Shown one piece after another: positions 1-45,644 of a stretch of DNA of 45,644 nucleotides. The DNA comes from Leucoraja erinacea (taxonomy: Eukaryota), in the NCBI RefSeq assembly GCF_028641065.1, contig NW_026576170.1, forward strand, positions 124,001 to 169,644. Reading direction: 5' to 3'. Under the pieces are notes generated by a model. The model did not search any database. It worked only from the letters and a program-made list of their open reading frames with translations, and was not told where the DNA came from. Made by a program: the position numbers and the translations under genes. Position 1 is the first letter of the stretch. The number at the start of each line of letters is the position of its first letter.

Positions 1-474
1 GGTCACAACCACTCTTGCAAATCAACAACTTCCGTCTCCAACCCCCCGCGCACAATCACCAGCTGCAGCTAACAGTTTCTGACAGTTGGCACCAGCGCCA
101 ATCCGCCCCGCCCTCACTTCCTTCCTCTGCTTTGGCTGTGAACCGCCTTACCTACTGCAGCAGTTTGCTGCCACGGATACGTGTTGGAACTGTAGGCAAG
201 GGGTTTTGTGAAATTTGTGTTTCTAACCGGCCAGCAGTTGTTTTGGACTGCAGAGTGACCAATGCAGCAAACGGCAAGGGGACTCTCTGATCCAACCGTT
301 AAACATATCTTGAATTAAAGATCAGCGGGTTCAAGTTGAGACGAGTCTGATAGCGCCTGAATAACGGACGCCAGGAGACTGTCGATAATCAACTCCACAA
401 CAGTCGATCGCTTAACATGTCCCCATCAACGTCTGGAATTACTCAATATCTGTGTGCACGTATACACAATCATT

Positions 475-660
475 TGTCCATGCACGGATGATAGCAGAAA
501 GCCACTTGGCCTCCGCAAGCCATTGCCATCCGTGGAATGAATCATAATTTAATCTTACTTTAATGAACTTATGTTTTCCCCATCTCTACGGTACCCTATT
601 CACGAATGGCAATGGCCTGTGGAGGCAAAGTGGCTTTCTGCTATCACCCGTGCATGGACA
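475..660. repeat. 60-bp inverted repeat (hairpin)
   Basis: 475-534 is the reverse complement of 601-660 with 5 mismatches. Confidence 0.9.
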
Positions 661-992
661 GGCTAAATGCAGGAAGATGATTCCCGATTGGGGAAGTCCC
701 AACTAGGGGTCACAGTTTCAGGATACGTGGGAAGTATTTTAGGACCGGGATGAGAAAATCATTGTTTACACAGAGAGTGGTGAATCTGTGGAATTCTCTG
801 CCACAGAAGGTAGTTGAGGCCAGTTCATTGGCTATATTTAAGAGGGATTTGGATGTGGCCCTGGTGGCTAAAGGGATCAGGGGATATGGAGAGAAGGCAG
901 GGAAGGGATGCTGAGTTGGATGATCATCCACTATCATATTGAATGGCGGTACAGGCTCGAATGGCCAACTCCTGCACCTAATTTCTATGTTT
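656..992 (+). mobile_element. CR1 LINE 3' end
   Basis: FTQRVVNLWNSLPQKVVEA-type ORF2 C-terminus and a ctatgttt tail, shared with many copies in the window. Confidence 0.85.
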
Positions 993-1134
993 CATAATAA
1001 AACAGAAAACGATGGAAATACTTAGCAGGTCAGGCCGCATCCGTGTGCTGATAGACACATTTAAACTTTTACGTCAAACCGGAAAGGAGAGAAGGCACGC
1101 GCCTTGAGCTGCGTACTCCGCTGGGAGGTGGCTG

Positions 1135-1456
1135 ATTTGGAGGCCGGGCCGCTGAGGTTGTTCTTCGTCGGGGTTCGACATCGGGGTTCCATCATTCCCG
1201 GCGAGATGGCCTAAGCATCGGGCCGCCCGAGGCGGCGACTACGGGGTGCGCGGGAGGCCCCGACCACGGGTGAACATCTGGGAAGATCAGCCAGGAGGCT
1301 GACTGGAGTTTTGTTCCTCCCTAACGTTGGTGCCGCTGTGGGAATGGTGTGTCGTGGACTTCTGTGTTTATGCTTAAAAAAAAAAATTATGACTGTAAGG
1401 AAAATCCATTTCGTTGTCTCTAATGAGACAATGACAATAAATTGAATCCAATCCAA
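1135..1456 (+). mobile_element. GC-rich non-autonomous retroelement with Rex1/Babar-like tail
   Basis: Ends atttcgttgtctc...gacaatgacaataaa plus a short tandem tail, like the Rex1-type tail at ~44230-44310. Confidence 0.55.
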
Positions 1457-1929
1457 AGATGGCCAGAAGAGTAAATACACAAGAAACTGCAGATTCTGGA
1501 ATCTTGAGCAAAACTGAATGTGCTGGAGGAACTCAGCAGACTAAACATCATCTGGGGTGCGAAACGATAGGGTCTGAAGAACGGTCCTGGGCAGGAAAGT
1601 AGTCTGTCCATGGCTTCCACAGATGCTGCCTGACCAACGAAGTCCCTCTTTGTGATTTAGTTCAAAGAAAGTTCTACGGGCGGTGATGACGGCAGCCTTC
1701 GCCAATAACCACACCGACACTTGCAGTAGAGTGAAATTACGTGATATGTTTTACTTACATAATTATCAACCGCATGGGGGCACTGTCCCTCGCCATCAAG
1801 GCGCATGTGCGACGACGCTGGGATTAATACGGAGAATTGGTTCAAGTGATTGAAATGATTCAAGTGCTCAACGAATATCAACTAATTGGACCCAGCTGTG
1901 ATCAATCTCAGATCGATCAGTCAGTGACA

Positions 1930-2206
1930 GGGATCAAGCAGCAGATAAGGCAGGGGGCGCCGTTACAAACGGCGTGTCACTTATTGGGTAATACCCAAGG
2001 CACAGCCACCATCCCTCTCCTCCAAAGTTTCCTCCAACCGTCCCCCCCCTCCACCCCCACGCCCCATCCACGCACCCCCCCCCCCCCACATAAAACAGGC
2101 TAAAGAACACTAAAAACGTACATTTAACACATACTATCAAACACAAAGGAAAGAAAGGACAAACAGACTGTAGGCGAGGCAGCCATTGCTGGCGCCACCC
2201 GGTGGA
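1930..2206 (-). mobile_element. 5' part of GC-rich interspersed repeat
   Basis: Head ggtggcgccagcaatggctgcctcgcc and a poly-G/C tract, related to 20150-20280, 36190-36365 and 41735-41920. Confidence 0.5.
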
Positions 2207-2616
2207 GCAATAAAGCAATCCATCGAACCAAGGTGCATGTATGATTATTTTCCAATAGTTTACAGCGGAAGTTGTATTCCCACCTTTCCTTCCCCACCAT
2301 ATCTATTTTTCGACACCATCGTTTTTAGCTGTTTGCAATCTACCGATGTACTGATTCCGCTGTCTTGTGCAGAAATAACACAGCCAGTCATTTCATTTTC
2401 AGCAGCCGCTTTCCTTATCCGGCATTTGGCCGCCATTAAATGCGGATAATACAAATCCACATGTCCATGCTGGAAGCCTTCTTAATAGCGACAAATACGC
2501 TATTTGGCCGTTTCCGTTATTCCACTTATCAAGTACAATATTGTAATGTTCCTGCGTGAGTGTCTCGGCCTCTGTTGTAAGCAGCGCACATGCTGCATGT
2601 ATTGGAAATCTCCGGC

Positions 2617-2655
2617 AGTTATTGTACGAGGCCCCAGCCCACTCCCATCATTGTG
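2617..2655 (-). other. 23-RSS of V1
   Basis: Minus strand CACAATG, 23-bp spacer, ACAATAACT (consensus CACAGTG/ACAAAAACC). Confidence 0.9.
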
Positions 2656-2959
2656 AGCCTCAGTGCACAAAGATATACCGCCGTGTCAGACAGCTGCAAA
2701 TCCGAGATTGCCAAATAATACGTTTTGCTTGAACGCTGAACGTAATCAGAAATGCGGGTCCGAGCGAATTCTGCCCTGAAATCTAAATTGCCTTCGATGA
2801 AACGCCCGACCGCAACTTCCGGTCGCTTGCTTGGGTGCTGGCGGTACCAGAATAAGGAAGAAATATCGCTGGTGTATGTGCAGACTAAAGTTGCAGTTTC
2901 TCCTTCTGCCCTTGTCAGCGTGGGATCCCTCTGAGACACAACGTTTCCATTGCTCTGAC
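2656..2959 (-). CDS. TRAV/TRDV: TCR alpha/delta-type V exon (V1); open frame but leader looks defective, possibly ORF/pseudogene
   Basis: Splice acceptor ttccag|GT CAG AGC AAT. Translation GQSNGNVVSQRDPTLTRAEGETATLVCTY...LFWYRQ...YLAISDLQLSDTAVYLCALR has the conserved Cys, WYRQ and D-x-A-x-Y-x-C of an Ig V domain, followed directly by an RSS. Confidence 0.9.
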
Positions 2960-3211
2960 CTGGAACACAGTTGAAAAACGCGTGACATGGATCATTAGAT
3001 TGGATTTAAATAATGCTTGCAGGATTTGGGTGTGTCAGATTGCAACCTTCACGTGGTCCGCCCTGTTTCAACGAGTGCAATGAACCTGGCGTGCCACAAT
3101 CAAATAAGATCAAATAGAACACGTTGGCCTACAACTTTAGGCTGTGCACGCCATACGCAAGAATAAGAAGTAGCAGGATTCGGAGCGGGCAACAGCTGTG
3201 GAATAAATATA

Positions 3212-3526
3212 GGGCGGCACAGTGGTGCAGCGGAAGAGTTGCTGCCTTACAGCACTTACCTGGGTTCGATCCTGGCTACGGGTGCTTGTCTGTACGGAGT
3301 TGGTACGATTTTTTCCCGTGACCTGGGTGGGGTCTCTCCGAGCACTTCCGTTTCCACCCACAGTCTAAGACGTACAGGTTTGTAGGTTAATTGGCTTGGT
3401 ATAAACGAAAATTAAATGGCCCTCGTGCAGGATGGTATTAATGTGCGGGGATGGTTAGTCTGTGAGACCTCGGTGGGCCGAATGGCCTGTATCTGCGCTG
3501 TGTCTATAAACTAAATTAAACTAAAC
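3212..3526 (+). mobile_element. tRNA-derived SINE in the presumed V1 leader intron
   Basis: A-box-like cagtggtgcagcgg, B-box-like ggttcgatcc and a (taaac)n tail. Related copies at ~23100-23395 (-) and ~37613-37900 (+). Confidence 0.8.
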
Positions 3527-3651
3527 TTACGGAGGAGAATTGTGATTCATGGGTAAATAGGAATGCGCGAGCATCAATCCCAGGACATACCTCCACAACT
3601 CCCTTTGGCATACTCAACTTACATCCCCACATTTCACTCGCAGTGACCACC

Positions 3652-3683
3652 TATTTATACTGTGCCTGATACACTATTTGCAT
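3652..3683 (-). promoter_or_regulatory. Octamer + TATA promoter candidate for V1
   Basis: Minus strand ATGCAAAT (3676-3683), 16 bp, then TATAAATA (3652-3659). It lies upstream of a leader-like frame ELWRYVLGLMLAHSYLP (~3551-3601). Confidence 0.5.
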
Positions 3684-5225
3684 GAGTTTGTAACACTACA
3701 AAAAGCCACCCAAGCATTCCACATAATATTGTTCTCCTCTATATCCCGCTGGGTTTATCAGTTATGAGATATATAAGACCATAAGTTGAAATTACAACAC
3801 AGAACAGAGAATAGTGTAGCACATGAATAGATCCTTCAGCGCACAATATCCGTTTCGAGGATGACGTAGATAAACGGATCTAATTTGCCGCTTGTACCGT
3901 TCCCTGCCTAGCCACGTGCCGCTCCGTAAATCCTTAAATGCCACTATCTTACACGGCTCGACCACCGTACCTGTTTCATGTACACAGCACACTCTGTGTA
4001 AAAACAATACCTACACTACACCACTGCTTGAAATTTCGTCCCTCTCACCTTAACGCAACCCCCTCTTATTCTCGGGATTTCCACCCTGGGAAAAAAAATG
4101 TTCCCACAGGCTATGTGCCTCGTAATTTGATGTACTCCTATAAGGTCTCCAGCTTTCGACATTCCCGAGAAAACATTGCAAAGTTGTTTTTAAGTTCTCC
4201 TTATTGCTAATCCATGCAGCATGTTGGTAAATTTATACTGAGCTGGACCCTTTTCCTCTATGCAACACCTTGGTTAGCTGTTTGCTTACTGGACAATAAT
4301 ACCCCATTCATTCTGGTGGTAATAATCTAATGACGATTATAGAGACGTAGAGTGATACAGTGTGGAAACAACCCTTCGGCCCAATTTGCCCACATCGGCC
4401 TACAAGTCCCAGCTACATTCGTTCCACTTTTAAGTTGCAGAAATGGTGGTGGAAGGCGGTGGAAGGACGAACAGTTCTATAAATGTTTAACGGGGCATCT
4501 GATTTTTTTTAATGTCTTCTTTTTGACGATAAACCAAACTTCATAAAAAAAGATTTAATTTTCTTACCGATAATCAGTGCAACCAATGTAACGGGTGCAA
4601 ATAGTTGCATTTTAACTGCTCGCGGATACTATGATCGTTTGAGCGTCAAATTCGCATAGATAATCTCGCAACTGTTATAGCAATAAGAAGTACAAATAGC
4701 TGAGTACATTGGCTGAAGCTGGACTGATGTCATTTCCGTGCAGAACACCAATCAAAAGGATTCCACTGCGGTGAACAATTAATCCAATACATTTATATTT
4801 ATTTAGAACAACTCCCACAGTTATTAATGACAGAGAATAGTTAAACCTGCGTCATTAAACACATGGCTTCCACTGTGTTCTTTTCCACCAGATACAGTTA
4901 GGTAAAAACGTGAGACACAATTCGCAAGTTGACAAAGCCAACTGGACGCAAGTAGTTTGCGGGGCGAAGAACGCTGCAGTATAGGAGAGTCAGAGGGGAC
5001 ATTCGGTATGTGATGGCGCTCTCCAAATAACAACTCATGAGAGTATATTTCGTTGATTGTTTCAGTTGTATATCATGGCAGAATGGTAGGAATGCTTCAA
5101 AAAAAGACAGAGTAATCTCGAAACAAGGTTGTAATGAGATGACGGTTGTATTAATGTAGTGAGAGAGAATGGGGGAGTGAACCATTATTTATGAAAAAGG
5201 TGTGGCTCGTTTTAAAGATTTTGGC

Positions 5226-5244
5226 TAGCTCCATCTGCTGGCGA
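5226..5244 (-). promoter_or_regulatory. CTCF-like motif
   Basis: Minus strand TCGCCAGCAGATGGAGCTA. Confidence 0.45.
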
Positions 5245-5799
5245 CTTAGTATCAATTATACTGCGCTGCATCGCGGAGTTCGTGGCACGGCAGTGCACGG
5301 CGGAGTCGGATGTTGGTCTTTTACCTGTTGTTCCCTTGGTTGGCTTGTTAGTTTCGTGCAGCGAACGGGCGAATCGTTTAAATCGTTTGACTACAGATAA
5401 TACAGCTACCAAAGAAGCTCACGTCGCCTGTTCCCGTCGCCCTTTCCTCACCTGTTTCCTAAAATACATCTCCCTCAAGAAAACAAATATACAGCTATTT
5501 CTGGAATTGAGTTTTCGATAGTAAACTACTTGGACATCATTTACTCCCTGCCCTCGATTCGATCACTCTTTATATTTGTGATTTCTCGGACACTGGTATT
5601 TATGTCAGTGGTGATTAGTAGTAAATAATCCCATCAGAATCTATGATCCTAGGTGATGTTTGCCGCAGTGACGGCAAAAATACTTCGCGGGCTATTCGCA
5701 TCCGTGAAACGCTTCATAATTCCTACCGTTCACGGTATGTCGTTCGACACATAGGCGGGAGTCTGCGACATTTTAAATAATTGACTTAGGGGAAGGACA

Positions 5800-6525
5800 A
5801 CGGGGATCAGGGTGGTCCTTGTACATCGATCTATAAAAGTAAGCATGCCGTTACAGCAGGCAGTGAAGAAAGCGAATGGCATGTTGGCCTTTATAACAAG
5901 AGGAATCGATGTAGGAGCAAATAGGCCGTTCTGCACTATTACGGAGCCCTAGTGAGACCACACCTAGAGTATTGTGTGTAGTTTTGGTCCCCTAATTTGA
6001 GGAAGGACCTTCTTGGTATTGAGGGAGCCCAGCGCAGGTTTACAAGGTTAATTCCCGGGATGGCGGGACTGTCATATGCTGAGAGAATGGAGCAGCTGGG
6101 TTTGTACACTCTGGAGTTTGGAAGGATGAGAGGGTATCTCTTTGAAACATATACGATTGTTAAGGGTTTAGACACGCTGGAGGCAGGAAACATGGGAGAG
6201 TCCAGAACCAGGTGCCACAGTTTAAGAATGAGGAATAAACCATTTAGAACGGAGACGACAAAACACTTTTTCGCATTGAGAGTGGTGAGTCTGTGGAACT
6301 TTCTGCCTCAGAGGGTGGTGGAGACCGGTGCTCTGGATGCTTTTAAGAGAGAACTAGATAGGGCTCTTAAAAATAACGGAGTCAGGGGATATGGGGAGAA
6401 AGCAGGAACGGGGTAGTGATTGGGGGTGATCAGCCATGATCACATTGAAAGGCGGTGCTGGCACGAAGGGCCGAATGGACTACTCCTGCACCTAGTGTAT
6501 TGGCTATTGTCTATTGTCTATTGAC
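5800..6525 (+). mobile_element. CR1 LINE 3' fragment (ORF2 C-terminus and tail)
   Basis: ORF 5997-6416 ([29 protein letters not shown]) and a (ctattgt)n tail. Confidence 0.9.
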
Positions 6526-6812
6526 TTTGTTTGCGTTCCATGAAAATACCGTCGACGATATCCAACCGGGAAGGTATGTATGAGAAGCGCTACTATCTTG
6601 CTCAAGATTTGCACGTGGATTATCAAGTGAAATTGGCTTTTGAGTCGATTTCGTGGAAAAGAAAACTGACGCTCCGCTTCTGAAATAGAAACTACGCTCT
6701 CGCGGTGACCAAAATTGCAATGCCACTTACAGGTAAGTATAGGCATCGACATAAATCTATTCATTTGGGGAAAAACGAGTGTTGGCAAAGTAGTAGCCAA
6801 AACTAATCCTTG

Positions 6813-7026
6813 ATAGACACAAAAAGCTGGAACAAATCAGCGGGACAGGCAGCATCTCTGGAGAGAAGAATGCGTGACGTTTCGGGCCGAAATCTTTCTT
6901 CAGACGTCTCGACACGAAACCTCATCCATTCCTTCTCTCCAGGGATGCTGCCTGTCCCATTGTGTTTCTCCAGCTTTTTCTGTCTACCTTCGGTTTGAAC
7001 CAGCATCTGCAGTTCCTTTCGACACA
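6813..7026. mobile_element. Palindromic Penelope-like non-autonomous element
   Basis: Two imperfect inverted arms around gacgtttcgggccgaaa...cttcagac / gtctcgacacgaaac. Same family as 8310-8415, 14080-14247 and 29915-30077. Confidence 0.65.
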
Positions 7027-7378
7027 AATTTAATCCTCGTCGTGTGAGATCATGATGGGGCGGCCCCCTTTGGACTGTAAGTGGAAAAATGCAACGGACA
7101 GACCCAGGGACACATTTTTCTGCAATATCGATTCCTTTTGCACTCGCGTAGCTGCAGGAGTTTCAGCTATATGCACTAGTTGCATCTACTTTGTCGGGAT
7201 AGGTTCGATTATGTGCTAGTTTCGAACCCCCTAGAGCAAATGTATTTGAAAATTCCTTTGAAAACCGTTGAAACAATTAGCGATCGATAAGGATCATGTA
7301 GCGGACTGCACAGTGTACCCATGGGAACAAAGAATGCCGTCCTTTTCTCTATATCGTGTCTTCTTGTTCCTTTGGGCC

Positions 7379-7397
7379 ACCTCGCCCCCTGGCGAGT
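7379..7397 (-). promoter_or_regulatory. CTCF-like motif just 3' of the V2 RSS
   Basis: Minus strand ACTCGCCAGGGGGCGAGGT, 22 bp beyond the nonamer. Confidence 0.5.
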
Positions 7398-7419
7398 GCT
7401 CACGAGATTGGAAATGGTA

Positions 7420-7458
7420 AGTTTTTGTTCGGGTCCGTTATACGTCGGTGGCAGTGTG
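7420..7458 (-). other. 23-RSS of V2
   Basis: Minus strand CACACTG, 23-bp spacer, ACAAAAACT. Confidence 0.9.
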
Positions 7459-7938
7459 GGGTTCATGACACAGAAGTACACGGCAGATTCGGAGATCACG
7501 GACTTGCGGATCGTCAGCTCGGTATTCTTGGCAGTTTTATTGAACGTAGAAGAGATTCGGTCTGTGAGGTATCTCGTTCCAGTGTGTGTCCCCCTTGTAA
7601 TCTGAAGCAGGTAATACGGAGGCTGGCCAGGGCGCTGGATGTACCAGTAGACATATGGGTATGGATCGGTTGTTTTCAAGGTGCAGGTTAGGTTGATGTT
7701 ACATCCCTCTTCGGACATAATTTCTCCCACCAGTTGTTCCACTGAGTCTTGCAGGCTCCAATCGAATAAAGGCAATACAACTGTCATCAAGATTACCTTT
7801 CTCAAACAAGCTATTTTTATTCCAGCGAGATAAACATCCGTATTAATGAGGTCAAATGAACCCTGCAATTTTAATGGGAAGTAAATCCTCACTAAGAAGT
7901 AACGCAATGATAAGGAGCGGCGCTAATTGTGTCTTCAT
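7459..7938 (-). CDS. TRAV/TRDV: TCR alpha/delta-type V gene (V2): leader exon 7893-7938, V exon ~7459-7780
   Basis: 46-bp leader MKTQLAPLLIIALLL followed by a gtgagg donor. V exon DSVEQ...LTCTLK...YWYIQRPGQPP...ELTIRKSVISESAVYFCVMN, followed by an RSS. Confidence 0.9.
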
Positions 7939-8317
7939 GATGCTTGCTGTGTTTGTAAATTTGTGGTCATCCGTGACGGTCTGTTTCAGCTAAAAGACTA
8001 CATGCCCCACCCGCGTTGATCAGCTGCGCAAACCAATCGCAAGCAGCTACACCCAGAAACGCCACTTCAGTAACACTGGCAAGGAAATGCACGGAACCCG
8101 AGCAGCATTCTTAAGATGTAGACCGGTCCGCGACAAGAGTGGGGGACTGGATAAAGCCTGTAGGGGGCAGAAGGTCACAAGAATCCCTCAGTGGCAACAG
8201 GAGCTGCTGGAGCTGGAGGTAGTTGAAGGGAAGATTGTGACGCAAGTGGCTTGCCGAGCCATCGACTGCGTATGGAGGTAGTGAAGCGAAACGGTATGAA
8301 TGGACATTATTTCCTTC

Positions 8318-8415
8318 GCAGTCTAAGGAAGGGTTTCGGCCCGAAACGTTGCCTATTTCCTTCGCTCAATAGATGCTGCTGCACCCGCTGAGTTTCTCCA
8401 GCATTTTTGTGTACA
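8318..8415 (+). mobile_element. Penelope-like element half copy
   Basis: gtctaaggaagggtttcggcccgaaacgttgcctatttccttcgc...tccagcatttttgtgtac. Confidence 0.6.
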
Positions 8416-9164
8416 TTAGCAGAGATATTGTGACCTGGGCATGTGACAAACACGAGATATCTTTATGTCGTCAGCCCAGATTTCCCGTTTACGAGGCTCG
8501 TAAGATAAAACATATTCTACTCTGTCATCGAACATTTTAGTCAGAATATATAGCGGTGAACAGTAACCTCCAGATTTTGAATCATAGGGAGCTTCCAGGA
8601 ATGATTTAGATCTGATTAACAAACATAGATGGCCTATTATTCCTATAGGGCGGGCTGGGCGCATGACAGAGAAACACACAGACAAATAAATATTAAGAGA
8701 AGATAATAGGTGAGGAAATGTTAAATTGCACAGCACGTGACCGGAGACGTTGAACAGAGTAACGTTAAGTGCGGTGTTTGCATTCACAATTATGATCATT
8801 TATTGGCATACTTTCTTCAGGTTGACATGTAATAGATCAGCCAGTTTGGAAGCACTTGGCAACAGTGCGACAAAGACATGAACAAAGCAACACAATGACT
8901 ATCTTCTAACTGTGGAAAGTATGCGCCATCTTCATTGGTAATTGTAATTTATCTGGAGAGGAATACACTTAAATACACTGAAATTGATCATTCCAATGGA
9001 ATTGTGATCTTTTCTTTCTTATTCCAGCGAAGAACAAGAAACTCAGTAAATGAAATGGGCAATAACCTCGATATTTACTTTTAGCTGTAGAATCTGCGAA
9101 TGCTGACCAGATGTAATTTGCTTCCATGTCGACTTATGCTTGAAGGTATCTAGCACTCATGGTA

Positions 9165-10985
9165 TGACATATAGACAATAGACAATAGACCATAGCCAAT
9201 AGGTGCATGTTTCCTGCCTCTAGCATGTCCACGCCCTTAAAAATCGTACATGTTTCAATGATATCTCCTCTCGTCCTTCTAAGCTCCAGAGTGTACAAGC
9301 CCAGCTGCTCCATTCTCTCAGCATTCGGCTCTTCGAGCCATCACCACCGTTCAATATGATCCTGGCTGATCGTCCAGAATCAGTACCCTGTCCCTGCTTT
9401 CTCCTCATATCCCTTGATTCTGTTGTCCGAAGAGCAAAGTCTAACTCTCGCTTGAATACATCGAGTGAATTGGCCTCCACTGCCTTCTGTGCCGGATAAT
9501 TCCATAGATTCAAAGCTCTCTTGTTGAAAACGATTTTCCTCATCCCAGTCCCAAATAGCCTACCCCTTATTCTTAAATTGTGACCCCTGGTTCTCGACTC
9601 CCAACATCGGAAACATTTGTCCTCTATAATTCCTTAAGAATCTTATATGTTTCTATAAGATCCCCTTTCACCCTTCTAAATTCCAGTGGATATAAACCCA
9701 GTCGATCCATCCTTTCACCATATTTCAGTCCCGCAAGAATGCCCTTCCTCAAATAAGGAGACCAAAACTGCGGTCTCGCCAGGATCGCTTTGCTCCTTTA
9801 CACACATCCTCTCGCTATGAAAGCCAACATGCCATTAGCTTTCTTCATTGCCTGTTATACCTGCATGCTTACTTTCAGTGTTTAATGTACAAGGACACCA
9901 GTGTCCTGTTGACACTCCCCTTTTCCAAATCTGACACAATTTAGATAATAATCTGCCTTCTTGTTCTTGCCACCAATGTGCATAAACTCACATGTATCCA
10001 CATTATACTGCATCTGACTTGCATCTGCCCACGCACCGAACCAAGTCACCAGGCAGTCTCATCGCATTCTCCTCGCAGCTCACACTGCCACCCAGCTTTG
10101 TGTCATCCGCAAACATGGAGATGTTGCATTTAATTCCTTCGTCTAAATCGTTAATATATATTGTAAATAACTGGGGTCCCACCACTTAGCCTTACGGCAC
10201 CCCACGGGTCACTGCATGCCATTCTGAAAAGGCCCGTCATTTCCTGCTCCTTACATCCTGCCTGCCAACCAGTTCTTTATCCGTGTCAATAGCCCACCCC
10301 CAATACAATGTGCTGCAATTTTGCACACTAATCTCCTGTGGTGGACCTTGTCAAAGCTTTTTTGAAAGTCCAGATACACCACATCCACTGGCACTCCCTT
10401 ATCCATCCTACTTGTTACGTCCTCAAAAAAATCCCGAAGATTTGTCAAGCATGATTTCCCCTTCAGAAATCAATGATAAGTCTGACCTATCCTGTCACTG
10501 CTATCCAAATGCGGTTCTATTAATCTATTAATAATCGATTCAAGCATCCTCCTCTCTACCAATGTCAACCTAACTGGTCTATAGTTCCCCGTTTTCTCTC
10601 TTCCTCCTTTCATTATAAAAAGTGGTACATTAGCTATCCTCCAGTCCGCAGGAACTAATTCACAGTAAAAAAAACTGATCACCAATGCAAGCACGATTTC
10701 TCGACCCACCTCCGTGGCTACTCTGAGATGCAGACCATCAGGTCCTGGTGATTTATCTGTCTTCAGTCCCAACATTTTACCCAACAATATTTCATGACTA
10801 ATGTGAATTTCCTTCAGTTCCTCAATCACGATAGAACCTCGATTCTCTAATATTTCTGGGAGATTGTTTCTGTCTTCCGTAAGTAAGTACTTGTTAAACT
10901 GGTCTGTAATTCCTTGCTTTCCATTGTAAATTTACCTGTAATTCTGTCTGTAAGGGACTTTTGACTACATTTATTGCATCAGCTG
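9165..10985 (-). mobile_element. Decayed, rearranged CR1 LINE ORF2 (RT)
   Basis: Fragments KSPGPDGLH, NYRPVRLT, VYLDFQKSFDKV and FADDTKL in shifting frames. Confidence 0.9.
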
Positions 10986-10997
10986 ACATTATATAAA

Positions 10998-11256
10998 GAA
11001 ACATAGAAACATTGAAAATAGGTGCAGGAGTAGGTCATTCGGCCCTTCGAGCCTGTACCGCCATTCAATATGATCATGGCTGATCATCCAACTCAGTATC
11101 CTGTAACTGCCTTCTCTCCATACCCCCTGATTCCTTTAGCCACAAGGACCACATCTAACTCCCGCTTAAATAAAGCCAATGAACTGGCCTCAACTACATT
11201 ATGTGGCAGAGAATTCCAGAGATTCACCACTCTCTGTGTAAAAAATGTTTTGCTCA
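10998..11256 (-). mobile_element. CR1 LINE 3' end
   Basis: gaaacata tail plus the same 3' region as 20406-20832 and 39011-39545. Confidence 0.85.
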
Positions 11257-11681
11257 TATTTACACTATCCACTAATATTTACATCTCAAGCCATGAATTT
11301 GTCATCTAACATCTAACTTCAAGCCAAGAATTTGTCCGTAGGTTTACTCTGTCCGCCTGTCCACTATTCGCATGTGGTGGAATGACCATGCGTGGACAGA
11401 GGATCGGCCAGCTGATGCGATATGTCTACGCAGAGAGAATAATTCAATTTGATACATCGTCAGAGAGATATACGGGAACAGCGCTTTGGGCCCAACTTGT
11501 CCATGCCGACCAAGATGCCCCTAGTGTAATTTTCCCGCGTTTGCACCATACCCCCCTACGCCTTCCGTATCCATATACCTGTCCACATGTGTTTCCAATA
11601 CAGTACCTGTCATACTACTCCCTCTGGCAGCACGTTCCATATACCGGGCACGCCATGTGTGAAACAGTGTGAATGCAGTGC

Positions 11682-11990
11682 AAAGGGCCTGTCCCTCGAG
11701 CATGCGACTCCATGCGGCAAGCGCGACCTAACGTGGTCGCTAGAGCCGTTCAGGCTCGCGTGGCCGGTCCCACTTCGATCGCCGGAGGCGTATGGAGTTG
11801 TGCCGAGCTGGTCCCGACATCGCGCGGGGCTCCGAAAAACTGACTGTGTTCAAAAATTCCGCGCGGCAACGGTCTGCCTGACCGCAGCCGCCTCGCCGCC
11901 TCGCCGCCTCGCCGCCTCGCCGCCTCGCCGCCGTGTCACTCACTCGACCTCCGCGCGGCTTCTGCTTCTGGTTTGGTCGCGCTCGCAGGA
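11682..11990. mobile_element. MITE-like DNA transposon fragment with internal (GCCGCCTC)n
   Basis: Starts aagggcctgtccc, similar to gcctctgtcccactt at 36440. About 5.7 copies of GCCGCCTC at 11887-11932. Confidence 0.45.
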
Positions 11991-13776
11991 TGACACCAGG
12001 ACTTTATTGCAAGATCGAAGAACAACACATCATCTTCCCCCGAGGCAAGGCGCAAATTTCTGAACATAACATATGAGTCTCTAACTCTACTAAATCTCTC
12101 TTCCTCGTCATTTGGAACACAATTGGGCATTTCGACGACTGTCTTGATTATATTGTCTCTCGTGAAAACGTTCCAAACTTGAAATGTCAAATCACAACAT
12201 CGTTCGGTCCAGAGAAATAAAATATCCTGACCTATACAGTCTCTCTCGGAATTCAACCTCTCCATTCCTGGCAAAAACGTTGTCATTAATACTCTGCCAC
12301 TCCCCAGATTAATGGTATCATCGCTAACATATTGCGATCTGAACAACATTGCACGCGCGGTCACGCCAACGTCCCAGAACAGATGGTTAAACTCCACTTA
12401 TGCCCAACTGCGTGTGACTCCTGCAGTGAAATAAGCCGACACCTCAAGCTGGCTGAGGGGAAACAAATCTTAACATCCACATTCAAATTTACTCGCATTG
12501 GTTGCAAGCAAATTGTTCATGAACAAGATGGAGAAAAGGCCATGTCTCTGTGCTGTGTAACATGCAACTACCACTTACAGTGAGAGTTGGTTCAATATAC
12601 CTGCCTCTCCCGTGAAGGAGAGTTGGCGCGGCGTCCCCTTTAAATATTTACCGCCTCATTTTAGACTTTTGCCCTCTTTTAGAGACCTACATCCGAGGAA
12701 CACAGTAAAATACCACAACTGATCTTCTTGTCATATGTTAACCCTCCACAACTCCTCCAGGTTTTGTTCGCAGCAGAGGGATAAGGCTTCTGCATTAGCC
12801 AGTCCATCTCACAATTCACACTCTCCAATATTAGTACCATTCTTATGAATAGAGTTGCATACTTAAATGAATCCTAAATGCACTATTTCGAAAAATAATA
12901 TCCCTCCCCCTGTGGTGTACTGCTCTGAAGTTTTTGTCAGTGAATTGCTTAGGTCGAGTGCAGCAAACAACACTTCTTTCTTGGGTCAAGACTTTCTTCA
13001 GGACGATCTATCCCCAAACATTTACAGCCGGTGAGATTCTCCTTAACCGATTCAATCACCTTGTACATCAACATACTTGACATCTCCAACGGATCATTGA
13101 ATTGAGAAGATTTCGCTCTAATATCTGGAATAACGTCAAAACTGTTCACCTCTGTGTTTTATGAATTAACACATTTCTTTAAAGATAATCTGTTGATCAA
13201 GAACATTTCTAGCCGCTGCATATTTCCAGTCAGTTGTCACATTACACATTATATTCGCCTATTCTTTACTTCATGAAGTGGCAACAGTTGAAATACATTA
13301 ATGCTGCTGTTGTAGCTGAATTGTATACGATGTCGTCTAGAAGGTTCCCTGTGGTTTACATCATTTAGACCCTGCCCAAAAATGATTATCTTTCCTTTTG
13401 AAAGGCAGCTCCACGGATAATGCAAGATGAAATCATTAATGGGTGCATGTTAAATGAAGGGAACGGTGTCTGGAAAATGCATTGCAAATGCGACAAGTAA
13501 TATATTGTATTACATCGTAGTATGTGTGGATAAATGCTACATTACACGTGTTTTGCTGCATCTGTGTGCCACCCGTTAAAATTTAAAAATAGAATGTTCA
13601 CTCGTATTTTACAGTTCCTTAGTTCTGTTGGTGCTCAGCTGGTGCCTGAGCAGCGGGCGGTCGCATAATGAGTTTGATCGCTTTGCATCACCTGGGAGCA
13701 AACTATTTGTTCAACGGTCCACAATAAATGTCCGCGGGGAGGTGAACGCACGCAGTCCTTCAGTTTTTTCTAAGAA

Positions 13777-13784
13777 TATAAATA
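13777..13784 (+). promoter_or_regulatory. TATA box, GPCR copy 1
   Basis: TATAAATA about 80 bp upstream of the ATG, conserved in copy 2. Confidence 0.6.
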
Positions 13785-13857
13785 TAGCGCTGTTTGCCAT
13801 CTCACTTTGACTCCTATAAGTTTTGCACTGCATAACTGCGGACGGCTTGAAGGAAAA

Positions 13858-16572
13858 ATGGGTTGGAAGCGGCACTTGGAAGTTGAATATTATTATTATC
13901 CAATTCTGGCAGCAATCGGAGTACCCGGTAGGTGAATGGAACGCAGTAAGTGGGACTGAGACGTGGGATGATGTGTTGGTAAAAGCATTGTTAAAGGTAA
14001 AGTGAAAATAGTGTGCGAAACACGGGGATGCTAGACTGCATTCTTCAGGTTAGGGCTGTATTAACTAGAAAATGTTTGTTTAAGAAATGACTGCAGTTGC
14101 TGGAGAAATCGAAGCTAGACAAAAATGCTGGAGAATTAGACAGCGGGTGAAGCGGCATCTATGAAGCGAAGGAATAAGTGACGTTTCGGGTCGAGACTGA
14201 TCAGTCTGAAGAAGGGTCTCGACCCGAAACGTCACCTATTCCTTTGTTAATCTACTGGATCGTTCGTCGTTCATTGGATCTGGCACAGGTTAATTCTCTT
14301 CAGATTCAGGTTTAGGTGCATTGTTGTCATGTCTCTCCGGGAGCTGCAAAAAGCATTGGTTTGCAAGAAATCCAAATTAGATCAAATAATATTAAATATC
14401 AGTACAAACAATTCAATCTCAGTAACAGGTAGTGTAAGAGGGGAAATCGGAGTGCAGAGCGTAGTTCAAGTTTGGGAGCGCACTGCAGCGTATCACATCC
14501 ACAAAGCCCAATGTCCGCAAGGGGATAGAGGTGAAACGGCAATACCCTGGCATATGGAAGAGCGGCTCAGAAGCCTGACAACAGAGGGGAAGAATCTGTT
14601 CTGGAGTCTGGTGGTGCGAGCTTTAAGCCTTCTGTATCTTCTGCCCGACGGGTGCAGGGAGTAGAAGGAATGAGCGGGGTGAGACATGTCTCCGTTTCCA
14701 AGGGATTGTGAAGTGCAAACGCAGTCAACAGTGCGGAGTCTATTTCGTAATAACGACCCGGCATCTTCCAGAACCCTGCGCAATTTACTCTTTATAGGGC
14801 ATATATCCCCACAACAAGCTGTGATACACCCAACAGTATGCGTTCTATGCTAATCTGTCGCAGCATGTTTGAGTAATCAGAGGCAGGTCAAAGTTCCTCA
14901 GACTTCTCAGTAAAGGTGTTGGTCTGCCGCTGGCTGTCCCTTCGATGTGGTCGTCCAACAAACATCGTTGGTAATACGAGGAACTTGACGCCCTCAATCA
15001 CTTCCACTTCAGCACCGTTGTTGCTGACCGGTGATCCACCGCATTTCCTGATATCGATAACTTGCTCCTTGGCCTCGTTGATACTGACATAGAGATTGTC
15101 ATCATCTGGGAGCTTGTGGGAGCAGTCACAGCCGCATTTGGCCGCGGGGTCGTGAGTGCATGGGAGGAAGAACCCGGAACCGGATGAGACGTCTTTATGC
15201 GGCACCGTTGTAGAGAATTATTGTGGAAGGGGTGTTATAACTACTACTCACTGATTAAGGTACGTTCATTAGAACATTAGAAGCTGGTGTGCTGATCGCT
15301 AGGCTCGGGAGCTTATCAATGGGTTGGATGGGAGTAGTGTTGGGAATGGGAATCTGACTTTCGACTCCTTGCTGCCCGGCTGTTCCCGGGAAGGGTTTAG
15401 GTCCAGGACGATGGCGTCTGATGCGGACATGTTGCTGCAATATGCAGTCTGCGGTGCAACAAGTGTGGCTGGGAGACAGCTTACGCTGCCTTCGTAGACC
15501 GCTGCTACGTAATCCGCACAGCTCCTTAGCACGCACCCATGTTTGTATGTGGGACAGTTTTTTTAGAACAAATAAGCAAAGCGTACCCAAGTTTGACCCC
15601 CGCCTCCAAATGAGCATCGCGTTTCCCTTACATGTAACGACAGTTTTCTCTTTTCCAGTGAACTTGCTGGCGATTGTGATCCTGTCCTGCAGAAATTGTG
15701 GTCTCTCCAAATGCACCACTCGGTACCTGGTGGCCATGGCGACGGCGGACCTCTTGGTGATCGTCTGCGAAGTGATATTACATCGGATTGCCGACCTTTC
15801 CTGGATGTACTCTTTCCTCTTCCACTATACTGTGTGCAGGTCCATTATATTCCTCGCTCCCGCGGCCGTTGCCTGTTCTGTTTGGCTTACGGTCGCTTTC
15901 ACATTTGATCGCTTTGTGGCCATTTCCACTCAGAATCTGAGAACCAGATACTGCACCGAGAGAACCGCGCTGGTGGTTATAGTGACCCTAACTGCGTTCT
16001 TCTGTTTACTGAACGTCCCCTGGCCCTTTGCGTACAATTATTATTTCAGGGATCAGCAGGGTACACAGTGGGGCTGCCTAATAAGATATCAGTTTTATGG
16101 CCAATCCTCGTGGATAGCATTTTCCTGGACTCAACAGCTGCTAGTCCCAGTCATTCCATTTTGTTTAATTATGCTGATGAACGTGCTCACAGTCAGACGC
16201 ATTTTAGTGGCCAGTCGTGTCCGCAGAAAACTCCGCGATCTCAGTAATGAGGACCCCGAGATCGCAAACCGCAGACGGTCTGTAATTTTACTCCTTGCAA
16301 TCTCCAGCAGTTTTATGGTGCTATGGGGCACAAATGTAGTATATTTCGTTTTCTATCGAATTACGAATGCATTTCGTGCCAGGGTGTTGATGAACCGATT
16401 TCCAACATTTGAACAAACTGGAATTCTGCTACAACTGTTGAGCACCTGCACAAACACGGTAATTTACACCGTGGCCCAGAGGAGGTTCAGAGAGCATCTG
16501 CTCCAGGTACTCATGTACCCCTTCACCCTAACTGTAAGCTTAATAAAATCGAGAAAACCTGGTGTAAAATAA
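13858..16572 (+). CDS. Class A (rhodopsin-like) GPCR, GPR139/GPR142-like, copy 1; exons 13858-13927 and 15659-16572; 327 aa
   Basis: Exon 1 MGWKRHLEVEYYYYPILAAIGVP with G|gtaggt donor joins in phase to ttttccag|TG AAC (VNLLAIV). Seven hydrophobic segments, GVPVN, YLVAMATADL, FDRF, TM3/ECL2 cysteines and NTVIY are present, with no stop codons. Confidence 0.92.
14080..14247 (+). mobile_element. Penelope-like palindromic element with minimal hammerhead core in GPCR1 intron
   Basis: CTGAAGA-A-GGGTCTCGACCC-GAAACGTC at 14206-14233. Confidence 0.65.
14300..15420 (-). mobile_element. Decayed Rex1/Babar LINE in GPCR1 intron
   Basis: Frame HPAHSFYSLHPSGRRYRRLKARTTRLQNRFFPSVVRLL is typical of a Rex1 ORF C-terminus. 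Counterpart at ~30130-30900 has a ~375-bp deletion. Confidence 0.8.
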
Positions 16573-17021
16573 CATTACAAATCCCTTTGTGAGTGAGTGC
16601 AAAAACTAGGTAATGAAGGAGTTTTGTCTGAAAGCTTTCCGCATAAATTTTCAAAAACATAGCTGAGAAATACAATCTGAACCTGCGTCCCCTGCACTGG
16701 AATGCATATTTGGCCATCTATTTAACATGCGACACGGGCGCGTTGTTCAAAGTGCCTAGTGGGAAGGGCGGCCATGTGGAACGAGTGCTATGTAGTACTG
16801 TAGCAGACCTCCAATGACTCCGGAATTGAGCCTCGCCGTTAACTGTTTCCACCTTCCTTTGAATCCAGGGGCAACGTCTCCAGCACGCAATGAAAACAGA
16901 CAGAGAGTTATGGTCCTAAACATTGCATGCTCCATTACTCTACAATTCTTTGAGACGTTCCATGTTTACGCATGTAAATGCCCAGTGCACCAATGTGTTT
17001 AATACAATTCTTCCTGCAACA

Positions 17022-17532
17022 TTTTAATTCAATTCAATACAATTCAATTCAATTCAATTCAATTCAACTTTATTGTCATTGCACAGATACAAGTATGGGT
17101 ACAACGAAATGCAGTTTAGCTCCAGTCCGTAGTAATAGTGCAATATAGAAATAAAACATACAGAATAAGCAAACAATGCGGACGGAGAGACTGGAGAAAT
17201 CTATCGGCGGGACTCCGAGTTCAGCAATGTGATAGTGTTCTTGTAGAAGCTGTTCCTCGTCCTACTAGTACGAGACCCGAGGCTCCTGTACCGCCTCCCT
17301 CATGGGAGGTGGGCAAACAGTCCATGGTTAGGGTGGGAGGGGTCTTTGATGAACTTCCCGGCCCGTCTCAGACACCGTTTTCGGTGCAGGGCATCCATGG
17401 CAGGGAGCGGGGCACCGATGATATACTGAGCGGTTTTCACCACCCGTTGTAGTGCCTTCCTGTCCGCTACGGTGCAACTGCTGTACCATACCGTGAAGCA
17501 GGTTGTCAGGATGCTTTCGATGGTACAGCGGT
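17022..17532 (-). mobile_element. Rex1/Babar LINE 3' fragment with (CAATT)n tail; copy-1-specific
   Basis: YRCTIESILTTCFTVWY...ALQRVVKTAQYI. Absent at the homologous site 32517. Confidence 0.85.
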
Positions 17533-17728
17533 ACGTTAATGAGAGTTCCATTTTATATTTGTTTCTCGCACTGAATGTAATGCCCCGTTGCTTCTTACAG
17601 ATGCGTTCGGTTTTCAGTACAATTAGTAATTCAGTGCCAGATGCAGCCAAAGGTAGTGAGTGGGTGTTATTCATACAAGTTGGCATTACTAATTATATTT
17701 TTAATGCAAGCAATGAGTAACAAGCGAG

Positions 17729-17797
17729 TGTCCAGTAGAGGGCGGTAAAGTGAGTAAGTTCACCTGAGTGGTAAAGAGATGCTGAATCGATTTGCAT
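17729..17797 (+). promoter_or_regulatory. CTCF-like motif + octamer, cassette copy 1
   Basis: TGTCCAGTAGAGGGCGGTA (17729-17747) and ATTTGCAT (17790-17797). Confidence 0.45.
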
Positions 17798-18454
17798 TAA
17801 TGTCCCACCTCCATTGATGCAGCGCCGACGTTGGAGCTCTGCCTATTGGAGATTCGAGTGAGTGCTCACAGTCGGATTTATTTCCTCCAGCAGGGCAAGG
17901 AAATGTGAGAAATTCATTAATTTATTTTCTTCACCGATGGCGGCTGAGAATTGTATAGCTCCAAATTTGAGTTGAGTACTCTCTCTCCAAATCCTCCGCT
18001 CCCGACGCGGTAACGATTACATTTTTACATATTCTGATTGACATTTTCCCTCTCGAGGCCGAAAATACCTTCGCTGAACATGTTATGCTTTATTTCTCGA
18101 CATTACTGATTGAAGTTAAAAAAAAAAGCAAAAGACTGAATTGAAAACGACTAGCTTCAACTGATGATGTCACAATGGCTCGGCTAGCAGTGATCAGCTT
18201 CACTTACGTTCGGGAACGGCTTGAGTTGGGGGACCACGCCTCCTTATCAGCTACTTTCCAACTGTATCATATCTGCAGGACCTTCTCTATCTGCTTCCAG
18301 ACCCATACACTAATTTATTGCACAAACACATGTGTTACTTTTTAAGCTAGGGTGCTCAACATTTGCAAGTAAATTAACAGGCACAACCCTCGGTAACGTG
18401 CAGGAATGTTTCGCGGAACACCTCCGCTAAATTCGCATAAAACTGCATGATCTC

Positions 18455-19020
18455 CCCTTGCTAAATAGCCTACAACTTATTCTTAAACTGTGGTCCCTAG
18501 GCCTGGACCCTCTCATATCGGGAACATGGTTCCTGCCTCCAACGTGCCCAATCCCTTAATAATATTTTACGTTTCAAAAGAGCTAATCTCAGCATACCAA
18601 ATTCCAGTGTATACAAGCCCAGCCGCTCCGTTATATCCACATATGACAGTCCCGCCATCCCGGGAATTAACCTCGTGAACCTACGGTGCACTCCTTCAAT
18701 AGCAAGAATGTCGTTCCTCAAATCTGGAGACAAAAACTGCGCACAATACTCCTGGTGTGGCCTCACTAGGGCCCTGTACAACTGCAGAATGGCCTCTTTA
18801 CTACAATACCCAATTCCTCTTGTTATGAAGGCCAACGTGCAATTAGCTTTCTTCACTGCCTGCTGTACCCGCATGCTTATTTTCAGTGAGTGATCAACAA
18901 GGACACCAAGTGATACCCATCACCTTCTCAAGTGCAAAAGTTTCCCTCCCGTTCCTGTTAAACATTTCCCCTCTCACCTTTAACCTAATTCCTCTGGTTC
19001 TTGATTCTCCAACTCTGGGT
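18455..19020 (-). mobile_element. CR1 LINE fragments
   Basis: QQAVKKAN...LYRALVRPH..YCAQF. Also at 34540-35130 and, inverted, at 43110-43330. Confidence 0.85.
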
Positions 19021-19454
19021 AAAGGACAAGATACAATATACATTTACTTGTCACATGTACCAGTTGCTACAGTGAAATGTGTGGTCACCATATAACCATA
19101 CAATAAAATAAAGAACACAACACACGATAGAGTCGAACATAAAACATCCCCACACAGCAGAATACAGTTTCCCACTGTGATTCACGTGTGATTCACGTTG
19201 TCCAATCCGCTAATGACTTCATACACTCTGCCTCGTGCGCCCAAGGAACATAGGCTCAAGATATCAGAGATCCGCTGTGGACACAGGCCCTTCGTCCCAC
19301 ACAATCTGCGCTTACCATCGATCACCCCATACAGTAGCACTCTACTACAAGCTGGAAACAATTTACTATTTATAGACATTAAAAATAAACTATATTTCTG
19401 TACGTGCTTCGAGTCTGGAGGAAACCGGAGCACGTGGAGAAAACCCAGGTAGTC

Positions 19455-20280
19455 ATCAGAATCAGAATCGGAATCAGAATTATGTGTATTGTCATTTTAA
19501 AGTAGGTTCAAACGAAATTACGTTCCTGCAGACAGACCAACAACAACAAAAAACACACAATTAGCACAATTCCACACAAACATCCATTACATTGAATCTC
19601 CAAACACCTCCTCATTGTGATGGAAGGCAAAGGTCTTATCTCTTCCCTGTTCTCTGTTCTTTATTCTTGTCCCGCAGTCAAGCAGTCAAACTGCTTCATC
19701 AAGCTGATCGAAGCTTTTGATGTTCGAGACCCCGGCGGACGATGGTACGTCCCGCGTTCGTTCACGCGGTGCCGGGCGATATAAGGCCCTGCTACCGGTC
19801 GATTTAAAGCCCTTGATTCGGGCGGGAGAAGTTGCCGTTGCGGGAGCTCCGAAAAGTTGTCCCCCACAAGGGACCCGCGAGCTCCCGATGTTACCTTCCA
19901 CGGGGCCTGCAGCCGGAGCCTCCGAAGCGCCGTAGTCGGGTCGCAGCCGCGCGCCACCACAGCGCTCCGCGCGCCGATGTCGGCAGCTCCGCGATAGTGA
20001 GTCCGCAGGCTGTGCGACTGAAGCCCCAGGCCGATTCCGGTTGGAGGCCGCCTGCTGCACGATGTTAGGCCCCAACAACCACGGAGACTCGAGAGGGAAA
20101 AGGTCGAGTCCCAGAACGGGGAAGATATTTAAAAATCCCCCCTGCACCCCCCTCCCGCCCACATATACACAGCTAAAAATAACATAAAACTAAACCAAAA
20201 CATACATCTAACAAGACAAAAAGAAAGAAAGGAGAGACAGACGGCGGAGGCCATTGCCGCGAGGCGCCGCCTTCTTGTCC
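19455..20280 (-). mobile_element. GC-rich non-autonomous retroelement with (TCAGAA)n tail
   Basis: Present in all three cassette copies (35565-36365; 41735-42690 inverted). Confidence 0.6.
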
Positions 20281-20405
20281 AACCGTGAGAACTTGCAAAA
20301 TCGTTACCGACAGCTACGACACTACGCCGCCTAATTTATTCCTAGCCTGTTCAACCTATCCTTTCAGCGATGTCACTGGAGGTAGTATAGTAGAGCTATG
20401 ATCTG

Positions 20406-20832
20406 GAACATAGAAACATAGAAACATAGAAAATAGGTGCTGGAGTAGGCCATTCGGCCCTTCGAGCCTGCACCGCCAGTCGATATGATCATGGCTGATC
20501 ATCCAACTCAGTATCCTGTACCTGTCTCCTCTCTATACCCCCTGATCCTTTTAGCCACACGGGCCACATCTAACTGCATCTTAAATATAGCCAATGAACT
20601 GGCCTCAACTACCTTCTCTGGCAGAGAATTCCACAGATTCACCACTCTTTGTGTAAAAAATGATTTTCTCATCTCGGTCCTAAAAGACTTCCCTCTTATC
20701 CTTAAACTGTGACCCCTTGTTCAGGACTTCCCCAACATCGGGAATAATCTTCCTGCATCTAGCCTGTCCAACCCCTTAAGAATTTTGTAAGTTTCCATAA
20801 GATGCCCCCTCAATCTACTAAATTCTAGCGAA
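20406..20832 (-). mobile_element. CR1 3' fragment; absent from inverted copy
   Basis: (gaaacata)n tail. Empty site ctatgatctagtgaaggtg on the minus strand at ~41494-41512. Confidence 0.85.
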
Positions 20833-21670
20833 GGAACAACCTTCTAGTGAAGGTGTTGTCATGTTCCTGTTGTGGAGGAATTCCCAGACTATAGCGATGT
20901 CGAGAAGTAATTCAGTACCGGATCATTGAGCAAAAACAGTAATTACGGCATTAAGGTATTTGCACATTTGTGCAGTGGCCCATTGGGAAAGGCGCCAGCC
21001 GTATTTAAAGTGTTTAATTTTACTGCCATCACGTGAATATCCACCAGGGGATTTATTTCAGCAGTTGCTGTAGCTATGTATCTGGTGTCCAGTGATGTAT
21101 CCTGCGACACAGATGTGGATTACTCAGTATGGCCCAATGGTGAACTATCCATCTGCATTACAGCTAATCCGCCATTTGCGGTAAATAGTTTGTTTTATTG
21201 ACTTCCTATTCTTCCTGCGTCCCGGACGATTTTGCTGCTATTAGTGAAGGCCAATCACCACCTGAAATTGGAAAGTCTGTCAGGGTGTCGGTGAAGTGGA
21301 ATTGGGTAACGCAATCGTGACAATTCAGGGCCAGCCAATCCTCCATCCAGAGACACCCTCGTTTTAATAACTAAAATTGTAAAATCTGCAGTTATTAACC
21401 AGGTTATCCAGGACTGAGAGAGAATGAAACAGAACACACGTTTCAGATATCTGGTCACATGTTCTATCCCCCTGTCATAAGAGCTCTTGTAATTCTCTGC
21501 AGCTAGCGGCTAATGTTATGGAAACGGATTCCGGAGAAGCAGCTCGCAGTTGGAAACAATAAAACCACCAGGACACCTGCACACAATGAAAGCAAACCGA
21601 CAACTGAGAGAGAACAGGAAATCAGGCACATCCAACCGCATCAGCGGAGCAGAGAGCAAGACAAAGGCGA

Positions 21671-21708
21671 TGTTTTTGTAAGGGGCTTAACTTGTTTCCA
21701 TCACTGTG
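21671..21708 (-). other. RSS of V3 (22-bp spacer)
   Basis: Minus strand CACAGTG, 22 bp, ACAAAAACA. Confidence 0.95.
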
Positions 21709-22179
21709 CGCCACAGTGCGCAGTAATATACTGCAGAGTCGCTGAGATCCAGCCCTGAGATACTCAAGCTGGTGAACTTAGTCGCGGTATTGAGCTCACT
21801 AGAGAAACGAGTATCAGCGTATTGGGCCTTATCTTCATTGTTGTAGGTGTCTCTCGACATAGTAAACTCGGGCTGCATGCCTGGATATTGTCGGTACCAG
21901 AATAAAGTGTATGCTGTCCACGTGGTATCATAGTTACAGGTTAAAGTCACCGCTTCTCCTTTTGTCTTCGTCGCCGAGGGTAGTGGCTGTGTGACAGATT
22001 CTCCGTGAATAGTGACTGTAAAATAAATATATTGAGGTAGTAACAGACACCGGAGTGCCATGAGATTGCACTTATCAAGCCAAAATCTCACTGAGGAGGG
22101 CGAGGGGAACTGAAAATATTGATCCAGAATTACCTGTCAGAAACGCTCCCCACACAACACAGATGCCGATGAAACGCAT
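21709..22179 (-). CDS. TRAV/TRDV: TCR alpha/delta-type V gene (V3): leader 22134-22179, V exon 21709-22015
   Basis: 46-bp leader MRFIGICVVWGAFLT with G|gtaatt donor and ttttacag acceptor. V exon ESVTQ...VTLTCNY...FWYRQYPG...LSISGLDLSDSAVYYCALW is intact. Confidence 0.95.
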
Positions 22180-24439
22180 TTTACCCGTTCACTCTGTACT
22201 AGCTGAGTTCCAAACTTGAAGAGACACAAACTGGAGCGTTTTCTCAGTCAAAGAGCGTCAGCTGGTCTCCGGATGTTCGCTGTCACTGCGCTGTGCCCCC
22301 AGTGATGGAGTCAGAGATGTGGGTGGGCAGCGGGGTCTCAGCCAATTGAAATACACGTAGCCGGAATCCAGCTTTCCCCCCGAGAGTAGTCGCATCCGCT
22401 TGAACAAACCGTGGTTGAGGAAGGCATATTTGTTCTGGTAACCGGTAGTGAAGGTGCAAAGCCTGAGATTGTTAAGCGAAACAATAATAAGGTGTATATT
22501 CACAAATGGAATAGATCGGGTAAACTCACAGCGTCTCTTGGCCAGATTGGGGGATCGAGAAACAGAGAACATAGATTGAAGTTGAGTGGGGAGGAAGATT
22601 TAATAGAGACCAGAAGGGTAACTTTTTCATACAAAGGGGGCTTGGCGCATGGAACGCGCTGGCGGAGGTAGTAGTTAAGGCAGGTACAATAGCAACGTTT
22701 AAGAAGAACATTGAAATGTACATGAATAGAACTGATGTTGAGGGATATGGGCGAAACGCTTGCGGGTAGGACTGGTGTGGATGGAACATGTTGGCCGGTG
22801 TGGGCATGCTGGGCCGAAGGGTATGTTTCCACGCTGTAAGACTCTATGATGCCTTGATTCTAAAAAGAAAACACCACAGTATTATCGGCATCCGTCCAAA
22901 GGCGACAGGCAGTGGTCAGATGTGCAGTCGCTTCGGCCGTGTCGAGAAAAGGGAGTTATTACGATGTTTTGATGTTTGCATTGAGAAATGCACGTGGTTT
23001 CTAGATGAAGTAAATTAAACGCAAAGCCGGAAGAATGTGCAAGGAACCATTTTCCATTAGTTTTCAGTTCCACTACCCTCCATCTGCCATGTTTTGACCA
23101 ATGAAATTAATTCCTGAGGACCTCATCCCACCGATTCCACGCCAACCATCGATGACCCGATCACTTTCGTTCCATGTTATTCCACGCTTCCATCTATTCG
23201 TTACACACATGGTGCATGTTTACACAGGCCAATTCACCTAAAATAACCACACGTATTTTGGATACGGGAGGAAATCAGAGCACCTGGACGATACCGACAC
23301 GGTTGCAGCGAGACGGGAAAGCTCCACTCAGACATTACCCGAGGACAGGATTGATCCCGGATCTCTGAAGCTTTGAGGCAGCAGCTGCGCCACTGAATCG
23401 ACAAAATGTGTGATTTGTTTTTATAAAGATTGCAGCTGGGTGATTGTTGAACTTTAACCACTGCTAGCCGGCAAAATAGGTTTGTAATTTCCATGAGTTT
23501 CAGCATTATATCGAGTGGTCTAGTGATCTGCATTCTGCCCACCGACCGCTGCTGCCTGGATTCGGTTCGTGGTCAGGGAGTAGGGCGGTTTATATCTGCC
23601 TCCAGTGGAAACATTATTAGACCGCGCATCGTTCACTCTGTATAGTTTCAGCGTCGCCTCCACCACGCGAACAGTCAGCAGCTGATTAAAATTAAAATAA
23701 TGCACTTATGCAAAAAACACAAACATTATTGCTGCCAACGGCTAACAATACCATAATCCCGACAGGATCAGGCGGCCAGGGCTTTCAGATACAAATTCAT
23801 ATTGAGATTCACATTCAAAATATATCTCCAAAATCGAAGAAAATATATGCCAACAATGGCCCACAAATCATATTTTCGAATATGCTAACTATACAACGTG
23901 TTGTACGTCATGTAAACTACATGTAACATTTGCTCGAGGAATGGCGTGGATATCAGGGTAGTTGGGGAGGAGCAGCCACACATTGAGAAATCGTAACATT
24001 TGGCTGGGTCTTTACATGGAAATGGTTCCGCCTTCACAAACATCGACTATGGGAAAAACAACTGCGATTATTGTGAATTGGGGAATTATAGTACGTCATG
24101 TTTTTGAATTTCAAAATATACTGTATTCGAGAAATTAATATGTCCAATACATGATCCTTACAAAACCCCATCCGACATTCACGGAGGCTAAGCATACATC
24201 CAATACTGTTTACACAAATTACACAATTTTACCTCCCACCTAAGTGGTCACAAGTAACATTAGCAAATTTGCAGATGACACAAAGCTGGGTGACAGTGTG
24301 AACAGTGAGGAGGATGCGGTGAGAATGACTTCGACAGGTTGGGTGAGTGGGCAGATGCATGGCAGCAATTTAATGTGGGTAAATGTGAGGTTAGCCACTT
24401 AATTAATGTGAGGTTAGCCAAGTAATTCCACATCAATGC

Positions 24440-24880
24440 ATTATCAACACATTCCGATGCTTTCGCCCTAATAACTGGAATAACGGCACATGCGTTCCCC
24501 CTGTCTGTTTTATTGATAAAAACATCGCTCAAAATATAACTCTTTGATCAAGGACATTCCTTCCTGATATTTATTCCTGGTCATTTGGCACGTTATGCGT
24601 TATATTTTCATATCGTTTTCATCATGAAGTGCCAACAGGTGAAATATATTAATGCCGCTGCTGTATCCAATTGTATTCACTACCAACTGGAAAGGTCCAT
24701 GTGATTTACATCATTTAGACCGCTGCACAGGAACCATTCTCGTTTGTTTTGAAGAGGAGCTCCAAGCGAAATCCAGGAAAATATTATTACTGGGTAAATG
24801 TCAAGTGAATTCAACAGTGTCTGGGAAGAGCAGTAGAAAGGTTGCAAATACAATATTACATCGCAGCATGTGTTGATAAG
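24440..24880 (+). repeat. Older, diverged copy of the GPCR upstream region
   Basis: Aligns by eye to ~13100-13535 and ~28935-29370 (e.g. tcatgaagtgccaacaggtgaaatatattaatgccgctgctgta; tttacatcatttagacc). Confidence 0.75.
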
Positions 24881-25755
24881 TGATCACAAGGTCATAAGTG
24901 ATGCGTGCAGAATTAGGCCACTAGGCCCATCAAGTCTACTCTGCCATTTAATCATGGGTGGTCCATCTCCGCCTCCCCCCAACCCCATTCTACTGCCTTC
25001 TCCCTATAACCCCAGACGCTCGTACTAATCCAGAATCTATCTATCTCTGCCATAAATATATAAATTAACGGCTTCCACAGCTTAGTGTGGCAAAGAACTC
25101 TGCAGATTCACCACCCATAAATTACAGAAATTCGTCCTCCTTATTGCCAAAGTAACGCCATTCTATTCTGAGGCTATGGCCTATGGTCGTAGATTCTCCC
25201 TCTAGTGGAATCATCCTCTCCACGTACATTCTATGCAAACCTTTCACGATTCGGTAAGTTTCAATGTGGTCCCTCCCTGATGCTTCCAGTCTCCAGCGAG
25301 TACAGGTTCAGTGTCTTCAAACGACCAACATATTTTAACCGCCTCATTCCTGAAATGGTTGTTCTAAACGTCATCTGGACCCTCTCCGCAGCTGGCTCAT
25401 CCTTCCTCAGATATGGTACCCACAATTGCTCACAATACTCCAAAGGCGACCTGACCAGCGCCTTTGTAAAGCCTCAGTATTACATACCTGTTGTTGTATT
25501 CCTTCCCGATTGAAGTAAATGCTAGCATTGCGATTGCCTTCTTTACTACCAATTCGATTTGCAAATTACCTGGTTTGGAAATCCTGCACTAGCACTCTCA
25601 AGTCCCTTTGCACCTTCGATTTCTTGATTCTCTCCCCATTTTTTGAAATATTCTACGCCTTCTACCAAAATGCTGACTCCACACTTTGTTACTCAATATT
25701 CCATCTGCCACTTCTCTGCCCACTCTCCCAACCTATCCAAGTCCTTATGTAAAGA
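24880..25755 (-). mobile_element. Old CR1 LINE fragment
   Basis: EYCEQLWVPYLRKD and DLDRLGEWAEKWQMEY frames. Confidence 0.8.
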
Positions 25756-26009
25756 CCCAGCTTTCGCTCCACCACCTGTGTATGGAGCATGTTGCCGGTG
25801 AAGGTAGTTGAGGCAGGTACTGTCGCAACGTTTAAGAAATATTGCGACAGGGACATGGATAAGATATGTTAACAGGAATATGGGCCAATCGTAGGCAGGT
25901 CGGGGTCTGCAGATGGGGTACATTTTTGATCGTGGGCAGGTTGGGCCGGGGGACTGTTTTTCCCGCTGTATGACACTAGAACTCTATGCCAAGATCGAAG
26001 AACAACAAG

Positions 26010-27691
26010 TTATGTTGTGCGTGGCCCCTTGGACAAGAGTGACCACAATATGGTTGAGCTCTTCATTAGGATGGAGAGTGACATTTTTGATTGAGAAACA
26101 AGGATTCTGAACTTAAAGAAAGGTAACTTTGAGGGTATGAGACTTGAATTGGCCAAGGTTGATTGGCAATTGATTCTCAAAGGGTTGACGGTGGATATGC
26201 AATGGAAGGCATTCATAGGCTGCATGGATGAACTACAACAATTGTTCATCCCAGTTTGGCAAAAGGATAAATCAGGGAAGGTAGTGCATCCGTGGATAAC
26301 AAGGGAAATCTGGGATAGTATCAAAACAAAAGATGAAGCGTACAAATTAGCAAGAAAAGGCAGCCTACCAGAGGACTGGGAGAAATTCGGAGTCCAGCAG
26401 AGGAGGACAAAGGGCTTAATTAGTAAAGGGAACATAGATTACTGGCAGGGAACATAATAAACGGATTGCAAATGTTTATATAGATATGTGAAGAGAAAAA
26501 GATTAGTTAAAACAAATGTAGGTCCCTTGCAGTCAGAAACAGGTGAATTGATCATAGGGAACAAGGACATGGCTGACCAATTGAATAACTACTTTGGTTC
26601 TGTCTTCACTAAGGAAGACATAAATAATCTGCTGGAAATACTAGGGGACCGCGGGTTAATTGAGATGGGGGAACTGAGTGAAATCCAGGTTAGCCGGGAA
26701 GTGGTGTGAGGTAAATTGAATTGAATAAAGGCCGATAAACCCCGAGGGTCAGATAGGCTGCATCCCAGAGTACTTAAGGAAGTAGCCCCATAAATAGTGG
26801 ATGCATTAGTGATAATTTTTCAAAACTCCTTAGATTCTGGAGTAGTTCCTGAGGACTGGAGGGTAGCTAATTTAACCCCACTTTAAAAAAAAAAAACAGT
26901 AGGGAGAGAGAAAACGGGGAATTACAGACCAGTTAATCTAGCATCGGTAGTTGGGAAACTGCTAGAGTCTGTTATTAAAGATGGGATAGCAGCACATTTG
27001 GAAAGTGGTGAAATCATTGGAGAAAGTCAGCATGGATTTACGAAAGGTTAATCATGTCTGACGAATCTTATGGAATTTAACGAGGCTGTAACTAATGGAG
27101 TGGATAAGGGAGAACCAGTGGATGTGTTATATCTGGACTTTCAGAAGGTTTTCGACAAGGTCCCACATAAGAGATTAGTATACAAACTTAAAGCACACGG
27201 TATTGGGGATTCAGTATTGATGTGAATAGAAAACTGGCTTGCAAACAGGAAGCAAATAGTAGGAGTAAACTGTTCATTTTCAGAATGGCAGGCAGTGATT
27301 AGTGGGGTACAGCAAGGCTCAGTGCTGGGACCCCAGCTATTCACAATATATATTAATGATTTGGACGAGGGAATTGAATGCAACATCTCCAAGTTTGCAA
27401 TGACACCAAGCTGGGGGGCAATGTTAGCTGTGAGGAGGATGCTAGGAGGCTGCAGGGTGACTTGGATGGGCTGGGTCAGTGGGCAAATGCTTGTCAGATG
27501 CAATATAATGTGTATACATGTGAGGTTATTCACTTTGGTGGCAAAACCAAGGAAGTAGACTATTATCTGAATGGTGGCCGATTAGCAAAAGTGGAGATGC
27601 AACGTGACCTGGGTGTCATGGTACACCAGTCATTGAAAGTAGACAGAAGGTACACAAAAATGCTGGAGAACCCTTCTTCAGACTGATGGGT

Positions 27692-27727
<36 letters not shown>

Positions 27728-28427
27728 GAATGAAAAAGGGAGGAGGAGGAGCCCGAGGGTGGGGGGATGGGAGGGGTAGACATGCAGGTGCAGCAGGCAG
27801 TGAAGAAAGCGAATGGTATGATAGCATTCATAGAAAAAGGATTTGAGTATAGGAGCAGAGGGGTTCTACTTCAGTTGTACAGGGTCTTGGTGAGACAACA
27901 CATGGAGTATTGCGTACGGTTTGTTCTCCAAATCTGAGGAAAGACATTCTTACCATGGTGGGAGTACAGATAAGGTTCACCAGACTGAATCCTGGGATGC
28001 CAGGACTTTCATATGAAGAAAGACTTGATAGGCTCGGCCTGTACTCGCTAGACTTTAAAATATTGAGGGGGGATCTTTTAGAAACTTGCACATTTCTTAA
28101 GGGGTTGGGCAGGCTAGATGCAGGAAGGTTGTTCCGGTTGTTGAGGAAGTCCAGGACAAGGGGTCCCAGTTTAAGGATCAAGGGGAATTATTTTAGGACC
28201 CAGATGAGAACTCCCTGCCACAGAAGGTAGTTGAGGCCAGTTCATTGGCTATATTTAAGAGGGGGTTAGATGTGGCCCTTGTGGCTAAAGGGATCAGGGG
28301 GTACGGAGAGAAGGCAGGTACAGTATACTGAGTTAGATGATCAGCCATGATCATATTGAGTGGCGGTGCAGGCTCGAAGGGCCGAATGGCCTACTCCTGC
28401 ACCTATTTTCTATGTTTCTATGTTTCT
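26010..28427 (+). pseudogene. CR1 LINE ORF2 (RT) with stops/frameshifts and 3' tail
   Basis: [39 protein letters not shown] and RLGLYSL motifs, ending (tttctatg)n. Confidence 0.92.
27646..27775. mobile_element. Penelope-like fragment with poly-G inserted in CR1
   Basis: Flanked by a 7-bp TSD GTAGACA (27639-27645, 27776-27782). Confidence 0.7.
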
Positions 28428-29609
28428 GTGTTAATTGGCTTGATATAAAATGTTAAATTATCCAAGTTGGCGATATGCAGAGTACTGCCCTGCCTACTTC
28501 AAAATTCAGAAGGTTCAGTAGGTAATAACTGAACTGATCACCTTGTCATATTTTAACCCTCCATAACTCATCATGGTTTTGTTCGCTGCAGAGGGAAAAC
28601 AATTCTGCATTATTCAGACCCTCACACAATTCACACTGTCCAATACTAGTATCATTCGTGTGAGGAGAGTTGCATACTCCCTAGTTTAAATTGATCCTTA
28701 ATTCATTATTTCGAAAAATAATATCCCTGTTCCTGTGCTGTACTGCATTGTGACGTTTTTTTTCTGTGAATTCCTTAGGTCGAGTGCAGCAAACATGACA
28801 CTTCTTTCTTAGGTCAAATCTTTCTTCAGAATGATCTATCCCCAAATATTTACAGCCGATCAGACCCATTCAATTCGTTCTATCATCTTGCACATCAACA
28901 TTCGTGATATGATATCTCAAACGGATTAATGCATTGAGAAGATTTCGCCCTAATATCTGGAATAACACCAAAAGCTGTTCACCTCTGAGTTTTATGAATT
29001 AACAGGTGTCTTTAAACATAACCTGTTGATCAAGAATATTTCTAGCCGCTGTTTATTTCCAGTCAGTTGTCACGTTACACATTATATTCGCCTATTATTT
29101 ACTTCATGAAGTGGCAACAGTTGAAATACATTAATGCTGCTGTTGTAGCTGAATTGTATACGATGTCGTCTAGAAGGTTCCCTGTGGTTTACACAGTTTA
29201 GACCCTGCCAAAAAATGATTATCTTTCCTTTTGAAAGGCAGCTCCACGGATAATGCAAGATGAAATTATTAATGTGTGCATGTTAAATGAAGGGAACGGT
29301 GTCTGGAAAATGCATTGCAAATGCGACAAGTAATATACTGTATTACATCGTAGCATGTGTGGATAAATGATACATGACACGAATTTTGCTGCATCTGTGT
29401 GCCACGCGTTAAAATTTAAAAATAGAATGTTCACTCGTATTTTACAGTTCCTTAATTCTGTTGGTGCTCAGCTGGTGCCTGAGTAGTGAGCGGTCGCATA
29501 ATGAATTTGATCGCTTTGCATCACATGGGAGCAAACTATTTGTTCAACGGTCCACAATAAATGTCCGCGGGGAGGTGAACGCACGCAGTCCTTAAGTTTT
29601 TTCTAAGAA

Positions 29610-29617
29610 TATAAATA
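29610..29617 (+). promoter_or_regulatory. TATA box, GPCR copy 2
   Basis: TATAAATA about 80 bp upstream of the ATG. Confidence 0.6.
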
Positions 29618-29690
29618 TAGCGCTGTTTGACTTCTCACTTTGACTCCTATAAGTTTTGCACTGCATAACTGCGGACGGCTTGAAGGAAAA

Positions 29691-32062
29691 ATGAGTTGGA
29701 AGTGGCACTTGGAAGTGGAATATTATTATTATCCAATTCTGGCAGCAATCGGAGTACCCGGTAGGTCACGGGAACGCAGTAAGTGCGACTGAGATGTGGG
29801 ATGATGTGTTGATAAAAACAATGTTAAAGGTAAAGTGTAAATAGTGTGCGAAACACGGGAATGCTAGACTGCATTCTTCAGGTTAGGGCGGTATTAACTA
29901 GAAAATGTTTGATTAAGAAATTACTGCAGTTGCTGGAGAAATCGAATCTAGACACAAATGCTGGAGAATTAGACAGCGGGTGAAAGCGGCATCTATGAAG
30001 CGAAGGAATAGGTGACGTTTCGGGTCGAGACTGATCAGTCTGAAGAAGGGTCTCGACCCGAAACGTCACCTATTCATTTGTTAAGCTACTTGAACGTTGG
30101 TCGTTCATTGGATCTGGCACAGGTTAATTCTCTTCAGGTTTAGGTGCATTGTTGTCATGTATCTCTGGGAGCTGCAAAAAGCTTCGGTTTGCAAGAAATC
30201 CAAATTAGATCAAATAATATTAAATATCAGTACAAACAATTCATTCTCAGTAACAGGTAGAATAAGAGGGGAACTCGGAGTGCAGAGCGTAGTTCAAGTT
30301 TTGGAGCGCACTGCAGCGTATCACATCCACAAAGCCCAATGTCCGCAAGTGGATAGAGGTGAAACGGCAATGCCCTGGCATATCGAAGAACGGCTCAAAA
30401 GCCTGACAACAGAGGGGAAAGAGCTGTTCTGGAGTCTGGTGGAGCGAGCTTTAAGCCTTCTCCATTTTTTGCCCGACGAGAGCAGGAAGTAGAAGGAATG
30501 AGCGGGGTGAGACATGTCTCCGTTTCCAAGGGATTGTGAAGTGCGAACGCAGTCAACAGTGCGGAGTCTATTTCGTGATATGGACCCGGCGTCTTCCAGA
30601 ACCCTGTGCAATTTATTCTTTATAGGGCATAGATGGCCCCACAACAAGCTTTGTGCGGCACCGTTGTTGAGAATTATTGTGGAAGGGTGTTACCACTAAT
30701 TCTCTCGGTTTATTCTTTAGGAAGTTGAGTATCCATTCGCAAGCTGGTGTGTTGATCGCTGGGCTCTGGAGTTTATCAATGGGTTTGGATGGCAGAAGTG
30801 TTGAAGGCAAGTTCTCCAGCGGAGAAATGGGAATCCTACTTTCGACTCGTTTGTTGCCCGGCTGTTCCCGGGAAGGGTTTAGGTCCAGGACGATGTCGTC
30901 TGATGCGGACATGTTGCTGCAATATAGAGTCTGCGGTGCAACAAGTGTGGCTGGGAGACAGCTCACGCTACCTGCGTAGACCGCTGCTAACTAATCCGCA
31001 CAGCTCCTTGGCAAGCACCCAGGTTTGCATGTGGGCCAGTTGTTTTCGAACAAATAAGCAAAGCGTGCCTTAAATTGATCCCCGCCTCCAAATTAGCATC
31101 GCGTTTCCCTTACATGTAACTACAGTTTCCTCTTTTCTACACCCGCAGTGAACTTGCTGGCGATTGTGATCCTGTCGCGCAGAAATTGTGGTCTCTCCAA
31201 ATGCACCACTCTGTACCTGGTGGCCATGGCGACTGTGGACCTCTCGGTGATCGTCTGCGAAGTGATATTACATCGGATTGCCGACCTTTACTGGATGTAC
31301 TCTTTCCTCTTACACAATACTGTGTGCAGGTCCATTATGTTCCTCGCTCCCGCGGCCGTTGCCTGTTCTGTTTGGCTCACGGTTGCTTTCACATTTGATC
31401 GCTTTGTGGCCATTTCCACTCAGAATCTGAGAACCAGATACTGCACCGAGAGAACCGCGCTGGTGGTTATAGTGACCCTAACTGCGTTCTTCTGTTTACA
31501 GAACGTCCCCTGGCCTTTTGCGTACAATTATTATTTCAGGGATCGGCAGGGTACACTGTGGGGTTGTCGAATACGACGTCATTTTTATAGCCTATCCTCG
31601 TGGATAGCATTTTCCTGGACTCAACAGCTGCTAGTCCCAGTCATTCCATTTTGTTTGATTATGCTGATGAACGTGCTCACAGTCAGACGCATTTTAGTGG
31701 CCAGTCGTGTCCGCAGGAAACTCCGCGATCTCATTAGTGAGGACCCCGAAATCGCAAACCGCAGACGGTCCGTAATGTTACTCCTTGCAATCTCCAGCAG
31801 TTTTATGCTGCTCTGGGGCACAACTGTGTTATATTTCGTTTTATATCGAATTACGAATGCATTTATGTCCAGGGGGTTGAAAAACCCATTTGCAACATTT
31901 GAACAAACTGGAATTCTGCTACAACTGTTGAACACCTGCACAAACACGCTCATTTACACCGTGACCCAGAGGAAGTTCAGAGAGCATCTGCTCCAGGTAC
32001 TCATGTACCCCTTCACCCTAACTGTAAGCTTAATAAAATCGAGAACACCAGGTGTAAATTGA
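29691..32062 (+). CDS. Class A GPCR, GPR139/GPR142-like, copy 2; exons 29691-29760 and 31149-32062; 327 aa
   Basis: Same exon structure (MSWKWHLEVEYYYYPILAAIGVP|VNLL...). Intact, about 37 aa differences from copy 1 by manual count. Confidence 0.92.
29915..30077 (+). mobile_element. Penelope-like palindromic element with minimal hammerhead core in GPCR2 intron
   Basis: Identical core at 30040-30067. Confidence 0.65.
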
Positions 32063-32495
32063 CATTACAATACTAATCCCTCCGTGAGTGAGTGAAAAAA
32101 TTAGGTAATGAAGGTGTGTTCTCTGAAAAGTGTCCGCCTCAATTTTCAAAAAATATAGTTTAGAAATACAATGTGAACGCGTCCCCTGCACTGGTATGCA
32201 CATCTCGCCATCTATTTAACATGCGACACGGGCGAATTGTTCAAAGAGCCCAGTGGGGAGGGCGGCCATGTGGAACCGTGTGCTATGTTGTACTGGAGCA
32301 GACCTCCAATGATTCCGGAATTGAGCCTCGCCGTTAACTGTTTCCACCTTCCTTTGAATCCAGCGGCAACGTCTCCAGCACGCAATGAAAACAGACATAG
32401 AGTTATGGTCCTAAACATTGCATGCTCCATTACTCTACAATTCTTTGAGACGTTCCGTGGTTACGTATGTAAATGCCCAGTGCACCAATGTGTTT

Positions 32496-32501
32496 AATAA
32501 A
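32496..32501 (+). terminator. Candidate polyadenylation signal, GPCR copy 2
   Basis: AATAAA about 430 bp after the stop codon. Copy 1 has AATACA at the homologous site (17001). Confidence 0.3.
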
Positions 32502-32710
32502 ATTCTTGCTGCAACAGTTACGTTAATGAGAGTTCCATTTTATATTTGTTTCTCGCACTGAATGTGATGCCTCGTTGCATCTTACAGAGCCTTTCGCTTT
32601 TCAATACAATTAGTAACTCTGCACCAGATGCAACCAAAGGTAGTGGGTGTTATTGATACAAGTTGGCATTACACATTATATTTTTAATGCAAGCAGTGTG
32701 TAACAGCGAG

Positions 32711-32781
32711 TGTCCAGTAGAGGGCGGTAAAGTGAGTAAGTTCGCCTGTGTGGTAAAGATATGCTGAAAATCGATTTGCAT
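32711..32781 (+). promoter_or_regulatory. CTCF-like motif + octamer, cassette copy 2
   Basis: Identical TGTCCAGTAGAGGGCGGTA and ATTTGCAT. Confidence 0.45.
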
Positions 32782-33056
32782 TAATGTCCCACCTCCTTTG
32801 ATGCAGCGCCGACGCTGGAGCTCTGCCTATTTGAGATTCGAGGGAGTGGGCAGAGAGTCGGATTTATCTCCTCTTGCAGGGCAAGATAATGTGAGAAATC
32901 CATTAATTTATTTTCACCACCGATGGCGGCTGAGATTTGTATAGCTCCAAATTTGAGTTGAGTACTCTCTCCCCAAATCCTCCGCTCCCGACGCGATAAC
33001 GATTACATTTTTACATATTCTGATTGACGTTTATCCCCTCGAGGCCGTGAATACAC

Positions 33057-33452
33057 ACCTTCACTGGATATTTTATGCTTTATTTCTTGACAAATTTCTG
33101 ATTCAAAGTAAGTAAGAAGTTTAAAAACATCAAAATACTTTGAATTTAAATCGACCAGCTGCAACTGATGACGTCGCAATGGCTCGGCTAGCAGTGATCA
33201 GCTTCCCTGAATATTTCATCCTATATTTAACGTTATTCGCGATTAAAGCATTAAAAAGGCCAACTTTCATAAGATTTTACATATCCTGATCCACACTTAT
33301 CTCCTACATATAGAGAGCACCTTCGCTGACCATTTTATGCTTTATTTCTCGACATTACTGATTAAAGTTTTAATAAAAATCAAAAGATTGAATATAAAAC
33401 TACTAGCTTCAACTGATGACGTCACGATGGCTCGGCTAGCAGTGATCAGCTT
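33057..33452 (+). repeat. Local direct repeat (~140 bp x2) containing a CRE (TGACGTCA)
   Basis: 33057-33206 resembles 33319-33452. Copy 1 has a single unit (18067-18201). Confidence 0.75.
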
Positions 33453-33869
33453 CACTTACGTTCAGGAACGGCTTGAGTTGGAGGACCACGCCTCCTGTGG
33501 TGGCTACGGGTAGGGAACGGGTGCGTTGGGGGAGCGACCCTTTCGACCCTCTCAAAACTTTACATACCTCAACCAGAGCTTCCTGCATTCTCCGACATTC
33601 CCGAGGGAAAGAATCCAGATATGACCAATCTCTCTTCCTGCACCGCTAATCCAGCCACCATTCCGGTAAATGAGCAACTGCGACTCTAAAAACGCTGTAC
33701 TTAGTAAATGTGTCCGTCTTGCCGAATTGGCAAATGCTGCTGGTGGTCACTTTGCTGCTGGTCACCAATTTGTACAGCGTGCAAGTTTAGTTAGTTTACG
33801 TTAGTTAGTTTACGGCAGGTGTCCATAGAGTAGCATGTCAGAACTTTAATTTTCCCAACGGTCGGTTCT

Positions 33870-34320
33870 AACCGGTATGGCTGGACTGACATATGTTGAA
33901 ATAATGGAGCGACTGGGCTTGTATATACTGGAAATTAGAAGGATGAGAGGGCATTTTATTGAAACATATAATGTCATTGAGGGTTTGGACACGCTCGAGG
34001 CAGGAAACATGTTCCCGATGTTGGGGGAGTCCAGAACCAGGGCCACTGTTTAAGAATAAGGGGTAAGCCATTTAGATGGAGATGCGACCACAAATCTTCA
34101 CACAGAGAGTAATGAGTCTGTGGTATTCTCTGCCTCAGACGGTGGTGGAGACCGGTTCTCTGGATAATGTCAAGAGCGAGCTAGATAGGGCTCTTAAAGA
34201 TAGCGGAGTCAGGGGATATAAGGAGAAGGCAGGAACGGGGTAGTGATTGGGGATGATCACATTGAATGACTGTGTTGGCTAGGAGGGCCGAATGGCCTAC
34301 TCCTGCACCTATTGTCTATT
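33870..34320 (+). mobile_element. CR1 3' fragment
   Basis: Same family as 5800-6525. Inverted counterpart at 44620-44870 and 45603-45644. Confidence 0.85.
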
Positions 34321-36609
34321 GAAAATAAGCTAATCAGCTAATTTCCATCTGTGTCCTATCACAGGACCTTCTCTCTCCGCTTCCAGCCCCATAAACTAAT
34401 TTATTGCACAAACACATGTGTTACTTTTTAAGCTAGGGGGCTCGACTGTGGCAAGTAAATTAACAGGCACGATCCTCGGCAACGTGCAGGATCGTTTCGT
34501 TGAACATCTCCGCTCAATTCGCCTAAAACAGCATGATCTCCCGCTTGCTAAATAACCTACAACCTATTCTTAAACTGCGGTCCCTAGGTCTTGACTCTCT
34601 CAACATCGGGGACATGGTTCCTGCCTCCGACGTGTCCAATCCCTTGATAATATTTTATGTTTCAAATAGATTCCCTCTCGTCCTACTAAATTCCATTGTA
34701 TACAAGCCCCGCCGCTCCATTGTATCCAGATATGATAGTCCCGCCATCCCGGGAATTAACCTGGTGAACCCACGGTGCACTCCCAACCCACGGTACACTC
34801 CTTCAATAGCAAGAATGTCGTTCCTCAAATCTGGAGATCAAAACTGCACACACTACTCCTGGTGTTGTCTCACTAGGGCCCTGTACAACTGCAGAAGGAC
34901 CTCTTTGCTCCTATACTCAACTGCGCTTGTTATGAAGGCCAACGTGCAATTAGCTTTCTTCACTGCCTGCTGTACCTGCATGCTTACTTTCCGTGAGTGA
35001 TGTACAATGACCCCAGGTGATACCCATCACCTTCTCAAGTGCAAAAGTTTCCCTCCCGTTCCTGTTAAATATTTCCCCTCTCACCATTAACCTAATTCCT
35101 CTGGTTCCCGATTCTCCAACTCTGGGCAAAGGACACGATACGAGATACATTTATTTGTCACATGTACCAGCTGCTACAGTGAAATGTGTGGTCAACATAC
35201 AGCCATACAATAAAATAAAGAACACAACACACGATAGAGTCCAACATAAAATATCCCTACACAGCAGAATCAAAGTTTCCCACTGTGATTCTCGCGTGAT
35301 TCACGTTGTCCGATCCGCTAATGATCTCGTACACTGCGCCTCCTGCGCCCAATGAAAATAGGCTCAAGAAATCAGAGATCCGCTGTGGACACAGGCCCTT
35401 CGTCCCATACAATCAGCGCTTACCAACGATCACCCCAGACAGCAGCATTCTACTACAAGCTGGAGAATAGGTACAATTTACAGACATTAAAAATAAACTA
35501 TATTTCTGTACGTATTTCGAGTCTGGGAGGAAACCGGAGCACCCGGAGAAAACCCAGGCGGTCATCGGAATCAGAGTCAGAATCAGCATGCCGTTTATTG
35601 TCATTGAAACACAGGCTCAAACGAAATTACGGTCCTGCAGTCATACCAACAATAAAAAAACAATACACTAAATTAACACAATTCCACACAAAGATCCATC
35701 ACAGTGATTCTCCAAACACCCCCTCACTGTGATGGAAGGAAAAAGTATTTTATCTTCGCTGTTCTCGGTTCTTTATTCTTCTCCCACAGTCAAGCAGTCA
35801 AACTGCTGCATCGATCTGATCGAGGCTTTTTATGTTAGAGCCCTCAGCGGTTGACGGTAAGTCCAACGTCCGTTGAAACCGCGCCGGGCGATATAAGGAC
35901 CTGCTACGGGTCGATTTAATCCTCTCGATTCGGTCGGGAGAAGTTACCGTTGCGGGAGCTCCAAAAAGAGGTCTCCTACCAGGGACCTGCGAGCTCCCGC
36001 TGTTACCGTCCACAGAGCCTGCAGACGGAGACTCCGAAGCTCCGAAGTCCTAGTCCGCAGGCTCCGCGACTGGAGACCCAGGTCGATTCCGGTTGGAGGC
36101 CGTCGGCTGCACAATGTTGGGCCCCAACGACAACGGAGACTTGACAGGGAAAAGGTCGAATATTCGTACAGGGAAGAGATTTAAAAGCCCCCCCCCCCCC
36201 CCCCCCCACCTCCACCCCCCCCCCCCCCCCCCCCCCCACACACCCACATATACACAGCTAAAAAGTATATAAAACGGAACCAAAACAAACACCAAACGAG
36301 ACAAGAAGAAGGAAAAGACAGACGTACAGCAGAGGCCGCTGCCGCGAGGCGCCGCCATCTTGTCCAATCGTCAGAACTTGCAACATCGATACTGACAACA
36401 CGGTACTCAGGTTCTAACCCGGGTCTCCGACAGTGTAATGCCTCTGTCCCACTTAGGACACTTGAACGGAAAACTCTGGTGACCTTGCCCGCAACCCAAG
36501 GTTTCCATGAGGTCGCCAGATGTTTTGGTTACTCGCCTGGAAAGCCTCGAGCTCGATCGACCGAAGCGTGAGCTGCGTCTACCGACCAAAGATCATACAC
36601 GACGACCCA

Positions 36610-36610
<1 letters not shown>

Positions 36611-36667
<57 letters not shown>
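36611..36667. repeat. (CA)n microsatellite at the inversion junction
   Basis: About 28 CA units, directly followed by sequence inverted from 24308. Confidence 0.95.
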
Positions 36668-36669
<2 letters not shown>

Positions 36670-38029
36670 TTCACACAGCTACCCAGCTTTGTGTCATCTG
36701 CACATTTGCTAATGTTATTTGTGACCCCTTAGGTGGGAGGTAAAATTGTGTAATTTGTGTAAACATTATTGAATGTATGTTTAGCTTCCGAGAATGTCGG
36801 ATGGGGGTTTTGTAAGGATCATGTATTGTACATATTTATTTCTCGAATAAACTATATATTTCGAAATCCAAAGAATTGACGCACTATGACTGTTCCCACA
36901 ATTCACAATAATCCCAGTTGTTTTTCCCATAGTCGAGGTCAGTGAAGGCGGAACTGTTTCCATGTAAAGACCCAGTCAAATGTTGCGATTTCACACCTTA
37001 TGGCTGCTCCTCCCCAATTGCCCTGATATCCACGCCACTCCGCGAGCAGGTGAGCGAGAGTGCATTTCAATTATCGTCCAATCTCCAGTGGTTTGTTTCC
37101 ATGATGGACAACATGTTGTATGGTTAGCATATTCGAAAATATTATTTATGGGCCATTGTTGGCATATATTTTCTTCGATTTTGGAGATATATTTTCAATG
37201 TGAATATCAATATTAATTTGAATCTGAGACCCCTGGCCGCATGAACCAGTCGGGGTTATGGCAATGTTAGCCGTTGGTAGCAATAATGTTTATGTATTTT
37301 GCATAAGTATATTATTTTAAATGTTTGTGAGCTGCTGACTGTTCACGTGGTTGAGGCGACGCTGAAACTACACAGAGTGAACGATGCGCGGTCTAATAAT
37401 GTTGCCGCTGGAGACAGAAAGATGCCGCCATACTGCCTGACCACGAACCGAATTCAGGCAGCAACGGTCGGTGCGCAGAATGCAGATCACTAGGCCACTC
37501 GATACACTGCTGCAACTCATGGAAATTACAAACCTATTTTTCCGGCTAGCTGTGGTTATATTTCAACAATCACCCAGCTGCACGCTTTTAAAAACAAATC
37601 ACACGTTTTGTCGGCACAGTGGCGCAGCTGCTGCTGCCTCAAAGCTTCAGACACCCGGGATCAATCCTGTACTCGGGTAATGTCTGAGTGTAGTTTTCCC
37701 GTCTCGCTGTGACCGTGTAGGTATCGTCCAGGTGCTCTGATTTCCTCCCGTATGCCCAATACGTGTGTTTGTTTTAGGTTAATTGGCCTCTGTAAACATG
37801 CACCAAGTGTGTAAGGAATAGATGGAAAGGTGGAATAACACGGAACGAAAGTGATCGGGTCATCGATGGTCGGCGTGGGCTCGGCGGGGTGAGGTCCTCA
37901 GGAATTAATTTCATATGCCAAAACATGGCAGATGTAGGGGAGTGGAACTGAACACATTCATTGAAAATGGCTCCTTGCACATCCTTCTGGCTTTGCTTGT
38001 AATTTACTTCACTTATTTACTTATTTTCC

Positions 38030-38828
38030 TCGGTAATCATGAAATGCTTCGAGAGGCTGGTGAAGAAACACATCTGCGCCTTCCTCCCTCGCAACATAGA
38101 CCTGTTACAGTTCGCATACCGTCCGAACAGATCCACGGACGATGCGGTCTCCCAGGTTTTGCACACCGCTCTCTCCCATCTGGACAGCCAGAAGGGGGGC
38201 TACGTGAGGATGTTGTTCATACACTTCAGTTCAGCCTTAAACACGATAGTCCCCACCAGACTGGACGAGAAGCTACTGGAATTAGGGCTCAACACCCCAC
38301 TGTGTGCCTGGGCCCTGGACTTTCTCGCCGCCAGGCCCCAGGTAGTCAAGATGGGAGGAAATACATCGAAGTCCCTCACCCTGAGCAAAGGATCGCCCCA
38401 GGGTTGCGTCCTCAGCCCCCTATTTTACTCCCTGTACACACATGACTGTGTGGCTAGGTTCAGCTCCAACTCAATAATCAAGTTTGCTGATGACACTGTG
38501 GTAGTGGGCCGGATCTCAGACAACGATGAGAAGGCCGACCGATAGGAGGTGGCTGATCTAGCACTCTGGGGTCAGGACAACAGCCTCCGATTGAACATCA
38601 AAAAACTAAGGAGCTGATCATGGACTTTAGGAGGGCACATCATCCTATGACGTACACACCATTGAGCATAAATGGGGATACTGTGGATAGGGTGAACTCT
38701 TTTAAATATCTGGGAGTCCACATCTCTGAGGATATGACATGGACATCACACGCCGCAGCACTTTTCATTTCACTCACATCTCGTACGTGTATGTGACGAA
38801 TAAACTTGACTTGACTTGACTTGACTCG
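38030..38828 (+). mobile_element. Rex1/Babar RT fragment with (GACTT)n tail; copy-3-specific
   Basis: [31 protein letters not shown] and KFADD motifs. Absent at the homologous site ~23005. Confidence 0.9.
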
Positions 38829-39010
38829 TGTAGAAATCACATGCATTTCTCAATGTATACATCAAAACATCGTAATAATTCCCATTTTCTCCACACGGCC
38901 GAAGCGACTGCACATCTGCCCGTAGCCTTTGGACGGATGACGTTAATACTGTGTTGTTTCTTTTTAGAATCGTGGCATCATAGAGTCTTATTGCGTGGAA
39001 ACACACCCTT

Positions 39011-39545
39011 AGAAACATAGAAACATAAAAATAGGTGCAGAAGTAGGCTATTCGGCCCTTCGAGCCTGCACCGCCATTCAATATGATCATGGCTGATCAT
39101 CCAACTCAGTATCCTGTACCTGCCACCTCTAACTCCCTCTTGAATATAGCCAATGAACTGGCCTCAACTGCCTTCTGTGGCAGAGAATTCCAGAGATTCA
39201 CCACTCTCTGTGTGAAAAATGTTTTCCTCATCTCGGTCCTAAAAGATTTCCCCCTTATCCTTAAACTGTAACCCCTTGTTCTGGACTTCCCCAACATCGG
39301 GAACAAGGTTCCTGCATCTAATCTGTCGAACCCCTTAAGAATTTTGTAAGTTTCAATAAGATCTCCCCTCAATCTTCTAAATTCTAGCGCGTACAAGTCG
39401 AGTCTATCCAGTCTTTCTTCATATCAAAGTCCTGACATCCCAGGAATCAGTCTGGTGAACCTTCTCTGTACAAAAATGTCTGTCTTCAGATTAGGAGACC
39501 AAAACTGTGCACAATACTCCAGGTGTGGTCTCACCAGGACCCTAT
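39011..39545 (-). mobile_element. CR1 3' fragment with 8-bp TSD; copy-3-specific
   Basis: TSD ACACCCTT at 39003-39010 and 39546-39553. Empty site at ~22815-22830. Confidence 0.88.
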
Positions 39546-40170
39546 ACACCCTTCGGCCCAAATTGCCCACACCAGCCAACATGGTCCATCTTCACTAGTC
39601 CTACCTGCATGCATTTCGTCCATATCCTCAACATCCGTTCTATCCATGTATATGTCAACGCTCTTCATAAACTCTGCGACTGTGCCTGCCTTAACTACTA
39701 CCTCCGGCAGCTCGTTCCAAGCGCCGCCCCCTTTGTATGAAAAAGTTACCCTTCAGGTCTCTATTAAATCTACTCCCCACTCACTTTGAATCTATGTTCT
39801 CTGTTTCTCGATCCACCTAATCTGGCCAAGAGACTCTGTGAGTTTACCCAATCTATTCCATTTGTGAATATGCACCTTATTATTGTTTCGCGTAACAATC
39901 TCAGGCTTCGCACCATCACTGCCGGTTACAAGAACAAATATGCCTTCCTCAATCACGGTTTATTCAAGCGGATGCGAATACTCTCGGGGGGAAGCTGGAT
40001 TCTGGCTACGTGTATTTTAATTGGCTGAGACCCAGCTGCCCACGCACATCTCTGACTCCAATCACTGGGGGCACACCGCAGTGACAGCGAACATCCGGAG
40101 ACCAGCAGACACGATCCAGTTTTTGTCTCTTCAAGTTTCGAACTGAGCTAGTACATAGTGAACGGGTAAA

Positions 40171-40641
40171 ATGCGTTTCATCGGCATCTGTGTTGTGTGG
40201 GGAGCGTTTCTCACAGGTAATTCTGGATCAATATTTTCAGTTCCCCTCGCCCTTCTCAGTGAGATTTTGGCTTGAGAAGTGCAATCTCATGGCACTCCGG
40301 TGTCTGTTACTATCTCAATATATTTATTTTACAGTCACCATTCACGGAGAATCTGTCACACAGCCACTGCCCTCTGCGACGAAGACAAAAGGAGAAGCGG
40401 TGACTTTAACCTGTAACTATGATACCACATGGACAACATATGCTTTATTGTGGTACCGACAATATCCAGGCATGCAGCCCGAGTTTACTATGTCGAGAGA
40501 CACCAGCAACAATGAAGATAAGGCCCAATACGCTGATACTCGTTTCTCTATTGAGCTCAATACCGCGACTAAGTTCACCAGCTTGAGTATCTCAGGGCTG
40601 GATCTCAGCGACTCTGCAGTCTATTACTGCGCACTGGGGCG
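40171..40641 (+). CDS. TRAV/TRDV: TCR alpha/delta-type V gene (V4), inverted paralog of V3: leader 40171-40216, V exon 40335-40641
   Basis: Same leader peptide and splice sites as V3. Intact V domain with 6 aa differences from V3. Confidence 0.95.
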
Positions 40642-40679
40642 CACAGTGATGGAAACAAGTTAAGCCCCTTACAAAAACA
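40642..40679 (+). other. RSS of V4 (22-bp spacer)
   Basis: CACAGTG atggaaacaagttaagcccctt ACAAAAACA. Confidence 0.95.
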
Positions 40680-41867
40680 TCGCCTTTGTCTTGCTCTCTG
40701 CTCCGCTCATGCGGTAGGATGTGCCTGCTTCCCTGTTCTCTCTCAGTTGTCGGTTTGCTTTCATTGTGTGCAGGTGTCCTGGTGGTTTTATTGTTTCCAA
40801 CTGTGAGCTGCTTCTCCGGAATCCGTTTCCATAACATTAGCCGCGAGCTCAAGAGAATTACAAAAGCTCTTATGACAGCGAGATAGAACATGTGACCAGA
40901 GATCTGAAACGTGTGTTCTGTTTCATTCTCTCTCAGTCCTGGATAACCTGGTTAATAACTGCAGAATTTTCTGTTTTAATCAGACTAACTAGGGTGTCAC
41001 TGGATGGAGGATTGGCTGGCCCGTAATTGTCGCAATTACGTTAACCAATTCCACTTCACCAACACCCTGGCAGACTTTCTAATTTCAGCTGGTCATTGGC
41101 CTTCACTTATTGCAGAAAAATCGTCCGGGACGCGGGAAGAATAGGAAGTCAATAAACCAAACTATTTAACGCAAATGGCGGATGCAGTAATGCAGATGGG
41201 TAGTTCACCATTGGGCCTTGCTGAGTAATCCAGATCTGTGTCGCTGGATATATCACTAGACACCAGATGCATAGCTACAGTAACTGCTAAAATAAATACC
41301 CTGATGGATATGCCCGTGAGGTAAGTAAAATTAAACCCTTTGAATACACCTGGCGCCTTTCCAAATGGGTGACTGCACAAATGTGCAAATACCTTAATGC
41401 AGTAATTACTGTTTTTGCTCCATGAGCCGGTACTGAATTACTTCTCTGCATCGCTATAGTCTGGGAATTCCTCCACAACATCAACATGACAACACCTTCA
41501 CTAGATCATAGCTCTACTATACTCCCTCGAGGGACTTCGCAAAAAGGATAGTTTGAGCAGTGTATGAATATATTTGGCGGCATAGTGTCGTAGCTGGAGA
41601 GTTGCTCCCTTACACTGAAGACCCACCGGAAGGTAAACTAATTCCCAAGTGGGACAGGGGCATTACACTGTCAGAGACCCCTTTAGATCCTGAGTACGGT
41701 GCTGACAGTAACGATTTAGTAAATTCTCCCGTTTGGACAAAATGGCGGCGCCTCGCAGCAGCGGCCCCTACGGTCTGTCTTTTATTTATGTTTGTCTTGT
41801 TAGGTGTATGATTTAGTTTATTAGCTGTGTTTGTGTGTGTGGAGGGAGGACGTTTGCGGGGGGAGGT

Positions 41868-41898
<31 letters not shown>

Positions 41899-43339
41899 GG
41901 GGTGTTGGGGGGGGGGGTTAAATCTCTTCCCTGTACGGGGACTCGTACGCGACATTTTCACTGTCGAGCCGTCGTTGTCGTAGGGGCCTAACATCGTGCA
42001 GCCGGAGCGGGCCGACGTCGGAGCGCGGAGCGTTGTGGCGACGCGCGGCTGCGACCCGACTTCGGGGCTGCTGAGGCTCCGTCCGCAGACCCTGTGGGCG
42101 GTAACATCGGGAGCTCGCATGTCCCTGGTGGGAGACCGCTTTTCGGAGCTTGCGTAACGGTAACATCTCCCGCTCGAATCGAGGGGTTTAAATCAACCCG
42201 TAGCAGGACTCTCTATCGCCCGACGCGGCGCGGGACTTACCATCGCCCCCCGGGGGCTCCAACATCAAAAGCCTCGATCAGCTCGATGCAGCAATTTGAC
42301 TTCCAGAATGCGGAAGAAGAATTAAGAACAGAGAAGGGAAGAGATAATATTTTTGCCTCCCATCACAGTGAGGAGTTGTTTGGAGATTCACTGTGATGGA
42401 TGTTTGTGTGCAATTGAGATAATTGTGTTTTTTTGTTGTTGTTATGACTGCAGGAACGTAATTTCGTTTGAACCTATGTTTAAATGGCAGTCCAACCTCA
42501 CGGTGTGCATGTGGTGAGCAGTAAACAATGCAACACATCATTGAAGCATGTCCTCAACAAAGACTCAAAGGAGGACTTGTCACCCTTCGTACAGCAGATC
42601 AAGAGGCAACTGCTTGGCTAAAGGACTTTGCATTCGCTAAATAAATAATGACAATAAACCGCATTCTGATTCCGATTCTGATTCTGATGACTGCCTGGGT
42701 TTTCTCCGGGTGTACCGGATTCTACCCTGTCTCGAAATGCGTATTTTTTAATATCTGCAAATTGTAACTTGTCAGCTTGTAGTACAGTGCTACTGTATGC
42801 GGTGATCGTTGGTAAGCGCAGTTTATGTAGGAAGAAGGGCCTGTGTCCACGACGGACCTTTGAAATCTTCAGCCTATATTCCTTGGGCGGAGGAGGCTGA
42901 GTCTATGAAATCATTATCGATTGGACAACGTGAATCACACGTGAATCTCAGTGGGAAACTTTGATTATGCTGTGTGGGGATGTTTTGTGTTGGGCTCTAT
43001 CGTGTGTTGTGTTCTTTATTTTATTGTATGGTTATATGGTGACCACACATTTCACTGTACCAACTGGTACATGTGACAAATAAATGTATCTTGTATCTTG
43101 TACTTTACCCAGAGTTGGAGAATCAAGAACCAGAGGAATTAGGTTAAAGGCGAGAGGGGAAATATTTAACTGGAACGGGAAGGAAACGTTTGCTCTTGAG
43201 AAGGTAATCGGTATCAATTGGGGTCCTTGTACATCACTCACTGAACGTAAGCATGCAGGTACAGCAGGCAGTGAAGACAGCTAATTGCACGTTGGCCTTC
43301 ATAACAAGTGGAATTGAGTATAGGAGCAAATATGTTAAT

Positions 43340-44310
43340 TCTGATTCAGATTTCAGATTCAGATTCACCTAACGACTGCACACCTGTACATGGCACTAAC
43401 ACCATCATCAAGTATGCAGATGATACAACGGTGATTGTTCTCATCAGCAACAACGACGAATCGGCCTATAGGGAGGAGGTCCAGCTCCTAGCAGCATGGT
43501 GCGCTGACAACAATCTGGATACTTAACTCCAAGAAGACCAATGAGCTCATTGTAGATTTCAGGAAGTCTAGGGGCGGCGCGCACACTCCCATCCACATCA
43601 ACGGGACGGAGATGGAACGTGTTTCCAGCTTCAGGTTCCTGGGGGTCAATCATCTCCGATGACCTCTCTTGGATCCACAATACCTCAACTCTGGTCAAAA
43701 AGGCTCACCAGCGTCTCTTATTCTTGAGGAGACTGAAGAAGGTCCACCTGTCTCCTCAGATTCTGGTGAACTTCTACCGCTGCACCATCGAGAGCATCCT
43801 TACCAACTGTATCACAGTATGGTATGGCAACTGCTCTGTCTCCGAACGGAAAGCACTGCAGAGGGTGGTGAAAATTGCCCAACGCATCACCGGTTCCTCA
43901 CTCCCCTCCATTGAGTCTGTCCAAAGCAAGCGTTGTCTGCGAAGGGCGCTCAGCATAACCAAGGACTGCTCTCACCGCAACCATGGACTGTTTACCCACA
44001 TACCATCCGGAATGCGCTACAGGTCTCTCCTTTGCCGGAAAAGCAGGTCCAGGAACAGCTTCTTCACTGCGGCTGCCACACTACTCAACAATGTACCTCG
44101 GTCACCCCCACCCCTTCCACCCGCCCGGACACTCCTCCCACAGGAAAAACACTATGACTATATGCATGTAAATAGATTTATTTATTGGAATCGTATTCTA
44201 TGTTGCTCTTCCAGGGAGATGCTAACTGCATTTCGTTGTCTCTGTACTGTACACTGACAATGACAATTAAAGTTGAATCTGAATCTGAATTTGAATCTGA
44301 ATCTGAATAT
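43340..44310 (+). mobile_element. Rex1/Babar LINE 3' fragment with (TCTGAA)n tail; copy-3-specific
   Basis: IIKYADDTTV and KKAHQRLLFLRRLKK...FYRCTIESIL. Confidence 0.9.
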
Positions 44311-44869
44311 GTGAATATAATGGAGCGGCTGGGCTTGTATACACTGGAATTTAGTAGGATGAGAGGAGATATTTTTGAAACATAAGAGATTATTAAGGGA
44401 TTGGACACGTTGGAGGCGAATTGAGCGGAGGTGTTCAACGAAACGATCCTGCACGTTGCCGAGGATTGTGCCTATTAATTTACTTGCCACAGTCGAGCCC
44501 CCCTAGTTTAAAAAGTAACACATGTGTTTGTGCAATAAATTAGTTTATGGGTCTGGAAGCAGAGAGAGATGATACTGCAGACAGGACGGAGATGGAAAAA
44601 AGCTGATTAGCTTCCTTTGAATAGACAATATGTGCAGCAGTAGTGCATTCGGCCCTTCGAGCCAACACCGCCATTCAATGTGATCATGGCTGATCATCCC
44701 CAATCAGTACCCCGTTCCTGCATTCTCCTCATATCCCCTGACTCCGATATTTTTAAGAGCCATCTCCAGCTCTCTCTTGACAGTATACAGAGAACCGACA
44801 CCCTGAGGCACAGAATACCACATACTCACCACACGGTGTGAATATTTGTTTCCGCATCTACATCTAAAT

Positions 44870-45602
44870 AGGACGTACAAGGTAAATGGTAGGGAATTGA
44901 AGAATGCAGGTGAACAGAGGGATCAGGGAATAACTGTGCACAGTTTCCTGAAAGTGGAATCTCATGTAGATAGGGTGGTAAAGAAAGCTTTTGGTGTGCT
45001 GGCCTTTAGAAATCAGAGCATTGAGTATAGAAGTTGGGATGTAATGTTAAAATTCTACAAGGCATTGGTGAGGCCAATTCTGGAGTATGGGGTACAATTT
45101 TGGTCGCCTAATTATAAGAAGGATGTCAACAAAATAGAGAGAGTACAGAGGAGATTTACTAGAATGTTGCCTGGGTTTCAGCAACTAAGTTACAGAGAAA
45201 GGTTGAACAATTTAGGGCTTTATTCTTTGGAGCGCAGAAGGTTAAGAGGGGTCTTGATAGAGGTCTTTAAAATGATGAGAGGGATAGACAGAGTTGACGT
45301 GGATAAGCTTTTTCCACTGAGAGTAGGGAAGATTCAAACAAGAGTACATGACTTGAGAATTAAGGGACAGAAGTTTAGGGGTAACATGAAGGGGAACTTC
45401 TTTACTCAGAGAGTGGTGGCAGTGTGGAATGGGCTTCCAGTGAAGGTGGTGGAGGCAGGTTCGTTTTTATCATTTAAAAATAAATTGTACAGTTATATGG
45501 ACGGGAAAGGAATGGAGGGTTATGGTCTGAACGCAGGTATATGGGACTCGAGATGGCCTGGTTCCGTGCTGTAATTGTTATATGGTTATATGGTTATATG
45601 GT
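44870..45602 (+). mobile_element. Second-family CR1 3' fragment with (ATATGGTT)n tail nested in an older CR1
   Basis: ORF 44846-45574 (YKALVRPILEYGVQFWSP...FFTQRVVAVWN), flanked by a TAAAT duplication (44865-44869, 45603-45607). Confidence 0.88.
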
Positions 45603-45644
45603 TAAATGGCTTACCCCTTATTCTTAAACAGTGGCCCTGGTTCT

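Follow-up and report, generated by a model that had tools for sequence, protein, structure and literature searches.

A class-A GPCR gene and a TRAV/TRDV-like V segment duplicated together as one cassette in the little skate, Leucoraja erinacea

A class-A GPCR gene and a TRAV/TRDV-like V segment of the little skate (Leucoraja erinacea) together form a cassette of ~12 kb that has been duplicated as a unit. Both copies lie in a 45.6-kb stretch of DNA, the whole of which was analysed and is referred to here as the window, on an unplaced scaffold of 169.6 kb. The window holds four TRAV/TRDV-like V exons and two class-A GPCR genes, each intact with two exons and 327 codons; their order is V1(-), V2(-), GPCR1(+), V3(-), GPCR2(+), V4(+). 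In this study, we establish the anatomy of this interval, the co-duplication of its genes, the constraint evident in the sequences of both GPCRs, and their family placement. We consider it probable that the window is part of a TCR alpha/delta-type V array in which a GPCR+V cassette was segmentally duplicated, and that the GPCRs are co-amplified passengers still under selection.

Methods

The window was scanned for the RSS pattern CACANTG + 22-23 nt + ACAAWAAC, and 300 shuffles of the sequence served as the control. Exon 1 of the GPCR genes was located through homology to full-length orthologues, e.g. P0010. A search targeting full-length TCR chains found none, and no papers were found on the chondrichthyan 'probable GPR139' family or on its link to TCR V arrays.

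Results

The features of the window are listed in Table 1. An earlier note on this DNA had given the same gene order and strands, an RSS on every V segment, and GPCR genes with intact frames, splice sites and a TATA box, and each of these was confirmed.

Table 1. Positions of V segments, GPCR genes and cassette copies in the window
Feature	Position	Strand	Details
V1 RSS	2617..2655	-	heptamer CACAATG (2655-2649), 23-nt spacer, nonamer ACAATAACT (2625-2617)
V1 V exon, TRAV/TRDV-like	2656..2959	-	CAG acceptor, phase 1; upstream leader exon not found
V2 RSS	7420..7458	-	CACACTG, 23-nt spacer, ACAAAAACT
V2 V exon	7459..7747	-	acceptor 7748/7747 or 7742/7741, phase 1 either way
V2 leader exon	7893..7938	-	MKTQLAPLLIIALLL + 1 nt, GTGAGG donor
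Cassette copy 1	12709..24307	.	GPCR block 12709-20312, then V block 20843-24307
GPCR1 TATA box	13777..13786	+	TATAAATATA, 72 nt upstream of ATG
GPCR1 exon 1	13858..13927	+	70 nt (23 codons + 1 nt), encoding the short N-terminus and the first half of TM1; donor GTAGGT
GPCR1 exon 2	15659..16572	+	914 nt, N1.50 to stop; Pfam 7tm_1 E 8e-19
V3 RSS	21671..21708	-	CACAGTG, 22/23-nt spacer, ACAAAAACA
V3 V exon	21709..22015	-	named matches are TRAV/TRDV
V3 leader exon	22134..22179	-	MRFIGICVVWGAFLT + 1 nt
Cassette copy 2	28524..43330	.	GPCR part 28524-36397, direct copy of 12709-20312 (87-91% identity); V part 36665-43330, corresponding in inverted orientation to 18797-24307 (segment identities 68-91%; 86-91% in the part with the V)
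GPCR2 TATA box	29610..29619	+	TATAAATATA, 72 nt upstream of ATG
GPCR2 exon 1	29691..29760	+	70 nt, GTAGGT donor
GPCR2 exon 2	31149..32062	+	914 nt; Pfam 7tm_1 E 1.5e-16
V4 leader exon	40171..40216	+	peptide identical to V3 leader
V4 V exon	40335..40641	+	94% amino-acid identity to V3
V4 RSS	40642..40679	+	CACAGTG, 22/23-nt spacer, ACAAAAACA

V segments

The RSS pattern matched exactly four times in the 45.6 kb (mean of the shuffles, 0.003), and all four matches directly abut the ends of V exons (2655-, 7458-, 21708-, 40642+). In the RSSs of V3 and V4, the spacer measures 22 or 23 nt according to where the nonamer is placed. All four V exons match Pfam V-set (E 7e-14 to 4e-13) and retain the Cys...WY(R/I)Q...Y(L/F/Y)C framework, and V2, V3 and V4 each possess a 46-nt leader exon of 15 codons + 1 nt with a GT donor, in phase 1. 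Judged by database matches, the segments appear closest to alpha/delta V, and not to beta, gamma or Ig V: although most matches were unnamed Ig-like domain proteins, all those naming a chain were TRAV or TRAV/DV, V1-V4 matched named TRAV proteins at E 1e-10 to 5e-22, and where TCR chains of solved structures were matched, they were either alpha chains or carried a delta V (V-delta-1). The TRAV/TRDV-like character proposed in the earlier note is borne out by these matches.

V type and RSS are the sole basis on which we infer membership of a functional TRA/TRD locus. Alternatively, the V segments could be orphons, copies lying outside the working locus that were carried there by duplications of the GPCR cluster and are unused for rearrangement; an unplaced scaffold, the absence of D, J or C segments from the window and the mixed orientation of the V segments agree with this, as does V1, whose V exon and RSS are intact but which yielded no plausible leader exon in the 1.6 kb upstream; a ~310-bp SINE lies ~250 bp from the V exon on its upstream side. 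We nevertheless regard such an origin as unlikely, given that the RSS is intact in 4/4 segments, that V2-V4 have intact leaders and frames, that V3 and V4 differ with an omega of 0.33 and with changes in the CDR1/CDR2 regions, and that three distinct V families stand next to each other, as in a true V array.

GPCR gene models and expression

Both GPCR frames comprise 327 codons and a stop without internal stops, and in both genes the donor site reads GTAGGT and the acceptor CAG. GPCR1 is 100% identical to P0001, named 'probable GPR139 [Leucoraja erinacea]' in the database; the NCBI model of this gene lacks exon 1 and has repeat-derived 3' exons appended, so that the two-exon model given here corrects the public gene model at the locus. 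The class-A features N1.50, D2.50, C3.25-ECL2 Cys, DRY-type, P5.50, W6.48 and NPxxY-type were all found, the microswitches being invariant across 33 subfamily members, with the family-specific variants DRF, T6.50 and N-T-x-x-Y. Coding regions of olfactory receptors are single exons. Identity of the GPCRs as vertebrate olfactory receptors was rejected: no match to Pfam 7tm_4 (olfactory receptor) was obtained, 7tm_1 being the only match at E<=0.01, and an intron within TM1 interrupts the coding sequence.

In the four RNA runs, for which the tissue is not given, exon 1 of GPCR1 had no reads in three and a depth of ~0.5 in X12, exon 2 had only few reads, and no spliced exon1-exon2 joint was seen.

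Family placement

At E<=1e-5 there are 927 related database proteins, and among the matches listed 120/120 are chondrichthyan, in agreement with the suggestion of the earlier note that the GPCR family is strongly expanded. GPCR1 and GPCR2 share 60-67% identity with shark and ray members, and the exon-1 peptide ...YYP(I/V)LAAIGVP, along with a 70-nt first exon and short N-terminus, is common to members of the family, which has dozens of copies per genome. Within this chondrichthyan 'probable G-protein coupled receptor 139' expansion (so named automatically by NCBI), both genes are nested in a subfamily that a quick tree recovered as an elasmobranch clade with 99% support, with batoid, squalomorph and galeomorph branches and Callorhinchus as sister.

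The label 'GPR139/142-like' in the earlier note proved to denote only a distant family relationship. Human GPR139 matches the GPCRs at E 5e-7 to 6e-6 (29-32 bits), equal to the cholecystokinin receptors CCK-A/B, and even the bridging proteins reach only 2e-18 (coelacanth) and 3e-13 (salamander). The agonist pocket of GPR139 is formed by F109(3x33), H187(5x43), W241(6x48), R244(6x51) and N271(7x38) (PMC5430874); only W6.48 is kept in GPCR1/2, and the other four are replaced (F109->P; H187->Q, with E in most of the subfamily; R244->N/T; N271->I). Since one of five pocket residues is retained and the match to human GPR139 is ~29-32 bits, orthology with GPR139/142 was rejected, and the ligand of the skate receptors probably differs from the aromatic amino acids of GPR139. 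Kinship is nonetheless visible: GPR139/GPR142 is the best or joint-best solved-structure match of the skate GPCRs, the NPxxY proline is lost and an LL(N/S)T...N...Y TM7 motif is present in both, and the two are joined via an intermediate 'GPR139-like' clade (coelacanth, salamanders, some teleosts, amphioxus). In contrast, the skate receptors carry T in place of P6.50 and belong to a family with dozens of copies per genome rather than one conserved gene.

Genome-wide scattering, which the earlier note had named as contrary to a TCR-linked family, describes the whole family, spread over many chromosomes (at least 14 contigs each in Heterodontus and Heptranchias), and not the GPCR1/2 subfamily: in the sampled rows, each species has it on one to five contigs, mostly one or two. 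As the wider family occurs on so many contigs, its members need not reside in a TCR locus.

The earlier note had suggested a possibly immune or chemosensory receptor family that shares chromatin with the V repertoire. An immune role in this sense would make the GPCRs lymphocyte receptors kept in the V array for common chromatin opening or enhancers. Their interleaving and duplication as one unit with V segments and the few contigs occupied by the subfamily are compatible with such a function, but almost no reads in the four RNA runs (tissue not given), a separate TATA box ahead of each ATG, the convergent arrangement of GPCR1 and V3 5 kb apart and the dispersal of the wider family speak against it; moreover, deletional V-J joining would be expected to destroy the GPCR gene in just those cells that were to express it. 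We judge this role quite improbable, and our default reading is that the GPCRs are probably passengers without a functional tie to the TCR.

Duplication of the cassette

Neutral divergence is ~0.09 in both halves of the cassette: 0.086-0.092 for the intron and flanks of the GPCR half, with a GPCR dS of 0.082, and 0.079-0.094 for the flanks of the V half, with a V dS of 0.094. This equality indicates a joint duplication of the GPCR and the V, so that the evolutionary dynamics which the earlier note had supposed them to share can be traced to one co-duplicated cassette. As read from the assembled sequence, the V half of copy 2 appears flipped relative to copy 1, and because of this inversion the V4 block lies between ~1.5-kb inverted repeats (34904-36458, +; 41643-43330, -).

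These repeats are a classic site of orientation errors, and, the scaffold being unplaced, mis-joined repeats in a hard-to-assemble region might be held to have produced the interleaving or the inverted V4 block. However, adjacency of GPCR block and V block occurs in both copies, which at ~9% divergence are paralogues and not a collapsed or duplicated read set, and the copy-1 junction 20312/20843 recurs inverted at 41701/41505 in copy 2; an assembly artefact is thus hardly credible.

Constraint on the GPCRs

Both GPCRs are under constraint, with the 7TM core and intracellular parts conserved and the extracellular part diverging. Their 984 coding bp are separated by no indel, versus 7.1 expected from the flanks (P 9e-4), and the probability of no stop given 58 random substitutions is 0.10. 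Between GPCR1 and GPCR2, the extracellular third has an omega of 0.92 and the remainder one of 0.42 (p 0.039 vs neutrality); the extracellular third also holds 23 of the 37 amino-acid differences (p 7e-5), and entropy in the subfamily alignment is likewise higher in extracellular parts (p 7e-10). Overall omega is 0.68, and a rough chi-square (~p 0.17) gives no significant departure from 1.

That the genes are recent dead duplicates with stops still to come would fit this overall value and the near absence of RNA reads, but is very unlikely in view of the missing indels, the core omega, the non-random concentration of substitutions extracellularly, and the retention of all class-A microswitches, splice sites, ATG and TATA box in both copies.

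Discussion

In the reading that we favour, of co-amplified passengers in a V array, a ~12-kb cassette of one class-A GPCR gene and one V was copied by segmental duplication, and the V-bearing half of the second copy would have flipped between the ~1.5-kb inverted repeats. Because the GPCRs would be trapped in the V array, the block duplications that grow the V repertoire would amplify them as well. They are unexceptional representatives of an orphan receptor family that has expanded enormously in cartilaginous fishes and is only distantly akin to GPR139, and they remain under receptor selection that leaves the ligand-facing extracellular part free to diverge. In T cells, deletional V-to-J joining of V3 or of a more distal minus-strand V would be expected to excise GPCR1 from the chromosome concerned.

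In mammalian TRB, functional but unrelated trypsinogen genes are embedded and tandemly duplicated, and are lost when V-DJ joining deletes the interval. The skate window likewise has unrelated genes inside an antigen-receptor-type array, and differs in locus and gene type; in the skate, one passenger gene and one V are co-duplicated as a unit. Olfactory-receptor genes, placed by the earlier note at the 5' end of mammalian TRA/TRD, actually stand among the first TRAV genes of human, mouse and sheep, and the skate layout therefore has a closer precedent than supposed (PMC4574546). Those among the 5' TRAV genes (human OR10G2, OR4E2; mouse Olfr1507-1509) are, as in the skate, class-A 7TM genes of an expanded family between TRAV segments (PMC4574546), whereas the skate genes are of another GPCR family, without Pfam 7tm_4 and with an intron in TM1, and belong to a repeated GPCR+V cassette.

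The window indicates that, when blocks of a V repertoire duplicate, an unrelated receptor gene still under constraint can be taken along and multiplied; antigen-receptor loci may in this concrete way seed other gene families. It extends the layout of olfactory-receptor genes among TRAV genes to a cartilaginous fish, with a different GPCR family, and draws attention to an orphan GPCR expansion in sharks, rays and chimaeras that is large and, it seems, has not been described before.

A sensory-repertoire reading of this expansion draws on three features: the genes number dozens per genome, their N-terminus is very short, and their variation is focused on the ligand-facing surface. On this speculative view, which we hold to be rather unlikely, the elasmobranch 'GPR139-like' genes would be a repertoire-type sensory or chemoreceptor family, one ancient subfamily of which would have resided inside the TRA/TRD V array since before the shark-ray split, co-amplified with V and lost somatically from T cells through V(D)J joining. 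Sharks, rays and chimaeras have very small olfactory-receptor repertoires (PMC11979771); if true, such a family would partly make up for how few OR, TAAR and V1R genes sharks and rays possess.

Organisation of the locus and the V segments

A Pfam search of the window recovered all six genes in the order and orientation claimed in the earlier note, namely V1(-), V2(-), GPCR1(+), V3(-), GPCR2(+) and V4(+), where V1 to V4 are TRAV/TRDV-like V segments and GPCR1 and GPCR2 are orphan class-A receptor genes. A V-set domain was found in each of the four V exons (E 7e-14 to 4e-13). The recombination signal sequence (RSS) that had been proposed for every V segment was also confirmed, as each of V1 to V4 is terminated by a canonical RSS. 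A loose RSS pattern gave four matches in the whole window, which are these same four signals, against a mean of 0.003 matches in shuffled sequence. The coordinates of the features and the RSS sequences are listed in the table.

Features of the window (nt; ~, approximate position)
Feature	Position	Strand	Description
V1 RSS			CACAATG / 23 nt / ACAATAACT
V2 RSS			CACACTG / 23 nt / ACAAAAACT
V3 and V4 RSS			CACAGTG / 22-23 nt / ACAAAAACA
SINE	~3212-3525	-	tRNA-derived, Deu-like, ~310 bp
Exon 1 codons, GPCR1; GPCR2	13858-13926; 29691-29759	+	23 codons
7tm_1 ORF, GPCR1; GPCR2	15421-16572; 31148-32062	+	begins within TM1
P0001 exons	15736-16551; ~17600-17681; 19629-19781	+	NCBI model of GPCR1
Direct copies	12709-20312; 28524-36397		identity 87-91%
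Inverted copies	18797-24307; 43330-36665		identity 68-91% by segment, 86-91% over V-bearing part
Repeat R next to V3 block	18797-20312	+	single copy
Repeat R around V4 block	34904-36458; 41643-43330	+; -	inverted repeats
Regions upstream of exon 1	13111-13536; 28932-29371		GPCR1; GPCR2
Similar region	24450-24884		~71% identical to the regions upstream of exon 1
Intronic element, GPCR1	14200-14245		~45 nt, very deep RNA coverage
RT/LINE-like ORFs	5997-6416; 10470-10829; 18497-18874; 26137-26457; 27378-27686; 38039-38545; 43619-44257; 44846-45574	both	judged by eye

A leader exon of 46 nt, encoding a hydrophobic peptide and followed by a GT donor, was identified in V2, V3 and V4, with the phase-1 split that is typical of antigen-receptor V genes. 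No recognisable leader exon was found within 1.6 kb upstream of V1; this segment may have lost its leader, and may be disabled or of the ORF type. A SINE is inserted at the expected leader site, some 250 bp 5' of the V1 exon.

The four segments fall into three families (V1; V2; V3/V4) with an inter-family identity of 29-43%. They matched named TRAV and TRAV/DV proteins at E 1e-10 to 5e-22, all V3 database matches with a named receptor chain were TRAV or TRAV/DV proteins, and the only solved-structure TCR chains matched by the V exons were alpha and delta V domains. The unnamed NCBI clusters matched in the V3 search were cyprinid, and shark or ray NCBI V proteins were absent from the matches. 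A region-restricted search with the 232-aa V2 ORF, aimed at full-length TCR chains of skates, gave no match, a blank that carries no weight. An Rfam scan of the window gave no match. The intervals between V and GPCR genes are filled by many ORFs that, judged by eye, resemble RT/LINE fragments.

Structure of the receptor genes

The long open frames of GPCR1 and GPCR2 are 7tm_1 domains that lack the beginning of TM1. Upstream of the ORF, GPCR2 is out of frame and contains a stop codon, and a CAG acceptor with its pyrimidine tract is kept in both genes; splicing of the coding region is therefore required. The missing 23 codons were located by tblastn with full-length relatives, such as the 326-aa protein P0010 of Amblyraja radiata. 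Both copies of this exon are followed by a GTAGGT donor, and TATAAATATA is located 72 nt upstream of the ATG. The joined models each comprise 327 uninterrupted codons and a stop, in agreement with the length proposed previously. Exon 2 was used for database searches, and the joined exons were used only for the frame check, dN/dS and tree. An unspliced GPCR1 starting from the in-frame ATG at 15611 was rejected, since GPCR2 has ATT at this position and a 10-nt length difference that breaks the frame.

The homologue-supported model of GPCR1 is better than the NCBI model, P0001 ('probable GPR139', 318 aa), which is probably a mis-model. P0001 starts at an internal Met without the 70-nt exon 1, and the last residues of the coding region are replaced by two downstream exons (at ~17.6 kb and 19.63-19.78 kb), of which at least the last is in repeat sequence with other copies at 35.7 kb and 42.2 kb of the window. 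A Logan contig of 1,270 bp, P0002, adds a third close copy, a paralogue or an allele, which has 88% identity to GPCR1 and is nearer to GPCR2; its translation runs straight across the intron/exon-2 boundary. More copies of this subfamily are thus present in public reads.

Duplication of a GPCR-V cassette

Self-comparison of the window revealed that the GPCR-bearing part is present as a direct copy and the V-bearing part as an inverted copy. The order in the first copy is GPCR block, repeat R and V block, and in the second copy GPCR block, R, inverted V block and inverted R. In neutral distance the two halves agree, with 0.089 in the intron, 0.086 and 0.092 in the flanks and 0.082 for dS in the GPCR half, and 0.079 and 0.094 in the flanks and 0.094 for dS in the V half. 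The simplest history is a single duplication of a cassette of ~12 kb containing one GPCR and one V segment. The V half would then have been inverted between inverted repeats, or the inverted layout would have formed during the duplication itself. The pair of R copies around the V4 block is a plausible substrate for the inversion; alternatively, the inverted V4 block may be an orientation error in the assembly.

The repeat R is ~1.5 kb in length and contains G-rich low-complexity ORFs. No GPCR coding sequence follows the region at 24450-24884 that resembles the 5' side of GPCR exon 1; this region is either left over from an older cassette or an independent repeat.

Constraint on the receptors

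Between GPCR1 and GPCR2 the identity is 94% at the DNA level and 88.7% at the protein level, with dS 0.082, dN 0.055 and an omega of 0.68, which by itself is indistinguishable from neutrality. The coding region contains no indels, against 7.1 expected from the flanks and intron (20 events in 2,789 aligned bp; P 9e-4), and the chance of an open frame after 58 random substitutions is 10%. The N-terminus, ECL1, ECL2 and the tops of TM6-ECL3-TM7, which make up 31% of the protein, carry 23 of the 37 amino-acid differences (p 7e-5). Omega was 0.92 in these extracellular parts and 0.42 elsewhere (p 0.039 against neutrality), using a partition that we set from motif positions and not from a solved structure. 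In 33 subfamily members the variability is concentrated in the same parts (p 7e-10), and the class-A switches N1.50, D2.50, the C3.25-ECL2 disulphide, D-R-F, P5.50, W6.48, N7.49 and Y7.53 are invariant. Taken together, the absence of indels, the improbable open frame, the clustered changes and the invariant switches argue for constraint on GPCR1 and GPCR2. Judged from sequence, the pattern is that of working receptors with a diverging ligand-facing surface.

Two positions are possible ligand-specificity switches. Position 5.42 (residue 182 of GPCR1) is Glu in 28 and Asp in three of the 33 members, and Gln in both GPCR1 and GPCR2; position 6.51 is Asn in GPCR1 and Thr in GPCR2.

RNA reads

GPCR1 was not found in indexed RNA runs. 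Raw reads of four RNA runs with coded tissues, three of them labelled with the same species name and the fourth from a related organism, were compared with positions 13801-19800. No reads fell on exon 1 in three runs, and the remaining run gave a depth of ~0.5 there. Exon 2 collected a handful of reads, at ~1.5x in two bins of a single run; assuming a conventionally stranded library, the orientation of their mates would be consistent with plus-strand RNA. Depth over the intron/exon edge was ~2x in one run, and no exon 1-exon 2 joint was reported in the four runs. All deep coverage in this region was on repeats. Such trace reads are evidence neither of silence nor of expression of GPCR1, and receptors of this kind are often restricted to a rare cell type.

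The intronic element was covered in all four runs at a mean depth of 355-1580 per strand in a 200-nt bin, and the coverage showed opposite-strand joints as well as loose ends at either side. This has the look of a short motif common to many transcribed repeats and not of local transcription.

Relation to GPR139 and distribution of the family

The receptors had been described as GPR139/142-like. Human GPR139, at only E 5e-7 to 6e-6, was the best or joint-best solved-structure match and was on a par with cholecystokinin receptors. The agonist pocket of GPR139 is formed by F109, H187, W241, R244 and N271 (PMC5430874), of which only the generic toggle tryptophan (W241) is kept; at the other four positions the aligned residues are P, Q (mostly E across the subfamily), N or T, and I, respectively. 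Outside the chondrichthyans, the closest relatives have 24-31% identity, bear the name 'probable GPR139' and come from coelacanth, salamanders, a few teleosts and amphioxus. The coelacanth and salamander proteins themselves match human GPR139 at only E 2e-18 and 3e-13, still clearly ahead of neurotensin receptors. The weak match, the replaced pocket and the distant intermediates thus place the skate genes in a broad GPR139-related class-A branch, and neither gene is a GPR139 or a GPR142. Their ligand, to go by the pocket alignment, is probably different from that of GPR139.

Relatives at E<=1e-5 numbered 927 proteins in a 90%-clustered collection, and the 120 matches listed were all from sharks, rays, skates or Callorhinchus. 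A 50%-clustered library yielded 94 clusters at E<=1e-30, and only 946 of its 1.84 billion representatives reached E<=1e-3. ESM Atlas matches were confined to generic 'probable GPR139' clusters and to other 7tm_1 clusters with lineage-specific expansion. Heterodontus francisci and Heptranchias perlo each have family members on at least 14 distinct contigs, and the family as a whole is not tied to one locus.

A quick tree placed GPCR1 and GPCR2 inside an elasmobranch subfamily with 99% support, the branching of which follows the species tree (batoids, squalomorphs and two galeomorph groups, with Callorhinchus as sister). Among the sampled rows, subfamily members were on two contigs in Amblyraja, two in Heptranchias and up to five, small and unplaced, in Mustelus; eight of the ten Heptranchias members were on one 29.8-Mb scaffold. 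The closest relatives among skates are two genes of Amblyraja radiata, P0010 and P0019, both on a 131-Mb chromosome.

The literature search yielded no paper describing the 'GPR139-like' expansion of cartilaginous fishes or a link of it to TCR loci, and salamander TRA/TRD papers made no mention of such a GPCR. Sharks and rays have very few olfactory receptors (PMC11979771), and the family could conceivably, though with low probability, serve as a sensory repertoire in these animals.

Predicted consequences of the layout

Both GPCRs have a promoter of their own and are located 5-8 kb from the nearest V segment, GPCR1 being head-to-head with V2 and tail-to-tail with V3. No sequence link between GPCR transcription and V germline transcription was found in the window. 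The minus-strand V segments would join by deletion to J segments toward lower coordinates, if these are located there, and GPCR1, V2 and V1 would then be lost from any chromosome on which V3 or a more distal V is used. For the inverted V4, joining would proceed by inversion, with the intervening DNA kept. The trypsinogen genes in the TRB locus are a known parallel to such a fate on V joining, which the predicted loss of the skate GPCR would mirror.

Class-A receptor genes among TRAV segments are already known: the first TRAV genes are interspersed with OR10G2 and OR4E2 in human and with three Olfr genes in mouse, and the synteny is conserved in sheep (PMC4574546). The skate locus differs from this mammalian arrangement in the GPCR family involved and in the demonstrable co-duplication of GPCR and V segment as one cassette.

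What the first reader, a model, noticed from the sequence alone, without database searches (positions are those of the whole stretch)
12715..45644. GPCR and V segment amplify together as one convergent cassette; a third GPCR is predicted just past the window
Seen: the unit [GPCR(+)-spacer-V(-)] occurs at 12.7-24.3 kb, again directly at 28.5-36.46 kb (truncated before its V), and inverted from 36.67 kb onward. The last ~40 bases of the window are the reverse complement of ~34033-34073, about 2 kb 3' of the GPCR2 stop. Inference: birth-and-death duplication acts on a joint TCR-V/GPCR module, and a minus-strand GPCR should end roughly 2 kb beyond position 45644 unless indels intervene.
Basis: partly seen in the sequence, partly recalled or inferred. 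Interest (0 to 1): 0.78.

Follow-up and report, generated by a model that had tools for sequence, protein, structure and literature searches.

The report
Skate GPCR–TCR V block, triplicated
In little skate DNA, a block of about 11.6 kb holding one orphan receptor gene and one T-cell-receptor V segment was copied about three times, once upside down; this looks like ordinary copying of neighbouring genes, and the third receptor gene predicted just past the window could not be checked.

Summary
Unit A (12709-24307) carries a GPR139-like GPCR (+) and a convergent TRAV/TRDV-type V segment (-). B (28524-36458) is a direct copy of A 12709-~20312. C (36665 to the window end) is an inverted copy of A 24307-~18000. 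The last 41 bases equal the reverse complement of 34033-34073, after a C-specific LINE-like insertion.

- The GPCRs have two exons (a 70-nt first exon 1.4-1.7 kb upstream) and both are intact.
- Both V segments are intact, with identical 23-spacer RSSs.

Divergence is alike for all pairs (noncoding K2P about 0.09-0.14; dS 0.083 for the GPCR, 0.094 for the V), so the copies arose in one burst.

Limits:
- Only A holds both genes. B and C overlap only in the spacer.
- The B/C joint (repeat fragment plus (CA)28) is not bridged by independent contigs.
- Two other V segments in the window have no GPCR partner.

Best reading: passive co-duplication of linked genes, like olfactory-receptor genes among mammalian TRAV genes or trypsinogen genes in TRB. 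This scan had already noted GPCR/V interleaving elsewhere in this genome.

The parts
12709..24307 (.). Unit A: the only copy in the window with both the GPCR (+) and the V segment (-)
   Evidence: Its limits are set by homology to B (start 12709) and to C (end 24307)
13858..13927 (+). GPCR1 exon 1: ATG plus 70 nt of coding sequence, followed by a GT donor, phase 1
   Evidence: Motif scan, sequence. It matches the N-termini of family members P0010 and P0121
15659..16572 (+). GPCR1 exon 2: AG acceptor, 303 codons plus stop, 7tm_1 domain
   Evidence: Pfam 7tm_1 E = 8.1e-19. Acceptor seen. 100% identical to XP_055486184.1 of Leucoraja erinacea
21670..22179 (-). V_A: leader exon 22179-22134, intron, V exon 22015-21709, RSS CACAGTG-23-CAAAAACAT at 21708-21670
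   Evidence: 93.6% amino-acid identity to the V_C reading frame
14819..15192 (.). A-specific 374-bp insertion in the GPCR1 intron. Other A-specific insertions lie at 17022-17529 and 20407-20831
   Evidence: Pairwise alignment, BLAST, sequence
28524..36458 (.). Unit B: direct copy of A 12709-~20312, ending before any V segment
29691..29760 (+). GPCR2 exon 1 (70 nt, 21 of 23 residues the same as in GPCR1)
31149..32062 (+). GPCR2 exon 2: intact, 303 codons plus stop. The 8-bp difference upstream lies in the intron, so it is no frameshift
36459..36667 (.). B/C joint: 152 bp of unrelated repeated sequence (36459-36610), then (CA)28 (36611-36667)
   Evidence: Summed word depth of the bin is about 1.6e4 in run X1
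36665..45644 (.). Unit C: inverted copy of A 24307-~18000 and of B 36458-34033. It runs off the window
40171..40680 (+). V_C: leader exon 40171-40216, V exon 40335-40641, RSS 40642-40680. It is the only V of the window on the + strand
   Evidence: Pfam V-set E = 7.4e-14. The single-domain chains that match over the whole V exon are TCR alpha and delta
38016..38832 (.). C-specific insertion with a reverse-transcriptase fragment. Further C-specific insertions lie at 39011-39553 and 42487-42650
   Evidence: RVT_1 E = 4.1e-17 for 38039-38542
44870..45603 (+). C-specific LINE-like 3' fragment with a (GGTTATAT)n tail and an AAAT/TAAAT target-site duplication
   Evidence: The element type is my reading of the reading frame and the tail; Pfam found no family for the 242-aa reading frame
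45604..45644 (.). Last 41 bases, equal to the reverse complement of B 34073-34033, about 1.97 kb past the GPCR2 stop

Best explanation
This is part of the little skate (Leucoraja erinacea) TCR alpha/delta V region. A low-copy block of at least 11.6 kb carries a two-exon orphan class-A GPCR gene (named GPR139-like by NCBI) and, tail to tail with it, one TRAV/TRDV-type V segment. That block was copied in one burst of segmental duplication into three paralogous copies.

Later rearrangement left copy B cut off about 4.4 kb after its GPCR, and copy C inverted and abutting B at a joint made of a repeat fragment plus a (CA)n run. Retrotransposon fragments then entered each copy separately. Both GPCRs and both V segments stayed intact.

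The two gene kinds were copied together simply because they are neighbours, as passengers in block duplication of a V array. No functional coupling is needed to explain it.

Shown: the homology map, the gene structures, the intactness of all four genes and the equal divergence. Inferred: that each copy once held both genes, that the order of events was tandem triplication followed by inversion, and that C continues into a third GPCR.
For: - Homology map.
- Species and locus. GPCR1 exon 2 is 100% identical to XP_055486184.1 of L. erinacea on a 169,644-bp contig, and all of that model's exons map in the window. All four V segments have 23-spacer RSSs. The single-domain chains that match over the whole V exon are TCR alpha/delta.
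- Equal age of the copies:
  - Noncoding K2P is 0.064-0.137 for A-B and 0.090-0.174 for A-C. Within one 700-bp block it is 0.109 (A-B), 0.117 (A-C) and 0.136 (B-C).
  - dS is 0.083 for GPCR exon 2 (A-B) and 0.094 for the V exon (A-C).
  - In columns 1500-3104 of the three-way alignment, private changes number 70 (A), 83 (B) and 89 (C), summed.
- The unit is not a transposon. Its unique parts have summed word depths of 14-50, against 10^5-10^6 for the embedded repeats.
- Precedents for passenger genes in TCR loci. Olfactory-receptor genes lie among TRAV1 genes (PMC4574546, passages read). Trypsinogen genes are duplicated within TRB (PMC2685407, passages read).
Against: - Only A holds both genes in the window, so two separate partial duplications that overlap in the spacer are not excluded.
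- The (CA)28 at the B/C joint is not bridged by any listed contig. Only the B-to-filler edge at 36458 is bridged, by one contig of an independent study (X5 record 22, 36314-36489, with exactly 31 letters beyond the edge). A second contig (X3 record 15) has only 23 letters beyond it. The inversion could therefore be an assembly error.
- B and C share two stretches that A lacks: part of B 33495-34329, and about 100 bp at 36400-36458. This could mean B and C are sisters, yet B-C is the largest of the three distances. The order of events stays unresolved.
- omega is 0.69 for the GPCR pair, which leaves the selective state of the copies open.
Confidence: 0.68

Rival explanations
1. Recurrent joint cassette. 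Throughout the skate TCR alpha/delta locus the GPCR family and the V segments expand as fixed GPCR-V modules, possibly with shared regulation or selection.
For: - This window holds a block with both genes and two paralogous partial copies.
- A close GPCR paralogue, P0121 (XP_055522167.1, 91% identical to GPCR2), lies on another 208,102-bp scaffold. A fourth sequence, P0002, exists in a public run assembly.
- Unchecked notes from this scan report GPCR/V interleaving on several other pieces of this genome. One first-reader note says 'duplicated with it'.
Against: - Two of the four V segments here have no GPCR or relic near them. With GPCR1 as query, no hit lies outside the two genes. With six family queries, 4 of 25 tblastn rows lie outside the two genes, all at E >= 0.033.
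- No V proteins of skates are in the protein collection: 3 hits among 10 candidates, none from a cartilaginous fish. Adjacency elsewhere could therefore not be tested.
- An earlier follow-up on another window found no co-duplication. That is an unchecked note.
Confidence: 0.12
2. Two independent partial duplications. One copied the GPCR plus spacer (A to B) and another, inverted, copied the V plus spacer (A to C). Their ends happen to overlap in the spacer, so GPCR and V were never copied as one piece.
For: - No copy except A holds both genes.
- B and C overlap only over A 18243-20312 plus a B/C-shared stretch.
- Three sequences cannot give a rooted order of events.
Against: - All three pairwise divergences are about equal.
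- B ends at a repeat fragment plus a microsatellite that directly abuts C, which looks like a secondary breakpoint.
- C is still homologous to B at the very last base of the window and is heading toward the GPCR.
Confidence: 0.12
3. Assembly artefact at the joint. The three copies are real, but the inversion of C and the truncation of B come from a misjoin at the (CA)28 run in a repeat-rich, unplaced 170-kb scaffold.
For: - No listed contig from 3 DNA-type runs spans 36601-36678, and reads appear cut there.
- The scaffold is a short one, 169,644 bp.
Against: - There are no N runs in the window.
- Contigs from two independent studies cover 36314-36489 and 36488-36592 at 98-99% identity.
- Short-read contigs normally break at microsatellites, so the missing bridge has little weight.
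Confidence: 0.08

Closest known systems
Olfactory-receptor genes interspersed among the 5' TRAV genes of mammalian TRA/TRD loci (human OR10G2 between TRAV1-1 and TRAV1-2, OR4E2 between TRAV1-2 and TRAV2; PMC4574546, passages read)
   Same: Class-A GPCR genes with no known immune role sit between rearranging TCR alpha/delta V segments.
   Different: The receptor here is not an olfactory receptor. It belongs to a divergent family that NCBI names GPR139-like. Its best solved relatives score only about 29 bits, with the CCK-A receptor and GPR139 equal. The passages I read do not say that the mammalian OR genes were co-duplicated with V genes. My memory that OR10G3/TRAV1-1 and OR10G2/TRAV1-2 form a duplicated pair is unchecked.
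Trypsinogen genes inside the TRB locus, duplicated within it to differing extents (5 in cattle, 8 in human, 20 in mouse; PMC2685407, passages read)
   Same: A non-TCR gene family lives inside a TCR V array and changes copy number through local duplication.
   Different: It is a different locus and a different gene family. The passages read do not state that trypsinogen and V segments share single duplication units.
Block duplications of V genes in TRA/TRD, where sheep TRAV duplications seem to have occurred together with TRDV1 amplification (PMC4574546, abstract and passages)
   Same: Blocks of several genes are copied as units in a V array. Inverted V segments are also known there.
   Different: The co-amplified partners in sheep are both V segments. 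Here one partner is a GPCR gene.

Membership tests
Class A (rhodopsin-like) GPCR, Pfam 7tm_1 | Match to PF00001 above the gathering score over the seven-helix core | tested here: met
   GPCR1 scores 68.5 bits and GPCR2 61.1 bits against a cut-off of 30.5, both covering profile positions 2-260 of 260
Class A (rhodopsin-like) GPCR, Pfam 7tm_1 | Intact reading frame with usable splice sites | tested here: met
   Exon 1 is 70 nt with a GT donor. Exon 2 has an AG acceptor and 303 codons to the stop, in both copies. The two exons were never joined for any search
GPR139/GPR142 orthology group | Clearly closest to bona fide GPR139 among characterised receptors | tested here: not met
   Against solved structures, GPR139 (E = 6.3e-6, 29.0 bits) does no better than the CCK-A receptor (E = 4.6e-6, 29.5 bits). 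The GPR139 name comes only from NCBI's automatic naming
Elasmobranch-expanded 'GPR139-like' family | High-scoring relatives in sharks, skates and rays, and a 23-codon first exon with a phase-1 intron | tested here: met
   927 proteins at E <= 1e-20 among 3722 candidates. All named rows of the 120 listed are cartilaginous fishes. The exon-1 peptide matches P0010, P0019 and P0121
Germline TCR alpha/delta V gene segment | Leader exon, short intron, and a V-set exon with the conserved Cys, Trp and YYC | tested here: met
   46-nt leader, 118-nt intron and 307-nt V exon containing TLTC...WYRQ...YYC. V-set E = 7.4e-14
Germline TCR alpha/delta V gene segment | RSS with a 23-bp spacer directly after the V exon | tested here: met
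   CACAGTG, 23 nt, CAAAAACAT, identical in V_A and V_C
Germline TCR alpha/delta V gene segment | Seen rearranged to a J segment in transcripts | not tested
Segmental duplication (usual working definition, recalled: at least 1 kb and at least 90% identity, low copy) | Kilobase-scale, low-copy paralogous blocks | tested here: met
   The blocks are 7.9 kb and at least 9 kb long. Unique parts have word depths of 14-50. Identity is 75-91% by block, so the event is older than the 90% convention
   Only A holds both within the window. C runs off the end and B is truncated
No skate V proteins are in the collection

The most novel reading that the evidence does not exclude
In skates, the TCR alpha/delta V array may be the nursery of a large orphan GPCR family. 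GPCR-V blocks would be the recurrent unit of birth-and-death evolution across the locus, so the two repertoires expand, invert and decay together. Every deletional V-J joining would also remove a defined set of receptor genes from that T cell's chromosome.
Probability: 0.12. Interest if true: 0.6.

Novelty: new member of a known kind. Interest (0 to 1): 0.3.

Why it matters
The result shows, for one block, how an unstudied receptor family of sharks, skates and rays can gain copies: by riding along with the block duplications that build V arrays.

If this held locus-wide, the growth of that family would be tied to the turnover of an antigen-receptor locus. As it stands, it is an ordinary case of passenger genes in a segmental duplication.

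The practical gains are:
- corrected gene models (two-exon GPCRs, with an unannotated exon 1 and an unannotated intact GPCR2);
- a precise, cheap test: read the next 5-20 kb of the scaffold.

Tried and rejected
A look-up of earlier notes past the window end was outside the allowed range. Notes near the window end showed nothing downstream.
- Finding V-family relatives by protein search, hoping to use contig length as a locator. There were 3 hits among 10 candidates, none from a cartilaginous fish.
- Earlier notes by sequence with P0121 came back blank.
- A search for GPCR relics beside the other V segments and between the units found none.
- The idea that GPCR2 is frameshifted is rejected. The 8-bp difference lies in the intron before the acceptor.
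- The idea that the whole unit is a large transposon is rejected, because its unique parts have low word depth.
- Uncollapsed haplotypes are rejected, because divergence is 9-14% and each copy has its own insertions.
- A RAG-made germline inversion at the V RSS is unlikely. B breaks about 1.3 kb from where the RSS would lie, and I saw no heptamer at the joint. I did not test this further.
- tRNA and Rfam scans, run to type the repeats, found 0 genes and 0 matches.
- RNA evidence. One oligo-dT run (X24, about 5% of it read) gave depth 0 in 4 of the 5 bins over GPCR2 exon 2, and 1.52 in the fifth. All sizeable RNA depth lay on repeats. This does not show that the gene is silent.
- Literature:
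  - 'GPR139' with 'elasmobranch' found 0 papers.
  - 'GPR139' with 'shark' found 4 papers, none relevant by title (listing only).
  - The searches listed nothing on skate TCR loci with GPCRs (listings only).
  - I saw the little skate genome paper PMC10115646 only as a listing. Its supplements, which are closed, might list gene-family expansions.
Full report
**What the window is.** GPCR1 exon 2 (15661-16569) is 100% identical to XP_055486184.1, 'probable G-protein coupled receptor 139' of Leucoraja erinacea, on a 169,644-bp contig. The two extra 3' exons of that model also map exactly in the window, at about 17601-17651 and 19674-19784. The window is therefore little skate DNA. It holds four V-set segments with 23-spacer RSSs. 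For the V_C exon, the solved single-domain chains that match over its whole length are TCR alpha and TCR delta V domains. I read it as part of the TCR alpha/delta V region. The window contains no N.

**The observation.**
- Unit A is 12709-24307.
- B (28524-36458) is a direct copy of A 12709 to about 20312, at 86-91% identity over most of its length (75.7% in the last block).
- C (36665 to the end) is an inverted copy of A 24307 back to about 18243, and of B back to 34033.
- The last 41 bases (45604-45644) are 41 of 41 identical to the reverse complement of 34073-34033.
- They come after a 734-bp C-specific insertion (44870-45603). That insertion has a (GGTTATAT)n tail and an AAAT/TAAAT target-site duplication, and I read it as a LINE-like 3' fragment.
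- Those 41 bases belong to a repeat with summed word depth near 10^6 in public runs, so alone they are weak evidence. The B-C match, however, runs from the repeat into low-copy sequence (34330-34524 to 44610-44414), which supports true positional homology.

**Gene structures.** The GPCRs are not single-exon genes.
- A motif scan found exactly two exon-1 candidates.
- They lie at 13858-13927 and 29691-29760. Each has an ATG, 23 codons plus one base, and a GT donor.
- Exon 2 starts after an AG, at 15659 and 31149.
- The 8-bp difference upstream of GPCR2's exon 2 lies in the intron, so GPCR2 is not frameshifted.
- Both exon 2 frames are open for 303 codons, and both match Pfam 7tm_1 over the full profile.
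- V_A (-) and V_C (+) each have a 46-nt leader exon, a 118-nt intron, a 307-nt V exon with the conserved Cys, Trp and YYC, and the same RSS, CACAGTG-23-CAAAAACAT.

**Age and order of the copies.**
- Noncoding K2P distances are 0.064-0.137 for A-B blocks and 0.090-0.174 for A-C blocks. In one 700-bp block present in all three copies they are 0.109 (A-B), 0.117 (A-C) and 0.136 (B-C).
- In the clean part of a three-way alignment (columns 1500-3104), private changes number 70 for A, 83 for B and 89 for C, summed from the bins. Columns 856-1200 of that alignment are misaligned, because C holds other sequence there, and I left them out.
- Synonymous divergence is 0.083 for GPCR exon 2 (A-B; 17.2 of 218.8 sites) and 0.094 for the V exon (A-C; 6.0 of 68.2 sites). 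omega is 0.69 and 0.33 respectively.
- All this fits one burst of copying. Three sequences cannot give the order of events.
- B and C share two stretches that A lacks: part of B 33495-34329, and about 100 bp before 36458. Part of the first stretch is low-copy sequence, and B-C is not the smallest distance. Deletions in A are therefore as likely as a B-C sister relation.

**Joints.** B's homology stops at 36458. Then come 152 bp of unrelated, repeated sequence and a (CA)28 run (36611-36667), and C starts at 36665, inside a repeat copy that A also has at its end.
- One contig of an independent study (X5 record 22, 36314-36489) bridges the 36458 edge, with exactly 31 letters beyond it. Another (X3 record 15) has only 23 letters beyond it.
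- Nothing listed spans the (CA)28 run.
- The inversion is therefore plausible but not independently confirmed.
- After copying, each unit received its own insertions:
  - A: 14819-15192, 17022-17529 and 20407-20831.
  - C: 38016-38832 (with a reverse-transcriptase fragment), 39011-39553, 42487-42650 and 44870-45603.

**Does the unit amplify as a cassette?** Within the window only A holds both genes. B gives GPCR plus spacer and C gives spacer plus V, and they overlap in about 2-3 kb of spacer. Whole-unit copying is the simplest reading, given the equal ages, B's end looking like a secondary break, and C still following B at the last base. It is still an inference.

Against a general rule, V0 (about 2646-2951) and V1 (about 7443-7829) have no GPCR or relic near them. 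With GPCR1 as query, tblastn found no hit outside the two genes. With six family queries, 4 of 25 rows lie outside the two genes, all at E >= 0.033.

**More copies of the subfamily exist.**
- P0121 (XP_055522167.1) lies on a different 208,102-bp scaffold, and P0002 comes from a 1,270-bp contig of an unnamed public run.
- Over 290 exon-2 positions, GPCR2, P0002 and P0121 are 90.0-91.4% identical to one another and 87.6-88.6% identical to GPCR1.
- Contigs laid on GPCR2 exon 2 carry the letters shared by GPCR1, P0002 and P0121, at 5-10 times the word depth of the unique flanks. That fits several collapsed paralogues.
- P0002 could be the predicted third GPCR, but nothing places it there.

**The prediction.** If C is a full copy, a minus-strand exon 2 should end about 1.97 kb (34033 minus 32062) past position 45644, plus any insertions. 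My estimate that a GPCR or its relic is there is about 0.6.

**Comparison with what is known.**
- Class-A GPCR genes among TCR alpha V segments are known from mammals: olfactory-receptor genes between TRAV1-1, TRAV1-2 and TRAV2 (PMC4574546, passages).
- Trypsinogen genes live and duplicate inside TRB (PMC2685407, passages).
- Block duplication of V arrays is the rule (same papers).
- The receptor here is not an olfactory receptor and not a clear GPR139 orthologue. Against solved structures, GPR139 and the CCK-A receptor both score about 29 bits.
- The receptor belongs to a large family: 927 proteins at E <= 1e-20, and the named rows among the 120 listed are cartilaginous fishes.
- I found no paper on this family in these fishes ('GPR139' with 'elasmobranch': 0 papers; 'GPR139' with 'shark': 4 papers, irrelevant by title).
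- Earlier notes of this scan already report GPCR/V interleaving on other pieces of this genome. What this window adds is a dated block that contains both gene kinds.

**Verdict.** The finding is an ordinary mechanism (passenger genes in a segmental duplication) in a new setting. Interest is modest, and the next step is cheap and decisive.

Noticed in passing
window 13858-13927, 16533-19784: The NCBI model XP_055486184.1 lacks GPCR1's exon 1. It also splices exon 2, just before the canonical stop, to two plus-strand exons in the GPCR-V spacer (about 17601-17651 and 19674-19784). GPCR2 has no protein in the collection although it is intact.
   Followed up: partly
window 24443-24884: Directly after unit A lies a stretch about 71% identical to 13101-13536 and 28925-29371, the region upstream of GPCR exon 1. 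It may be a relic of an older round of the same duplication. No exon-1 relic follows it.
   Followed up: partly
window 40171-40680: V_C is the only one of the four V segments on the plus strand. If the J and C genes lie on the low-coordinate side, as the other three V segments imply, V_C could join only by inversion. Its frame and RSS are intact.
   Followed up: no
window 31100-32084: Public-run contigs laid on GPCR2 exon 2 carry the letters shared by GPCR1, P0002 and P0121, not GPCR2's own, at 9 checked places. This includes three residue changes at codons 21, 195 and 209. Their word depth is 5-10 times that of the unique flanks, which fits collapsed paralogues.
   Followed up: partly
window 33858-34448, 34843-35039, 36616-36812: Repeat fragments related to a LINE-like 3' end have summed word depths of 10^5-10^6. 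They account for nearly all RNA reads laid from the oligo-dT run. At least nine copies of the roughly 400-bp element lie in the window.
   Followed up: no
window 26001-28000: A purine-rich stretch (GC skew 0.35, AT skew 0.16) lies between units A and B. An inverted, 72%-identical copy of 9858-10975 lies at 26511-27652.
   Followed up: no
window 15661-16569 vs 31151-32059: omega is 0.69 between the two GPCR exon 2 copies, against 0.33 between the two V exons. Selection on the receptor paralogues is therefore relaxed or diversifying.
   Followed up: partly
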